The notes under the pieces: generated by a model
Told to the model about the DNA's origin: nothing
Database searches by the model: none
What the model saw: only the letters and a program-made list of their open reading frames with translations
Shown: positions 1 through 64,000 of the stretch, one piece after another
Layout of the letters: each line of letters starts with the position of its first letter
Position numbering within the stretch: the stretch's first letter is position 1
Made by a program: the position numbers and the translations under genes
Assembly (NCBI GenBank): GCA_963817895.1
Contig: CAWFQB010000005.1
Coordinates: 384,001-448,000, forward strand
Length of the DNA: 64,000 nucleotides
Direction of reading: 5' to 3'
Source of the DNA: an uncultured Chthonomonadaceae bacterium
GTDB lineage: Bacteria; Armatimonadota; Chthonomonadetes; Chthonomonadales; Chthonomonadaceae

Positions 1-1058
1 CGCTCCCAGTGATCCTTGACCTGATTGGGTTCATCTAAAATCACCACGCCCTCTTCGGCAAGGTAGTTGCAGGCGCACGTTCCCTGCGGAACCAGATAGG
101 GGAAATACTGCTCCAACCCGTCGAAATACGCGGATTGCTGCAAGGCGGCAACATCTTTCTCAATCCGGTCGGACAGCCGTTCAATGGCTTCCCGCGCTTC
201 CCGCGTTCCCTCCTTGATGAACACCGCCCGCCGCGCTTCAAACAGGGCGTGGATTTCGGCAAGGGCAGGCGCGAGACGCTCTTTATTCAGGCGGATTTCG
301 CGGGCGGGGGCGAGTTCCACGCTGGCCCGCTTTGTGATGCTGCGCTGCGTCGCCACATCGAACACGCGCAGGCTCTCGATCTCATCCCCGAACAGTTCGA
401 TGCGAACGGGCGCGTCACTTGTGGAGGAAAACACATCTAAAATGCCGCCGCGCCGTGAAAATTCGCCTGGTCGCGTCACCGTGTTGGCAGGCTCGTACCC
501 CATTTCCACCAGACGATGCAGCACATCGTCCATGTCCATCGAGTCGCCCGCGTTCAACTCAAAAATATGCGGTATCAAATCTTCCGGCGGGCTTGTACGC
601 TGCAAAACCGCCTCGACCGTTCCAATGATGATGCACGGCTCCCGCTTCGCCAGCAACGCCAACGCCCCGATACGCTCGCCAATCACGCGAAAATCCGTAA
701 TATCGCCTTCCAAAAACTGGCTTTGCGAGGATGGCAGCACGGCAAGTTGTTCGCTCGGAACGCCAAACCGCGCCAGATCATCCCACAACCGCTGCGCCTG
801 CTCCTGCTGATAGGTAATGACAAGAATAGGTCGTTCCAGCCGAGTAAACAACCGCGCCAGCGCATACCCCTTCGCCGGCCCCGCCAGTCCCTCAATTTCA
901 ACGGCGGGGGTTGGTGGGTGGGGCAGGGATGAGGGATGAGGGATGAGGGATAAATCTTCTTTTCCCTCTTCCCTTTTCCCTTTTCCCTGCAACTTCGTTA
1001 CAATATCGCCAAAACCGGGAAGCGCGTCTGCTAATCGGGGCAAGTCATTGAGTGTCAT
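1..1058 (-). CDS. mfd: Transcription-repair coupling factor, 5' part (runs off the window start)
   Basis: Not in the ORF track because its stop lies outside the window. Manual minus-strand translation from ATG 1058 gives MTLNDLPRLADALPGF...IEGLAGPAKGYALARLF...ELNAGDSMDMDDVLH...PGEFSRRGGILDVFSSTSDAPVRIELFGDE, the UvrB-homology region of Mfd. Confidence 0.92.
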   Translation of the reverse strand, partial: MTLNDLPRLADALPGFGDIVTKLQGKGKREEGKEDLSLIPHPSSLPHPPTPAVEIEGLAGPAKGYALARLFTRLERPILVITYQQEQAQRLWDDLARFGVPSEQLAVLPSSQSQFLEGDITDFRVIGERIGALALLAKREPCIIIGTVEAVLQRTSPPEDLIPHIFELNAGDSMDMDDVLHRLVEMGYEPANTVTRPGEFSRRGGILDVFSSTSDAPVRIELFGDEIESLRVFDVATQRSITKRASVELAPAREIRLNKERLAPALAEIHALFEARRAVFIKEGTREAREAIERLSDRIEKDVAALQQSAYFDGLEQYFPYLVPQGTCACNYLAEEGVVILDEPNQVKDHWE

Positions 1059-1238
1059 ACAAATGTGCCTTTAGGTTCGTTTTTCTTAATTCTACATATT
1101 TCAGGCGCAAATGGTTCGCGTGAGTCGGGGAACCATCCCGGAACAGTGAAGAAAAGCCAGCCCGAAATTTTATTCTCCAATGGTAAGCCGCGAAGTAGTT
1201 CCTCATCCTACAAATATGTGACACCAACAAATACGCTG

Positions 1239-2006
1239 ATGTCCCAACACACTCCATCGCAATCGGATGCGAAAGTATCCACCAGGAACCCCGCAAGGGC
1301 AGAAGGGCAGGCTAAGTTGAACAAGAATGACAGCAGTAACACGGCGGTACTCAATGCCGCTCCCGTGACCGCAAGATCGGTTGATCCCGTCACCTGTACC
1401 ATTGGGCTTGACTCGTTCTTCATCAAGACCACGCGCTCACTTCATAAGGACACTGACTTCGTTACCGTCAGCCTGGCGATTGCCAATCGTCCAACCTTAT
1501 CGCAGACACGCGCTGTGGGCGACGTGGGCGACGGGAACCACGCGCTCAACATGTCCTTTCCCCACGTTTCCATTGCGCCGCATGAGACGGCGGTGTTGAC
1601 GTATGCGATAGTCAACAGCGGACACCAGGACTCGGGCAAGGTGATACAGACCCTTGAACAAGCAATCAAAGATATTGCCACTCTGGGGGCTAAGTTCGCT
1701 GCGTCTGAAGCGGGCGCAGCCCTCGGCGCTACATTGGGCGCTTCCATCGGCACAGCAGCCGTTCCCTTCATCGGCACGGCGGTAGGAGCGGTGGCTGGCT
1801 ACCTGTTAAGCAAGGGCTTCAATCTCCTATTCGCCAACTGCGATGGACCAGTCGCCGCCGCCGTTCGCGCGCTGACATACGATCAGATCAAAGCGGTGGT
1901 CGCAAGTGGCAAGCCGCAGCCCCATACCGACGATCATCCCGGCGTCAACTCGCCTCACGGCTGTGGCGCAAACTCTCACTATACGGTTACATGGTCGGTG
2001 AAATAG
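1239..2006 (+). CDS. Hypothetical protein with glycine-zipper segment
   Basis: Long ORF; GAALGATLGASIGTAAVPFIGTAVGAVAG glycine zipper; C-terminal NCDGP and SPHGCGANSHY motifs. Start uncertain (1065 or 1239). Confidence 0.7.
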   Translation: MSQHTPSQSDAKVSTRNPARAEGQAKLNKNDSSNTAVLNAAPVTARSVDPVTCTIGLDSFFIKTTRSLHKDTDFVTVSLAIANRPTLSQTRAVGDVGDGNHALNMSFPHVSIAPHETAVLTYAIVNSGHQDSGKVIQTLEQAIKDIATLGAKFAASEAGAALGATLGASIGTAAVPFIGTAVGAVAGYLLSKGFNLLFANCDGPVAAAVRALTYDQIKAVVASGKPQPHTDDHPGVNSPHGCGANSHYTVTWSVK

Positions 2007-2271
2007 CGGCTCCGCCGCCTGCACTTTGCAGGAGAACACCTCACAGTGCCGTTCTGTCTCTCCCCTCGCCAACTGCACTGTCGAGGGGAGGAATACGATC
2101 TATGAATTCTTATAATGAAGCTGCGGCTAACGTCTCGGTTTTTCAACAGGTGCCTGGCCGAGCGCATGTCAAATTTTATAATGAGTAAAGAGCTAAGAGG
2201 AATCTTCAAGAATAAAGATGAATAAGCTTCTGTCTTTTAGATTATGGCAGCTTGCGTAGGAGGGTACTTTG

Positions 2272-3570
2272 ATGAAGTGGAGTAAGTCGGGTAGGTGCGA
2301 CGTAAGCAAGGCGCGGCGACTACATCGCGGTTTTGCGTGTGTGGCAGGAATGGGCCTTGCCTTATTTTTAATTGCGCCTGCTCCCGCGTATCCGTCCGGG
2401 CAATTGTCACCGGCCTTCCGCTTGCTGCCTGCCGTCAAAGTGGCGCGGCGCGCTCCTCTGCCTGATGCCTTGCGCAACAGCGCCAAAGAGATGGCGCGCT
2501 TACTTTATCTCCATGCTGTGGGCGTTACTCCTGCGGGTGGCACACCCACCAACAGCGAATTAACCGGCAATGTGAACCGGGCCGCCAAGGAACTGGCGAA
2601 ACAGCTTGCCCCCGGTGTTCCGACTGACGATGCCCTGTATTATGATATTTTTGGCGACCTGGGAATGTTCACGCATCTGGTGGAACAAACGGCGCTGCTG
2701 ACAGCCCTGCAGCATCACCAACTCATCAGCGCCAACAACCTGACGACTAGCCTTAAAGAACTGCTCGGCAGTTCGGCGGGAGTGGCGAATTATAACAAGG
2801 TGGCAATCCTGACTGGCAGGCCCCTCCTGTCGAACAATTCCACTCCGGGACGCACTCCGCCCCGCAATCCACAATTTCCCCATGGCCCGCTCGATCCCAA
2901 TCAGATGGGAGGCCCAATCGCTTTTTCGGACAAGGTACCTGATATGGGGCATCCCTTGTTGGTTTCCCGTACTGCCCCTGCCGCCGCTTTATATACGCAA
3001 CCATTCACCTACACCATTCGCTTTGCCAACTTGAAGGCGGCAAGTGTCGGAAACGCCACAACCATTACCATCACGGATACTCTCGACCCCTCCAAACTGG
3101 ACCTCAATACCCTGCGCCTGGGATTAATCACTCTGGAGAATAGCCCCACTGGCGGAATGTCGGTTCTGGGCCAACTAACCCCGCCACCTGCCGCCATCAG
3201 TGACGGCTCGGTGAAAAACTTTGCGTTCTCGGGGGGCAAGGTGATGTTCACGCGCTCAGGTTCGCAAATTACATGGAAACTTATATGTAACCCAAGTTGC
3301 TACCCTGATTTCTCAATCTCGAAGGTTTGGCGCAAAATGCCACTTTCAGAACGCTGCTATCTCAAAAACGGTTTAAGGTAGCAACTTGGGTTATGTACTC
3401 TGGCTCCAGGTTCGGAAGGCAGCGTTTCGTTTCTCGTTACCCCGAGAGATACGCGGCAGCCAGTGACTGAAGACACCATTCATAATGGGGGAGCCGATAT
3501 TCTTTTTGAAGGAAATGGTTTAAGCGACCGCAAACCTACCAAGCCCTGGCTTGCTGTTCCCACACAGTGA
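2272..3570 (+). pseudogene. Secreted protein with DUF11/DUF7619-like Ig-type C-terminal domain, interrupted by a MITE
   Basis: AGGAGG RBS; signal-peptide-like N-terminus; DPN...YTIRFAN...ITITDTLD motif. Removing 3290-3397 restores the frame: ITWKLICTLAPGSEGSVSFLVTP...IHNGGADILFEGN...TQ* (stop 3568-3570). Confidence 0.75.
3290..3391. mobile_element. 102-bp MITE with 15-bp perfect TIRs and 6-bp target-site duplication
   Basis: ACCCAAGTTGCTACC (3290-3304) ... GGTAGCAACTTGGGT (3377-3391); TATGTA on both sides (3284-3289, 3392-3397). Confidence 0.9.
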
Positions 3571-3593
3571 AAACAATAGGGTTCCAGCACAGT

Positions 3594-6500
3594 TCACCTT
3601 ACGCTTTCAAAGGCAGAGAAAAACGTTTCTATATTGTCTGTATCATCGTTGCGCAGGGATGTTAATAGCTGCTCCATCGGCATTATGCGGCCATTCTGCC
3701 AAGCTGCCTCGAACAGATCGGGCGGCAGCAGAGCGCGCGCTGCCGCCTGGGAGTGTTCCCAATCCCGTTGATCGCCGGGAGGCAACAGGATGCGCGCTTC
3801 TTCACGCATTCGCTGAACCATGCCCAGTAGCCGCGCCGAAGCCGCGCCCTGCCCCTGTCCCGCCGCCACGTCTGCCAGCCCCGCCAGCGCATAGGCCAGT
3901 CCGGCGCGTTCCTGACGCTGTTGATACAGGAACGCGCTTTCCAGAAAACATTCCCGCGCTGCTTGCCACTCATGCAGCAGGCACAGGGTCAGTCCCAGCG
4001 TGTTAAGCGTAAAGGGAATGTTGGATGTATCTTCCAGCGCTCTGCGAATAGCTAAACTCTCCATCAGCAATGCGCGCGCCGTTTCACCGTTTCCCTCCTC
4101 GCGCAGCACATTGCCCATATTGTTCAGCGCCATCGCGATGCCGGATTTATCCTCCATCTGACGGTAAAGTTCCAGGCATTGTCGGTACAACCTGCGGGCG
4201 CGCGCATACTGTTGTTCCTCATGCGCCAGAATCGCCAGGTTGTTGAGGACGTATGCGCGGCGCGGCGTATTGCCCTGCTGCTGGTACAGCGTCTGGCTTT
4301 CCGAAAACAGTGTTCGCGCTTGCTGCGTCTCTCCTGCTTGATACGCAAGCGTCCCCATCCACACCAGCGTATCCGCTACACCGATGACATTTGTGCATTG
4401 CCTGTTCAATTGCAGACTGGCTTGGAAAGCAGAACGCGCCTGATCCGCCTCATCCGTTTGCGCCGCCACAATGCCCAGATTTGTCAGCGTGTCCGCGCGA
4501 CCCGCCGTATCTTCTGCAGACCGCAGGCCCAACGCGGACTCCAGAAGTCGTTTGGCTTCCGCGTAGTCGCCCTGTTTCAAGGCCAGCGCTCCCGCGCCAT
4601 GCAGCGCATGAGCGCGAACAGATGGCGCGGCGTTCCGGTTCTGCTCCAGCGCTTTGGCAAGCCATATACGCCCTTCCCTGCCGTAGCCCCGCGCGTTCCA
4701 GAAAGACCACAGCGCGGCTGCCAGCCTCAACCCTTTTTCGTTTTGCTGTTGGCTCTCCTCCTCTCCATTTTGCGCGCGCAGGCTCCAGGCGAGGGCTTCG
4801 CGCAGGTTGTCGTGTTCGGTATCCAGGCGGTCATGCCAGGCCGTCTGCTCCCGGCTTTTATGATAGTGTTCCGCCTGCTCGGCGAGGGTAAGGCAGAAGT
4901 CCAGATGGCGTTCGCGCAACCGATCCGCTTCGCCGCTCTGCTCCAATTTCTCCCGGCCATACTGCCGCAGGATTTCCAGCAGGTGAAAGCGCTCCTGATT
5001 GTGGCGCGTGTCGAGCGCGTGATTTAACAATGATTTGTCAAGCAGGCGCGTCAGCGCGTCCAGAACCGTTTCCCGGGCAATGGCTTCACCCTGACACACG
5101 GCTTCCGCTCCGTCAAGGGTAAAACCGCCGACAAACACGCACAGCCGAGCAAACAGTGTTTGCTCGTCCGGCGGCAGTAGGGCGTAGCTCCAATCAATCG
5201 CCGCGCGCAAGGTCTGCTGACGAGGCGGAGCCGTCCGACTGCCGCCCGTCAGCAGACTGAATACGGCGTCCATTCGCGCCGCAATCTGCTCCGGGGACAG
5301 CGCCCGGATGCGGGCCGCCGCCAGTTCAATTGCTAGCGGCAGGCCATCCAGACAGCAGCAGATATTCGCAACCGCAGGGGCATTGTCGGGCGTAAGGGTG
5401 AAATTCGGCGTGACCAGACGCGCCCGCTCGACAAACAGGCGAACCGCTTCGGACTGCGCGGCTCTGTCAAAGAACGCCGTTTCGACAGAGGCAATGGAGG
5501 AGGCGATGGGAAGGGAAAGCGCAGGCACAGGGTACAGCCATTCTCCCTCGACGCCAAGCGCCTGCCGACTTGTCGCCAGAATTTTCACGCGCTCACACGC
5601 GCCAAGCAGCGCGTCCGCCAGACGCGCGCACGCTTCCACAAGATGTTCGCAGTTGTCCAGTATCAGCAGGAGGGCGCGGGGTTTGAGAAACGCGACAAGG
5701 GCTTCCTGCATGGAAACGCCCGCCGTCGGTTCGCCCACGCCCAACGTGAGAGCCACCGTTTGCGGCAGCAGGGCGAGTTCCGACAATGCGGCCAATTCCA
5801 CCAACCACGCGCCATCAGGGTAGTCGTCCGCGTCGTCTTGCAGAGCGGCAGCCGCAACTCGCTGCGCCAGTCGGGTTTTGCCCGCGCCGCCCGGTCCGGT
5901 CAGCGTCAGCAGCGCTGTCTGTCGCAATCGTTCGCCCGCGATGACACTCTCCTGCTCGCGCCCCACGAAACTGGTGCGCGCGCGCGGCAGGTTGTGGCGC
6001 GGCGTGGCATTCGCAGCCGGGGGCGCGGTGATTTTTGGCGTGAATACGGGGCGCAGGGAGGATGCGGATGCCTGTGCCTTCCGCCGCGCTTCCCTGCGAA
6101 TTTCCCGGTAACATTCCTGAGTCTGCGGTTCGGGAGAAGCGGGTTTGGCGAGTAACGGAAACAGATCGCGCAGCAGCCTGCGATAATCGTGGTATACCTG
6201 AATGGCCGCTGTGTAAGCCCCGCATTTTGCCAGCGCCCTCATCAGCGAGCGATGCGCCGACTCGCGGATGTCATCCAGAGCCATCGCGCGCCGCAAGTAA
6301 GGAATGGCTCCGGCCCAATCTTCGCGCGCGATGGCATCCCCGGCAAGATTCTCCAGAACGGCGAGAAACTTTTCCTGCCGAAAGGCGCGTTCCTCCGTAA
6401 TCCATTCCTCGGAACACTCCTCAAGCAACGGGCCGCGATACAGCGCCGCCGCCTGCTCCCATGCCGCCTGCCCGCCCTGCTTCACCAGCTGATCAAACGC

Positions 6501-6893
6501 GGCCACATCTACGTCGGCATCGTTCAGGTTCATCTGCAGCGTGTGAAAGGTGGGGCCGGTAAGACGATATTTCTGACTACCAAGCGCCTGTCGCAGGTCG
6601 TTGAGGCTGCGCCGCAGGTTATTCGCGGCTCTTTTTTGCGGGTCATTCTTCGAGGCGCGCTGATTCCTGTCGCTTTCTTCCGAGTCCGCGCCGGGCCAGA
6701 GCCTGTCCTGTAGCCATTGGCGCGATACGGGGCGATCATGGTTCAGCGTCAGCAATACCAGCAGCCATAGTGTCGCGCGCGAACGCAGGCGGCGCATTTC
6801 CACGCCATCTACCCACACCTCACAATGCCCCAATAACCGTATCTTCAGCGGCGCGTCGGAGTTTTCCTGAATGTGTTGCTGCGCTTCCTGCAT
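3594..6893 (-). CDS. AfsR/SARP-family regulator: wHTH-BTAD, NB-ARC-like STAND ATPase, TPRs (copy 1)
   Basis: IRLLG..., LYRGPLL, ESAHRSLMRALA (BTAD); TSFVGRE, GPGGAGKT, LLLILDNCEH, LDGLPLAIELAAAR; C-terminal TPRs. Confidence 0.93.
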   Translation of the reverse strand: MQEAQQHIQENSDAPLKIRLLGHCEVWVDGVEMRRLRSRATLWLLVLLTLNHDRPVSRQWLQDRLWPGADSEESDRNQRASKNDPQKRAANNLRRSLNDLRQALGSQKYRLTGPTFHTLQMNLNDADVDVAAFDQLVKQGGQAAWEQAAALYRGPLLEECSEEWITEERAFRQEKFLAVLENLAGDAIAREDWAGAIPYLRRAMALDDIRESAHRSLMRALAKCGAYTAAIQVYHDYRRLLRDLFPLLAKPASPEPQTQECYREIRREARRKAQASASSLRPVFTPKITAPPAANATPRHNLPRARTSFVGREQESVIAGERLRQTALLTLTGPGGAGKTRLAQRVAAAALQDDADDYPDGAWLVELAALSELALLPQTVALTLGVGEPTAGVSMQEALVAFLKPRALLLILDNCEHLVEACARLADALLGACERVKILATSRQALGVEGEWLYPVPALSLPIASSIASVETAFFDRAAQSEAVRLFVERARLVTPNFTLTPDNAPAVANICCCLDGLPLAIELAAARIRALSPEQIAARMDAVFSLLTGGSRTAPPRQQTLRAAIDWSYALLPPDEQTLFARLCVFVGGFTLDGAEAVCQGEAIARETVLDALTRLLDKSLLNHALDTRHNQERFHLLEILRQYGREKLEQSGEADRLRERHLDFCLTLAEQAEHYHKSREQTAWHDRLDTEHDNLREALAWSLRAQNGEEESQQQNEKGLRLAAALWSFWNARGYGREGRIWLAKALEQNRNAAPSVRAHALHGAGALALKQGDYAEAKRLLESALGLRSAEDTAGRADTLTNLGIVAAQTDEADQARSAFQASLQLNRQCTNVIGVADTLVWMGTLAYQAGETQQARTLFSESQTLYQQQGNTPRRAYVLNNLAILAHEEQQYARARRLYRQCLELYRQMEDKSGIAMALNNMGNVLREEGNGETARALLMESLAIRRALEDTSNIPFTLNTLGLTLCLLHEWQAARECFLESAFLYQQRQERAGLAYALAGLADVAAGQGQGAASARLLGMVQRMREEARILLPPGDQRDWEHSQAAARALLPPDLFEAAWQNGRIMPMEQLLTSLRNDDTDNIETFFSAFESVR

Positions 6894-7087
6894 GTGTGCT
6901 CCCACCACGTCAACAGAAACCAGATTCTTTTAACAAAAGCCAGTTCTGCTATACGCCAGGCTGAAAAGTCAGTCGGCGCAAAAAAATAAGGGTTCGCGGC
7001 TCCGTTTCTCGCTTTGTCCACGAGTTTCCTGCTGTTTCGACTACGACCTGGCGCATAAGCCCCGCGCATACTGCTGTCAACTCATTC

Positions 7088-7125
7088 GCCTTCTCCTGAA
7101 AGTGGGAGAGGAACCGGGAATGAGG
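7088..7125. repeat. Degenerate CCTCTCCC/GGGAGAGG-type palindromic repeat
   Basis: GCCTTCTCCTGAAAGTGGGAGAGGAACCGGGAATGAGG, similar to the copies at 13352, 38389 and 60793. Confidence 0.45.
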
Positions 7126-7148
7126 TCTTCAAACGAAAGGTGATAGCG

Positions 7149-8426
7149 ATGTCGATTCAATTTGCCGACCATTCCGATTTTACGCTTCCCGCTCTGCTGC
7201 CGCGTCTGTCCGCGCCCGCTTCCGGCGCGATACAGGCGCGCGAGGCCGTTGCATCTCCTTTGCGCAGAGAAATCGAGCCGTCCACAGCCGAGTCTCTGTT
7301 CTTCCCCGCTCGAACACAGGCCGACACCCTCCTGCGACCGTTTCTGGAAGCCGAAAGCGAATCCGAGGCGCAAAAACACCTGGAAATTCTAATACAAAGC
7401 AAGGCCGCGCCTATCATTGCTCGCGTTGTCCGGCAGAAATGGCAGGTCATTCCTAACCGCGCTTACGGCTCGGTGCAGAAGTATGAGGAACGGGAAGCCG
7501 AAGACCTGTATTCGGACGCGTTGACTCTGCTGCTGGCGCGCCTGCGCGTTTGTCGGGAAGATCGCGCGAAACCCGTGATTACCCATTTTGCCGCTTATGT
7601 CGCTATGACCGCGTCGCGCGTCTGCGCGGAACGGCTGCGCCGTGTCTGCCCGGAGCGCGAGAGCTGCCGACAACGGCTGCGCTATCTCTTGAAAACACAC
7701 ACCGAATTGGCTTTGTGGCGTGATGACTGGGATCGGCCGACATGCGGCGTAAAGGCAGACCAGGGGCGCAATCCCTCGCAAGCGGCTTTACTGCGGCTAC
7801 AGGCATGGGAAACGCGGCGCGGCTCCGCGAATGTTTCCGGCGGGATGCTCACAGGCCTGGAACTTACAAGCCTTTTGGCCTGGTTAGGTGGCCCGGTTTT
7901 GCAGGAAAAGTTGGTTGGAACCCTGTCCACCGTTTTACGGATTGCGGAGCCGACGGATCGCAGGCCGAGTATTGCCAGGCAGGGATTGGCAGACGATGAT
8001 ACCCTGGACCCGCTGGCAGATCTGAAAGAAGCGCGAGTTGAGGTTGCAGGCGAGGTCGAGCAACGCTTGTGCCTGCGCTGGCTGTGGACGGAAATCCTGC
8101 AATTGCGCCCGCGTCAGCGCGCCGCTCTGCTGCTGAATTTGCGGGACGGACAAAACCGGGGCGTTCTCGCACTGCTGGCGCATGCCCACATCGCCACCCT
8201 GACGGAGATAGCGCAGGCCATTGGTCTTTCGGCTGCGGAATTTGGAACATACTGGCGCGCCCTGCCCCTGGAAGATACGGGCGTCGCGGAACTGCTGGCC
8301 TGTACGCCGCAGCAGGTCAGCAACCTGCGCAAAGCCGCCCGCGCCCGCCTGTCGCGTCGCCTCTGTTGCTACGAGCAGGGACTACACTCCACCTGCGGGA
8401 CGACGCCTGAAAGGAGAACCCGATGA
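7149..8426 (+). CDS. Large ECF-like sigma-70 family factor
   Basis: Region-2-like EDLYSDALTLLLARL...FAAYVAMTASRVCAERLRR; region-4-like LWTEILQLRPRQRAALLL...VAELLACTPQQVSNLRKAARARL; long spacer between them. Confidence 0.75.
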   Translation: MSIQFADHSDFTLPALLPRLSAPASGAIQAREAVASPLRREIEPSTAESLFFPARTQADTLLRPFLEAESESEAQKHLEILIQSKAAPIIARVVRQKWQVIPNRAYGSVQKYEEREAEDLYSDALTLLLARLRVCREDRAKPVITHFAAYVAMTASRVCAERLRRVCPERESCRQRLRYLLKTHTELALWRDDWDRPTCGVKADQGRNPSQAALLRLQAWETRRGSANVSGGMLTGLELTSLLAWLGGPVLQEKLVGTLSTVLRIAEPTDRRPSIARQGLADDDTLDPLADLKEARVEVAGEVEQRLCLRWLWTEILQLRPRQRAALLLNLRDGQNRGVLALLAHAHIATLTEIAQAIGLSAAEFGTYWRALPLEDTGVAELLACTPQQVSNLRKAARARLSRRLCCYEQGLHSTCGTTPERRTR

Positions 8427-8773
8427 CACTACAATTTACCCTTGAGGACGAGGGCCTCAGCAACGACGACGATGCGGCGGGTCGCTGGCAGTATGAAGGC
8501 GGCAGAGTGTTCGACGCCAATAAACATCAGGTCGCCAACTATGCCGTTACCCGGCGCGTCACGTTCAGCGGCACGAGCGCCCAGAACACGGCCATGCTGA
8601 CCATGACGCTGTTCTTCCTGGGCAAAGCGCCCCCGGAGAACATCACCATGCAGGGTTCACGCGACTTTTCTTCCGGCGGCGAGATTGGCAGCGTAAGCGC
8701 GGCTTCCGCCGCGTTCGCCACCCACATCGGTAAGCAGTTCACCCGCGTCGGCAACATCGTCACCATCGCGTAG
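8423..8773 (+). CDS. Small predicted beta-rich hypothetical protein, coupled to the sigma gene
   Basis: AAGGAG RBS; ATGA start/stop overlap; alternating beta-strand pattern. Confidence 0.8.
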   Translation: MTLQFTLEDEGLSNDDDAAGRWQYEGGRVFDANKHQVANYAVTRRVTFSGTSAQNTAMLTMTLFFLGKAPPENITMQGSRDFSSGGEIGSVSAASAAFATHIGKQFTRVGNIVTIA

Positions 8774-8796
8774 CCAACGGATTACTGTTAACATGC

Positions 8797-8830
8797 AACC
8801 GCCCGCTGCTATGAGTGCAGCAGGCGGTTG
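8797..8830. terminator. Hairpin between convergent genes
   Basis: CAACCGCCCGCTGC-loop-GCAGCAGGCGGTTG. Confidence 0.55.
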
Positions 8831-8837
8831 TTATTAT

Positions 8838-8864
8838 GTAGGGCGCGGCAAGCAACACCCCTAC
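8838..8864. repeat. GTAG-type REP-like palindrome
   Basis: GTAGGGCGCGGCAAGCAACACCCCTAC; related to GGGCGCAGCAAGCAGCGCCCCTAC at 24605 and 34837. Confidence 0.7.
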
Positions 8865-8884
8865 GAGTTGTCATGGGAACGGTA

Positions 8885-9139
8885 TTACGGTTGCTCGCGC
8901 GCTTCTTGCGCCTGAATCTGAATGTGCGCCAGTTTGCGGAGAATGTGTTCCAGATGCAGGTCGGCGTTTGCCTCCATGCCCATCTCTTCCGCGAGTTCCA
9001 TGCGGCAGATATGGTGTTCCACTTCAATCCAGAGGGCGTTTATCCGCTCCGTCAGCGTTCGGATGTTGCGCTCGCGCATGGCATACCACACTTCACAATC
9101 CGCGATGGCCGCGCGGACTCTGGCTGTTTTCGTCTGCAT
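8885..9139 (-). CDS. Small helical hypothetical protein
   Basis: AGGAGA RBS upstream of ATG; 84 aa, coiled-coil-like. Confidence 0.6.
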   Translation of the reverse strand: MQTKTARVRAAIADCEVWYAMRERNIRTLTERINALWIEVEHHICRMELAEEMGMEANADLHLEHILRKLAHIQIQAQEAREQP

Positions 9140-9511
9140 GACTGTCTCCTTGATAATCGGCGTGAACTTACGTTGATCCCATGAAAATCTTGATGGAGCG
9201 GTTTCCGACCAGGTGGAAACCTGTTAATGCTATCAGTATACGCCCTCTCGACTGATTAAAAATATGAGATACGATACCCTCTGTCTGTGACTTTTGTAAC
9301 AGCCCGACCGCCTTCCGGTCGAGCCGCGCTTGCCTCCTGAAAATAATTGCAGATGGCGACGGGCATTACCAATAATTGCTCCTGTCAGGGATAAGGAATA
9401 AGAAGCAAGAAGTACGGGAAAAGAGAGAAAACCGAAGACGATTCCCGCCGCCTGAACCTTATAACACTAAACGGTTAAAACCCCGCTTATCTTACACGGG
9501 AGCATACATTT

Positions 9512-10264
9512 ATGGAGCGCGGACTCTACGCCGCCGCGTCGGCGATGCTGGCGCAGCAGACCATTCAGGAAGCCTTAGCGCAGAATATCGCTAACTCTAC
9601 CACGGTCGGCTACAAGCAGGACAATCCCACCTTTAAGGCGCTGCATGGCATGGCTATACAGCGAACGCTCAACAGTTCCGGGAGTGGGCAGTCCATCGGC
9701 GAACTGGGCATCGGCGTGGAAACCGACCAGCCGTACACGGACTGGCAAAAGGGCGCGATGGCGCAGACGAACAATCCGCTGGATGTCAGTCTCGACCCGA
9801 ACCAGTTTTTCGCGGTTCGCGCCCCGCAGGGCGAACGCTACACGCGGGCGGGAAATTTCCAGTTGGATGGGCAGGGCAATCTGCTCACCGCCAATGGCGA
9901 ACCCGTGCTTGGCGTCAATAATCAGCCCATCGTGGCGCGTGGAAACGGCAGCGTTATCATTGAAAGAACGGGCAGCGTAAAAGTAAACGGCGCTGAAGTG
10001 GGCAAACTGAAAGTCGCGCAATCCGACACGGCCCAGATGCGCAAGGACGGCAACAGCCTGTTCGCCGCCATTAACCCCGCCGCCATGCGCCCCGTCGCCA
10101 ACCCGGATGTGCATCCCGGCATGCTGGAACAATCCAATGTGGATGGCGTTCACGCGCTTGTGGAAATGATGACCGTTTCGCGCGGCTTCGACATGGCGCA
10201 GCGCGCACTTCTCACCCAGGACGAACTGCTGAAACACGCCAGCAGCGAGTTAGGGAAATTGTAG
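9512..10264 (+). CDS. flgF: Flagellar basal-body rod protein FlgF-like
   Basis: MERGLYAAASAM...AQNIANSTTVGYK, YTRAGNF, LEQSNVD; precedes flgG. Confidence 0.85.
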   Translation: MERGLYAAASAMLAQQTIQEALAQNIANSTTVGYKQDNPTFKALHGMAIQRTLNSSGSGQSIGELGIGVETDQPYTDWQKGAMAQTNNPLDVSLDPNQFFAVRAPQGERYTRAGNFQLDGQGNLLTANGEPVLGVNNQPIVARGNGSVIIERTGSVKVNGAEVGKLKVAQSDTAQMRKDGNSLFAAINPAAMRPVANPDVHPGMLEQSNVDGVHALVEMMTVSRGFDMAQRALLTQDELLKHASSELGKL

Positions 10265-10268
10265 AAAT

Positions 10269-10386
10269 GGGAGTAGGGAGTAGGTTGCAGGGAGTAGATA
10301 AACGCGCTCCTGTCAACCCCTTTTAAACAGGCAAAACGGTAAATTACAGGCTTTGCCTAGTCCCTACAACCTACTCCCTACTTCCT
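10269..10386. repeat. Inverted pair of heptamer runs (GGGAGTA ... CTACTCC)
   Basis: GGGAGTAGGGAGTAGG just after the flgF stop; CCTACTCCCTACTTCC at about 10370. Confidence 0.75.
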
Positions 10387-10634
10387 GATTTCAACGGCTG
10401 GTCCGCCCCGCCCTTACCCGGCGAGCGGAGGCCGTCCCGATCCCCGACTGATTGACGGGATCATTGTAACCGAAATTCATTTTTGTGAAGCGCAAGTTGC
10501 TATTTTGCAAGTCGGCGTAACCCTGCGCCCGCGCTTCCACTCCCATGCTGCGCCTGCCCGGTCCTATATTACTACTGGTGTAATCAGGCTGTGTTAAGGC
10601 GAGATGCGGAGGCTCTTTTCGGAGGACTGTCCTT

Positions 10635-11423
10635 ATGAGTTGCGCTCTGTTTACCGCCGCTACGGGGCTTGCCGCACAGCAGCTCAACCTCGACGTTATC
10701 GCCAACAACCTTGCCAACGCCAACACGGTCGGGTTCAAAAAAGCCCGCGCCGATTTCCACGACCTTGTGTACCAGATCAACCGCGAACCTGGCGCACAGA
10801 CCGGCGCGAACTCCTCCCTGCCCACCGGGATGCAAATCGGGCTTGGCGTCAGCGCAGGCACGACTGCCGCTTCGTTTTTGCAGGGAACGCCGCAGAGTAC
10901 GGGCGGCGATTACGACCTTGCCATTCAGGGGCAGGGCTTTTTCAAAGTGCTGCTTCCCGATGGAACCAGCGCGTACACCCGCGCCGGAAACTTCGCCATT
11001 GACAGCGCGGGCAAGCTCGTCACCTCTGAAGGCTACGCCGTCCAGCCCGAAATCATCGTTCCCCCGAACAAAAGCAACGTCAGCATCAGCATGGATGGTC
11101 AGGTTCAGGTGTCGGTTCCCGGCCAGGCCGCATCGCAGCAGGTTGGGCAGATACAACTCACTACCTTCCCCAACCCCGCCGGCCTGCGCAACCTCGGCGG
11201 CAACCTGTTTCAGGCGACCAGCGCTTCCGGGCAGGCGGCGGATGGCAATCCCGGCGCAAACGGCGCGGGTACACTGCAGCACCATGCCATCGAAGCCTCC
11301 AACGTGGACATTGTGGATGAAATGGTACGCATGATCGTGCTGCAACGCGCCTACGACACCAACTCCAAAGTGGTGCAAACGGCGGACGAGATGCTCAGTA
11401 CCACCAACAACCTCAAGCGGTAG
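10635..11423 (+). CDS. flgG: Flagellar basal-body rod protein FlgG
   Basis: ALFTAATGL...IANNLANANTVGFKK, FHDLVYQ, GMQIGLGV, EASNVDIVDEMV...QRAYDTNSKVVQTADEML. Confidence 0.95.
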   Translation: MSCALFTAATGLAAQQLNLDVIANNLANANTVGFKKARADFHDLVYQINREPGAQTGANSSLPTGMQIGLGVSAGTTAASFLQGTPQSTGGDYDLAIQGQGFFKVLLPDGTSAYTRAGNFAIDSAGKLVTSEGYAVQPEIIVPPNKSNVSISMDGQVQVSVPGQAASQQVGQIQLTTFPNPAGLRNLGGNLFQATSASGQAADGNPGANGAGTLQHHAIEASNVDIVDEMVRMIVLQRAYDTNSKVVQTADEMLSTTNNLKR

Positions 11424-11453
11424 TGGTTGGTGGTTGGTGGTTGGTGATTGGTT
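11422..11453. repeat. GGTGGTT heptamer run
   Basis: AGTGGTTGGTGGTTGGTGGTTGGTGATTGGTT directly at the flgG stop. Confidence 0.8.
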
Positions 11454-11562
11454 GAAGCGCGACGGCGGATTATGGTATGGGCGTCGCGTTTCAACAAAAT
11501 CAGCCCCGGCAGAACGTGAGCATCGAAACTTTTCTCCTGTGCGCATTCGTGAAACCAAACCC

Positions 11563-12612
11563 ATGATTTTCTTTTACGCTCCGCCGCCAACCAGTACCGC
11601 TCAATTATCGTCAAGCGGCAATCGCCACTCGATAATTAGCAATCGAAAATCGGCAACCGATAATCAGCAATCGAAAATCGAAAATCGGCAATCGGCAATC
11701 ACGACGATTACGGCGAAGGCTGTTATCGAAGTGAAGGATACGCGCTTCACGCTGGGCGAGATCGCCGATCTGGACGGCAAGGATAAGGAATTGCTGGCGC
11801 GGCTGGCCCGCGTGGAGATTGGCGCGTCCCCTTTGCCCGGCCTGTCGCGCCCGCTGTATCCGGGCAACATCGCGGTACATCTGCGCGCCGCGCAACTGGG
11901 CAGCCTGCTGGACAGCAAAAAGCTGGAAATCGTCGCGCCAAGCGAGATGCGCGTGACGCGGGGCGGGCAGGATGTGAGCGCGGACGAGATCACGCGGGTC
12001 GCGCTCGCGGCAGGGCAGGCGGCTGTCAAAGACATTCCCAACGCCACTCTTGAAGTCGAGCCGGTGAACGGCAAAGCCACCCTGCCTTCGGGCAAACTCC
12101 GGGTGATCGCGGGCGCGTTTCACATTCTGCCCGAAGGCGGCGCGTTTACAGTTCCCGTGACCCTGATGGCGGATGGCAAAATCGAGCGGGTTGTCAATGT
12201 TACGCTGCGGATGCAGCGCAGGCTCATGGCGCTTGTCGCCACACATCCTCTGGAACCGCATGACATACTGGCAGCCGAAGATGTGCAGCTTACGCTCGTG
12301 ACCCTGCCGCCCGGTTTTATAAAGCCTGTAATCCGGCTGGAAGACGCTATCGGCAAGCGCGTGACCCGGCGAATTTTGCCCGACGGCCTGCTGTCGGCAA
12401 CGATGCTGGAAGTTCCGCCGGACATGGCGGCCAACGCCCGACTGACCATTGAATACATTTATGGCAGCATCCACATTACGGCCCCCGGATTGGCGCGGCA
12501 GGCGGGCAAAATCGGAGATACCATTCGCGTGTACGCCCTCGATACGCATCGGGAACTGGAAGCCGTCATCGTGGACGAGCATACGGTTCAACTGCGGGAA
12601 GCGGGAGAATAG
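11563..12612 (+). CDS. flgA: P-ring formation chaperone FlgA
   Basis: LGEIADL...IGASPLPG; SAF-like domain; GLARQAGKIGDTIRV C-terminus; position between flgG and flgH. Start uncertain. Confidence 0.85.
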   Translation: MIFFYAPPPTSTAQLSSSGNRHSIISNRKSATDNQQSKIENRQSAITTITAKAVIEVKDTRFTLGEIADLDGKDKELLARLARVEIGASPLPGLSRPLYPGNIAVHLRAAQLGSLLDSKKLEIVAPSEMRVTRGGQDVSADEITRVALAAGQAAVKDIPNATLEVEPVNGKATLPSGKLRVIAGAFHILPEGGAFTVPVTLMADGKIERVVNVTLRMQRRLMALVATHPLEPHDILAAEDVQLTLVTLPPGFIKPVIRLEDAIGKRVTRRILPDGLLSATMLEVPPDMAANARLTIEYIYGSIHITAPGLARQAGKIGDTIRVYALDTHRELEAVIVDEHTVQLREAGE

Positions 12613-12621
12613 GAAACCATC

Positions 12622-13311
12622 ATGGTCAACAACAGCGTCAGCCTCATTATTTTTTCTCCTAACATATCAGGAGTGGGGAAAGTTCGCAAATTAGCCGGTT
12701 TCAGTCTTTTTTGCGCGATAAATTTTTGCGCGGTTCCGGTCAGCGCCCGCGCCGACTCGCTGTTCCCCACAGAGCAGGCGACCAAAGCCCTGCGCGGCAG
12801 CAGCAGCGCGAGCGCGGCGTCGCTGTTCACCGACACCCGCGCCCACAGCGCAGGCGACATTCTGACCATCACGGTTGCGGAAAGCACCAGCGCGCAATCT
12901 ACGGCAACCACCAAAACCGCGCACGATGATTCGGTCAGCACGTTCGGCGGCACGGGATTGGTGCAGCGGTTCTTCCGTGACCTTGCCCTGACCGCCAACA
13001 ATTCCCGCTCCGGCAACGGAACCGGCTCCACCACGCGCTCCGGTTCGCTGACGACAACGCTTTCCGTGATTGTCAAGGAGGTTCTGCCCAACAACACGCT
13101 CCGCATCGAGGGGACGCGACTTGTGGGCATCAACCGTGAAACGCAGCGCGTCACGTTCAGCGGCATTGTGCGCCCCGAAGACATCGGCCCGGACAATACG
13201 GTTCCCTCCAACCTGATCGCGGGCGTGGAAGTGCGCTACGACGGCAAGGGAATCGTCGGCGACACGCAAAAACCGGGCATCCTGTCGCGCATCTTCCGCT
13301 TCCTGTTCTAA
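12622..13311 (+). CDS. flgH: Flagellar L-ring protein
   Basis: SLFTDTRAHSAGDILTI, VKEVLPNNTLRIEG, SGIVRPEDI, QKPGILSRIF. Confidence 0.93.
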   Translation: MVNNSVSLIIFSPNISGVGKVRKLAGFSLFCAINFCAVPVSARADSLFPTEQATKALRGSSSASAASLFTDTRAHSAGDILTITVAESTSAQSTATTKTAHDDSVSTFGGTGLVQRFFRDLALTANNSRSGNGTGSTTRSGSLTTTLSVIVKEVLPNNTLRIEGTRLVGINRETQRVTFSGIVRPEDIGPDNTVPSNLIAGVEVRYDGKGIVGDTQKPGILSRIFRFLF

Positions 13312-13351
13312 AGCCGTGAATTCCCAATAAACAGGATAGTCTGCATAAATA

Positions 13352-13402
13352 GCCCCTCTCCTAGCGACGCAGGAGCGGCCAGGAGAGGGGTTGGGGTGAG
13401 GT
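13352..13402. repeat. CCCCTCTCC...GGAGAGGGG-GGGGTGAGG palindromic repeat
   Basis: GCCCCTCTCCT...AGGAGAGGGGTTGGGGTGAGG between flgH and flgI. Confidence 0.7.
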
Positions 13403-13421
13403 AGTTTTAAGGGGTAACAAA

Positions 13422-14699
13422 TTGATGAGAGTGTCACGCGCTGCGATTGCATTTTTGGTGTCAGGATGGCTTGCCGTTGGGAACGGCGTTTGTCGGGCGG
13501 AAGAGACGCCGGTTGAAGTTCCGGGTGGGGCAGAATTGTCCGCGCCGCCGAAAACCCGCGTTCCGCCCAAACAGCCGACCGGCAAAATAAGCATGAGCGG
13601 CAGTTCGCGCCGCGCCACAGGCGGGCAGGCGGACGCGGACAGCGCAGGCGGAATCGGGCAGGCGCGTATCAAGGACATTGCCACCGTGCAGGGCGTTCGC
13701 AGCAACCAACTCTTCGGATACGGGCTGGTTGTGGGATTGGAAGGAACAGGGGACGGTTCCTCGTCCCTGTTCACCGTGTCCAGCATCGTCAACATGCTGC
13801 GCCGACAGGGAATCAACGTTCCCATTGACCAGACGCGGGTGAAGAACGTGGCCGCCGTCATGGTCACAGCCGACCTGCCCGCGTTTGCCAAGAAGGGCAG
13901 CCCGATAGACGTTACCGTGTCCTCCATGGGGGATGCCAAATCTTTGCAGGGCGGCACGCTGCTGCAAACGCCGCTCATGGCCGCAAACGGCGAAGTGTAC
14001 GCGGCGGCGCAGGGCGCATTATCTATCGGCGGCTTCAATTTTGAGGCGGGCGGCTCGAAAGTGCAGAAGAACCACGTCAACGTGGGGCGTATCCCGCATG
14101 GGGCGATTGTGGAACAAGAGGTTCCCACGACGCTGACGGACGGTTCCACCATTCAAATCACGCTGCGCGAACCGGATTTCACGACTGCAAGCCGCATGGC
14201 CGCCGCCATTCGACGCCAGATGCCCGGAACCAGCGCGCTGGCAATGGACGCGGCAACCGTGTCCGTAGGCCTTCCGGCGGGACGGGCGGAAGACACCATC
14301 AGTTTTCTCGCGCAGGTGGAAACAGTTCGCCTGACTCCGGACGTGCAGGCCAAAATTGTGGTCAATGAGCGCACGGGAACGGTTGTCATGGGCGGCAACG
14401 TGCGGCTCGCGCCCGGTTCCATCGCGCACGGGGCCATCAACATCCGGGTCATCAACACGCCCATTGTGATTCCCGCGCCGCCCAATTCCATCAATGCGCC
14501 GCCGCCCGTCGTCGTGCCGCAAAAAGAGGTGCAGGTGAAGGAAAGCACGGCGCAGTTCGCGCCCATCACCGCGACCACAACGGTGACGCAGCTTGTCGGC
14601 GCGCTCAACGGGCTGGGCGTCACGCCCCGCGACCTGATCTCCATTTTGCAGGCCATGCACGCGGCAGGCATGATTTCGGCAGAAATCGAGGTGCAGTAG
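13422..14699 (+). CDS. flgI: Flagellar P-ring protein
   Basis: RIKDIATVQGVRSNQLFGYGLVVGLEGTGD, KNVAAVMVTA, SLQGGTLL, IVVNERTGTVV, DLISILQA. Confidence 0.96.
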   Translation: MMRVSRAAIAFLVSGWLAVGNGVCRAEETPVEVPGGAELSAPPKTRVPPKQPTGKISMSGSSRRATGGQADADSAGGIGQARIKDIATVQGVRSNQLFGYGLVVGLEGTGDGSSSLFTVSSIVNMLRRQGINVPIDQTRVKNVAAVMVTADLPAFAKKGSPIDVTVSSMGDAKSLQGGTLLQTPLMAANGEVYAAAQGALSIGGFNFEAGGSKVQKNHVNVGRIPHGAIVEQEVPTTLTDGSTIQITLREPDFTTASRMAAAIRRQMPGTSALAMDAATVSVGLPAGRAEDTISFLAQVETVRLTPDVQAKIVVNERTGTVVMGGNVRLAPGSIAHGAINIRVINTPIVIPAPPNSINAPPPVVVPQKEVQVKESTAQFAPITATTTVTQLVGALNGLGVTPRDLISILQAMHAAGMISAEIEVQ

Positions 14700-15032
14700 T
14701 GAACGTTCAGGATTTCAGGGGTCAGGATTCAGGGGTCGGCGAGTTCGGCCAAACCGAGTACAACAGAAAAAAGGACAAGCTGAAGCAGACCACGCAGGAC
14801 TTCGAGGCTATCTTTCTCGGCATGATGCTCAAGCAGATGCGCAAATCCGTTGCGGGGCAGGACGCTCTTTTCGGCAAAAGCCACGAAGTCCAAAATGTTT
14901 CAGGACATGATGGACGACACAACCGCCAAAAATCTCAGCAAAGCCGGCTCCTTCGGCCTGGCGAAACTGCTGTACAAAACGATGGAACACACTTTGCCGC
15001 CGAAGCCGGACAAAGTAGGGAGTGGGGAGTAG
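14699..15032 (+). CDS. flgJ: Rod-binding FlgJ-like protein (one frameshift near 14885)
   Basis: KLKQTTQDFEAIFLGMMLKQMRKSV in one frame continues as KMFQDMMD...GSFGLAKLLY in another. Confidence 0.8.
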
Positions 15033-15143
15033 AAAGTAGGGAATGGGAAAAGTTTTCATGCCATTCGTTTTACCTGTTAGCACGAGCGGTATAAGCGCAA
15101 GCGAAGTTTTCCTACTCACCTACTTCCTACTCCCCACTCCCTG
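15014..15143. repeat. Inverted pair of heptamer runs (GGGAGTR ... CTACTCC)
   Basis: AGTAGGGAGTGGGGAGTAGAAAGTAGGGAATGGG ... CCTACTCACCTACTTCCTACTCCCCACTCCC. Confidence 0.75.
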
Positions 15144-15155
15144 TATGGAGATGCC

Positions 15156-15656
15156 ATGCCTCGCGCCAACACCACGCCTGCCACGTTGCGCCGCATTTTG
15201 AAGCAGGAATTGATTCTCGGTCAGAAGCTGCTGACGCTGACGCAGGAAGAAAGCGACGTTATCGTCCGCAACGACGTGGAACGCCTGACCGCGCTGCAAG
15301 CGGAACTGCAGCAATGTTTGCGGGAGCAGCAGGAACTGGAGCGGGCCCGCGCCGTCGCTACCCGCGACCTGGCCTGGAACCTGGGATTGGAGCATGCGCC
15401 GCCCCTGTCCGGCCTGATTGCCGCGCTGCCCGTTCGGGAACAGGAGGGCCTGCGCGCGCTTCGCGCCGACCTGCTCCGGATGCATCAGCAGTTGGAAATC
15501 GTACAGGCGCGTAATCGCCGTCTGCTCGACAACGCTCTGGAGTACGTCCGTTTCAGCCTGGACGCGCTCACTTCCGCCGCGCTCCAGCCCGCCCGCTACG
15601 GAGCCAACCTGAAGCGCCTCACCGCGCCGACGTTTTATATTGATAGCAAAGCGTAG
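15156..15656 (+). CDS. flgN: Flagellar chaperone FlgN
   Basis: Helical protein with ARNRRLL and C-terminal YIDSKA; lies before flgK. Confidence 0.85.
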   Translation: MPRANTTPATLRRILKQELILGQKLLTLTQEESDVIVRNDVERLTALQAELQQCLREQQELERARAVATRDLAWNLGLEHAPPLSGLIAALPVREQEGLRALRADLLRMHQQLEIVQARNRRLLDNALEYVRFSLDALTSAALQPARYGANLKRLTAPTFYIDSKA

Positions 15657-15723
15657 GTGTGGTAGTGAGAGTATGATACGCATTAATGCAAGCTATCGCG
15701 GCACCACACCCCCACAGAAACCC

Positions 15724-17172
15724 ATGCCTTCCACATTTTTCGGATTGGAAATCGGAACCCGCGCGCTGTACGTCCAGCCAGATCGCGCTCAATGTTGTCA
15801 GCAACAACACATCCAACATCAACACGCCCGGTTACTCGCGGCAGAACGTGGATTTTCAGGAAACCGACCCCTACACGCTGCCGGACTCCGCGCCCACCAG
15901 CCGGGGGAGTTGGGAACCGGCGTCAGCGTGGCAAGCGTGAACCGCGTCCGCGATCAGTTTGTAGATAAGCGCGTGTGGGCGGCAAACTCGCAGTCGGGAG
16001 CCGATCACCAATCTGCGCGACACTCTGACGCAGGTGGAAAACGCCTATAACGAACCGAGCGATACGGGATTGGGGCAGCAGATCACCGACCTGTACAACA
16101 GCTTTTCCGATCTGGCTTCCAACCCGGAAAGCAGCGCGGTTCGCTCCACGGTCATCAACAAGGCGCAAACTCTGGTCAGTTCGTTCCACGCCGTCAGCGT
16201 GTCGCTGAACGAAATCACGCCGCAGATCAACGCCAAAATCAGCGCCACCGTAGACACCGTGAACCACATCGCCGGACAGATTGCCACTCTCAACAAAGCC
16301 ATCGGCCTGAGCGTGGCGTCGGGCGACACTCCCAACGACCTGCTGGATAAGCGTGGGCAACTGCTCTCGCAACTCAGCGGCTATGTTGACGTGCAGGTGA
16401 TAGATCAGAAAAACGCGCAGACGGGCCAACCGAACGGCAAAGTCAGCGTCAACGTGGGCGGCTATTCGCTGGTGCAGGACGACAGCGCGAACCTGCTGCC
16501 AAAAACCATAACAACGACCAACAACACTCTGGGACTGACGACGGACACGGGCGATACCATTCCCCTGCGGAGCGGCGAATTGTACGGCCTCGTGAAAGCC
16601 ACCACACTGGTCAAGGGGTATCAGGCCGACCTGGACACGCTGGCCTACAACGTTGTCAGCGCCACCAATCTGCGGCATCAGTCCGGATACGGGCTGGACG
16701 GCACGACCAACAACGCTTTTTTCGGCGCGCTGACGACATCGCAGGGCGCGGCGGCGGCTATCACTATAGATCCGGCGTGGAGGGAGATTTGAACAAGATC
16801 GCCGCTGCCGCCGCGCCCACGCCGCCCAATACCTTCGCGCCCGGCAACGGCGACAACGCCCGCGCGCTGGCAAATCTGGCTTCCGATCAGGTTATCGGCA
16901 ATTTCAGCCTGAACAGCTACTACAATTCCAGAGTCGCTTCTGTGGGCGCGGACTCGCAGACATTTCAGCAGGAAGCGGACAATCAGGCCAAAGTGCTGTC
17001 GCAACTGCAAAATCAGCAGTCGTCGGTATCCGGCGTGAACCTGGACGAAGAACTGACCAAGCTGCTCCAGTATCAGCGCGCGTACCAGGCCGCCGCCCGC
17101 GTCATCAACACGGCAGACGCTTTTCTGAATACCATCATCAATGGTTTAGGAGCTGCTACCGCAACGGGATAA
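15724..17172 (+). CDS. flgK: Hook-associated protein FlgK (several frameshifts)
   Basis: MPSTFFGLEIGTRAL / SQIALNVVSNNTSNINTPGYSRQ / GTGVSVASVNRVRD / PNDLLDKR / SVSGVNLDEELTKLLQYQRAYQAAARVI, spread over several frames. Confidence 0.9.
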
Positions 17173-17240
17173 CTTTATGAGAGTGAGAGTGAGAGGAGAG
17201 AAGTATCTCGTTCGCTCTCACTCTTCACCTGGAGGCGACC

Positions 17241-18138
17241 ATGTTTACACGACTCAGCAGCACCCAAATAGCCGACAGTTCCGTGTTCGGCATTCAGCAG
17301 GCGTACAACCGGTTTGACATTGCGCAGCGCAAGGTCAATACGGGCAAACAACTGCAAACGCCCTCCGACAACCCGACCGGCACGGCGCAAACGCTGGAAT
17401 TTCGCGAGCGCGTGTCGGAACTGGATCAGTTCGGGCGCCCGATCAGCCAGGCGCAAGAACTTTATTTCCACGAGCGAGGCCGCTCTGGCAGCGTGACCTC
17501 GCTGACGCGGCAGGCGCGCACCATCGGCGTACAGGCGGCCAGCGACAACCTGACTGTGGAACCCGCGCCGCCCTGGGCGACCAGCTTCAAAACATCATCA
17601 GCCAGGTCGCCAACATCGGCAACACCACTTATGGCACACAGTACATATTCGGGGGACAGCGCACGGACACGGCCCCGCTTCTGGGAACGCCGCCGGATAC
17701 AAATATGTCGGCGGCACGGCAGATACGGGCGATGCGGATTTGACCCTCACTATCGGGCGCAATGAAACCATCAAGATCAACGTGACGGGCGATCAGGTGT
17801 TCATCCCCCTGCTGAACGCGTTGGGCAAACTGCGCGACGATGTGAGTACCGGCGCGACCAGCGTGATCTCCAACACCGATTTGACGCAGGTGGACGCGCA
17901 ATTGAACAACGTGCTGGCCGTTCGGGCCGATCTGGGTTCCAAAGTGCAGCGGCTGCAATTGACCACGCAGCGCAACGAGGTGACAAAAGAGAACTACACC
18001 AAATTCATCTCCAATATCGAGGACGCGGACATTCCCAGTTCCATCGTGGAACTGCAAACCGCGCAAACCGCGTATCAGGCCGCGCTGCAATCTACATCGC
18101 GCACGTTCCAGAACAGCCTGCTGGATTTTATCAAGTAG
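17241..18138 (+). CDS. flgL: Hook-associated protein FlgL (frameshifted)
   Basis: VNTGKQLQTPSDNP at the N-terminus; ISNIEDADI...AYQAALQSTSRTFQNSLLDFIK at the C-terminus. Confidence 0.88.
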
Positions 18139-18140
18139 GG

Positions 18141-18237
18141 ATTAGATATTAGATATTAGATATTAGCGAAGACCCACCTGGAAGCAAGCCCTTGAATGTT
18201 AAAACGCGCCTATTTTGTCTAATATCTAATATCTAAT
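18141..18237. repeat. Inverted pair of heptamer runs (ATTAGAT x3 ... ATCTAAT)
   Basis: ATTAGATATTAGATATTAGATATTAG and TCTAATATCTAATATCTAAT. Confidence 0.85.
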
Positions 18238-18267
18238 CGCCTCCTCATCGGACAAAGCGAGAACTGC

Positions 18268-18850
18268 ATGGTAATGATACTGGACAAGACGAGGCTGGAT
18301 GTATCGCTGGATGTGCGCCGCAATCGCGCGGCGGAAGCGGACAAAAGCGCAAAGGGCGGAACCCACAGGCCCATGTGTGAGCAGGGAGCCGAAACCGGTT
18401 GTTGAAACTACCCGCTTCGGCCTGCTGGAAGTGGACCCGGACCTGGTGCTGACGTTTGCGGACGGCCTTGATCGGGTTCGAGCGCTGCTGCCGCTACATT
18501 GTGGTGCGGCATCAGGACAACAGCGCGTTTCGCTGGCTGCAATCTCTGGAGGAAGCCCGCATGTCGCGTTCCCCATTATGGAGCCGGGAGAGTTTTGCGC
18601 CGATTACGCGCCCACCATTTCCGATGCGGACGCGCGCGGTTTGAACCTGACGGGGGAAACGCCAACACTGCTGTTTACCATCGTCACCATTCCGCCGAGC
18701 AGCCCGCGCGACATGACGGCCAACCTGCTGGCTCCCCTGGTCATCAACGGCCTGACGCGCCGGGGCAAACAGGTCATCGTGCAGGATGAGGGCTTGACCA
18801 CGCGCCACAAAATCATGGATGAGATCGCGGCCCGGCCCAAAAAGGACTGA
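18268..18850 (+). CDS. fliW: Flagellar assembly factor FliW (frameshifted; start uncertain)
   Basis: ETTRFGLLEV, GLIGFE, FRWLQSLE, MTANLLAPLVIN...GKQVI. Confidence 0.85.
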
Positions 18851-18889
18851 GGAAACCGCTTCCAACTGCCGAAGATAGAACATACCGGA

Positions 18890-18928
18890 GAAAAGCCACG
18901 CGAAGCGATGGGCTTCGCGTGGCTTTTC
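18890..18928 (+). terminator. Strong hairpin, terminator-like
   Basis: GAAAAGCCACGCGAAGC-GATGG-GCTTCGCGTGGCTTTTC, perfect 17-bp stem. Confidence 0.75.
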
Positions 18929-19048
18929 AAAACTGTGTGGTTCCACGCTGAAGCGCGTCTAAACGCATTTCCTAACAACCTGACAACTTAACAACTAACA
19001 ACCTATTCCCCTACTTGTTCGCATTTCACGCCATGGAGGGCCACGTAA

Positions 19049-19291
19049 ATGCTCGTATTGACTCGTAAGCCCGATCAAAGTATCATGGTCGGCGCGGAAA
19101 TCGAAATCACCGTTCTGGAAGTGCGCGGCGAACAGGTGCGCCTGGGCATCCGCGCTCCCCGCGCCGTGACCGTGCATCGCAAAGAGGTTTTCGAGCAGAT
19201 ACGCCTGGAAAACCAGAACGCGAGCGCGACTGCCCTCGACATTCTCCCCGACTTTTCCGAACTCATCGTCCATCTTACCAATCCTCAATAG
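19049..19291 (+). CDS. csrA: Carbon storage regulator
   Basis: MLVLTRKPDQSIMVG...VRLGIRAPRAVTVHRKEV. Confidence 0.96.
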   Translation: MLVLTRKPDQSIMVGAEIEITVLEVRGEQVRLGIRAPRAVTVHRKEVFEQIRLENQNASATALDILPDFSELIVHLTNPQ

Positions 19292-19445
19292 CGTTCCGCG
19301 TATTTGCAATATCCGCCGTTTTCATCTGCGCGGGCAGGAAAACGGGGGATACGCAGGCAATATGTGTCCGTGAACACTCGCCGCGAACAGGGGTTCGGAA
19401 TGAATCCTGTTTTGAGTGAGACAGCCGTTCAGGAGCGGAAAGCCT

Positions 19446-22400
19446 ATGCTGCAGCAGACATGGCGCATTGAAATGTTTGCGGGGTTGAAAGCGCGACAGG
19501 GCGAGCATCTCGTGTCGCGCTTCCGCACACAGAAGACCGGCGAATTGCTGGGGTATCTGGCCTGCTTTCCTGAACGCGCCCATCCACGCGAGGAACTGAT
19601 CGAACGTTTGTGGCCGGACGATGAGACGGACAGCGCCCGTACAAAACTCCGCATGGCACTGAGTTCCCTGCGCCGCCAACTGGAAGCGCAAAAATCCTCC
19701 GGTTGCGTATTGTTCGCCGAGCGCGACAGTATCCGCCTGAACCCCGACGCCTTCACCAGTGATGTGGCCGATTTCGAGAGGGCTTTGCAGTCGGCGGCGC
19801 AGGCGATGCCGGGGGAAGCGCAGGCGCGGTTTCTGGCGCAGGCATGCGCGGAGTATCGGGGCGAATTCCTGCCCGGATGCTATGAAGAGTGGGCGCAAAC
19901 AGAACGCGGACGCCTGGCCGGACTGCATCTTCGCGCGCTGACAAATCTGGCCGACCTGCTGGAACAACTCGGCGATTTTGATGGCGCGTTTGATTACGCG
20001 CTGCGGGCTATAAGCCTGGACCCTTTACAGGAAGCCTCCCATCTGACTCTGATGCGGCTGTATCTGCGCTGCGGACAGCCCGCCGCCGCCCTGCGGCAGT
20101 ATCAGCAATTGGAACGCGCCCTGCGAGACGCGTTGGGAATGTCGCCTTCGTCAATCGCGCAATCGCTGGCCGCGTCGCCTTTCACGCCGGCCCCCTCTGT
20201 TACGCCCCCCATATTTCCGTCTGAGCCGATTTCTCCGCCTGCAATTCTTTCCATATCCAAACCTGTGCAGCCGGATTCTTCTCCTGCCACGTCCCTCCTG
20301 TCCCGCCTGCCTGTTGTTCTGACGCGCTTTTTCGGGCGCGAAGCGGAGCTGCGAAACATTCTGGAACTGCTGCAATTGCAGGCGGGAGAAGCGGAGGACA
20401 CGCCCCGTCTGGTCACGCTCACCGGCCCCGGCGGAGCGGGCAAGACTCGCCTCGCGGTCGAGATTGGCCGCCGCTTCGTTGCGGCAGGCAAACAGGGCGC
20501 GTGTTTCGTGCCGCTTGCCGAGGTTACGCAGGCCGGTCACATTATGGAGGCCATCGCCCGCTGCATGGAACTGCCCCCACTGCCGCAAAATTTGCAGGGG
20601 GAACCATCCGGGGAAGAACAGAACCGATTGCGGCAAATCGCGGACGCGGCGGGAAATCAGCCACTCCTGCTGATACTGGATAACTTCGAGCAGATTGCGG
20701 GCGAAAGCGCGGAGCGTGTCCTGACGCTTTTGCAGGCCGCGCCGACGCTGCAATGCCTGGTCACATCCCGGCATCATCTGGGGCTGACGGGTGAACGGAT
20801 TTATCCGACGCTCTCCCTGTCATTGGCTGGCAGCCGCCAGTTGTTCGTGGATCGCGCGCAGGCGGTGAAGCCGGATTTTCAAATCACGCCGGGTAATGCC
20901 GCCGCCATCGAAGCCCTGTGCGTCCGTCTGGAGGGTATTCCGCTCGCTCTGGAACTGGCGGCAGGATGGGCGCTGACCCTGACTCCCGCCCGGATGCTGG
21001 CGCGATTGGAAGACCGATTCACGATGTTGGTCAGCCGCAAAAACGATTTGTCGGCGCGGCATCGAACCCTGCGCGCGGCGATTGCGTGGAGTTACGATCT
21101 GCTGCCCCCCGAATTGCAGTGGTTTTTTGCCGCGCTTGCCGTGTTTCGGGGCGGGTGGAGCGTGGAAGCGGCGCAGGCGGTGTGTGGGGGGGAACACGCG
21201 CTGGAATATTTGCAACTGCTGCGGGAACGGTCGCTGATACTGGCGGAGGAGAGCCACGAAACCCTGCGCTTTTCCATGCTGGAGTCGCTGCGGGAATTCG
21301 CGGGAGCAGGTTGGCGCAAGTCGGCAAAACGAACTGGAAGCGCGGCACGGCGCGTTTTTCCTGAAGTGGGCGCAGGATGCCGACGCGAATATTTCCGGCG
21401 CGGGGCAAAGCGACAGTCTGGCGCGTTTGGAGGCCGAGCATGACAACCTGCGTAAAGCGTTGGCGTGGGCCGAAAGCGCGGAGCAGACTGCCGCCTCGCC
21501 CGAAATGGCTTTGCAGTTCACGGCGGCATTATGGTTTTTCTGGAGTGTGCGCGGCCATCTGACGGAGGGGCGCGAACGTCTGGCGCGTGTTTTGGAGCGG
21601 GCTTTACATGACAGGGATACGCCAACGCGCGCGCTGTTCGACAGCCTGAACGGAGCCGGCAATCTGGCGCACATGCAGGGCAACTACAAACAGGCCGAAT
21701 ATTACCGCGACAGGGCTGTTGAAACGGCGGTTCAGTTGGGTGATAAACCCCTTGCGGCGGTGGCGCGGGTCAACAGGGCGTGTGGACTGATGAACGCGGG
21801 CAAACCGGAGGAGGCGCGCGGGCTGTTTATGCAGGTTCTGGCGGATGCGCGGCAAGCGGGGGACGGACGCATTGCCGCTGCCGCCCTGACCAACCTTGCC
21901 AATATTGCTACCGACCGTGCGGACTACGCGGAAGCGCAGGCCTTGCTGGAAGAGAGTCTGGCGCTGCGGCGAATATCGGGCGACAAACGCGCGTTGGGCA
22001 TTACGCTGCTGAATCTGGCGAACGCGTTGCACTATCAGGGCGAACGCGAAGAGGCGCTGGAACTCATCGAGGAGTCGCTTGCGATACGGCGGCAACTGGG
22101 TGACAAACGCGCCATTGCCAACGCGCTGTACAATCTGGGACAAATGGCGCAGGGCAGCGGAGATACCGTTCGCGCCCGTCACTGTCAAATAGAGAGTTTG
22201 CAGTTGCGGCGCGAACTGGGGGATAAGGATGGTATTGCGTGTTCGCTGGATGCGTTCGCGCATTTACTATTGGAAATGCAGCCCCAACGCGCCGCGATGC
22301 TGTACGGAGCGTCTGCCGCTATTCGTCAGGAGATCGGGCGAACGCTTCCCGCCAACGAGCAGGAGGAGCGCGACGCCTGCCGCCATAAACTCGCCGCCCA

Positions 22401-22512
22401 TCTGGGTGAAACGGAACTGGCCCGATTAGAAGCGCGGGGCAGCCGCAAAACTCTGGAACAGGCGTTGGAGTTGGCGCGGATGGAGGAACACGAACAGAAC
22501 GCGGCAAAATAG
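19446..22512 (+). CDS. AfsR/SARP-family BTAD-NB-ARC-TPR regulator (copy 2; frameshift near 21300-21345)
   Basis: RFRTQKTGELLGYLA, YRGEFLPG, TRFFGRE, GPGGAGKT, LDNFEQ, GIPLALELAA; TPR half continues in ORF 21427-22512 (EAEHDNLRKAL). Confidence 0.9.
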
Positions 22513-22531
22513 GTCGGGAAATGATAGTTCG

Positions 22532-22611
22532 GAAAATTGTCGCAAAATTTGCTGAAACAGACGGTTGAAACGCGGTTCTGAGACGCTGTTGATACGGCGG
22601 GGTTCTAAACT
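22532..22611 (+). promoter_or_regulatory. Putative SARP-type direct-repeat promoter
   Basis: CTGAGACG-CTG-TTGATACG-N9-TAAACT; upstream AAAATT repeats 11 bp apart. Confidence 0.55.
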
Positions 22612-22734
22612 GACGCTGGTTGGGACGAAAGAAGCGTGGGGGCGATGCACCCGGCAGTATGATTGCCGCGCCCCGCGCTTCCCATTTGTCCTGCCGGCGT
22701 CTTTTTCCTGTACTCTCGAAAGGAGTCCCGACCC

Positions 22735-23535
22735 ATGTTTTCACGTTTTCACAACATTGGCTTTGGAATAGCCGCGTTGGGCGCGCTCGCCCTGTCTGTC
22801 CTTCCACAAAATGCCCGCGCGCAGGTGTACTACGATACCGATGGCGACACGATCAACACCAACATCAACACCTTCGCCTATGCCGGAAATACCAACACCA
22901 GCCCCTTCACTATCAACCTTGTCGCGGGCGGGCAGGCTGACAGTATTGCTCTCTTCAACAATGCCTCCCTGAACATGACCGGGGGTGAGACAGGCAGTAT
23001 CTCTGGAGATGGCTTTGCAACCGGCATGGGAAACAAAAACAACATTACCATATCAGACGGCGTGGTGAGCGGCGCGGTCTATGGCGGCAGTTACGGATCG
23101 CATCTCACAATCACGGGCGGCACAGTTCAAGATGTTTATGCAAGTCAATACGTGGGGGGCATCTTCACCATGCGCGGCGGCAGCGTGGGACATTACCTTG
23201 AGTTTAATAATGTCGGAGATGTCGGCAACATCTACGGCGGCACGCCTGGTCCCTATATCATTGTCCTTGACGGCGCCACGCTGAACCTGTACGGCACGAA
23301 TTTGCTGGCGACGCTTCTTCGCGCGGATAACATATCCTCTGACTATCAACTCAGCGGTGAACTGCAAGATGGTACACCTCTTGTTGTCTCCGACCTTGCT
23401 GTATACAATGGCGGCGTCGTCAACCTTATCTCGACCGATACGCCCGCTGTTCCCGAACCCGGCTCTGTCGCGCTGCTTATTGGCATGGCGACAACGGGCG
23501 CGGGCTTCCTTGTCCGTCGCAAATGTCGCGTGTAG
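22735..23535 (+). CDS. PEP-CTERM exosortase substrate
   Basis: AAGGAG RBS; signal peptide ending ARA-Q; GG-rich beta-helix-like repeats; VPEPGSVALLIGMATTGAGFLVRRK. Confidence 0.92.
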   Translation: MFSRFHNIGFGIAALGALALSVLPQNARAQVYYDTDGDTINTNINTFAYAGNTNTSPFTINLVAGGQADSIALFNNASLNMTGGETGSISGDGFATGMGNKNNITISDGVVSGAVYGGSYGSHLTITGGTVQDVYASQYVGGIFTMRGGSVGHYLEFNNVGDVGNIYGGTPGPYIIVLDGATLNLYGTNLLATLLRADNISSDYQLSGELQDGTPLVVSDLAVYNGGVVNLISTDTPAVPEPGSVALLIGMATTGAGFLVRRKCRV

Positions 23536-23680
23536 GCGTGTTCTGGTTTACAGACCGGGGACACAGGGACTTGACAGAGGAGAAGAGTAGGGCAAGCATC
23601 CGGCGACACGCTTTGCCGCGCCCTCCTCTTCCCTCTGCTCGACCACCGGCATGTTCGCGTTACGGAAGGGAGGTTTGGAC

Positions 23681-24310
23681 ATGTTGAAGCGTTACAAAGC
23701 AAGTGTCGCGTTTGCCTGCGCTGCAATTGGGGGAGTGTGCTGTCCGGCTCAATCGCAGGTGATTTACCAATCTGCGATTGCAGGACCACTGGCGAATACA
23801 GGCTTGTTCGTGGATAACAGTCAAATTCTCGGTGTCCGTTTTACCACGACGCAGGCGTATCGTGTCACCAACATCCGTTTCAATGTCTCAGGCAACGGCA
23901 CACTGTTCGCTGCCATCAACCCCCTTAACGCTGCCACTCCGTTTCCTGCCAATCGGAACTTGAGCGACGCCGTGTTTGCCACAACCTTTACGCCTGCCGG
24001 TGGCGTCAGTTCTGTTCTCGCCATTCCCGCTCACGCTGTTTTGTTCCCCGGAACGTACTCGCTGCTTATCGGGTCGGGGTTGTTTGGGGCCACCGGGAAT
24101 GGATTGGCTCCCTCCAATGCCACCGACATCGGAACGCCCCGTTACTTTTATTCCAATTTGAACGGATTTATTGACGGCGGGTTTTCGTCCGCGCTGTTTG
24201 AAGTGGAGGGCGTACCCACCGTTCCCGAACCCGGCAGCGTCGCATTGCTCACGGGAATAGCCGTCACGGGCGCGGCCCTCCTTGCCCGCCGCAAACGCGG
24301 GAATAGTTGA
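23681..24310 (+). CDS. PEP-CTERM exosortase substrate
   Basis: GGAGG RBS; signal peptide; VPEPGSVALLTGIAVTGAALLARRKR. Confidence 0.92.
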   Translation: MLKRYKASVAFACAAIGGVCCPAQSQVIYQSAIAGPLANTGLFVDNSQILGVRFTTTQAYRVTNIRFNVSGNGTLFAAINPLNAATPFPANRNLSDAVFATTFTPAGGVSSVLAIPAHAVLFPGTYSLLIGSGLFGATGNGLAPSNATDIGTPRYFYSNLNGFIDGGFSSALFEVEGVPTVPEPGSVALLTGIAVTGAALLARRKRGNS

Positions 24311-24547
24311 CTTCTTTATCGCGGGTTTCGCGGTTCCTCTCCTCTTTTCTATTCCTTCTCTGTGAAGCGCGGCAATCTTTTCCATGCCCGACCAGTCGAC
24401 TCGGAAGGAACGGCGTCACGGAAATGCAGCGGCGTTCCCCCGATTTTAGATTATTTGGAACCTTCGCTGATTCAGACGTACTTACTACTATACGGCAGTT
24501 TTGCAAATACGACTATTAGACCGTCAAAGTAGAATGGTAGGGTACGT

Positions 24548-24657
24548 GGTAGGGGTTCTGCTTGCTGAACCCTCCTCGAAACAGGCGCAACTATGTACAA
24601 TGCAGGGCGCAGCAAGCAGCGCCCCTACCTTACTGTTCTATCTTATATGGTGTACTA
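24548..24657. repeat. Inverted pair of GTAG-type REP-like palindromes with conserved flank
   Basis: GTAGGGGTTCTGCTTGCTGAACCC ... GGGCGCAGCAAGCAGCGCCCCTAC, followed by TTCTA..ATGGTGTAC as at 34837-34888. Confidence 0.7.
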
Positions 24658-24673
24658 TCATAGGAGAAACAGC

Positions 24674-25702
24674 ATGGAGTTTCGGCAATTGGGCGCGTCC
24701 GGGTTTCGGGTTCCCGCCCTTAGTCTTGGCACGGGGACGTTTGGCGGGCAGGGCGACTTCTTCAAGGCGTGGGGCGGCAGCGATGTGGACGAAGCGACCC
24801 GGCTCATAGATATTTGTCTGGAAGCCGGACTGTCCATGTTCGACAGCGCGGACATCTATTCGGGCGGATTGGCGGAGGAGATACTGGGCAAGGCCATTGC
24901 CGGACGGCGCGATCAGGTGATTATCTCCACGAAAGCCACGTTTCGTATCGGTTCCGGTCCCAACGACGTGGGTTCCTCGCGCTGGCATCTGATACGGGCG
25001 TGTGAGAGCAGCCTGAAACGGTTGGGAACCGACTACATTGACTTGTTCCAACTGCACGGTTTCGATGCCGTCACGCCGGTTGAAGAGACATTAAGCGCGT
25101 TGGATGATCTGGTGAAGGCCGGGAAGATACGCTACATCGGCTGTTCCAACTTTTCCGGCTGGCATCTGATGAAATCGCTTGCCGTTTCGGAAAAGTACGG
25201 GCAGGCGCGTTACGTGGCGCATCAGGCATACTATTCGCTTATCGGGCGCGAGTACGAATGGGAACTCATGCCTTTGGGAGTTGACCAGAAGGTAGGCGCG
25301 GTGGTGTGGAGTCCGCTGGGTTGGGGACGGCTCACGGGCAAAATACGCCGCAATCAGCCTCTGCCCGAAACAAGCCGTCTGCACACGACAGCCGAGGCCG
25401 GCCCACCCGTTGCTGACGAGTATTTGTATCGCGTGGTGGACGCGCTGGACGCCATTGCCGCAGAAACGGGCAAAACCGTGCCGCAAATCGCCCTCAACTG
25501 GCTGCTGCAACGGCCTACGGTCGCCAACGTCATCATCGGGGCGCGTAACGAAGAACAGTTACGCCAGAATTTGGGCGCGGTCGGCTGGAATTTGACGCCG
25601 GAGCAAGTCGCTCAACTCGACGAGGCCAGCAAGGTCACGCGCATCTATCCCTACTGGCATCAGGCGGGCTTTGCGGAGCGCAATCCCTTCCCCACCGCCT
25701 GA
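24674..25702 (+). CDS. Aldo/keto reductase
   Basis: MEFRQLGASG, FDSADIYSGG, SLKRLGTDYIDLFQLH, GKIRYIGCSN. Confidence 0.95.
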   Translation: MEFRQLGASGFRVPALSLGTGTFGGQGDFFKAWGGSDVDEATRLIDICLEAGLSMFDSADIYSGGLAEEILGKAIAGRRDQVIISTKATFRIGSGPNDVGSSRWHLIRACESSLKRLGTDYIDLFQLHGFDAVTPVEETLSALDDLVKAGKIRYIGCSNFSGWHLMKSLAVSEKYGQARYVAHQAYYSLIGREYEWELMPLGVDQKVGAVVWSPLGWGRLTGKIRRNQPLPETSRLHTTAEAGPPVADEYLYRVVDALDAIAAETGKTVPQIALNWLLQRPTVANVIIGARNEEQLRQNLGAVGWNLTPEQVAQLDEASKVTRIYPYWHQAGFAERNPFPTA

Positions 25703-25772
25703 ATAAAACGGCAGCCGTGAGGAAACAAAAATTGCGCCGGAACTAAGTGGACGCCCGGTTGAGGACTATTTA

Positions 25773-25892
25773 GAGCTTATCCCAACAGGCGATTGCATTT
25801 GCGTCCGAAGGAGGACATAACATGTTATGTCCCTACGCCGCAGGCCACTCAGACGGGTACGTTCTCTGTACCCGGCCTATTGGGATAGGCTC
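25773..25892. mobile_element. About 120-bp MITE, IS5-like ends, TTA target duplication
   Basis: GAGCTTATCCCAACAGGC ... GCCTATTGGGATAGGCTC (16/18 IR match), flanked by TTA on both sides. Confidence 0.75.
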
Positions 25893-26633
25893 TTAACCAT
25901 TGCCGCCTGTTCGGAGGTAATCCACGAAGTACGGGGGAAGCCCTGCGGCTACGAGACGAGAGCAGGCCGCTTCGACATCGTAAGCAAGCCGCGCCTGCTC
26001 TACCTGTATGTCCGGGCCGTCAATGGTCAGGATACAGTAACCGGCGCGGCTATCGCCGTCTTTCGGGCGTCCCACGCTGCCAGTATTCACGAAGTCCACG
26101 CCCTCCACAACGCGATGGTAAGGAACATGCGTATGCCCGAAGATGATGATGTCGGCGTGAGCGTCCCGCTTTCCATCCGGCGTAAACTGCTTTAGATAAC
26201 CATCCGAGCGGTTCTCAAAAAGATACTCCGTGTTCGATACAGGGGAGCCGTGACACAGCAGGACTTTCCGACCATCCACCTCCAGCCTGATTTCTCGCGG
26301 CAGTTCACGGAGCCATGCTTTGTTCGCGTCCGTCGTGTGTTCGCGCGTCCACAAAAACGAGAGGTTGCTCATCTCAATGTCGAAAGGCTTCACGTAGTGG
26401 CAGCCGCAGTCATTGAGATTGAAGCCCACGCCCTCATCATAGTTTCCGAGGATTGTGGGGCAGTCCATTGCCTGTATTACGGCCTGCGCTTCGTTTGGCT
26501 GAGAAGCGTAACCGCCCACATCGCCCAGACAGTAGACGCCATCGTAGCCGCCCGCTCTGATATGCGCCGCAACTGTTTCCATCGCGGGCAGGTTGGCGTG
26601 AATGTCGGAAAAAATTGCCAGTCGCGTCGCCAT
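25893..26633 (-). CDS. Metallophosphoesterase (calcineurin-like)
   Basis: SDIHAN, CLGDVGGY, GNYD, CHGSP, GHTH, NTGSVG. Confidence 0.93.
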   Translation of the reverse strand: MATRLAIFSDIHANLPAMETVAAHIRAGGYDGVYCLGDVGGYASQPNEAQAVIQAMDCPTILGNYDEGVGFNLNDCGCHYVKPFDIEMSNLSFLWTREHTTDANKAWLRELPREIRLEVDGRKVLLCHGSPVSNTEYLFENRSDGYLKQFTPDGKRDAHADIIIFGHTHVPYHRVVEGVDFVNTGSVGRPKDGDSRAGYCILTIDGPDIQVEQARLAYDVEAACSRLVAAGLPPYFVDYLRTGGNG

Positions 26634-26657
26634 AAAATCATACTCCTTGACCAGCCT

Positions 26658-27383
26658 TTACCGTGTAGCATGAGCCGTACCCTCAATCGCGTCCAGCGCG
26701 TCGGCTATGTCGTTGGGCGCGCTCTGCGCGTGGTGTTCCCCGCCCCGAATACTCTCATACAGCAGGGAAGCCGCAACCGCGCCAATCACCGGGCCAACCA
26801 CATACACCCAGTAGACGGACAGGGCAGCCATGCCACTGAAAAGCGCGGGGCCGAGCGAACGCGCCGGGTTCATGCTGCCGCCCGTAATCGCGCCGCCGAT
26901 CAGCACGTCAAAGACAACCGTAAGCCCAATCGCCAGACCGGGAACCGCGCCGTTTGCCCGCTTGTCGGTTGCAACCGCAATGATAACGAGCATGAGGAAA
27001 AACGTCAAAATGGCTTCCACGCCCACCGCGCGCAAAATCGGGCCGCTTACGGGAATGTGAACGCCATGCCCACCCCCGAACAGAAGCGCGACAACTCCCG
27101 CCGCCGCAATGCCGCCCGCGAATTCCGCGATCCAGTAGGGCAGGACGTACTTCCACGAAAAACGGCGGGCAACGGCAAAGCCCAGCGTTACGGCGGGGTT
27201 GAAGTGCGCCGAAGAGATGTGGCCGAGCGCGTAGATCATGGCAAGCACAGCCAGCCCGGAAACCCACGCGGCGGCCATCAAACTACTGTCCGCGCCCGGA
27301 AAATACCCCGCTGCCGAAAGCGCGACCGGGGCGAACACGATCCCGAACGTGCCGATGAATTCCGCGACGCAACGTCGCATCAT
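26658..27383 (-). CDS. MIP/aquaporin channel
   Basis: AEFIGTF, SAHFNPAVT, GGSMNPARSLGPA. Confidence 0.94.
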   Translation of the reverse strand: MMRRCVAEFIGTFGIVFAPVALSAAGYFPGADSSLMAAAWVSGLAVLAMIYALGHISSAHFNPAVTLGFAVARRFSWKYVLPYWIAEFAGGIAAAGVVALLFGGGHGVHIPVSGPILRAVGVEAILTFFLMLVIIAVATDKRANGAVPGLAIGLTVVFDVLIGGAITGGSMNPARSLGPALFSGMAALSVYWVYVVGPVIGAVAASLLYESIRGGEHHAQSAPNDIADALDAIEGTAHATR

Positions 27384-27412
27384 GCCGTTGTTTATAGTGG
27401 CTCTTGCGCCGG

Positions 27413-27958
27413 TCAGCAACAGCCTGTCCCGCAGCAGCCTGACGTTTCGCCTTGCGCCATCGGAAGAAGCGTGGGAACACACAACTCTTTCGCGAGACAA
27501 TCAGTATGCTTGTAGCCGAGAGTTAGAATGACTGCTTCGGCGGTAACGCTATGGCCTGTCACCGGGTACTGCGAAATGGTCACGTCCTCATACTCAACTT
27601 CTAAGTCAAGGTCTTGATCTTCCGGCAAAACCCTTCTCGCCAGATTCAGCACATCGGCCATTTTGCCCGCGTACAGGCGGTGGTCGGTGTCCGGCCCGAG
27701 CCATACTTGCAGTTGGCAGGTATGCGTGGCGTGAAGTTTCCCGCCGCAATCAATAAATCGCTTCTGCATATACGCGACTTCGGTAATGTGAAAAGCAACG
27801 GGAACCGCTTTCCGGTCGGGCAGGACAAGGCGAAACTGCTTTTCGCGGTGCGCTTCCAGCAGCGCCCTGAACGCGCTGAGTTTCATCACGCCGTTTTCGT
27901 CGGGCGTATCGTTGGTTTCCGGTCGTCGTGCCGTAAGGGGTATTGTTTCCGTCATCAT
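27413..27958 (-). CDS. DUF6428-like protein with C-terminal Cys cluster
   Basis: FHITEV...FIDCGG, QVW...DHRL, LEVEYE, TDCLAKELC...GCCGTGCC. Confidence 0.85.
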   Translation of the reverse strand: MMTETIPLTARRPETNDTPDENGVMKLSAFRALLEAHREKQFRLVLPDRKAVPVAFHITEVAYMQKRFIDCGGKLHATHTCQLQVWLGPDTDHRLYAGKMADVLNLARRVLPEDQDLDLEVEYEDVTISQYPVTGHSVTAEAVILTLGYKHTDCLAKELCVPTLLPMAQGETSGCCGTGCC

Positions 27959-28037
27959 TGTGCTTCCTATAGTGGTTGGTTGTTGGGTGTTGATTGCTGC
28001 CGGTATGGATTTTCCGCTCGGAGCTTGTCTTTGTCCG

Positions 28038-28406
28038 TCAGCAGCAGGGACCGCCTGCGTTTTTATCCAAAATTACGCCTGACAGATAGGCCGCAAGCGC
28101 GGCGACGGCTTCCCGGTTCACGCCGCAAATCATGTTCTTGCCCCGGCGCTCGACCGTGATAAGTCTAGCAAGGCGTAGCTCTTTCAGGTGATGCGAAATT
28201 TTTGAGTTGATCTGTTCCGCGCCGGTGACATGGCAGCAGACTTCCCCCACTGTCGGGCCGGAAACGGGGCGCACATCGCCGCTCTCTTCCACCGCTACCG
28301 GTTCGCAGCACGAGCGCAGAAACTCGAAAATATGTAAGCGCGTTGGATCGCCCAACGCTTTGAACATGGCAGCCGCGTCCAGCCCCTCGTTCTCAAGTCG
28401 TATCAT
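28038..28406 (-). CDS. ArsR/SmtB family repressor
   Basis: FKALGDPTRLHIFEFL, ISHHLKELR, VERRG; three CC pairs. Confidence 0.93.
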   Translation of the reverse strand: MIRLENEGLDAAAMFKALGDPTRLHIFEFLRSCCEPVAVEESGDVRPVSGPTVGEVCCHVTGAEQINSKISHHLKELRLARLITVERRGKNMICGVNREAVAALAAYLSGVILDKNAGGPCC

Positions 28407-28407
28407 T

Positions 28408-28492
28408 CGTTTTCTCGTTTCGTGAAATGTTGTAATGAATGTACCCTGACGAACCTTTATCTGTCAAGGACATTTCTAAAATTGCAGAAATG
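28408..28492 (-). promoter_or_regulatory. Sigma70-like promoter with putative ArsR operators
   Basis: Minus-strand TTGACA-N18-TACATT (28467-28438); palindrome CATTTCT-N8-AGAAATG at 28471-28492 and a degenerate copy at 28408-28429. Confidence 0.6.
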
Positions 28493-28518
28493 TTTTCAAG
28501 AAGAGAAAGGTATAAAAG

Positions 28519-29151
28519 ATGAACTATCTGACATTGGGCGACTCGATCAGCATTGACGAATATACTGAAGTGGAGGGCGGTGGGGCGGTGAAGCAGTTCG
28601 CGCGGCTGATACGCGCGGCTGACGTTCAGGATTTTACGCAGGATGGGCGGACAACAAATGGCGTTCTTGCGGATTTGGAGCGCGTTGGGCTTGCGCCCGA
28701 TATAGTCACGCTGACCATTGGCGGCAACGACTTTTTGCAGGCCGTGTTTCGCCACGCCGAGCCGACCGGATTTGTTCCGCCCGATTACTGGACCGAAATG
28801 GCGCAGCCCATTCTTGCCAACCTGAACCGTATCGCCCTGTTGCTGGCTCAATTTCATTGTCCCGTGATTTTGAACACCGTTTACGACCCGACGGACGGCG
28901 AGGATACGCTTTTCGCGCAGATTGGCGTTCCTCCTCCGGCGCGGCAGGCGTTCGACACGCTGAACGGCGGTATCAAATCGCTGGCGCAAACGCATGGCTT
29001 TCTGCTGTCCGATCTGGAAACGCTGTTTCACGGACACGGCCTGCGGTCGCGCGACAGTTGGTTTGTTATGAACATCGAACCGAATTATGGGGGCGCGACC
29101 GCCATTGCCCGTCACTGGTTTCAACTGTTTCGCGCTTCAGGCAGGATTTAA
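28519..29151 (+). CDS. SGNH/GDSL hydrolase
   Basis: LGDSIS, LTIGGND, VYDP; C-terminal IEPN where DxxHP is usual. Confidence 0.85.
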   Translation: MNYLTLGDSISIDEYTEVEGGGAVKQFARLIRAADVQDFTQDGRTTNGVLADLERVGLAPDIVTLTIGGNDFLQAVFRHAEPTGFVPPDYWTEMAQPILANLNRIALLLAQFHCPVILNTVYDPTDGEDTLFAQIGVPPPARQAFDTLNGGIKSLAQTHGFLLSDLETLFHGHGLRSRDSWFVMNIEPNYGGATAIARHWFQLFRASGRI

Positions 29152-29224
29152 TACGTCTTTGTCGAAAAGTGTAGAGCGTAGCGCAGCAACACTGCTGCGC
29201 GAAATTTCAGAAACAGGAATTCGT

Positions 29225-31018
29225 ATGGACTGGCATGAAACCGACCCGCTGCCGTTGCGCGACCCGCAATCGCCGCTCACGCTGAATACAGAGGAGACTA
29301 CGGAAACGGCGGCAACCCCGACGGTTCCTTTCGCGCCACCTGCGGGAAGCAGTTTCGCGTCTCAACCGGCTGCTCTCTGGCATGACATGGCGCAGGGCGA
29401 AAATCGGGAGGCAGGGTCGGCGCAGGCGTTCCCGTACCCGCATCCGATCTATCAATCACCCGTACCCTCTTTTGGCTTACAGTCCCCCGCCAATTCCCAT
29501 ATTCCCCTTGTTGCGCCGCCCGCTTCCGCGTTCGCGCCCGGAACCGTATCGCAAATGCCCTCCGAAACAATGGCGCAGACCGAAACGGTCAACGCGGTCA
29601 TCTGGCAGAAACTGTCGCATCTGGTGCATACGCCGCCGCGCTATGACGGCTTATGGCCTGTTCTGACGTTTGTGGCGAGCGTCGGCCTGTTCGCGTCCCT
29701 GATTTCCGCGAACGTCTGGATGCTGCTGCCCTGGCTGCTGCTGCTCGGCGCATCCCTGAAAATCAACCGCGTCCATGCCGTCAAGGAGCATACCCGCGAC
29801 GCGATCAACATGGCCCCCTTCGATTTGCGCTGGGTCGGGCCACTGGCGCAGGCCATCAACTCGCCGCACAACCGCGTACAGGGCGTGTCCTCGCAAATTC
29901 TCAGCCACCTGCTGCCGCATCTGCGCCCTACAGACGCAGACCTGCTGAACCCGCAGCAGCGGGCCGCGCTGAACCAGAGATTGATCGAGAACAAGCCGCG
30001 CGACAGCGATCTGAACGTCGCCATTCTGGCCGCTTGGGAGAACATAGGCGATCAGGAATCGGTTGCTTATGTGGATCGGCTGGCGCATGGATGGGCGTGG
30101 CCGGGCGGTCAGAAGCAGGTGCAGGAAGCCGCCCAAAAATGCCTGCTCACATTGGAAAAACGGCTGGAAGCGGAACAGGGGACGCGCGTTTCCCATGTCG
30201 AAGCGATTGCCGAAGAGAAAGCGGAAAACACGGTTCAAACGGCGGGAACGCGGGCGGTCAACAAAAAGGTCAGCGAACAGCTTGAAAAACTGGATGAAGA
30301 GCGCCGCAAGCACAGCAACCCCGGAATGCGAATGGGATTTCTGATCGCGTCGTGGGTGTTCATTGTGCCTTTTACCGCGTGGATGGCCTACACGACCTTC
30401 AATACAAACTGGAAACTGGGCGCTTCATGGGCGGTTTTGAGCCTTATTTCCACCCAACTGCACCGCCTCACCCTGTCCCTGCGCCAGTCCGAAGAGGCCA
30501 AAAAACTGGCGCAAATGAACGACGTGCGGGGCGTGGGAACACTGGCCGAAGCGCTGGAATGGCCCGATGCAAGCACACAGCGCGTGGCGGCGGCGGCTTT
30601 GACGCGCCTGCTTCCCCGCATGACCGCGTCCGATGGCACTCTGCTCAATTCCAGACAACGCGCGATTTTGTACAACATCCTGCGCAAGCGCAACGCGCGC
30701 TCACAGGAACCGCTTATCAAAGCCATTCTGGAGGCGCTGAAGCAGATCGGCGACCATGCCGCCATTCCCGCCGTTGAGCGATTGACAGACCTGCCCGCAA
30801 CCTCGCAGCGCAACATCAGAATACGTGATCTTGCCATTGATACCAGGCAATTTCTGGATACAACCGCGCAGCAGCAGAGCATCAGTTCCACGCTTTTGCG
30901 CGCGTCCTCCGCCCACGAAACCCCCTCCGAACTCCTGCTGCGCGGCGCGATGCTGAACCCCGATGAGGCCCCGCAACAACTCCTTCGCGCCAGCGTTTCG
31001 GAAGAGGGGAAGGGGTAG
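29225..31018 (+). CDS. Membrane protein with duplicated TM plus HEAT-like module
   Basis: Two repeats of TM pair + VGxLAxAL...LxxLLP...LLNxxQRAxL...AILxAxxxIGD; C-terminal LLRAS repeats. Confidence 0.75.
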   Translation: MDWHETDPLPLRDPQSPLTLNTEETTETAATPTVPFAPPAGSSFASQPAALWHDMAQGENREAGSAQAFPYPHPIYQSPVPSFGLQSPANSHIPLVAPPASAFAPGTVSQMPSETMAQTETVNAVIWQKLSHLVHTPPRYDGLWPVLTFVASVGLFASLISANVWMLLPWLLLLGASLKINRVHAVKEHTRDAINMAPFDLRWVGPLAQAINSPHNRVQGVSSQILSHLLPHLRPTDADLLNPQQRAALNQRLIENKPRDSDLNVAILAAWENIGDQESVAYVDRLAHGWAWPGGQKQVQEAAQKCLLTLEKRLEAEQGTRVSHVEAIAEEKAENTVQTAGTRAVNKKVSEQLEKLDEERRKHSNPGMRMGFLIASWVFIVPFTAWMAYTTFNTNWKLGASWAVLSLISTQLHRLTLSLRQSEEAKKLAQMNDVRGVGTLAEALEWPDASTQRVAAAALTRLLPRMTASDGTLLNSRQRAILYNILRKRNARSQEPLIKAILEALKQIGDHAAIPAVERLTDLPATSQRNIRIRDLAIDTRQFLDTTAQQQSISSTLLRASSAHETPSELLLRGAMLNPDEAPQQLLRASVSEEGKG

Positions 31019-31051
31019 GTTGTTAGGTCGTTAAGTTGTTAGGTTGTTAGG
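31016..31051. repeat. AGGTTGTT octamer run
   Basis: TAGGTTGTTAGGTCGTTAAGTTGTTAGGTTGTTAGG between convergent stops; reverse-complement relative at 18971-19003. Confidence 0.75.
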
Positions 31052-33612
31052 GTTTCAGGTTTGATGGGGCAAACGCCTGCAATTCGGCGCAGGAGGCGAA
31101 GTTTTGGGCGGGGTTGTCGCCGCAGGCGGGCTTGCCGACAATGCGGACGGCTGTTGCCGAGATGGGCGCAAACGATACGGTAAACGGCTGGCCGCTTTTC
31201 AAGCCTTTGGAGTTTGTCGCGGTTGTGGCGGGATACGTGTCCAGAGTGGCGACGGTTTTCCATTCGCCACCCGGCGCGGTTTGCGCCTGAACTTGCGGCT
31301 TTCCCGCCGAGGTATCGAACCAGCCGCCGTCGTGGAAGGTCTTGCCGTGCATGAACGTGACGCGGCTGACCAGAACCGGCTTGTCGGTTGTAACGGCGAA
31401 CCAGTCTTCCTCGGCTCTGCTATGGTTGTAAGTAACGGCGAACGTGCCGGCATCGTCGTCGGCAATGCTGTCGAACGTATTGCCGGTTCGCGACGCGCTC
31501 ATGGCCGCGCCGCTGAAGGCGGACAATCCGCCAACTGCCGCGTGTCCCGGCAGGGGTATCCACACCTCATAGCGGCTTTTGCCGTCCCCGCCCACGTCCG
31601 CATACGAAGCAAGCAGCAGGGGCGTGATCTCTTTTTGTCCCGCCACATGCCCCTCCACCGTATAAATCGGATAGGGCGAATTGCGGGTTTGGGCTGTGGG
31701 CAGCAGCTTGAAATTGGTCGGGTTGTCGGTTGCCAGTTCCAGCTTTTTCAGGGGCGCGGCATTGAGGGCCAGAATCCAGCGCGAGTACGAGCGGCCCCTT
31801 TGTAATCACGGCCCTGCCCTCGTTCTCGTGATCGCCCAACACCAGTTTTGTCGGAATGGTCAGGTTCAGTTCAATCTTGTCATTCTTTTTCCACGCCTGC
31901 GTGAGCGTGACGTACTGCGCCCCTTTCGCTAACGGTTCCAGCCGAACACTTTTGCCGTTGACGCGCAGCGACTCCACATTCGACCATGCGGGAACGCGCA
32001 AATGCAGCGGGAATTTCTGGCCGTTGAGGGAGGGCGCGACGGTCAATATGATTTGCCCATCCAGCGGGTAGCGCGTTTCCTGCGTGAGCGTGACGGTGAA
32101 GCGGGCGGGCATCTTTCCCGGCATAAAGCCGGGAGTAAAGGGAAACTTCGTGTAGCCTTCCAGTATCTCTGTGGCCGTGCCGCTGTTGTAGATATTCACG
32201 ACAAGGCCGCCGTCTTTACCGGTCATAGTGGCGAATTCGGGAATCAGGGCAATGCCGCGCGGCCCCGAAGAGTGGCAGCAGGTCGTGGCGGTATCGTAGG
32301 GTTTGTGGCCGTCAAGCGGCGTGTAGTACGCCCAATCGTCCCCGGTCGGCTTTTGCGCCCCAAGCAGATGATTGTAAACGGACTTTTCCAGTTGGTCGGC
32401 AAACTGCGCTTCCCCGGTCAGGCGCAGCAGTTCCAGATTCATCTGTTCCCACGTCACTGTCACGCAGGTTTCGCAAATGTTGGCGTTTTGCGCGTTGGGC
32501 AGGTTGAAACTCGTCCTGAAAATGCTCGAACGAGGACGCGCTTCCCGTAATATACAGCCGGTTAGCGACAATGTCTTTCCACGCCGTTCGCATGTCGTCC
32601 AGCAACCGCTTATCCCCGGTCACGCGGTACAACTCCAATAGCCCGTTGAAATTGGAGGTCATTTCGTAGGCTTTGGCATTGGCGACCTTGCGCACTGAGC
32701 CGGTTTTTTCCAGACTCGCCAGTATCGCGGGACCACCCGGCGCATCATAATGCCGAACGATGTACTCCGCGAACTGTTTGTAACGCGCCTCATCCGTCGC
32801 CCGGTACAGCAGCACAACCGCTTCCAAAACGCTGTCGGGAGCCATGCCCACATGCTCACCCGACTTGTTAATATCCCGTTGCCCCGCCCCATCCCCGAAC
32901 GTTTGTATCAGCAGATCGCCGATTTTGCGGCATGCGTTTAATACGGTGGTTGGTGGTTGGTGGCTGGTGTTAGGTTCCTGTAAGGATGAGGGATGAGGGA
33001 TGAGGGATGAATCTCTCCTGCACTTTTCCCTTTTCCCTTTTCCCTTTTCCCTTCCTCTGTCTCTTCCCTTTTCCCTTTTCCCTCTTCCCTACTGTATTGG
33101 TAATACGTGAGCAGGCCGAGCAGGTCGTATTTGTGAACCCAGACATCCCAGCTTGTCCAGCGTTTGTTAGTGGGGTAAGTGCCTAAATAGCCGTCCGGTT
33201 CCTGCGTTTTGAGCAGGCGGGCAACGACGCGATCCAGTTTGGTTTTCAGCGCGGCATCGCCCGTGTTCTGCCAGGCGAGCGTGGCCGCGTGGAGGAATTT
33301 GCCGACGTGTTCGCCCTGCCAGTCCTGATGCGGAGCGTTGCGCCGCTCAAAGCAGTCGAGCATGTCGTCTTCGTTGACGTTGAGCAGGCGAATCTTTTCG
33401 TTCCGGTCAATGCGCGGGCCGAGCATCCCGCCCGTCAGCCGGATTTGATCGGGCGGCAGGGGCGAAAACACGTCCTGAACCTGCGCGGTATGGGGCAGAG
33501 CCAATCCCGTCGGGTTCTGCTGCGCCCGCGTCAGCATGGGCGCAGCGGCAAGCCCGAAACTTAGAGCAAATGTAGATACCGCGCGAAAGCGAAGTTTATT
33601 TTTTAGCAGCAT
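31047..33612 (-). CDS. Secreted GH127 (beta-L-arabinofuranosidase-like) with C-terminal discoidin-like domain; several frameshifts
   Basis: WQGEHVGKFLHAA, QEPDGYLGTY, KAYEM, CETCVTVTW, YNHLLGAQ, TCCHSSGPRG, QETRYP, LRVPAWS across ORFs 32938-33612, 32312-32851, 31567-32571 and 31047-31658. Confidence 0.88.
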
Positions 33613-33620
33613 GGCGAATG

Positions 33621-34509
33621 TTAGTGCAGCAGTGAACCGGACGAGCCGGAATCTCGTCTGAATTTTGAAGGTTTTTTCCAGTTTGTAGGTGCGGCAGATG
33701 TCATCCAGCGCATCGTCGGCACTCCGAGCGGAATCATCGGCTTCCGAAGAGGCCGTACCCATCATGCCGGTCAGGGCGTTGAGCGCGTCGCCAGATTGCC
33801 CGCTGTTGGCCTGCGAAACGGCGTCATGCACCTTGTTGAACATGCCCTGAATTTTGCCCAGATGGTTGTAATACTTGTCGTGCAGTTCCACACACTCCTG
33901 CGGGGGGCGACGCGCCAGAAACGCCTGCGTCAATTTGTTCCACTCGTCGGACAGGTTGGCCGGGTTTTTGTTGATGTTGGGCAGGAACTCCGCCGACTTC
34001 TCATCATCCGTCGCCGCTTCCACCTCCTTCGCCATCATGCCCGCGTACTGACTGAGCGTGGCGGCAAGCTGCCGATGAATCAGACCCGCTTTGGTGCGCT
34101 CGACCTGCCGCACAAAGCGCAGATAATCATCAATATAGCTGTAATCGGCTTTGGGCGTGGGTTGCGTGGGCGGCGCAAGGATGGGAGTTTGCGGTTTGGT
34201 TTCCGCCGGGGCCTGTATCAGCGGGCCGGGGGCGCTTGTATTGGGAGCCTGTACCAGCCCGACCGCGTGGGTTTCGCCCGGTTTTTGCGCCAGCGAACTT
34301 TTCACCATCCAGCCGACGAGGGCAAGGACGGCAACCGCCAGCAGGCCAATAATGGCATACAGCGGACGCTGATTGTTTGCGGCGACCGGCATGGGAGCAT
34401 GCTGCGCGACAGGGGGCGCGTAGTTGGCGGCGGCATTAATGGGCGTACCGCAGCGCAGACAGAATTGAGATTGCCGGGGAACCTCGGCGGAACATCGCGC
34501 GCACTTCAT
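33621..34509 (-). CDS. Zinc-ribbon, single-TM protein (probable frameshift near 33655)
   Basis: MKCARC...FCLRCG, TM helix, helical C-terminus; alternative-frame ending DSGSSGSLLH* at 33621. Confidence 0.75.
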
Positions 34510-34836
34510 AGCCTTTTCCTCCTGCGAAACAAACGGGTGTGGCTCACCTCTAAGAAGACAGGGAAAACAGAAAAATTATAACCGTTGCAACATCATACCA
34601 CGAACCCGATTGCCTGTCAATCAGGCGGGGATTCGCCGCGTATCACCCTTCTATACGGCATATTTTGGAGAAATATTCAGCATTATGCCGGGTCTTCAGC
34701 AGGAACGCGCTTGCGTCCACAGAATGAGGGACTATTCCCGATGAATATGACGTTTCCCTGTCAACGTTTGAACAATCCAGTATCGGAGGTTACGCAATGC
34801 CACGCATCCTGCAAAGGCGCAGCAAGCCGCCATTTT

Positions 34837-34888
34837 GGGCGCAGCAAGCAGCGCCCCTACCTGCCTCTTCTAACTTGATGGTGTACCA
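34837..34888. repeat. GTAG-type REP-like palindrome
   Basis: GGGCGCAGCAAGCAGCGCCCCTACCT, identical to the copy at 24605. Confidence 0.75.
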
Positions 34889-34906
34889 GTCAAGACAGCA
34901 AAACAA

Positions 34907-34946
34907 CCGCCCTCCTGTTCCTTATAATAAGGAACAGGAGGGCGGC
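34907..34946 (-). terminator. Rho-independent terminator
   Basis: CCGCCCTCCTGTTCCTTA-loop-TAAGGAACAGGAGGGCGG; T-rich tail on the minus strand. Confidence 0.8.
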
Positions 34947-34977
34947 TAATATGGTTTTGCATTTGCCCGAACGGAGG

Positions 34978-36069
34978 CTACATGCGTTTGCGGCGGGCAA
35001 ATACGCCTGCGCCCGACAAGCCCATTCCCGCAAGCAGGGCGATTGCGCCCGGTTCCGGCACGTTCGCGCCTTGAACGTTCAGGTTGCCGGTGAACTTCAG
35101 ACCCTGCCCGAAATGCTCCTCAAAGCCATGCCCCGTCAGCGTGTTGGCAATGAGATTGCCCTCAAAAAGCTGATTCTGGTCCACAAACGCGCCTGGCGCG
35201 AGGATGGAACCCTCGAAAGCGCGGTTGTTGATGTCAATCTCCGTCGCGTCCGCGAAGTTCCATAGGATATGGGAGTAGTCGCTGTTGCTGATGTCATTGA
35301 CCAGCGAAAAGAAGGTTTTTGTCAACTGCGCGCCAGTCACGTTGATGACCAGCGTATCATTGCCGCTCAGGTTCTGCACATGGATATTGGTTCCGTTCGC
35401 GGTTGCCAGCGTGGCCGCGCTGACCTCGGAGAATTTCAGTTTGCCCGTACTCGTGGTCAAGCCCGTTTGGGTGGCCGTGTCAATGTACCAGTTGTTCTGA
35501 TCCTGCATGAAGATCGCGCCATGCCCCGCCGCCGACTCGGTCTTGAGCGTACTCGCCTGACTCAGCGAAAAAGTTTTCTGATTGGTGAACACGTTGGTAT
35601 CAACGGCGTAACTGTACCCCGATGGAGTCACGAGCGGGCTGCCGGTGTAGATGTGTCCGCCGCCATTGAGATTGACGGGATGCTGATTGGGATTATCCGG
35701 GGGCGTGATAGTGTTGAACACGTACACGTCGCCGCCGTTGAGAACATTGGGCGAGTTGAACACATTGAGGTTTTTGCCCACATAAATGGCGATGTTGCTT
35801 TGTGTGCCGAGCGAATTGTCCGTTTTTTTCAGGCCGCTAATGGAGCCGCCAACGACCGCGCCCATGTGTCCAATATTGGTGTTGTAGCCAGTCACGTTAA
35901 ATGTGCCGCCCACCGCAACCCCGCCCTCCGCCTCGCCCGCGTTCACCATCGCATCGCCGAAAGTAAACACGTTGAACGCATTTGCTGTGCCAAGCGAAGT
36001 TTGTGCCGAAGCAGACCCGCCGACAAGCGCCAGCAGCAGAGCGGGAAGCAGTCTTTTGCTCAAATTCAA
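34978..36069 (-). CDS. Choice-of-anchor A (collagen-binding-like) PEP-CTERM protein
   Basis: AFNVFTFGD, EGGVAVGG, VINVTG, ILWNFADA, EGSILAPGA, EEH; VPEPGAIALLAGMGLSGAGVFARRKR. Confidence 0.92.
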   Translation of the reverse strand: MNLSKRLLPALLLALVGGSASAQTSLGTANAFNVFTFGDAMVNAGEAEGGVAVGGTFNVTGYNTNIGHMGAVVGGSISGLKKTDNSLGTQSNIAIYVGKNLNVFNSPNVLNGGDVYVFNTITPPDNPNQHPVNLNGGGHIYTGSPLVTPSGYSYAVDTNVFTNQKTFSLSQASTLKTESAAGHGAIFMQDQNNWYIDTATQTGLTTSTGKLKFSEVSAATLATANGTNIHVQNLSGNDTLVINVTGAQLTKTFFSLVNDISNSDYSHILWNFADATEIDINNRAFEGSILAPGAFVDQNQLFEGNLIANTLTGHGFEEHFGQGLKFTGNLNVQGANVPEPGAIALLAGMGLSGAGVFARRKRM

Positions 36070-36528
36070 TTTCGTAATTCCCCATCACGGCGTCCCTTGC
36101 AGCAGACGCCGTTCGCGTGTAAAAATGCTATAAGCGCAGCCGCAATATAGCAATGATAGCAATCAAGCGCAAATACCAGACGCGCATTTCATGCGCCGGG
36201 GAGAGTATAACACGCCTTTCGTATCAGTGTCCAATGATTTCGCGAAAACACGCACAATTGCCAGAGTTTGTATGCAATTTTCATGTACAATCGCTAATGC
36301 GAGTACCAGCAAATTACGGAGAACAGGGTATCGCAGTATCCTGCCGCGCTTTGGAAAATGGATAGGAAGGCATCGTTGTCTGATCGAACAACGGTGTCTC
36401 AAAACGCAGAAAAGGCGCAAAGATACTGCGAGAACAGTAGCTTTGCGCTTTGTGAAGAGGGGATAGCAAACAGGGATTATTTAGCTTTGATAATCCGGCA
36501 GAGGGGCTTGACAGCGTTGCCGAAAGTT

Positions 36529-38022
36529 TCAGGAGGCGGGTTTCGTCTCGCTTTTCGGTTCGCTCTTTTTTGCGCCTCCGGGCGGCGTCCCCGCGCCGCG
36601 CAAATTTATGAACTTGCTTAACGTGTCGAACCAGAACGGAGCGCCGAGCGAAACCGCAAAAGCCGACAGCCCCAGCCCGATTGCCTTGAACAGCAGACCG
36701 CCCAGCAACCCCCGCAACAGGGCCAGGAAAATGACCGCTACAGATGTGGATTGAACATTTTCTTCAACTGCGGCGGGAATCGTCCAGGGAACGTGGCGGG
36801 GATCGTTTCGATCCAGGGACCACCCGAACGGCAATTGCAGCGTGTCGGCCTCCTTCTGAACCGTTTCGCGCAGTTGGACGAGATCAGGATTGCCGGTCTT
36901 TGTCTGAGAATCGACAGTCTTCTTCGCGGCTGCCGTAATGGAGTTGCGCAGTTCTTTGTCGCTGGACAGGCGATTGTAGAGCATCAGCGTGTCCACGTTC
37001 AGCAGTAACACGAACGCGATGGACAGGCACAACAATACCTTCTGCGTCCACCGCTTGTACCAGCCGCCGACCCGCTCCATGGAGTTGTTGTACCAGTCGC
37101 TGAGGTTCTTTTGAAACGTCTGGAGAAACACTTCCCCTTTAGTGGTCGCATTAGTGGTGGCATTTTCCAGCAGGGCTACGTCGCGGCTTGTTTTGTCCAG
37201 CAGCGACAGTAGCGACTCGCGCGTATGCCCCGGCGGAAGAGACTTGACGGCATTCTGGAGGTTCTCCAGCGCAGCGTCGACAGTGGCTTCCTTGCCCTTC
37301 GCGGCGGCAAGCCCCTCTTCCAGAAGCGTTTCCAGTTCCGGCACGAGCAGCAGATCATTCGCCACACGGCCCCGCGCATCGTAGAAGGTTTGTCCCGGCG
37401 AAGAGGAGCCGAACCGGGCCGCCAGATTCGCGAGGAAATTGGCGAAGCCGCCCCCGCCGGGCATTTGGGCGCGGGCAAATAGCAGGGCCTTCTTTAGTTC
37501 CTGATGGCTCTTCCGCAAATTGGTCCGGGCGGCGGCGATGGCTTGCGTATCTGAGGGCGAATTTTTCAGCGCGGCTTCCAGCGTTTTGTTCGCGTTCGTG
37601 ACCGTATCCGCTTTCACCTGAACCGCCTTGTACGCCGCTTTGCCCGGAGCGGAGAATTGCGCTTTGATGGCCTCCATAGGCTCCTTCAGGCGGTCTGTTG
37701 GTTTCGCGCCGTGCGCGCGGAGAATATTCATCAGCACGAGGGCAAACGTTTCGGGTTGCATGTAGGAGGGCAGGCGGTTGGGTTTGTCGGGGTTCGCCCC
37801 ATCCTGCGACGTGCCTTCCACCAGACCGTGACTGTATACAAGCTGCGCCAGTCCGGTGAAGGTGGGATCGTTGAGCAGGTTCCCGATGCCTTCAAACAGG
37901 TTTTTGCCGCGCTGATTGAGGAACGAGGCGATCCATTCGTTGACGGCGGTGCAGACCAGACTGATGAGCAGGTAGATGAAAATGATTCCGATAGCGATTT
38001 CGAGAACGTTGGAACCGAACAT
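36529..38022 (-). CDS. Uncharacterised membrane protein
   Basis: N-terminal TM LEIAIGIIFIYLLISLVCTAVNE; WYNNSMERVGGWYKR; C-terminal AVSLGAPFWFDTLSK. Confidence 0.8.
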   Translation of the reverse strand: MFGSNVLEIAIGIIFIYLLISLVCTAVNEWIASFLNQRGKNLFEGIGNLLNDPTFTGLAQLVYSHGLVEGTSQDGANPDKPNRLPSYMQPETFALVLMNILRAHGAKPTDRLKEPMEAIKAQFSAPGKAAYKAVQVKADTVTNANKTLEAALKNSPSDTQAIAAARTNLRKSHQELKKALLFARAQMPGGGGFANFLANLAARFGSSSPGQTFYDARGRVANDLLLVPELETLLEEGLAAAKGKEATVDAALENLQNAVKSLPPGHTRESLLSLLDKTSRDVALLENATTNATTKGEVFLQTFQKNLSDWYNNSMERVGGWYKRWTQKVLLCLSIAFVLLLNVDTLMLYNRLSSDKELRNSITAAAKKTVDSQTKTGNPDLVQLRETVQKEADTLQLPFGWSLDRNDPRHVPWTIPAAVEENVQSTSVAVIFLALLRGLLGGLLFKAIGLGLSAFAVSLGAPFWFDTLSKFINLRGAGTPPGGAKKSEPKSETKPAS

Positions 38023-38388
38023 GCGCTTCTCCTTCCACAGCAGTTTGTTGTTCATTACCTACAGGCCATCATTATACCTGCTGATTTTGTGTGATATGCT
38101 TGTGATTTTACACTGATTCTGCAACAAACGCGAAATTTACGGTATGTGGAGAAATCGTCGAAATAGTGGCAATGCAGCGCTTCCAGCCCGAAGTCTCGAT
38201 AGTTTATGCGGTTGTGTGTAGAGGCGTCGTGGCCTCGCGCGCGTTATGGCTGTCGGATGTGGACAGGCATCGGCTTCACCTCCCTTCCTTGTTTGTGGGG
38301 ACCGTATTCCGTTTTGGCAAGCAGGGTATATTAACATTGGGCGGCTTTTTAAGAAGTATGTCAATGCTGTTTTGGGGAAATATTTTGG

Positions 38389-38595
38389 AAGTTTCTACCC
38401 TCATCCGTCGGGGGCCACCTTCTCCCTGCAAGGGAGAAGCGTCAATTGTTCAATAGGCGGCTGAATGGGAGATTGGGAAACATATAAAGAAACCATACAC
38501 CGAAACAAAATTTATCGTCAACGCACCCGATGAATAGTTTAGCCTTCTCCCTTGCAGGGAGAAGGTGGGCGAAGCCCGGATGAGGGTAAAAACTT
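38389..38595. repeat. Inverted pair of about 50-bp palindromic repeats (REPIN/MITE-like)
   Basis: AAGTTTCTACCCTCATCCG...CCACCTTCTCCCTGCAAGGGAGAAG and its reverse complement ending at 38595. Confidence 0.8.
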
Positions 38596-38767
38596 TTGTT
38601 TACGTGAACCGTTTGCGCAGCCCTTGTTTCCTTTGCGCGTCACCGAAATTGGACAAGTATTCTTCGTTGTACGGATGGTCGGCAGGCCGTGCCATCCTCC
38701 GCAAATCGAGGTACACTAAATCAGCAATAATACAGCCGGTTGGCATGGGGGCAGGAGAGAGAGAATT

Positions 38768-40811
38768 ATGGTTAGCGCGATAACTACAGATTTATATGAT
38801 GTGCAGACAAAGGCGCGGGGGCCGGTGGGCGAACTGCCGGTCACGGCGGATATGCTGCTGCACCGACCGAGCGGCGATATTTTCGCTCTGTCGCAGAACG
38901 CGGGCATGGGCTGGAATCCGAAACAGCTCAACCGCCGCGAATTTTTGATTCTGTCCACGCAGGGCGGCATCCGCAACCCGGACGGTTCGCCCGTCGCGCT
39001 CGGCTACCATACCGGGCATTGGGAAGTGGGGTTATTGATGCAGGCCGCGGCGGAAACGCCTGTCGGCAAACGATTGCCTGCCGTTTGCCGCGTTTTGTTC
39101 CGATCCGTGCGACGGGCGTTCGCAGGGCACGACGGGGATGATGGACAGCCTGCCGTACCGCAACGACGCGGCAACGGTTTTCCGCCGTTTGATACGCAGC
39201 CTGCCCAACCGTAAAGGCGTTTTGGGCGTGGCGACGTGCGACAAGGGCCTACCGGCGATGATGATGGCTCTGGCCGCGATGCGCGATTTGCCCTGCGTCC
39301 TGGTTCCCGGCGGCGTCACGCTTCCCGCCGAACATGGCGAGGACGCGGGCAAAATCCAGACAGTTGGGGCGCGGTTCGCGCATGGCCTGATTACCTTAAA
39401 AGAGGTGGCGGAAATGGGATGCCGAGCCTGCGCCACGCCGGGCGGAGGCTGCCAGTTCTTCGGCACGGCGGCGACTGCGCAGGTCGTGGGCGAAGCATTG
39501 GGCATGTCCCTGCCCCATTCCGCGCTCGCTCCCTCGGGGCAGGCCATCTGGCTGGATATGGCGCGGCAGTCCGCGCTGGCAATGATTGAAATGGCGACAA
39601 ACGGCGTGACCATGCGCGACATTCTCACAGACGACGCGGTGCGCAACGCCATGACGGTACACGCGGCCTGTGGCGGAAGCACGAACCTGCTGCTGCACAT
39701 TCCCGCCATTGCCCATGCCGCCAAACTGCGCCGCCCGACTGTGGACGACTGGCACACAATCAATGTCCGCACTCCCCGCCTCGTAGACGTGCTTCCCAAC
39801 GGCCCGACCGACCATCCGACCGTGCGCTTTTTCCTGTCCGGCGGCGTTCCCGAAGTGATGCTGCACCTACGCGAAATGGGATTGCTGCATCTGGACGCGC
39901 GGACCGTGTCCGGCAAAACCGTCGGCGAGAACCTGAACGAGTGGGAACACTCCGAACGCCGCGAACGATTGCGCGAACGATTGCGCGAACAGGACGGCGT
40001 TGATCCCGATGATGTGATTTTATCCCCCGCCCGCGCCCATGAAAAGGGATTGACCAGCACCGTCACCTTCCCGCGCGGCAACCTCGCCCCGCAGGGATCG
40101 GTCATCAAAAGCACGTCCATTGCACCCGAAGTGGTAGACGCGGACGGCATCTACCGCAAAACGGGACTGGCCCGCGTGTTCACGACCGAACGGGCGGCGA
40201 TTGAAGCGATCAAGGGCGTGGAAGAGGTCACGGAAGAAGAGGAGAAAAGGAGAAAAGGAGAAAAGGAGAAGTTGCAGTCAGACCTTTCCTCTTCTCCTCT
40301 TCTCCCCCTCTCCCCCTCTCGCGTTTTGCCCGGTGACATTCTCGTCCTCATCTGCCGGGGGCCGATGGGGGCGGGGATGGAGGAGATTTACCAGATTACG
40401 AGCGCGTTGAAGTTTCTGCCCTGGGGCAAGCAGGTGGCGGTGATTACGGACGCGCGGTTTTCGGGGGTTTCGACGGGCGCGTGTATCGGACATGTCGGGC
40501 CGGAAGCGCTGGCGGGCGGGCCGATTGGCAAAATCGTGGACGGGGATGTTATCGAGATCGTGATTGACCGCAACAGTCTGGAAGGCACGGTCAACTTGAT
40601 CGGGCATGGCGAAACGCGGTTCGGGGCGGAGGAGGGGACGCGGGTTCTGGCCGAGCGTCCGATGCGTCCCGACCTGCATACCGACCCGGATTTGCCGGAC
40701 GATACGCGGCTGTGGGCGGCGTTGCAGGCGGTCAGCGGTGGGACGTGGGGCGGCTGCGTATACGATGTAGACGAGATCGTGTCACGGCTAAACGTTGTCG
40801 GCGGCGTTTGA
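38768..40811 (+). CDS. YjhG/YagF-family D-xylonate dehydratase (IlvD/Edd superfamily); frameshift near 39060
   Basis: [71 protein letters not shown]. Confidence 0.9.
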
Positions 40812-40814
40812 TAT

Positions 40815-41702
40815 TCAGCGCTTCGCGGCGGTATCCACATTCCGGCGGATGAATGCTGTAAGCTGCTCGTAGTCTTTGGCGTGGGAGGTCAGCTTGATCT
40901 TCTGACCGTCGCCTTCAATCGTCGTCTGGTCGTAGTGGGTGTGCTGTGTGTGAACCGTTTGCGACGTGACCGAGGTGATGGCGTGGAAAGGGATGTGGCG
41001 GGTACGAAAGACGCTGCCTTCCGTGATGCCGTCCGGGGTGAACATCAGGTATTGGGTGAGCGCAAGTATCAGGCCATACACGAACAGAAGCAGCATGCTG
41101 CCCATAAACAACACCACCAGTACGAATGCAGCCTGTTCGCCGGGGCGCACAGGCTGCATGCATACGAATATCAACATGCCGCCCACAACCGTCACCATGA
41201 TAATGCCTGCCCCGGTCAGGCCACGCTTGGGGTGATAGATGTTGTTGATGCCGCCTATTTCGCTCAATTGTCGTTCGCACACAGGGGCGAGATGCTTGTT
41301 CAGGAGGCGGTTGAGTTCGTACAGGCTCGTTTTTTCAATCAGGCCGCGTTGTATGCGGAGTTTGTTGCCCTGATAATCGGTTAGCGTCAGTTGACTGCTC
41401 TCGCCGCCCTCGCCTTCAAAGTGGGTCACGTCACTCCATGCCATGCGCTTTGCGCCGTTCCAGCCTTTGCGCGTGATGCTATCCGCATCTATACCGTAAG
41501 TTGTGAACAACTCAACCAGTCCCCACAGGGCAAGCGCGCCCTGCCCTCCGGCCAGCAACAACATCACGCCGACAAAGGCATAGTAGGTGGCATCCTTATG
41601 GTTGGGGGGTGTCGTGCCGAAGAAAATCAATCCGAACGCGCAAATCATCGTCCAGAACAGAAACATTCCCCGACTGCCCCAATCCCCGGTAAATTTCTGC
41701 AT
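40815..41702 (-). CDS. Membrane protein with tandem bacterial PH-like domains (paralog 3)
   Basis: MQKFTG start; two repeats of TM pair + GIT...WSDV/IPF module. Confidence 0.75.
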   Translation of the reverse strand: MQKFTGDWGSRGMFLFWTMICAFGLIFFGTTPPNHKDATYYAFVGVMLLLAGGQGALALWGLVELFTTYGIDADSITRKGWNGAKRMAWSDVTHFEGEGGESSQLTLTDYQGNKLRIQRGLIEKTSLYELNRLLNKHLAPVCERQLSEIGGINNIYHPKRGLTGAGIIMVTVVGGMLIFVCMQPVRPGEQAAFVLVVLFMGSMLLLFVYGLILALTQYLMFTPDGITEGSVFRTRHIPFHAITSVTSQTVHTQHTHYDQTTIEGDGQKIKLTSHAKDYEQLTAFIRRNVDTAAKR

Positions 41703-41704
41703 CG

Positions 41705-43105
41705 TTATCCTCCGGCGGCTTGTTTGCGCTTGCGGGTGAAGGGCGTGATTGCCAGCAGGATCGGGAAAACGGTTCCCAAAACGAGCAGCATATAGCCGGA
41801 ACGGACTTTGCCTTCGGCCTGTTTGCGCCCGATGGATTGTTCCAGGCGGGAAACGTTTTTGCGCCCCGGCACATAGATAACGCGGGCGGACGCGCCGACC
41901 CGCGTACCGGCGTAATCTTCCCATGAAACGGGGCTTGCCGCCTGTATATGTTGTCCGTTCGCGTCATCGAAGGCGTATTGCAGCAGATAGGTGGTGTGCT
42001 TGCCGCCATTTTGCGTGTCCTTGCCTGTAATGCGCCCCGCTGCCGTTTTGCCCTGCGTGTCCATCAGGCGGTAGTGTTCCATGCGCTCGTTCCCCTCGCG
42101 CAGTGACCATACGCCGATGCCGCCCAGAAACAGCATGTAAACCACCGCAAGAATGGGCAGGAGAATTTTGGCCTGTTTGTCGTTTTTGCGCTGTATCTCT
42201 TCAGATTTTGCTTCGCCCTGCTGCTTCGCCCCGGCGTCCACATGCGAACGGATATAATCTATGAGCAGTTCGTAATCGTTGGCGTGGGAGGTTAGCATAA
42301 TCTTCTGCCCCTCGCCCTCTACGGTCGTCAGGTCGTAACTGCCGTTTTTGGTGCTGACCCGGCGCGACATGACGGAGGACACACTCCGAAAAGGGATGTG
42401 GCGCGCGCGGAATACGCTGCTGTCCGTGATACCGTCGGCGGTGAACATCAGGGAATGGGTGAAGCCTAAAATGGTCAGGTACACGAACAGCAGTTCAATG
42501 CCGCCGAAAATAATTATCACGGCGATAAACGCCCCCTGTTGATTGGATGGCACGGGCTGCGCGGCGATAAATGCCAGCATCGCGCCCACAAGGGTTGTCA
42601 TAATCACGCCCGCCCACGCCGCGCTCCGTTTGGGATGGTACACGTTGTTGATACCGCCCATTTCGCTCAGTTGCCGTTCGCGGATGGGAGCCAAATGCGT
42701 ATCCAGCAGTTGATTCAGTTCCGCCAGTTTCGCGCCGCCCATCATGCCGCGCTGAATACTTAGTTTGTTGTTCTGGTAGTCGGTCAGCATCAGGGCGCTG
42801 TCCGCGCCGCCCCCGGCAGCAAAGTGGGTGACATCGCTCCAGCGCATCTGCTGTTCGCCATTCCAGCCCCGCCGCGTGATCCCGTCCGCATCCACGCGGT
42901 AGGCTGTCAGGCACTCCAGAATAATGTAACTGAAAAGCGCGATGATGCCCAATCCGAGCAGGCCGAAGAACGCGCTCACGCCCCCATGCCGGCTCGAAAC
43001 CCGCGAGTCCACGTCCCAGGCCAGCCACAACGAGCCGCCGCCCATCAAGCAGAGCATGAATATTGCTGAAATCAGATTGGAAACTTTGCCGCGAAAGGTT
43101 TGCAT
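41705..43105 (-). CDS. Membrane protein, PH-like domains plus DUF3592-like C-terminus (paralog 2)
   Basis: MQTFRG start; DADGITRRGW...WSDV; GKTAAGRITGK...YLLQYAF...VIYVP. Confidence 0.8.
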   Translation of the reverse strand: MQTFRGKVSNLISAIFMLCLMGGGSLWLAWDVDSRVSSRHGGVSAFFGLLGLGIIALFSYIILECLTAYRVDADGITRRGWNGEQQMRWSDVTHFAAGGGADSALMLTDYQNNKLSIQRGMMGGAKLAELNQLLDTHLAPIRERQLSEMGGINNVYHPKRSAAWAGVIMTTLVGAMLAFIAAQPVPSNQQGAFIAVIIIFGGIELLFVYLTILGFTHSLMFTADGITDSSVFRARHIPFRSVSSVMSRRVSTKNGSYDLTTVEGEGQKIMLTSHANDYELLIDYIRSHVDAGAKQQGEAKSEEIQRKNDKQAKILLPILAVVYMLFLGGIGVWSLREGNERMEHYRLMDTQGKTAAGRITGKDTQNGGKHTTYLLQYAFDDANGQHIQAASPVSWEDYAGTRVGASARVIYVPGRKNVSRLEQSIGRKQAEGKVRSGYMLLVLGTVFPILLAITPFTRKRKQAAGG

Positions 43106-43140
43106 GGTCGTATCCGAAGACTGAAAAGAATGAATATAGC

Positions 43141-43167
43141 CGCGAATGAACGCGAATACACGCGAAT
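43141..43167. repeat. Decamer tandem repeat CGCGAAT-N3 x3
   Basis: CGCGAATGAA CGCGAATACA CGCGAAT. Confidence 0.7.
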
Positions 43168-43207
43168 GAGAAAATCATTTTCTATGGGGAAACGCGCTGT
43201 AACAGTG

Positions 43208-44689
43208 TCAGGGCGTTTCCATCTGTTCCAGGCGGCGGATGGCTGCCGGGGAGGTGTATTTGCGCTTGTAGGCGATGTAGGATAACAGCCCGAACGCGAA
43301 CGGGAGGCTGAACGCGACGCTCAACATGACATGTCCGTTTCGCGCCATTTCCGCGCCCAACTCTTTGCCTGTCGAGGCGACCGCGTGTTTAATAGCGGGA
43401 TTGGACGGCAGGTACACGACCGAAATGCTGCCCGACTGCTGCGCCTGCGCGTACTCCTGATAAGGCACGTAACTGCTGCCGTCGTAGCGCTTGCCTGCCA
43501 GAACGAGCGTATAATCAACGGAATAGCGCGGCTTGTTTCGCCCTTTTTCGCGTGTGTCGGTCACGCGGGCCATCATGGTTTGCCCCTGCGCATCAAGCAG
43601 ACGGTAGTGTTCCAGCCGTTCCCTGCCGTCCTGCAAAAACATCCAACCCAGCAGGCCGAACAGAAACCCCATTATCATGCCCACAATGGGCATTTGCCAC
43701 GCCATCGAACGCGCCTCTTTTCGCTCCATTTCGGCGTTTGCGCTTGCCTGCGCGTTGAGGGCGTCGGACGGGATGCGGGCGCGGACGAAATCCATCAGCA
43801 GGCCGTAATTGGGCAGCAGGGAACTGAACACAATGGTTTTGCCGTCGCCTTGCAGCGTGACGCGCTCCAAACCCTGTTTCACGGCGCGAACGGCGAAAAC
43901 GTGAATGTGGTCGAAAGGAATGGTGACGGTTTTCCATGGGGTTTGCCGCGTAATGGCCGTATCGGTGACGGTCCAAACCGACAGCAGAAGCGGCAGTCCC
44001 ATTGCCAGCAGGCACAGGGAACTGAATACGAAAAATCCGCTCAATCCCACAATCACGGTGTTGTCGGCTGCGGAACCTGCGGAACCTGCTGAAGTGGGTT
44101 GAAACATGGGAGCGAACCGGATAAAAGCAGCCATGAGCAGGCCAACCACAGGCATCACAATGCCCAGTGATCCGGCGGGAGAGTTGAAGGGGTGGCGGAA
44201 CGTTTGCCCCTGTCGCGCGGATTGCTGCATTCGCGCTTGCAGCGGCTGCAATCGTTCGTTCAGCGCGTCCGCCAGACTGTTGCCGCCCGCGTCCCGAAAG
44301 CCGTAACCGGTAACATGAGAGCCGAAAACCACTTTTACGCGCTGCGCCTGATTGTCCGTGAGCGTGAGCGTATTCTTTTTTTCGCTGAGTTCAAAGCGGT
44401 TCAAGTCCTGCCAGCGCAGGCGCGTTTCTCGCCCCAACCGGCGCTTTGTGATGCCGTCCTCATCCAGTTCGTAAACTACAGCGGTGTCCAGCAGTCCGAG
44501 CAGGCTGTAAACGACGGGCAGGAAGAATATGGGCAGGACAATGGCAAGACACCAGAGCGTGGTGGCATTGGCATGAACGCGCCCCGAGAGCAGGGGCAGC
44601 AGAAAGAAGAAGCCGGGGCAGCCCGCATACACGGCCATAACCCCCAACAGTTTCAATCTGGCGACAAACCGACCCGTAAACGTCTGCAT
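43208..44689 (-). CDS. Membrane protein, PH-like domains plus DUF3592-like C-terminus (paralog 1)
   Basis: MQTFTG start; shares ERLEHYRLLDAQG with paralog 2 (ERMEHYRLMDTQG). Confidence 0.8.
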   Translation of the reverse strand: MQTFTGRFVARLKLLGVMAVYAGCPGFFFLLPLLSGRVHANATTLWCLAIVLPIFFLPVVYSLLGLLDTAVVYELDEDGITKRRLGRETRLRWQDLNRFELSEKKNTLTLTDNQAQRVKVVFGSHVTGYGFRDAGGNSLADALNERLQPLQARMQQSARQGQTFRHPFNSPAGSLGIVMPVVGLLMAAFIRFAPMFQPTSAGSAGSAADNTVIVGLSGFFVFSSLCLLAMGLPLLLSVWTVTDTAITRQTPWKTVTIPFDHIHVFAVRAVKQGLERVTLQGDGKTIVFSSLLPNYGLLMDFVRARIPSDALNAQASANAEMERKEARSMAWQMPIVGMIMGFLFGLLGWMFLQDGRERLEHYRLLDAQGQTMMARVTDTREKGRNKPRYSVDYTLVLAGKRYDGSSYVPYQEYAQAQQSGSISVVYLPSNPAIKHAVASTGKELGAEMARNGHVMLSVAFSLPFAFGLLSYIAYKRKYTSPAAIRRLEQMETP

Positions 44690-44772
44690 GGCTCACTCCC
44701 AACACAAAAACTTACGCGAAAATAAAGGTAAACTTAACAAACTACCAACCACCAACCACCGGAGAATAATTC

Positions 44773-46881
44773 ATGCCGCGCCCCATTGCCATAGACGATT
44801 TTATGAGACTGCGCCTTGTCAGTGATCCGCAGATTACGCCGGATGGAACGCGCGTCGCCTGCGTGGTCAAGCGCATTGAGCGCGACAAAAACAGATACGT
44901 GTCGCAGATTTGGGTTGTTCCAACGGATGCTGAACAGGATGGACAGGCAGCCGGCAGAGAAGCGCGTCCGTTTACCGGGGAGGAGAGCAGCGCGTCGCAT
45001 CCCCGCTGGTCGCCCGACGGCAAACGGCTGGCGTTTCTGTCGGATCGGCAAAAGCCGCTCAATCAGATATACGTGATGCCCTCAGATGGCGGCGAAGCGC
45101 GGGCGTTGACGCATCTGGAAGCGGAGGGGAGTATCGGCGGCTTTCGCTGGTCGCCGGATGGCAGCAAAATCGCGTTCACGTTCCGGGCAACCCCGCAAGC
45201 GTATCGGAAAGACGTTGTAGAGGAACGGAAGAAGAAAGAATTATCGTCACCTGTTCGGCATCACGACCGCCTGTTTTACCGGCTGGACGGTATGGGGTAC
45301 TGGGATGGCGAGTATTTTCAGGTTTGGGTGGCGGACGCGAAAACGGGTGACGCGAAACAACTGACAGACGGCTCGTACAATTGCGCCCTGCCCACATGGT
45401 CGCCGGACAGTCGGACGCTGGCGTTTCTATGTGACCGCCGCGAGGATGGCGATATTGCGCCCGCGCAAAATGACATCTGGACAATCGCGGCTGCGGACGT
45501 GTTTGCGGCAGGGGAGGGCGTGAAGGCCGAGTCAGACAGCGCGATGCAAGAGAAAAGTGAAAACTCTTTGACGCGCATCGCTTCGCCACCCGGCGCAAAG
45601 GAGTCGCTGGCATGGTCGCCGGATGGCAAATCTTTCGCGTATGTCGGGCTTGCCGATCCGCTGGATACGTGGCACTCCTCGAACGAGCGCGTGTTCGTCC
45701 TGCCCGCAACGGGAAGCGATACGGCGCGTGACTTGACCGGGCATACCGACTGGTCTGTCGGCTATCTGAACACTGCCGACTCGCATGAGGTCGGGGCAGG
45801 CGATATGGCACAATGGCTGCCGGACAGCGATAGTCTTTTCGTGCCGATGAGTTCTGACGGGGATATTGTTGTGTTTAGCGTGGGCTTAAATGTGATGCAG
45901 TCCGGCACAGTGACTTCCCTGTTCGGAGAAATCGGCGGCTTCAGCATATCGAATGACGGCGGAATCATTGCCTGCACACACGGCAATTCTAACGAGCCAC
46001 ATGCGCTGTATATTGCCAAACACAGACGATATGCGGGGGTAGTCACACTGGAAAAATGCGCGTCTTTCAACGACGATCTTCTTGCTGAAGTTCAGGTTGC
46101 CGCGCCGGAACCGATTGATGTGGACAACGGCAGCGGCGGGAAAGTTCCCGGCTGGCTGCTGAAGCCTGCGGACATGCAGCCCGGAGAGAAATATCCGCTT
46201 GTCGTGTATGTGCATGGCGGGCCGCATTTGCAGTACGGCAACACGTTTCATCACGAACTGCAATGGCTGGCGGCGCAGGGGTATGTCGTGCTGTACACCA
46301 ATCCGCGCGGCAGCAAAGGGTACGGGGAAGCGCATACGAAAGCCATTGCGGGTAACTGGGGGAGCGTAGATTACGACGATGTGATGGCCGCGACGGATTG
46401 GGCATGTGGTTTGGAATTTGTAGACGCGAGTCGAACCGCGATTATGGGCGGCTCGTATGGCGGCTACATGACGGCGTGGGCTATCGGGCATACCAATCGG
46501 TTCCAATGCGCCATTGCCGACCGACTGGTTGCCAACCTGCATAGCATGAGCGGAACCTGTGATTTTCCGTGGCGTCCCGACCATCCGTTCAAGGGTGACG
46601 GCTGGAACAATCCCGCGCAGTTATGGAAGTGTTCGCCGCTCGCGTATGCGGGCAATATAACGACGCCCCTGCTGCTCATCCACTACGACGGCGACCTGCG
46701 CTGCCCATCCGAACAGGCGGATCAACTGTTTTCCGCCCTCCGGCATCAGCGCAAGGTTGTGGAATACGTCCGCTATCCGGCAGAAGCCTCGCACGGCCTG
46801 TCGCGCTCCGGCCCACCCGACCTGCGGCTGGACCGTTTGCAGCGCAACCTGGATTGGCTGAACCGCTGGCTAAAAGCGTGA
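44773..46881 (+). CDS. S9 family acylaminoacyl/dipeptidyl peptidase
   Basis: WSPDG propeller repeats; YVHGGP, NPRGSKGYG, GGSYGG, DLRCP, SHGL. Confidence 0.95.
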   Translation: MPRPIAIDDFMRLRLVSDPQITPDGTRVACVVKRIERDKNRYVSQIWVVPTDAEQDGQAAGREARPFTGEESSASHPRWSPDGKRLAFLSDRQKPLNQIYVMPSDGGEARALTHLEAEGSIGGFRWSPDGSKIAFTFRATPQAYRKDVVEERKKKELSSPVRHHDRLFYRLDGMGYWDGEYFQVWVADAKTGDAKQLTDGSYNCALPTWSPDSRTLAFLCDRREDGDIAPAQNDIWTIAAADVFAAGEGVKAESDSAMQEKSENSLTRIASPPGAKESLAWSPDGKSFAYVGLADPLDTWHSSNERVFVLPATGSDTARDLTGHTDWSVGYLNTADSHEVGAGDMAQWLPDSDSLFVPMSSDGDIVVFSVGLNVMQSGTVTSLFGEIGGFSISNDGGIIACTHGNSNEPHALYIAKHRRYAGVVTLEKCASFNDDLLAEVQVAAPEPIDVDNGSGGKVPGWLLKPADMQPGEKYPLVVYVHGGPHLQYGNTFHHELQWLAAQGYVVLYTNPRGSKGYGEAHTKAIAGNWGSVDYDDVMAATDWACGLEFVDASRTAIMGGSYGGYMTAWAIGHTNRFQCAIADRLVANLHSMSGTCDFPWRPDHPFKGDGWNNPAQLWKCSPLAYAGNITTPLLLIHYDGDLRCPSEQADQLFSALRHQRKVVEYVRYPAEASHGLSRSGPPDLRLDRLQRNLDWLNRWLKA

Positions 46882-46887
46882 GTCGGG

Positions 46888-46913
46888 AAGGGCCGGGGAT
46901 TTTCAATCCCCGG
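46888..46913. repeat. Palindrome AAGGGCCG...TTTCAA...CGG (REP-like or terminator)
   Basis: AAGGGCCGGGGATTTTCAATCCCCGG; relative on the minus strand at 50184-50213. Confidence 0.55.
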
Positions 46914-46996
46914 TAAATTGTAAATTCGTAAAAATGCCGGGAAGTGTGGAATACTAAAAGGGAACGCTTACATTGAACTTTGTTTGGGAGCTATAC

Positions 46997-49438
46997 ATGA
47001 CCGTATCTTTCGTTAAGTTTCGCTTTTCTCGCATCCCCCGACAGGCGGCTGTTGGCGGATTGCTTTCCCTTTTGAGTATTGTACCGGTTTCTTCTCAGGC
47101 GGCGGAAAAAGGCAAGCGACCGCCTACGCTGGACCCAACGTATGGCCTGCGCGTTCCTAAAACCGCGCCTGCCAGCGCCTTTGACCCGAAAACGGACGCG
47201 CATTGGATATGGGCGGAGCGTACCGCCAGTGAGCAGACAGTGGGGCTGCGGGGCGCGTTCACGCTTGCGCAACCGCCGCATACGGTTACGCTGTATGTGA
47301 CGGCAGACGACTTTTTCACCTGCTATGTCAACGGCAAGCAGGTGGAGCAATCGGTTCCCAATCCGCAGGATACGTTCGTGTGGAAGCATGTGCATCGGCA
47401 GAACATCGCCCGCTATTTGCAGCCCGGTAAAAACGTGATCGCTCTCAAAGCCCTGAACAATACGGGGCTGGCGGGCGCAATCGCACGGGTGGAAGCGGAT
47501 GGCAAGCCCCTGTTGCTGACAGACGGCAGTTGGCGGGTATTCGACGGCCAGAACCTGCCCGCGAACTGGACAAACGCGGACTTTGCTGATGGCGCGTGGC
47601 AAACCGCGCATGTCGTGACCGACCTGATTGGCGATCCCTGGGCAAGCGCGGGCGGATTGGAGGGTTGGCCGGGGTACGACGTCACCGCCCCGTATATGGC
47701 GCACATTACGCTGGATCCCGCTGCCAATCTGGACGCGAAAAGCGGTAAAGGGAAACTGGAAGCCACAGGCCCGGGCGTGTTTACAACAACGTTTGCGGGA
47801 AATGACCCGCTGAACGCGCCCTCCATTGTCGTGGATTTCGGCAAGGAGATCGCGGGGCGCGTGGAAATCACCGCCACCACCGGGAGCGGCATCGTGGTTG
47901 TAGGTACGGGCGAATCAAAAGAAGAGGCCGTGAAATCGCCCTGGGGCGGCGCGCATAAATTGGAATTGACGGACGGCAAAGCCGCGTACACGCCGTACAG
48001 CGCGTTCCGCTACGCCAAAATAACGTTCCTTCCGCCCGCTGAAAGCGCGACTGCGGACAAAACCGCGTCTGTTGTCGTGAAATTGGATCACAAATACTAT
48101 CCCGTCGAGTATAAGGGCGCGTTCGATTGTTCCGACCCGCTATTGACGCGCATCTGGTACACAGGCGCGTATACGAGCCATTTGTGTATGCAGGAGGACA
48201 TCTGGGACGCGCCCAAACGGGACCGGGCAAGATGGATGGGCGACCTGCACGTTTCCGGCGCAGTCATCAATCTGGCGTTTGCCGACCGCTTTTTGATGGA
48301 ACAGACCATGCAGAAATTGCGGGACGAGGCGCAGGGGGGCGCGTCGTCGGGCGACCTGCCCAAACAGCACGTCAACGGCATCCCCGGCTACTCGTGCGCG
48401 TGGATATGCGGGCTGGCGGATTTTCACCGGCACATTGGCGACTACGATTATCTCAATCGGCAGCATAAAGCGCTGATTGGAATGCTGGACTACTTCAAGG
48501 GCGTCCCCAACGCTTCCGGCGTGGGCAGCGATGGCGGCGAAATGGACGGCAGGGGACTGTTCGCCAACAACCGGAAAGCCTGGCCGTTCGTGGATTGGGC
48601 GCCGGATTTCAATGGCGACACGCCCCGCGCCCGCGTCGCCACGCACCTGTTTCTTGTCCGCGCGGCGCGGGACGCTGTATTCCTGCTGTACGAGATGGGC
48701 GACGAGGCGAACGCCAGACGGTACGCGAAATGGGCGGATGATCTGGCGGACGCGGCGCAGCGGTATCTGTTCGATATAAAAACGCGTCTTGTCAGCGACC
48801 GCCGACAGGACAACGCGATGGCGATTTATGCGGGGGTTGCCGATAAGGAGCAGACGCAGGCCATCTATGACAACATCCTCAAGCCCGACAGCGCGGCATG
48901 GAAGCAGATCGCTACGCCGTATTACAACAACTACATCATCTACGCGATGAGCATGGCGGGGCATACAAGCGAGACGCTGGGCGTCCTGCGCAACTACTGG
49001 GGCGGGATGCTCAACGAGGGCGCGACAAGCTGGTGGGAAGCCTACGATCCCTCCTGGGAAAAGCAGGATTTCCACGCGCATTTAGAGGCCGATAACGGAA
49101 CGGGTTACTTCGTCAGTCTGGCGCATGGCTGGTCTGCCGGCCCGACAAGCTGGCTGACGGAGCGCGTATTGGGCGTTCGCCCGACCGGCGGCGGCTTCAA
49201 AACGCTGGATGTGGCCCCGGAACTGGGCGACCTGGCCTGGGCGGAGGGCGACGTGCCGACCCCGCGCGGAACGCTGCATGTGCGCGTGGAAAAGCAGACA
49301 TTCGGCCTGAAACTCAGCGCCAACGTGCCTGCGGGCAGCCGCGCCACCCTGTCCGTTCCCGGCAAAACCGTCTTCGTGTCCGGCCCGAAAACCGTCACCG
49401 TCTCGTCCCCCAACAGGCCGCTTCCCAAACCGCTGTAG
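46997..49438 (+). CDS. Secreted alpha-L-rhamnosidase-like (GH78)
   Basis: Signal peptide; VVDFGKE, FDCSDPLLTRIW, DAPKRDRARWMGD, GATSWWE, SLAHGWSAGP, VPTPRG. Confidence 0.92.
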   Translation: MTVSFVKFRFSRIPRQAAVGGLLSLLSIVPVSSQAAEKGKRPPTLDPTYGLRVPKTAPASAFDPKTDAHWIWAERTASEQTVGLRGAFTLAQPPHTVTLYVTADDFFTCYVNGKQVEQSVPNPQDTFVWKHVHRQNIARYLQPGKNVIALKALNNTGLAGAIARVEADGKPLLLTDGSWRVFDGQNLPANWTNADFADGAWQTAHVVTDLIGDPWASAGGLEGWPGYDVTAPYMAHITLDPAANLDAKSGKGKLEATGPGVFTTTFAGNDPLNAPSIVVDFGKEIAGRVEITATTGSGIVVVGTGESKEEAVKSPWGGAHKLELTDGKAAYTPYSAFRYAKITFLPPAESATADKTASVVVKLDHKYYPVEYKGAFDCSDPLLTRIWYTGAYTSHLCMQEDIWDAPKRDRARWMGDLHVSGAVINLAFADRFLMEQTMQKLRDEAQGGASSGDLPKQHVNGIPGYSCAWICGLADFHRHIGDYDYLNRQHKALIGMLDYFKGVPNASGVGSDGGEMDGRGLFANNRKAWPFVDWAPDFNGDTPRARVATHLFLVRAARDAVFLLYEMGDEANARRYAKWADDLADAAQRYLFDIKTRLVSDRRQDNAMAIYAGVADKEQTQAIYDNILKPDSAAWKQIATPYYNNYIIYAMSMAGHTSETLGVLRNYWGGMLNEGATSWWEAYDPSWEKQDFHAHLEADNGTGYFVSLAHGWSAGPTSWLTERVLGVRPTGGGFKTLDVAPELGDLAWAEGDVPTPRGTLHVRVEKQTFGLKLSANVPAGSRATLSVPGKTVFVSGPKTVTVSSPNRPLPKPL

Positions 49439-49670
49439 CCCTCAATGGATGGTGTCCACTGATGGATTAACCCCTTCTCTCACAAAACGCATTTTAAAAG
49501 TAAAGCAGAAGTACGTTTTGTGAGAGAAGCGCTCTGAGAGGCATATCGTTCTCGCGAGATAGATCAAAACAGCAACACGCAGGGCGTGATGAAGGTTTTG
49601 ACTGTTGCTGTTTTGCTTGTATACTCGTGATTTCTCAGCGCATACCAAAAACATTTCCAAACCGTTGCTT

Positions 49671-49705
49671 ATCCTGACGTTTTTGCAACGGTCACTTGTT
49701 ATACT
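49671..49705 (+). promoter_or_regulatory. Putative SARP-type direct-repeat promoter
   Basis: ATCCTGACG-TTT-TTGCAACG-N9-TATACT. Confidence 0.55.
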
Positions 49706-49730
49706 TCCTTCAGCGCTATGAGCGTGGATT

Positions 49731-50045
49731 ATGAGAAGGAGGTTTGTCGTGTTCAACCGTCATCGCAATCTGTTGTTTGTTCTAATTGTGTGGGGCTTTT
49801 TGTGTAGTACCCTTGTAGGATGCAATTCCAGTTCTCCTGGTTCTGGAGCCTCTACCTACCCGGCGGCCACTGGCAATACCTACGATAGCTCCACGGAAGC
49901 AAGAATGGAGTCTTTGCGTCAGGGACAACGTGAGATTGAGGCGGAACACAGGAGAAAGATGGCAGAAATAGACGCGGCAGAAGCGGCGGCTAGAGCGCGA
50001 GACAGAGAAAGGCAAGCAGACAGCTACCGGAATGGATTTCGGTAA
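49731..50045 (+). CDS. Small putative lipoprotein
   Basis: Basic N-terminus, hydrophobic stretch, lipobox LVGC, Ser-rich linker, coiled-coil tail. Confidence 0.65.
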   Translation: MRRRFVVFNRHRNLLFVLIVWGFLCSTLVGCNSSSPGSGASTYPAATGNTYDSSTEARMESLRQGQREIEAEHRRKMAEIDAAEAAARARDRERQADSYRNGFR

Positions 50046-50183
50046 ACCTGTGTTCGCCGATTGTGCGCTGTGGCTATTTCGCTGTTTAGGTTTGTTTTCG
50101 AGGCCTGTCTTTTGTTTTCGCAGAAGGCAGGCCGTACTATCATGTTTCTTTGAACATGCAGAGAATGAGTTCTAATACCGTTC

Positions 50184-50213
50184 AAGGGCCGCGAGTTGAA
50201 ACTCACGGCCCTT
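50184..50213. repeat. Palindrome (REP-like or terminator)
   Basis: AAGGGCCGCGAGT-TGAA-ACTCACGGCCCTT. Confidence 0.6.
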
Positions 50214-50299
50214 GCTTGCGCAGCATTAGCGGCAGCGTGGTATAATTACAATTGTTTCAACATACGTTCGCAGCGCAATCCAGAAGCAGGAGTAAGTTG

Positions 50300-50701
50300 A
50301 TGAGCGACATGGAACAATGGCAACTGATACCTGAGTCGGGGTGCGACGATCAGGACGATTACGCGGATGATGAGCAGATACGGCGCGACATAGCCGGATG
50401 GGAACAGGAATATGCCGCCTGGGAACGCAACGAGATGCCTCTTCGCGCAACCATGTTCACGGAAAGTGGGCAGCGACTCGAACTGGAAATGATGACGCGG
50501 GTACAGCATGATACGCGCCTGGCGGAACTCAAGGCCGGTAACTCTGCCGGGGACGCCTCCGAAGCGGTTACGTTGCTGGCGCAACTGCTGACGTGGACGG
50601 GACGCGCCGCCATGACGCCTGACGAAACAGAACAGGTGCAAAACTTGCGCCGCCGCGCCGAAACGCTGCTACAGCAGGCGGGCGTTCTCGAACTCGCGTA
50701 A
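50300..50701 (+). CDS. Hypothetical protein
   Basis: AGGAG RBS; 133-aa helical ORF upstream of the kinase. Confidence 0.65.
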   Translation: MSDMEQWQLIPESGCDDQDDYADDEQIRRDIAGWEQEYAAWERNEMPLRATMFTESGQRLELEMMTRVQHDTRLAELKAGNSAGDASEAVTLLAQLLTWTGRAAMTPDETEQVQNLRRRAETLLQQAGVLELA

Positions 50702-50728
50702 ACCGCAGCCGGAGATGTTTTCGGGAGG

Positions 50729-52306
50729 ATGCTTATGTCTATCGCTCATTTTCTCCCCGGGTTTGCCGTGATTACCTGTCTCGAACTGGCCGTTATCTTC
50801 TTCCTGCTTTACCGGTATGTGGATGCCGAAAAGTCCAACGCGATCTTCAGTTTGCTGTGCCTGTGTTTCGCCTGCATGATCTGGAGCACCTACGAGTTGG
50901 TTCATGCGGAAAGCGTGACTTTCCGGCTGCTAATGGTTCGGTTTCACCTGACAACCGCGACTTTCGGCCTGCTGATGTATCGGATTCAACTGATGAGCGG
51001 GATTTTCGCCGCTGCCGCATCGGTCCACTTTGCGCGGCTTATCACGCAAGCCGCCCCTATTTCCACTGTGCCTTCAGCCTCACCCCTTCCACAACGCTTT
51101 GCGGCGCGATGGCGCGCGCTGACAGCCGTTCTCGCGCTCTGCCCCTGGCATCCCTTCGTGCTGCATCGCCTGTACAAATATGCGCCTGTGGATGATTACG
51201 ATTCGGCAATGGCCGGCCCGTGGTTCCGCCACTACATTCTTGTTATATTTTCAGGGTCCCTTTATGCGTGTGGCCTCTTCATTGTCGCCTGGAAACAAAA
51301 CAGGAAGAATAAGAGGACGGCTATAGAGGTTGTGGAGGAGGGTTATCGCGTATTCGCCAGTCAGACTTTGTGGCTGGTGTTCAGTTTTGGATTGATCCTG
51401 CTGGCAAGCGTTATAGAATTCATTCAGGCGGTGGAGGGTCCCAAAAACACCTGGTATTTCCCCGTATTTCCGCGCGCGTGGGCAATCCTGGTCTTTTGTT
51501 TTACCACCGCGTACAGCCTGGCAAAGCAGATTGTGGTGAACGAGCGGCGCAAAGCGCAGATCAGAGCGGTTGCCGAAACGCGCCTGGAAGCCACGCGGCA
51601 TATCCAGCATCAGGTGCGAAACGCGCTGGCGCAAATTCAACGGCCGTTGCACACCGTTCTGGAGCAATCGCCGGTCGAACCTTCGGAAGCGGGGCAGGCC
51701 GCAAACCGGCAGCGCGTGATACGCGCAACGGCAGCCATTGAGGAACTACAGCACACGCTGGATGTCGCGCTCAATCTGGCCCGCGTGGAGGTGGGCGAAC
51801 CGGTCAAATTGGGCGCGAAAACTTCGGTTCCGATTGCGAATTGGGTGGAAATGTTGTGCCGCGCCCGGCTCGGTTTGGAGGACGCGGCTTCCCCTTCGCT
51901 CGCCCAAATTCTGCAATTGAAGTTCCATGCCGATCTGTCTGTCGTGGACGTGTATGTGTATGCGGACGCGCTGCGGGAAGTGTTCGCGGTTCTGCTGGAC
52001 AACGCCTGCAAGTACGCCCCGAAAGGCAGCCTGCTCACCGTTCAGGTCTGGAACACTCCCGACCGGCTCTGCTTTTGCGTGGCCGATCAGGGCTGTGGCG
52101 TCCGCCCCGAAGATAAAGAGCGCATTTTCGAGTTGTACAGGGGACGGCAGCCTGCTGTGGGGCATATTGCGGGTACGGGCATCGGCCTGACGCTGGCAAA
52201 ACGTTACATCGAGGCGCAGGGCGGCGGCATCCGCGTTGAAAGCGAAGGCGACGGACAGGGCAGCGCGTTTTATTTCCATATCCCTCTGGAAAAGGATGAA
52301 GGATGA
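50729..52306 (+). CDS. Sensor histidine kinase with multi-TM input domain
   Basis: About 7 hydrophobic segments; H-box QHQVRNAL; LLDNACKY, DQGCG, GTGIGL, GSAF. Confidence 0.92.
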   Translation: MLMSIAHFLPGFAVITCLELAVIFFLLYRYVDAEKSNAIFSLLCLCFACMIWSTYELVHAESVTFRLLMVRFHLTTATFGLLMYRIQLMSGIFAAAASVHFARLITQAAPISTVPSASPLPQRFAARWRALTAVLALCPWHPFVLHRLYKYAPVDDYDSAMAGPWFRHYILVIFSGSLYACGLFIVAWKQNRKNKRTAIEVVEEGYRVFASQTLWLVFSFGLILLASVIEFIQAVEGPKNTWYFPVFPRAWAILVFCFTTAYSLAKQIVVNERRKAQIRAVAETRLEATRHIQHQVRNALAQIQRPLHTVLEQSPVEPSEAGQAANRQRVIRATAAIEELQHTLDVALNLARVEVGEPVKLGAKTSVPIANWVEMLCRARLGLEDAASPSLAQILQLKFHADLSVVDVYVYADALREVFAVLLDNACKYAPKGSLLTVQVWNTPDRLCFCVADQGCGVRPEDKERIFELYRGRQPAVGHIAGTGIGLTLAKRYIEAQGGGIRVESEGDGQGSAFYFHIPLEKDEG

Positions 52307-52531
52307 AGGGATTTTCGATTTTCGATTTTCGATTGTGTCTCCTCTTCTCGTATCTCGTATCTCGTATCTCCTATCTCTCCTCTAATTCTCGTAACGTATA
52401 CAGGTGTTTAGCAACCAAAATGTAGCCTGTACAGAACTCCGCTTTTGTTGTATCCTGCATCTATAGTTTTCAGGGATAACGCGCCTCCGTTATTTAAGGT
52501 GGCGTGACATTCATCCTTCATCCTTCATCCT
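52292..52531. repeat. Composite heptamer block (AAGGATG, ATTTTCG, TCTCGTA ... TTCATCC)
   Basis: Three different 7-mer runs after the kinase stop; TTCATCC x3 at 52510-52530 is inverted to the first run. Confidence 0.85.
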
Positions 52532-52549
52532 TTGCCAAAGGGGTTCGCT

Positions 52550-53209
52550 ATGTCCGTGATTCGCGTTGTGGTTGCAGACGACCGGAAAGCCCTTGTGGAA
52601 GAGGTTGTTGACGGCCTGTGTCCCGTAAGTGATATTGACATCGTTGCTGTCGCTTATAACGGCATGGAAGCCATCGAAGCGGCGCAACGAGTACGCCCGG
52701 ATGTCGTTCTGATGGATTTGGACATGCCGGGTATGAGTGGCATTGAGGCCACGCGGCATATTCGGCGGGAAATGCCGGAATGTGAGGTGCTGGTCTGGAC
52801 AGTGATGGATGACAGCCGCAGTCTGTTCGAGGCGTACAAAGCGGGAGCCAAAGGGTATCTGTTCAAGGACGCCGCGAACGCCGAAATCGCGGAAGGAATT
52901 CGCATGACGGCGCGGGGCGAGGCCACGATTCCGCCGGGGTTGGTAACGGCGATGCGTGACGCTTTCGAGCGCATTGCCAACCAGCAGGCGGCGTTGCGCC
53001 AATTGTACAGCGTTCTGACCATGCGCGAAGTGGAGGTTCTGGCGCGCATCGGGCAGGGCGAGAAAAACCGCCAGATCGCGCAGCGCCTGTTTATCACCGA
53101 GGAGGGCGTGAAAAAGCATGTCCGCGCCATTCTGGACAAACTGCAAGTGAACAACCGCATTGAAGCCGCGTTAGTCGCGCAAAAAAGCGGCCTGCTGGAT
53201 CAACGCTGA
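52550..53209 (+). CDS. NarL/LuxR response regulator
   Basis: VVVADD, VLMDLDMP, GYLFKD, LTMREVEVL...NRQIAQRLFI. Confidence 0.95.
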   Translation: MSVIRVVVADDRKALVEEVVDGLCPVSDIDIVAVAYNGMEAIEAAQRVRPDVVLMDLDMPGMSGIEATRHIRREMPECEVLVWTVMDDSRSLFEAYKAGAKGYLFKDAANAEIAEGIRMTARGEATIPPGLVTAMRDAFERIANQQAALRQLYSVLTMREVEVLARIGQGEKNRQIAQRLFITEEGVKKHVRAILDKLQVNNRIEAALVAQKSGLLDQR

Positions 53210-53236
53210 CAGCGCGAACCGGGAGCGAGACGCACG

Positions 53237-56200
53237 ATGAAAACTGTCTGGCAGATAACGCTGTTCACCAAAATGTCCGTGTGCCGGGAAGGACAACCTC
53301 CTCTGAAATTGCGCAAGCGCCGCAGCGCGGAGTTGCTGGCCTACCTTGCGCTGCATCGGGGTCGGGAAAATCGGCGCGAAATGCTGGCATCGCAAATCTG
53401 GCCGGAAGACGGCCCGGACGTGAGCCGCCAGAACCTGCGCTCCGCGCTCACCCTTCTGCGTGAACATCTGGAAACGCCGCCTATCCTGGAAGACGGCCTG
53501 GCCGGGAATGTGGTGCTGGCGGATACGGTTGTCGCGTCCCTGAACTTCGAGTGCGTGACAACGGATGTTGCCGCTTATGAAGCCCTGCTGCGGCAGGTAG
53601 AACCCTCGGATACAAACGGCAAGCGCATTGTGTTGCTTCGGGAGGCGACGGCCCTTTACGGCCATGGGCTTTTACCCGAATGGTACGACGAGTGGGTGTT
53701 GAACGAACAGAACCGCTTGCGGCAGGAACAGCAGCAGGCTCTGATGCGGTTGTCCGGGCTATTGCGCGACCGCGACGAGAACGAGGAGGCTATCCTCCGG
53801 GCGCGGCAGGCTCTTGCCTTAGATGCCCACCATGAACCGGCTCACGAGTGTTTGATGCGCGCGTATTTGCAGGCCGGACAAACCACTTCGGTGTTGCAGC
53901 ATTACAGGCGCATGGAGCAGGTGTCCGGCGAATGTGAGGGGGACGCGCCCTCCCCGAACCTACAGGCGCTGGCGCGGCAGGCGCGAATTCAGGCGCAAAT
54001 AGCCCGCAGGACGGACAACACCCCGGCAAACTTGCGCCCCGCTAACCTGCCTGTTCCCCCGACACAGTTTTTTGATCGCGTGGACGACCTTGCCAACCTG
54101 CGCGGACTCCTGCGCTCCGAACGGAAGTTGATAATCCTGACAGCCATCGGGGGCGCGGGCAAAACCCGGCTGGCAATGGAAACCGCGCGAAGCCTGCAAA
54201 TGGATTTCGACGGGCGCGTATTTTGGGTGGAACTGGCGGCCCTGACAAACGCGGACGGCATTGCGGAAGCGATAGCCGAAACGGTTCTGCGTCAGCGTCG
54301 CGCGGACACGCCTGCTTGGGAACAACTGGCGCAGGACGCGGGTAACGCGCAAGTCCTGCTGGTTCTGGACAACTTCGAGCATCTGGCGGAAACGGGCGCA
54401 AATGTGGTTCAGGAACTAATGCGTCGGCTGCCAGTCTGGAAACTGCTGGTCACGTCGCGGCAGGCGCTGCGGATACCGGGCGAACAAACGTATGCCGTGC
54501 CACTTCTGACTCCACAAGCCAGTGTGGAGTTGTTTGCGGATCGCGCCGGACTGGTCAATTCGTCGTTTGTTCTAAACGCGCAAAACACGCCCCTTGTTAT
54601 GGCCCTGTGCAAACGTCTGGACGGCCTGCCCCTTGCGCTCGAACTGGCTGCCGCGTGGTCGGACCTGCTGACTCCGGCAGAAATTCTTCAGCGTCTGGAA
54701 TTCCGTTTCGATCTGCTGGTAAGCCACTACCGCGCGGTTCCCCTGCGCCATCGGAGCCTGTACGCCATGATTGACTGGAGCCACGCGCAATTGCCGCCCG
54801 CTCTACAACAGTTGTTCGCGCGCCTGTCCGTCTTTCGAGGCGGCTGGAACGTGGAAGCGGCGCAGGCGATAGAAGGGGTCAGGGGCCAGGAGTCAGGGGT
54901 CAGGCAGGAGGGAATAGAAGAAGCGATCTCAGCAGGCAGGAACGAGCCGCGCGAGAGGAAGTTTGATTCTGAGACGGACATTTTGTTCGGGCTGCGGGAG
55001 TTGCAGGCGCGGTCGCTGATTGTCGGGACGCAAACCGATGCCGGGACGATGCGCTACGCCATGCTGGAAACTCTGCGCGAATTTGCCCACGCGCGGCTTT
55101 CCGAAACGGAACGTTCCCACATGGCGGATAGCCACGCCGCGTATTTCCTGAATCTTGCCGAAACCGCAACTCCGCATTTGAACGGGCCGGAAGCGAAAAC
55201 ATGGCTGGACGCTCTGGACAGGGAGCGCGAAAACCTGAATGTCGCGCTGGATTGGCTGTGCGAGCAGCGACAAACGCAGGAGAGTTCGCGTCTGGCAACC
55301 GCGCTGGCCCCGTTCTGGTGGACGCGCGGCCATGCGAGTGAAGGGCGGCAACATTTTACCCGTGTTCTGGCGCTTTCCGACGAGCCAACGGTGTTACGCG
55401 CCCGGACTTTGCGCTATGCGGGCGCGCTGGCGAGCTACCAATCCGATCTGGCGGCCTCCACGCGCCTGCACATCGCAAGTCTGCGCGTGGCGCGAAAGTT
55501 GCAGGATCAGAATAGTATCGCCTGGGCGCTGTATCAACTGGGGCATACCCGGCTGACTCAGGGCAAATACCAAAAGGCGTACCGTCACCTTGACAAATCT
55601 CTACAGATTTGCGCAACGGATACGGATGAGGATACGCACCTGCAAGCCGTGACGCTGCATAAAATTGGCAGCGTCCTTCTGGTACAAAACGCCTGGGAGG
55701 AGGCGGGCCGTTATTTTCAACGCAGCGCGGCTCTGTTTCATGAACTTGGCGACCGGCAGGCAGAGGCGACTTCGCTGCTCAACATCGGCAATGTGCTGGT
55801 CAATCAGGGCCGTACGGACGACGCTCGGACGCAGTACCAACGGGCGCTACAGATGTTCGGAAGCGTCGGAGATGTCCTGATCGTGGCCGTCACGCAGCTT
55901 TGTCTGGGCGGCGTCGCCTATCGCGGCAACAGGGACGATGAAGCGCGGCAACTCATGGAAACCGCTCTGGACACATTCCGGCGTTTAGGAGCGCGCATCC
56001 ATGAAGCCTGGGCGCAGTTTTATCTGGGCAATCTGGCCTGGCAGCAGGGCGACCAGGAATCGGCGCGAGAGCTTTATAGAGATAGCCTGCTGCTGCTACG
56101 GGAAAGCGGTGATCAGCGGCGAACCGCGCTTCTCGTCATGGCCTTCGGCTGGCTGGCGCAGTCGGAAAACAACCCGCAGCGCGCGGCGCGTTTATTTGGA

Positions 56201-56389
56201 GCGGGCAATGCCTGGTATGCCCGCCTGAAAACCGCGATTTCGCCTGTGGAGCGATATGAGTACGATCCCGCTCTTGCCGCCGTCCGCGCCGATTTAGAGG
56301 AAGCCGTATTCGCCGCCTGCTGGACGGAAGGACAAGCCTACACGCCGGAACAGGCGATTGCCTGCGCCTTGCAGGAAGTGGAGGAGTAG
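53237..56389 (+). CDS. AfsR/SARP-family BTAD-NB-ARC-TPR regulator (copy 3)
   Basis: ELLAYLAL, LYGHGLLPEW, EPAHECLMRAY, AIGGAGKT, LDNFEH, LDGLPLALELAA; TPRs. Confidence 0.94.
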   Translation: MKTVWQITLFTKMSVCREGQPPLKLRKRRSAELLAYLALHRGRENRREMLASQIWPEDGPDVSRQNLRSALTLLREHLETPPILEDGLAGNVVLADTVVASLNFECVTTDVAAYEALLRQVEPSDTNGKRIVLLREATALYGHGLLPEWYDEWVLNEQNRLRQEQQQALMRLSGLLRDRDENEEAILRARQALALDAHHEPAHECLMRAYLQAGQTTSVLQHYRRMEQVSGECEGDAPSPNLQALARQARIQAQIARRTDNTPANLRPANLPVPPTQFFDRVDDLANLRGLLRSERKLIILTAIGGAGKTRLAMETARSLQMDFDGRVFWVELAALTNADGIAEAIAETVLRQRRADTPAWEQLAQDAGNAQVLLVLDNFEHLAETGANVVQELMRRLPVWKLLVTSRQALRIPGEQTYAVPLLTPQASVELFADRAGLVNSSFVLNAQNTPLVMALCKRLDGLPLALELAAAWSDLLTPAEILQRLEFRFDLLVSHYRAVPLRHRSLYAMIDWSHAQLPPALQQLFARLSVFRGGWNVEAAQAIEGVRGQESGVRQEGIEEAISAGRNEPRERKFDSETDILFGLRELQARSLIVGTQTDAGTMRYAMLETLREFAHARLSETERSHMADSHAAYFLNLAETATPHLNGPEAKTWLDALDRERENLNVALDWLCEQRQTQESSRLATALAPFWWTRGHASEGRQHFTRVLALSDEPTVLRARTLRYAGALASYQSDLAASTRLHIASLRVARKLQDQNSIAWALYQLGHTRLTQGKYQKAYRHLDKSLQICATDTDEDTHLQAVTLHKIGSVLLVQNAWEEAGRYFQRSAALFHELGDRQAEATSLLNIGNVLVNQGRTDDARTQYQRALQMFGSVGDVLIVAVTQLCLGGVAYRGNRDDEARQLMETALDTFRRLGARIHEAWAQFYLGNLAWQQGDQESARELYRDSLLLLRESGDQRRTALLVMAFGWLAQSENNPQRAARLFGAGNAWYARLKTAISPVERYEYDPALAAVRADLEEAVFAACWTEGQAYTPEQAIACALQEVEE

Positions 56390-56486
56390 GCCAATATTGA
56401 CCAGGCTTCAACCAATGTAACTGTGATGTACCGCAACAGACACGGCAATTATCTTGCCGTGTCCGTTTGTTTGTCACCTGCCACGC

Positions 56487-56566
56487 AAAAAATTTACAGG
56501 AAAATTTACGAGGTTGTTGATTTGCCCCCTTATCTGCACGTTTTTGCAACGCTCCTCTGTTACCAT
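56487..56566 (+). promoter_or_regulatory. Putative SARP-type direct-repeat promoter
   Basis: ATCTGCACG-TTT-TTGCAACG-N9-TACCAT; upstream AAAATTTAC x2. Confidence 0.55.
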
Positions 56567-56621
56567 ATCCACACTACCCGCAATGCGGCAGGAGTAATTT
56601 GTTTTGTGAAAGGAATTTTGT

Positions 56622-56930
56622 ATGCAAACTCTGCCTGCTTCTTTACTTACGCGCTGGCGCTCGGAGTGCTACTCTCCTCTGGTACGTAACAGGCGCGCGC
56701 GCAGACTGTGGATGATGACCCGATCAAAGAGCCGGCGAGAAAGCCTGCCACCGTCAAACCGCTGCTGCCGCCCGTTGCGCCCGCAGTGGAGAGACTTGGG
56801 ATAGAAAAGCGTGGATTCTGTTCCCAACGGTTTCAACAGGGACGACACCACGCTTTGCGGCAGCCCTGAGCAGGCATTTTGCCTGCTCACATCAACATGC
56901 GGGAACAAAGTAACCTTCAAAGCAACCTGA
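56622..56930 (+). pseudogene. Possible degraded or mis-sequenced small exported protein
   Basis: AAGGAA RBS + ATG; signal-like ALALGVLLSSGT*QARAQ in a second frame; flanked by the promoter motif and a terminator. Confidence 0.35.
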
Positions 56931-56938
56931 GAACTATG

Positions 56939-56973
56939 GCCCGCCTTCTGTTTATGCAGAAGGCGGGCTTTTT
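56939..56973 (+). terminator. Rho-independent terminator
   Basis: GCCCGCCTTCTG-loop-CAGAAGGCGGGC-TTTTT. Confidence 0.85.
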
Positions 56974-57006
56974 GCTATTCCTTAAAAGCCAATATTCTTA
57001 TTGGCA

Positions 57007-57044
57007 GCCCGGTTTCCCGTCTTATGGAAGCCGGGCGCTTTTTT
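57007..57044 (+). terminator. Second terminator-like hairpin
   Basis: GCCCGGTTTCC...GGAAGCCGGGC-GC-TTTTTT. Confidence 0.6.
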
Positions 57045-57162
57045 GCCTGCGAAGGGGACGCAGCGGAAAAACACGGCAGGGAAATGCAAGGCAGGCGTCG
57101 AAATACACTCCGTTTCCACTACTTGCAGGTGGACACCAACCACATTGTTGAGGAGAAATGCT

Positions 57163-58197
57163 GTGCTGCACCCTGTTAATCTGATTTCTTTCCGCAGTTT
57201 AACGCGGCTTGTCCTTATAGTTTTGTGCGCTCTAATGCTGACAAACACAATAGCGCAAAGCCAAACGGTTCCTGTCACCACAAAAACAAAGGCGATGGAC
57301 ACTGTGGAAAAAGTGATTCTGGATACCGATATTGGCGACGATATTGACGACGCTTACGCGCTTGCCCTCCTGCTGTCGCGCCCGAACATCAAATTGCTTG
57401 GCGTCACGACCGCGTGGGGACAAACGCAGGAGCGGGCGGAACTGGCGGTCAAACTGCTGCATGTCATGGGCTACGACCACATTCCCGTATATGCCGGACG
57501 CAGGGGAACCGCCAAAATCGGGCGGCAGTACGAATGGGCGCGGCATACGGAAACAACAAACACTTCTGCCAAAAACGCGATTCCCGCCGTGCAGAAAGAC
57601 GATGCCGTCACCTTCCTGAAACGGGCCATTGAGAAATCGCCAGGAGAAATTACCCTGATTGCGGTCGGCCCGCTCGTCAACGTCGGCGATCTGGTCACGA
57701 TGCACCCGGAAGTGAAAACGAAACTGAAGCGCATCGTAATTATGGGCGGGGCCGTTCATTCGGGCTACAATGGCAGTTCCAATATAGACGTGGAATGGAA
57801 CATCAAGTGCGATCCGCAGGCGGCGAAAGCGGTCTTTTCCAGCGGTATACCCCTCACAATGGCCGGACTGGAATCCACCGCCATGCTCAAGTTCGACGTG
57901 GAGCGGCAAAAACGCCTGTTCGCGCGCGGCGCGCCCACAACCGATGCCATTGCCGCCCTGACCATTTTATGGGGCGGTAGCGTCCCCACCCTGTTCGACC
58001 CGATGGCGGTTGCCTGGGCAACGGACGGCAAGTTCTGCGAAACGGAACAGCGGCATGTGGTGGTAGACGATGACGGCAAAACCCGTATCACGGATGGCCC
58101 GCCCAACGTCACCGTGCTTATCAATCCGCAAAAAGACGCTTTCCTGGACTGGTATATCACGTCGGTTGCCGGTCCTATGACTGGAAGCGCAAAGTAA
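57163..58197 (+). CDS. Nucleoside hydrolase (IU-NH family) with predicted signal peptide
   Basis: VILDTDIGDDIDDAYAL, AVGPLVN, IMGG, EWNIKCDP, LFDPMA; AGGAG RBS + GTG. Confidence 0.9.
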   Translation: MLHPVNLISFRSLTRLVLIVLCALMLTNTIAQSQTVPVTTKTKAMDTVEKVILDTDIGDDIDDAYALALLLSRPNIKLLGVTTAWGQTQERAELAVKLLHVMGYDHIPVYAGRRGTAKIGRQYEWARHTETTNTSAKNAIPAVQKDDAVTFLKRAIEKSPGEITLIAVGPLVNVGDLVTMHPEVKTKLKRIVIMGGAVHSGYNGSSNIDVEWNIKCDPQAAKAVFSSGIPLTMAGLESTAMLKFDVERQKRLFARGAPTTDAIAALTILWGGSVPTLFDPMAVAWATDGKFCETEQRHVVVDDDGKTRITDGPPNVTVLINPQKDAFLDWYITSVAGPMTGSAK

Positions 58198-58210
58198 TGG
58201 AAGACACGCC

Positions 58211-59026
58211 ATGAACAGGTTTCTTCTGTCGGTGGTGCTGCTATGCCTGATGTTGCGCCTGCCCGCGCTGGCGCAGGAATCGCTTCCTGCCGGATACGAT
58301 CACAGAGCGGTTGCGATGCTGGCGCAGGTTAATGGGCAAAACGCGCAAATAGAGGATAAGCCTCAACCTGCAATCAAGCAGATTGATCTGGATTATGCGG
58401 TTTCGAGTGGCAGCGTCGAAAGAGTGCGGGATGCGCTGGAACGTGGCGGAAACACCGTTACTACAGCACAACGCAAAAGAATGTTGACGCAGGCGATTGA
58501 CGCGGGCTTTCCCGATATTGTCGGCCTGCTGTTGGATCAGGGCATGAGTGTGAACGGCGGTCCTGATGGCTATACTCCCCTCATGGATGCGGCACGGGCA
58601 GGGCATATCCCGGTTATGAAATTGCTGTTACAGCGCGGCGCAAACATCAATGCAAAGTTTGCGAATGGTATAACAGCGCTGTATTATTCTGCCTCTCGTC
58701 TCGACTGTATGGAGTACCTGCTGGCGCATGGCGCGCGAGCAAGGCAGACTGATTTCAACTATGCGCTGATTGTGGCAGTAAAGCGTAGAGACCAGGCAGG
58801 AGTGGGGTTTCTGCTCAACAAAGGGGCCGACCCGAACGCGCGCAATAATGGCCTCAGTTGTATAACCGGCATGACACCCGCGCAAATTAGAGCGTATCGC
58901 GGCCCGCGCATCCTGACAGAAGCCAGGCAGTCTCTTGCTGCGGCCAGATACGTGCATAGCGCGTCCGAGATTCGCGCTGACAAACAGATTATCCAGTTGT
59001 TGCAGCGAGCAGGCGCAAAAGAGTAG
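58211..59026 (+). CDS. Secreted ankyrin-repeat protein
   Basis: Signal peptide; GYTPLMDAARAGHIPVMKLLLQRGANINAK and further ankyrin repeats. Confidence 0.9.
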   Translation: MNRFLLSVVLLCLMLRLPALAQESLPAGYDHRAVAMLAQVNGQNAQIEDKPQPAIKQIDLDYAVSSGSVERVRDALERGGNTVTTAQRKRMLTQAIDAGFPDIVGLLLDQGMSVNGGPDGYTPLMDAARAGHIPVMKLLLQRGANINAKFANGITALYYSASRLDCMEYLLAHGARARQTDFNYALIVAVKRRDQAGVGFLLNKGADPNARNNGLSCITGMTPAQIRAYRGPRILTEARQSLAAARYVHSASEIRADKQIIQLLQRAGAKE

Positions 59027-59089
59027 TGTCACCGGGCGTTCAACTCAATCATCGAATCACCAACAAAATCATAGAACGGAAACAAAAGC

Positions 59090-60742
59090 ATGTTTGAAAC
59101 GGTGCGGTTGGAGAAAACGGAGCGTCCCGCCGTTGTGGTCATCGGGATGTTCAAGGATAGGGACGCGGTAAGCGATTTGGCGCAGGTTTTGCCCCTGTAC
59201 GGGCGTCCGGTTGTCGAAGCCGCGCTGTCCCGGCGGGAATGGACGGGCGACGCGGGCAGCATCAGCGAAGCGTTTCCACAGGGCGAAAACGCGCCGCAGC
59301 GTATTCTCATCGTTGGGCTGGGCAAGCGCGACAAGCTGAACGCCGAAGCTATGCGCGACATTGCCGCCAAAGTGGGGCGGCGATTGGCGCAAATTAAAGA
59401 GCCGAATGTCCGCGTAGAAATGGCCCCCCTGCTTAAAGCGGCAGGCGTAGACGAGACGCAAATCACGCTGTACGGACGCTGCTGGGGCGAAAGTCTGGGA
59501 CTGCTGGCCTGGAACGCGCGAACGCTGGCGGGCAGCGCGACCAAAAACAGAGCCACAAATGGCGAGCCTGGCGACACTAGCGGCGCAAACGGCAGTGAGG
59601 GCGGCAAAGAGGATACTACTGCGCCCGACCGGATCGCCCTGACCGTGACCGCTTCCGATACGGCGTTTACGGCGGGGCTGGAATATGGCCTGACGCTGGC
59701 GGATGCCGTGAATCGGGCGCGCGCTCTCAGCCAAACCCCGCCCAACATCGCCACGCCCCTCTACATCGCGCAACTTGCGCTACAGCTTGCCGCAGAAACC
59801 GGCCTCACTTGCCGCATCCTTCAGGGCGAGGAACTGGAACAGGAACAACTCGCCGGACTAATCAACGTCGGCAAAGCATCCGTCAACCCGCCGTGCCTGA
59901 TACGGTTAGAGTATATGCCGGCAGAGGGAAGAGAAGAGATACGAGATACGAGATACGAGATACGAGAAGGAGCGGATTCACCAACCACCAACCACCAGCC
60001 ACCAACCACCTTAGTCTTGATTGGTAAAACCATTACCTACGATACCGGCGGATTGTCGCTGAAAATCAACAATGGCATGGTGGGCATGAAGCGCGACAAG
60101 GATGGCGGTTGCGCCGTCCTGGGCGCGATGGCGGCGGTTGCCACGTTGCTCAAACCGAACTTTCCGGTTGTCGGGCTGCTCGTGGCGGCGGAAAACATGG
60201 TTAGCGACGCCGCGTTCCGGCCCGATGATGTGCTGACGTACCGCAACGGCGTTACGGTCGAAGTGACGAATACGGACGCGGAGGGGCGTTTGGTGTTGGC
60301 GGACGCGCTGTGCTGGGCGTGTGAACGGGAAAATCCGGGCGCGATTGTGGATTTGGCGACATTGACGGGCGGCGTGGTCACGGCACTGGGTTCCACGTAT
60401 GCGGGGCTGTTCTGCGAGGACGACGGCCTGCGCGCGCAACTGGAACAGGCGAGTGAGGCAAGCGGCGAACGCATCTGGCGGCTGCCGCTGCATCAGGAAT
60501 ACCGGGACATGCTCAAATCGCCCGTTGCCGACATTATCAATTCCAATCCTAATCGCAAAGCGCATCCCATACAGGGCGCGGCCTTTCTGAGCTACTTTGT
60601 TACGGAAAATATGCCCTGGGCGCACATAGACATTGCGGGCGTTCACGCCGTTGACGGCGACAATGGTCCCTTCGTGAAAGGTCCGACGGGCTACGGCGTC
60701 CGCCTGCTCGCCGATCTCGTCACCGCCTACACGCCAAAGTAA
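59090..60742 (+). CDS. pepA: Leucyl aminopeptidase (M17)
   Basis: GKTITYDTGG, MKRDKDG, AENM, NTDAEGRLVLAD, DLATLTG, WAHIDIAG. Confidence 0.92.
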   Translation: MFETVRLEKTERPAVVVIGMFKDRDAVSDLAQVLPLYGRPVVEAALSRREWTGDAGSISEAFPQGENAPQRILIVGLGKRDKLNAEAMRDIAAKVGRRLAQIKEPNVRVEMAPLLKAAGVDETQITLYGRCWGESLGLLAWNARTLAGSATKNRATNGEPGDTSGANGSEGGKEDTTAPDRIALTVTASDTAFTAGLEYGLTLADAVNRARALSQTPPNIATPLYIAQLALQLAAETGLTCRILQGEELEQEQLAGLINVGKASVNPPCLIRLEYMPAEGREEIRDTRYEIREGADSPTTNHQPPTTLVLIGKTITYDTGGLSLKINNGMVGMKRDKDGGCAVLGAMAAVATLLKPNFPVVGLLVAAENMVSDAAFRPDDVLTYRNGVTVEVTNTDAEGRLVLADALCWACERENPGAIVDLATLTGGVVTALGSTYAGLFCEDDGLRAQLEQASEASGERIWRLPLHQEYRDMLKSPVADIINSNPNRKAHPIQGAAFLSYFVTENMPWAHIDIAGVHAVDGDNGPFVKGPTGYGVRLLADLVTAYTPK

Positions 60743-60792
60743 TTTTCGTTTCAGACCGTAACTCTTCCGCCTCATCTCCCAACGAACCAGTC

Positions 60793-60838
60793 TCCCCTTC
60801 TCCCAGGCTTTTTTGGGACAAGGGGCGGGGGTGAGGGC
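60793..60838. repeat. CCCCTTCTCCC...GGGAxAAGGGG-GGGGGTGAGGG palindromic repeat
   Basis: Same family as 13352 and 38389. Confidence 0.7.
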
Positions 60839-60854
60839 TACTCCGAGGAAAACC

Positions 60855-61766
60855 ATGAAAACTACCACTGTTGCCACTGTACTGACCGGCCTCGCACTGG
60901 GAATTCTGCCCGCCCCACCCGTCCGCGCCCAGGAAACGCCTGCCGCAAAAACAAAGCCGGCTGAGAACCAGTCCAAAAAGGATGATAAAGCGAATGGCGG
61001 CGCGAATGGGCAAGCCGGACAAGAAGGAGGGGACGCGCAGGAGGACTTGATTAACCCGGATCGCCCCGGCATCGCTAACGGCAGCCAGGTCATCGGGCCG
61101 CGCCGGTTTCAGATCGAGGCGGGCGTACAAACCTACTTTTTGGGCGGCGGCAGTTCGACAGCGCGACTGTTGAGTGTCCCCACGCTGCTGCGCTTCGGGC
61201 TGGACAAACGCTACGAGATTCGCGTGGAAACTATCGGTTATTCGGCGTTAAGCACAAGCGACCCGGTTGCGGGCTTGCAGCACGCGGAGGGTTTCGGGCA
61301 GACTTCCATCGGGTTCAAGCGGACATTTCAGGCGTCGAGCGGGGCGAAGCATCCGGGCGTGGGAACTATTGTACGCTTTTTCCCCGCTTCCGGGGGCGGC
61401 GGGTTTGAAACCAAACACGCCACGTATGACGCGCTGCTGTGCGCCGACTGGGATTTTGCGCCCCACCTGTCCCTGAACCCCAACATCGGCTTTGGCGTGA
61501 ATGAGGACAGCAACGGAATTTTGTATGGCAACTTTCAACTGGCGTCCACGCTGACCTACGCCCCTACCACACATCTCGGCTTCTTCGTGGACTTCGGCTA
61601 TCAGGCCCCGGAAGAGGCGGGCGGGAGCGAGTCGCTAATCTATGACGCGGGCGCAACCTACATTGTGGGGCGCAATGTGCAGTTGGATGTTTCCGTCGGC
61701 ACGGGCGCGCGGGGCCGAAACTCGCCCCATCCCTTCTGGTCTACGGGCGTCAGCGTCCGGTTCTAG
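60855..61766 (+). CDS. Outer-membrane beta-barrel (MetA-phenol-degradation-like transporter family)
   Basis: Signal peptide; INPDRPG, FQIEAG, LLRFGL; terminal VSVRF. Confidence 0.8.
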   Translation: MKTTTVATVLTGLALGILPAPPVRAQETPAAKTKPAENQSKKDDKANGGANGQAGQEGGDAQEDLINPDRPGIANGSQVIGPRRFQIEAGVQTYFLGGGSSTARLLSVPTLLRFGLDKRYEIRVETIGYSALSTSDPVAGLQHAEGFGQTSIGFKRTFQASSGAKHPGVGTIVRFFPASGGGGFETKHATYDALLCADWDFAPHLSLNPNIGFGVNEDSNGILYGNFQLASTLTYAPTTHLGFFVDFGYQAPEEAGGSESLIYDAGATYIVGRNVQLDVSVGTGARGRNSPHPFWSTGVSVRF

Positions 61767-61796
61767 TATATAAGAACGCCCCAAAAAGGAAAACAT

Positions 61797-62825
61797 TTGA
61801 AAGCGGGAGTTTTAACGGTCAGCGATGGGTGCGCGCGTGGGGAACGGGAAGACGTTTCGGGGGCCACGCTTGCCGACACGTTGCAGGCAAATGGCTATGA
61901 AATCGTTCAGCGCGCGATTGTGCCGGACGAATTGGAAACCATTGCTGACACGCTGCGGCAGTGGCGCGCGTCCGGCTGCGACCTGATTATGACGACGGGC
62001 GGCACGGGATTTTCGCCTCGCGACATCACGCCGGAAGCCACTCGCGCCGTTGTGGAACGCGACGCGCCCGGTCTGGCCGAACTGCTGCGCTGGACGGGCT
62101 ACCAGAAGTTCCCCCGCGCTGTCCTGTCGCGTGGGGTTGCGGGCATTTGCGGCCAAACCCTGATTGTCAATCTGCCCGGAAGTCCCGGCGGCGTCCGCGA
62201 CGGTCTGGACACTCTGCTCCCGCTCCTCCCCCACGCCCTCGCCCTGCTGCGCGACGAACCGGTGGATCATACGCCTGTAAAGGAGGGTGTCGGGTTTCGG
62301 ATTTCGGGTGTCGGGGAAAATGCCAAGCCGACAAAGTCTGTTGAAAATGATAACACCCGACACCCGACACCCAACACCGTTGCCGTTCTGGAAACTAATC
62401 TGGACGATTTTTCGCCGGAGTTGTACGAGGTGGTGATGGAGCGGTTGTTTGCGGCGGGGGCGGTGGATGTGTTTTTGACCGACATTCAGATGAAGAAAAA
62501 TCGGCCTGCCACTCTGCTGACAGTTCTGGCGGCGGAAGACAAACGCGACGAAATGGCGGCAGTTTTGTTTGCGGAAACCAGCACGTTCGGGATTCGGCAT
62601 ACGGCTATGCAGCGCATGACACTGGAACGACGGTGGGAAACGGTAGAAACGCCTTATGGTTCGGTTCGCGTGAAAATCGGGAGTTGGCAGGGACGCGATA
62701 CAACCGCTTCGCCCGAATACGAGGACGTGAAAGCCGCCGCCCGCGCGCATAGCGTTCCCGCCAAAACCGTCTACGCGGCGGCGCAGGCGGCTTTCGCCAA
62801 TACGCGCCAGGCGGCTTCTTCGTAA
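61797..62825 (+). CDS. Fusion: MoaB/MogA domain + LarC C-terminal domain
   Basis: VLTVSD...TTGGTGFSPRDITPEAT...SRGVAG...NLPGSP; then LETNLDD...MKKNRP...ETSTFGIR...TPYGSVRVK...PEYED. Confidence 0.88.
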   Translation: MKAGVLTVSDGCARGEREDVSGATLADTLQANGYEIVQRAIVPDELETIADTLRQWRASGCDLIMTTGGTGFSPRDITPEATRAVVERDAPGLAELLRWTGYQKFPRAVLSRGVAGICGQTLIVNLPGSPGGVRDGLDTLLPLLPHALALLRDEPVDHTPVKEGVGFRISGVGENAKPTKSVENDNTRHPTPNTVAVLETNLDDFSPELYEVVMERLFAAGAVDVFLTDIQMKKNRPATLLTVLAAEDKRDEMAAVLFAETSTFGIRHTAMQRMTLERRWETVETPYGSVRVKIGSWQGRDTTASPEYEDVKAAARAHSVPAKTVYAAAQAAFANTRQAASS

Positions 62826-62850
62826 ATGTTCGGGACAGGCATCAAGTACA

Positions 62851-62882
62851 TGGCAAACTCCGGCTGTAGCGGGAGTTTGCCA
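62851..62882. terminator. Hairpin between convergent genes
   Basis: TGGCAAACTCC-loop-GGAGTTTGCCA. Confidence 0.7.
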
Positions 62883-62902
62883 CGCAACAGCGCGGGACGT
62901 GT

Positions 62903-63850
62903 CTACTGAAATACCGGAAATTGAGTGTGGCTCAAACTGCTGTTGACATCATGGCGGAGGCGATCCGCAAAGACCAGGGCCGCAATTCCCAACAGAACCC
63001 CTCCCCCGATTATATAGGGCCAGGGACTGCCGCCATGAGAAACGCGGTCATTGCGAAACGCGGATTCCGCCAGAACCTGATCGTCTTTTTTTACTTGCAG
63101 CGTGGTTTTGCCGGGCGTCCCCTCCGGGCTTTCCACGATGAGCAGACGGGACGAGGCCGCTAACAGGCGCGCGGGCTTGTCGCCCACCTGCGCCTGATAC
63201 ATCAGCGCGTCTGCGCCCACATTGCCCTGTAATACCAGTGGACGTCCGATGTCGCCCCGCTTCGGCAAGATAAATTTGCCGTTTGTCGCGCCGCCGCTCG
63301 GCGGATTGTCGGACGGGGAGGCGGTTTTGGAGGAGTTGGCGGCAATTGGCGACGCAACTATGGGCAACTCCGTCTGCGCCAGTGAGCGATCCTGCGCATC
63401 CTCCAGGATCAGCGTGTTGGTATCCGGGCGCGTTTCGGCAGGCAGTGTCCAGGTCAGGGGCGTTTCCTGTACCGGGTGGTTCTGCGCGTTCCAGACCAGA
63501 TGATAGGCGGCGAGGGCGGCGCGATTCGTGGTACGCTCGGCCTCCTCTTTACCTTTGGGCTGTAGGCGCATCGTGCCGACAACGCTTTCGGAGGGATGCA
63601 GGTCCGGGGGCAAATACACGAGTATTTTGCCCTCCGGCGTCTGGTACGTGGCGATACACACGCCGGAAGCGGCATCAAGAGTGGCGCGAAACCCTTTGCG
63701 GGCATGGAACACGGAGCGCGTATCCTGCGCCCCCGCGCCCGGAAGAAAACTGCTGACAATCCCTGTATTCAGGAGAAAAGCGAGGAACAAACAACTCCGC
63801 CGCGCGCGTTTTCTCCGCGTGGACTGGCACACTGCTGAACGATAACGCAT
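62903..63850 (-). CDS. Exported hypothetical protein with Ig/IPT-like region and C-terminal TM
   Basis: AAAGGAG RBS; signal-like N-terminus; C-terminal WPYIIGGGVLLGIAALVF. Confidence 0.7.
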   Translation of the reverse strand: MRYRSAVCQSTRRKRARRSCLFLAFLLNTGIVSSFLPGAGAQDTRSVFHARKGFRATLDAASGVCIATYQTPEGKILVYLPPDLHPSESVVGTMRLQPKGKEEAERTTNRAALAAYHLVWNAQNHPVQETPLTWTLPAETRPDTNTLILEDAQDRSLAQTELPIVASPIAANSSKTASPSDNPPSGGATNGKFILPKRGDIGRPLVLQGNVGADALMYQAQVGDKPARLLAASSRLLIVESPEGTPGKTTLQVKKDDQVLAESAFRNDRVSHGGSPWPYIIGGGVLLGIAALVFADRLRHDVNSSLSHTQFPVFQ

Positions 63851-64000
63851 GACACACTCCTTTGAATCTGCTGTTTGATCTGCGATACAATCGTCTTCTG
63901 CCTGACGCCGGTTTAACCACCAATTTGCTGTCCCGAATTTTGTCTGTTGCGCTACGATAGCGTCCGCGCGGCTTTAGCGGCCTGTTTGCGCCGTCGCAGA

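Follow-up and report, generated by a model that had tools for sequence, protein, structure and literature searches.

The 7- and 8-nucleotide repeats scattered through the 64-kb window (the whole stretch of DNA analysed here) belong to hairpin elements, which are probably copies, without the gene, of mobile cassettes that carry a single gene and overwrite one another. We give this reading a chance of about 60%. The protein encoded by the cassette is predicted to drive the copying. We call the studied genome G000, its sister species G002 and a further relative used for site comparison G001.

Abundance and anatomy of the repeat elements

An initial annotation of the window had listed repeat units that recur far apart, and all of them are present: GGTGGTT/AACCACC (11422, 32945, 44745, 59979), AGGGATG (925, 32984), TTTTCCC (960, 33024), AATCGAA/TTCGATT (11641, 52311), GAGATAC/GTATCTC (59936, 52350), GGGAGTA (10269, 15017) and AGGGGTC (14717, 54874). 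Such runs lie far above chance. G000 holds 557 exact tandem runs of period 7 and 289 of period 8, against none of either in an order-5 Markov copy of the genome, and at a TRF score of at least 40 the numbers are 1139 and 617, against 0 and 3 in the Markov control. Merging yields 1249 repeat loci, which draw on a small common vocabulary of units; every one of the 14 contigs has 13-21 of these loci per 100 kb. The elements of the window are given in Table 1.

The basic unit is a hairpin made of about four G-rich units, a spacer and about four C-rich units. The order noticed in the window, with the G-rich block first and the C-rich block second, is found in 612 of 644 multi-array loci. Arms are built of different units in 274 of the 564 two-array loci, and many arm units are unable to form G-quadruplexes.

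Polymerase slippage has been proposed for the heptamer excess (Mrazek 2007, as summarised in the available text of PMC4679880); 7-mer repeats would then arise independently at low-constraint sites, and hairpins by local template switching. Copy number does vary and spacers are mostly unique (275 of 312 have no other match in the genome), but slippage accounts poorly for a vocabulary common to 1249 loci, shared spacer families, a fixed polarity and the tie to two gene families described below. It is very unlikely and can already be considered strongly disfavoured.

Table 1. Repeat elements of the window, with their state in G001 and G002 or RNA folding z score where available.
Feature	Position	Strand	Comparison or folding
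In-frame element close to the N-terminus of Mfd, arms mismatched	925..988	-	G002: other units, in frame, same site; G001: shorter repeat-free stretch
Inverted 7-mer element directly 3' of the flgF stop codon	10269..10386	.	RNA hairpin z -7.4; G001 and G002 each with a different unit there
G-rich arm directly 3' of the flgG stop codon	11423..11452	+	
C-rich arrays, in frame, FlgA N-terminal low-complexity region	11607..11700	+	G001 equally long, repeat-free
G-rich arm 3' of the flgI stop codon that overlaps the probable start of flgJ	14706..14737	+	G001, G002: arms of other units
Inverted 7-mer element, gives flgJ its stop, ends before flgN	15014..15142	.	z -9.7; G002 other unit, G001 none
Short inverted element of 6/7-mers, flgK-flgL junction	17178..17230	.	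G002 none; G001 other unit
Inverted 7-mer element between flgL and fliW	18141..18237	.	z -5.6; other unit in G002
Lone C-rich 8-mer arm downstream of fliW	18972..19002	+	Absent in G002
Lone 8-mer arm between two convergent genes	31016..31051	.	Other units in G002
Compound element within the GH127 gene, with a shift of frame across the block in the assembly	32945..33090	-	+104 nt vs repeat-free G001
8-mer element, in frame, YjhG/YagF dehydratase C-terminal domain	40235..40320	+	G002: other units, in frame
10-mer arm of the class flanking a GxxExxY gene on contig C8; missed by the initial annotation	43141..43169	+	
Lone C-rich 7-mer arm before the S9 peptidase gene start	44740..44760	+	
Nested compound element, gives the kinase its stop, ends before the response regulator	52292..52532	.	
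G-rich arm, in frame, NB-ARC loop of BTAD copy 3	54874..54904	+	Most paralogs lack an insert in this loop; 8 more hold other elements
In-frame element in PepA, arms mismatched	59936..60010	+	+66 nt vs G001; solved PepA chains without insert at that point
Inverted 7-mer element, in frame, MoaB-LarC linker	62285..62378	+	Three genomes, three unit sets, all in frame

Gene junctions, in-frame copies and replacement

Most elements lie directly behind stop codons or beside tRNAs. G-rich arms start at most 10 nt from the stop codon in 246 of 378 cases, and the G-rich strand prevails behind stop codons (609 vs 58 of 2110 arms), which places the elements among heptamer simple repeats of the kind named STRR in cyanobacteria. 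An element adjoins 18 of the 68 tRNA/tmRNA genes. Both 23S rRNA genes, located outside the window, hold the same gene-less element, identical in the two copies: a 92-nt insert in one hairpin, at position 1218 of the Rfam model. This gene-less copy forms a predicted 23S rRNA intervening sequence, a hairpin insert that replaces a loop.

Such positions would also suit host signals that process or stabilise RNA at gene junctions and spread by host recombination or gene conversion, the cassettes being passengers or regulators. The strong RNA hairpins, the conservation of sites between species and the cleavage of the Coxiella intervening sequence by RNase III (available text of PMC4990558) point the same way. 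We nevertheless consider host signals an unlikely explanation: they leave unexplained the link of period to protein family and the ~155 in-frame copies inside genes, and they sit badly with sites that are sometimes empty in relatives and with whole vocabularies that differ between sister species (for instance 22.7 vs 0 arrays per Mb).

The view that the system mainly writes protein loops, put forward in the initial annotation, is not supported by the genome-wide count. In-frame elements are depleted (167 of 1331, compared to 1359 of 3000 placed at random). They form a minority that has passed a filter, so novel loops in proteins would seem to be a side effect of the elements. About 139-140 ORFs of G000 carry such loops, including SMC, a class I tRNA synthetase, acetyl-CoA synthetase, Mfd and PepA. 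The inserts are modular peptides with a median of 29 residues, and the arms do not match in 81 of the 94 two-armed in-frame elements. The NB-ARC loop is filled in scattered paralogs, with 9 changes on the tree, at least 5 of them forced. Among the seven window proteins said to be read in frame through the repeats, Mfd, FlgA, the dehydratase, PepA, MoaB-LarC and BTAD copy 3 are, but GH127 is not: the frame shifts across the block, which is thus not read through as assembled, and G002 shows the identical shift. FlgA makes a weak case for insertion, since the G001 N-terminus is there equally long, low-complexity and repeat-free. Arms do supply the ends of flgJ (KVGSGE*) and of the kinase (EKDEG*), as had been proposed.

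Frameshifts in 25 of 108 tested G000 genes and 7 of 24 in G002, both uncalibrated figures, would be expected if the repeats or their frames were assembly artefacts. We see almost no chance of this: independent genomes have elements with other units at the same sites, the anatomy recurs in cultured strains, and the frame is kept in all 10 real in-frame inserts that have a true G002 ortholog.

Comparison with G002 revealed different units at 65 of 121 orthologous sites, and 15 of 36 two-armed pairs at such sites are perfect inverted pairs of different units. Spacers at orthologous sites are no more similar than random ones. One spacer family is found at ~18 unrelated G000 sites with several units, and in G002 with another unit. 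This copying of whole elements with shared spacers between unrelated sites argues for mobilisation and not for fresh synthesis; the initial annotation had left both open. We agree with it that a single process, fixed in length and flexible in sequence, is at work. Gene-carrying and gene-less versions also interchange at one site. Of the three places where G002 has a four-helix cassette, one lacks any element in G000, another has a gene-less 7-mer element, and the last has a gene-less 9-mer element that is nested. Three of the GxxExxY cassettes that were checked stand at matching positions in two genomes, which shows that a cassette can stay in place.

A very recent insertion paired with a cleanly empty site was not found; a metagenome scan with FlgI gave a closest match of 76% identity, and therefore no recent empty/filled pair. 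Direct repeats of length 5-8 at the edges of 373 elements are as frequent as in the shuffled control, giving no sign of target-site duplication, which old elements may have lost, and no conserved outer terminus of the elements was found. Local copying was rejected, since neighbouring elements have a unit in common in 14 of 174 cases, where 6.7% would be expected, and so was an origin of spacers as remnants of cassette ORFs, the matches being of arm type only.

A telomerase-like reverse transcriptase with an Avd-like cofactor could instead add G-rich repeats to both ends of a break that is then joined. The G-rich strand points inward from both ends, as break healing would give, arms of different units are frequent, and the four-helix protein appears to have the fold of Avd, the cofactor of diversity-generating retroelements (available text of PMC10053308). 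Yet spacers are copied together with arms, variant units are mirrored in an element's own arms in 145 of 218 cases vs 501 of 1090 between elements, and the sole reverse transcriptase found is retron-like and more than 100 kb from the nearest cassette. We regard this route as quite unlikely.

Cassette genes

The window contains no candidate enzyme, as already noted in the initial annotation, which suggested examining four-helix-bundle/IVP and GxxExxY genes for flanking repeats. All 6 of these genes in G000 are bracketed by arms. Both four-helix-bundle (23S-IVP) proteins, encoded outside the window, score above the curated cut-off (TIGR02436/PF05635), as do all four GxxExxY proteins (TIGR04256/PF13366). 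A cassette carries one gene and spans 500-600 bp. The model of the four-helix protein matches 2GSC at 1.4 Å, and the predicted fold is that of 2GSC, 2RLD and Avd (TM about 0.8 to Avd). Residues Q30, R33, E44 and E67 of this protein are invariant.

Within the phylum, an inverted repeat flanks 20 of 27 four-helix loci (controls, 0 of 24) and 20 of 29 GxxExxY loci (controls, 0 of 25). Arrays are 7-mers in 49 of 60 cases at four-helix genes and in 0 of 32 at GxxExxY genes, which accompany 8-10-mers. Across phyla, the inverted repeat was detected at 34 of 75 four-helix loci and 0 of 60 controls, the other 41 loci falling below threshold; the arrays are 7-mers in 92 of 106 cases, and a locus contains a further occurrence of its own unit in 9 of 50 cases vs 1 of 500 for a foreign unit. 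Viral contigs have the flanking repeat at 35 of 62 four-helix loci (an alignment query returned 64 viral loci, a single-protein query none). Sixty distinct units were counted among 72 proteins, and the unit tracks the protein only above ~60% identity; period follows protein family and unit sequence is nearly free. One Xanthomonas four-helix gene has arms of the GGGAATC class, the repeat class of PMC4692102.

When 22,886 ORFs were scanned for inverted repeats on their flanks, a search that recovered 5 of the 6 cassettes, tandem arms were found around cassette genes only; IS genes have ends of their own. Clear enrichment of a cassette's unit in the genome that carries it was seen in just 2 of 5 cases, and for the most frequent G000 units the 81%-complete assembly holds no matching cassette. 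No four-helix gene was found in G001 despite 25 7/8-mer arrays in 380 kb, and 12 of 20 cassette-bearing genomes had no 7/8-mer array in the stretch sampled. GxxExxY was rejected as the nuclease for all classes, since a search of 10 genomes that have four-helix genes failed to find it in 3.

Known systems and a proposed mechanism

The component facts have been published; a link between heptamer repeats and cassette genes was not found in our literature search. The 23S intervening sequences with an S23p/IVP gene (PF05635, TIGR02436) have the protein family and hairpin ends in common with our cassettes, and for Coxiella the available text notes heptameric repeats before the ORF and proposes mobility (PMC4990558). 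Here, in contrast, rRNA is one site among ~1,250, cassettes lie between ordinary genes, gene-less copies dominate, and a second cassette family, GxxExxY, uses longer periods. As far as the available text goes, the heptamers of cyanobacteria, Xanthomonas and Beggiatoaceae likewise consist of 7-nt units in ~4 copies, with the G-rich strand behind stops, convergent inverted pairs and some copies inside ORFs (PMC4692102, PMC4679880). That text treats single motifs as G-quadruplex or regulatory sites, and in it we found neither a link of heptamers to a four-helix/S23 protein nor replacement at conserved sites; the available portions of the literature naming four-helix genes gave no link to repeats either.

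REPINs are likewise non-autonomous hairpin doublets in hundreds of copies per genome and nested clusters, with identical repeats flanking RAYT, the presumed mobilising gene (available text of PMC3116915). Unlike REPINs, the arms here are tandem arrays and not palindromic REPs, and the flanked gene is not an HUH transposase. RAYT itself was rejected as the mover: none of the 3 Y1 genes of G000 lies beside period-7/8 arms, and the flanks that they do have are their own and not heptameric. MITEs and Rickettsia palindromic elements are also short, gene-less, with inverted ends, and in frame in housekeeping proteins (available text of PMC10969869). Our elements are short, gene-less, inverted at their ends and present in many copies, as MITEs are, but differ in lacking target-site duplications and a conserved terminal sequence, and the ORF scan found no transposase with matching terminal repeats, DDE transposases included. 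Of the nearest precedents named in the initial annotation, the STRR-like heptamers stand, whereas the Rickettsia elements, ~150-bp palindromes with one conserved in-frame peptide, do not match these modular inserts. Similarity to Avd is confined to the fold, with 11-14% identity and a weak profile match for one of the two proteins, and no reverse transcriptase, template or variable repeat of a diversity-generating retroelement was found beside the cassettes. A 2026 preprint on reverse transcriptase arrays describes, in its available text, repeat units of 200 nt.

In the mechanism that we propose for cassette-driven copying, the four-helix-bundle protein would attach to the arms, and the copying that it drives would both enter and overwrite older elements. 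A ring of this protein may recognise how the units are spaced along a G-rich array in single-stranded form, not a particular sequence, and copying would begin from the transcribed hairpin. New copies are expected to land where a gene or tRNA has just ended, or within an element already present. We know of no catalytic role for the four-helix family; strands of the 7-mer class would be cut and joined by host repair enzymes, and those of the GxxExxY class presumably by the GxxExxY nuclease itself. Selection would then retain only in-frame, stop-free, hydrophilic combinations of arms in tolerant protein loops.

With somewhat less than even odds, the four-helix-bundle (23S-IVP) and GxxExxY genes could be the autonomous members of an undescribed, transposase-free class of mobile elements with ends read by period. 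Their re-homing into earlier sites would rewrite the repeat vocabulary of the whole genome between sister species, and the class would be the source of heptamer repeats, ORF-bearing 23S intervening sequences and new disordered loops.

If true, the movement of hairpins by a protein without a transposase would be a new way for DNA to move, and an origin in cassettes would account for the long-puzzling heptamer repeats of bacteria. The system could be tested with a single 500-600 bp cassette in a laboratory strain. Loops of this origin in ~139 ORFs have been rewritten between sister species, and three questions would be tied together: why 7-nt repeats are in excess, what the 23S-IVP four-helix and GxxExxY proteins do, and where rRNA intervening sequences come from.

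Abundance, anatomy and placement of the elements

All repeat units named in the initial annotation were recovered at their stated coordinates, and a scan of the whole assembly (7.48 Mb in 14 contigs, 81% complete) for tandem repeats of period 7 and 8 returned 557 and 289 exact runs respectively; an order-5 Markov copy contained none of either period. The merged loci number 1249, with a median of ~4.3 copies, and are evenly distributed across all contigs; the repeats are therefore a genome-wide trait and not a property of the window. The vocabulary of units is limited and includes minor 6-, 9- and 10-mer classes.

Arrays follow a fixed order, G-rich first and C-rich last, in 612 of 644 multi-array loci. 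Simple elements consist of arms of ~31 nt and an AT-richer spacer (median 48 nt). Two-array loci (n=564) divide into 290 exact inverted pairs and 274 whose arms carry different units. Three junction elements folded as RNA gave strong hairpins (z -5.6 to -9.7); among five intragenic ones, folding was good for Mfd, weak for two and absent for PepA and GH127.

G-rich arms behind stop codons numbered 609 versus 58 among 2110 arms, and the distance from stop codon to G-rich arm was at most 10 nt in 246 of 378 cases. Even for stop-free units in long gaps, 15 of 31 lay at the stop versus 2.0 expected. Elements also adjoin 18 of 68 tRNA/tmRNA genes, and both 23S rRNA genes carry a 92-nt insert formed by one element.

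Other repeats and side observations are collected in the table. One dispersed repeat (45 copies) matches the flanks of a Y1/RAYT-like gene, and the genome therefore probably harbours ordinary REPINs alongside its heptamer elements; the ~105-bp element with inverted ends looks like an ordinary MITE.

Features with coordinates (G000, this genome; G002, sister species; G001, a relative; C, contig; L, locus)
Location	Feature	Observation
Window 3288-3394	~105-bp element, inverted ends	10 copies in G000, several in G001
Window 13347-13403, 38141-38602, about 60790-60830	Distinct family of REP-like palindromes	Up to 31 G000 copies
G000 C1:437952, C5:310805	Two small ORFs, presumably Vsr/DUF559-like	Flanked by the REP-like palindrome
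Window 24513-24657	Dispersed repeat	13 copies
Window 25766-25899	Dispersed repeat	45 copies; matches flanks of the gene at C5:223662
G000 C5:223662	Y1/RAYT-like gene	
Window 16034-17172	flgK	Broken by frame shifts
Window 17241-18138	flgL	Broken by frame shifts
Window 19416-22512	BTAD copy 2	Broken by frame shifts
Window 31047-34509	GH127	Broken by frame shifts
Window 32945-33090; G002 L106	GH127 block	Inserts differ between species, frame shift identical
G000 C4:228665-230044	tRNA array	Nearly every spacer holds an element, each of a different unit, beginning a few bases past the tRNA 3' end
G002 C24:82620-83640 (L449)	Site of a G000 four-helix cassette	Lone arm, then a small toxin-antitoxin-like gene pair (by eye)
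G000 C6, L001 4736-9996	Retron-like reverse transcriptase, long N-terminal extension	Followed by ORFs of 659 (zinc-finger-, BRCT-like motifs by eye) and 577 residues
G000 C1:245013	Selenocysteine tRNA	ARAGORN
G000 C11:90528	Putative pyrrolysine-type tRNA (anticodon cta)	ARAGORN

Replacement and copying of whole elements

Orthologous sites were compared over 1.11 Mb of the sister species (total ~8 Mb), with flanks 82% identical; 121 of 1332 elements had syntenic flanks there. These sites carried different units in 65 cases and a common unit in 22, lacked an array in the sister species in 15, and were not re-called in our genome in 19. Among the 36 sites two-armed in both genomes, 15 were perfect inverted pairs built from different units, and 17 pairs of orthologous spacers scored 17.4 versus 16.7 for random pairs. 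The entire element was exchanged, and the site itself persisted.

Unit vocabularies of the two species differ in keeping with this: the unit most common in our genome (22.7 arrays per Mb) is absent from the sister species (0), and two units of the latter, at 17.3 and 14.0 arrays per Mb, fall to 0.1 and 0.3 in ours. One spacer family recurs in ~18 copies at unrelated sites, mostly with one predominant unit and also with four or five others, and is present in the sister species with yet another. Elements are therefore copied whole, and the unit can change in both arms together. A check of 373 elements for target-site duplications found none. We put the probability that the elements are mobile at about 0.85.

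Elements inside protein genes

Under a purpose-built gene model, the reading frame runs on uninterrupted through 167 of 1331 elements, versus 1359 of 3000 random placements. Restricted to arrays of 24 nt or longer, the in-frame set comprises 155 elements in 139 ORFs. A sample of 20 of these ORFs, 17 of which had a Pfam match, contained SMC, acetyl-CoA synthetase, an amino-acid kinase and a class I tRNA synthetase with two inserts. The inserts are enriched in E, K and S and depleted in A, V, L, W and C, and arms do not match in 81 of 94 two-armed in-frame elements versus 48 of 166 at junctions, an outcome we would expect from filtering for tolerated peptides.

The initial annotation had read the repeats as translated in several conserved proteins. 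By reading frame this holds for Mfd, the dehydratase, PepA and MoaB-LarC, whose blocks are in frame here and also in the sister species, with different units; the PepA block adds 66 nt relative to G001, and the site is empty in five relatives. FlgA is a weak case, its block lying in a region that in G001 is long yet repeat-free. The reading was not confirmed for GH127, where the frame shifts across the block as assembled, here and in the sister species. This shared shift may reflect coincidence, a shared error mode or programmed slippage; both assemblies are rich in frameshifts, so either assembly error or biology could underlie it. Frameshift-split genes make up 25 of 108 tested genome-wide, and the splits of the four in the table are probably assembly errors.

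Of 28 paralogs, 9 carry an element in the BTAD loop, and one more was labelled filled by length alone. The label changes 9 times on the paralog tree, at least 5 changes being forced by well-supported branches, and the loop has therefore been filled or emptied repeatedly. All 10 genuine orthologous inserts kept the frame (12 pairs, minus one paralog and one without a real insert), which implies selection.

Cassette genes and a possible mechanism

The window was said to hold no candidate enzyme, and indeed all six cassette genes of the genome (2 four-helix-bundle, 4 GxxExxY) lie elsewhere. As the initial annotation had proposed checking, these families are repeat-flanked: each of the six is bracketed by a G-rich array and a matching C-rich one and shares the strand of its upstream neighbour. 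Among the best matches per genome in the same phylum (excluding two short-flank loci and our own), flanks formed an inverted repeat at 20 of 27 loci for four-helix genes and at 20 of 29 for GxxExxY genes (0/24 and 0/25 in controls). Arrays were 7-mers in 49 of 60 four-helix cases; of 32 arrays beside GxxExxY genes, 30 were 8-10-mers and none was a 7-mer. At three loci (L027, L037, L039) full G-then-C elements flank the gene on both sides.

A four-helix survey across bacterial phyla and one archaeon, with usable flanks at 75 of 80 loci, gave two-sided arrays at 37 and inverted repeats at 34 (control 0/60), with 7-mers in 92 of 106 arrays; viral contigs gave 35 of 62. A cassette's own unit recurred elsewhere in its locus in 9 of 50 cases versus 1 of 500 for foreign units. 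With 60 unit kinds among 72 proteins, and the unit tracking the protein only above ~60% identity, unit sequence is nearly free. Arrays numbered 16 in 316 kb (8/20 genomes) of genomes chosen for having cassettes and 2 in 356 kb (2/20) of genomes without; the sample is thin, and kin within it are not independent.

Of the three four-helix cassettes in the sister species, one has no element at the corresponding place in our genome, one a gene-less 7-mer element and one a 9-mer element that is nested and likewise lacks a gene; conversely, at our own four-helix sites the sister species has a lone arm in one case and a gene-less 9-mer element in the other. Three GxxExxY cassettes are in place in both; for five further cassettes the matching place held other genes or lacked an element, or there was no syntenic pair. 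In Xanthomonas, a four-helix gene is flanked by GGGAATC-class arms. In a Nostoc (G110, L482-L503), eight identical four-helix genes each end an IS copy and keep one arm, the G-rich one missing; an identical layout adjoins an annotated ISL3 transposase. Such IS-borne cassettes are likely a route between species.

The simplest reading would be an autonomous cassette with gene-less copies, operating as REPINs do with RAYT (PMC3116915), although ends and protein differ. We lean towards the cassette protein driving the movement. Against tight protein-unit pairing, no cassette in this assembly carries the commonest units, and G001 has arrays with no four-helix gene found. Of the candidates for cutting and joining in the 7-mer class, GxxExxY was not found in 3/10 four-helix genomes and Y1 genes have flanks of other kinds, which speaks against both; the genome's one reverse transcriptase, retron-like and located elsewhere, is an unlikely candidate.

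The predicted structure of the four-helix protein matches 2GSC and 2RLD, of five chains each, and Avd, whose homology to IVP is described in PMC10053308. If the protein formed a ring of five that bound four to five 7-nt units, the fixed period, the copy number and the free sequence would be accounted for. The position of elements behind finished genes and tRNAs suggests that copying may begin on single strands that are transcribed or unwound, but part of this pattern could come from selection for harmless places.

Family curators may have informally noted the flanks of these genes. Full-text searches of a largely open-access collection found no paper that ties dispersed heptamer arrays to the four-helix and GxxExxY families or describes fixed-site replacement of elements. 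Earlier papers report, for Xanthomonas and Nostoc, G-rich heptamers that follow stop codons and occur as convergent pairs (PMC4692102), a heptamer preceding start codons with no mechanism evident there (PMC4679880), and a Coxiella intervening sequence with heptamers and inverted ends (PMC4990558), for whose ORF an older proposal was a mobility role (PMC4990558). By membership tests our elements fall outside MITEs and REPINs, although they work alike, and outside RPEs and DGRs (MITEs and Rickettsia elements: PMC10969869). We file them as an ORF-bearing intervening sequence extended to an entire genome.
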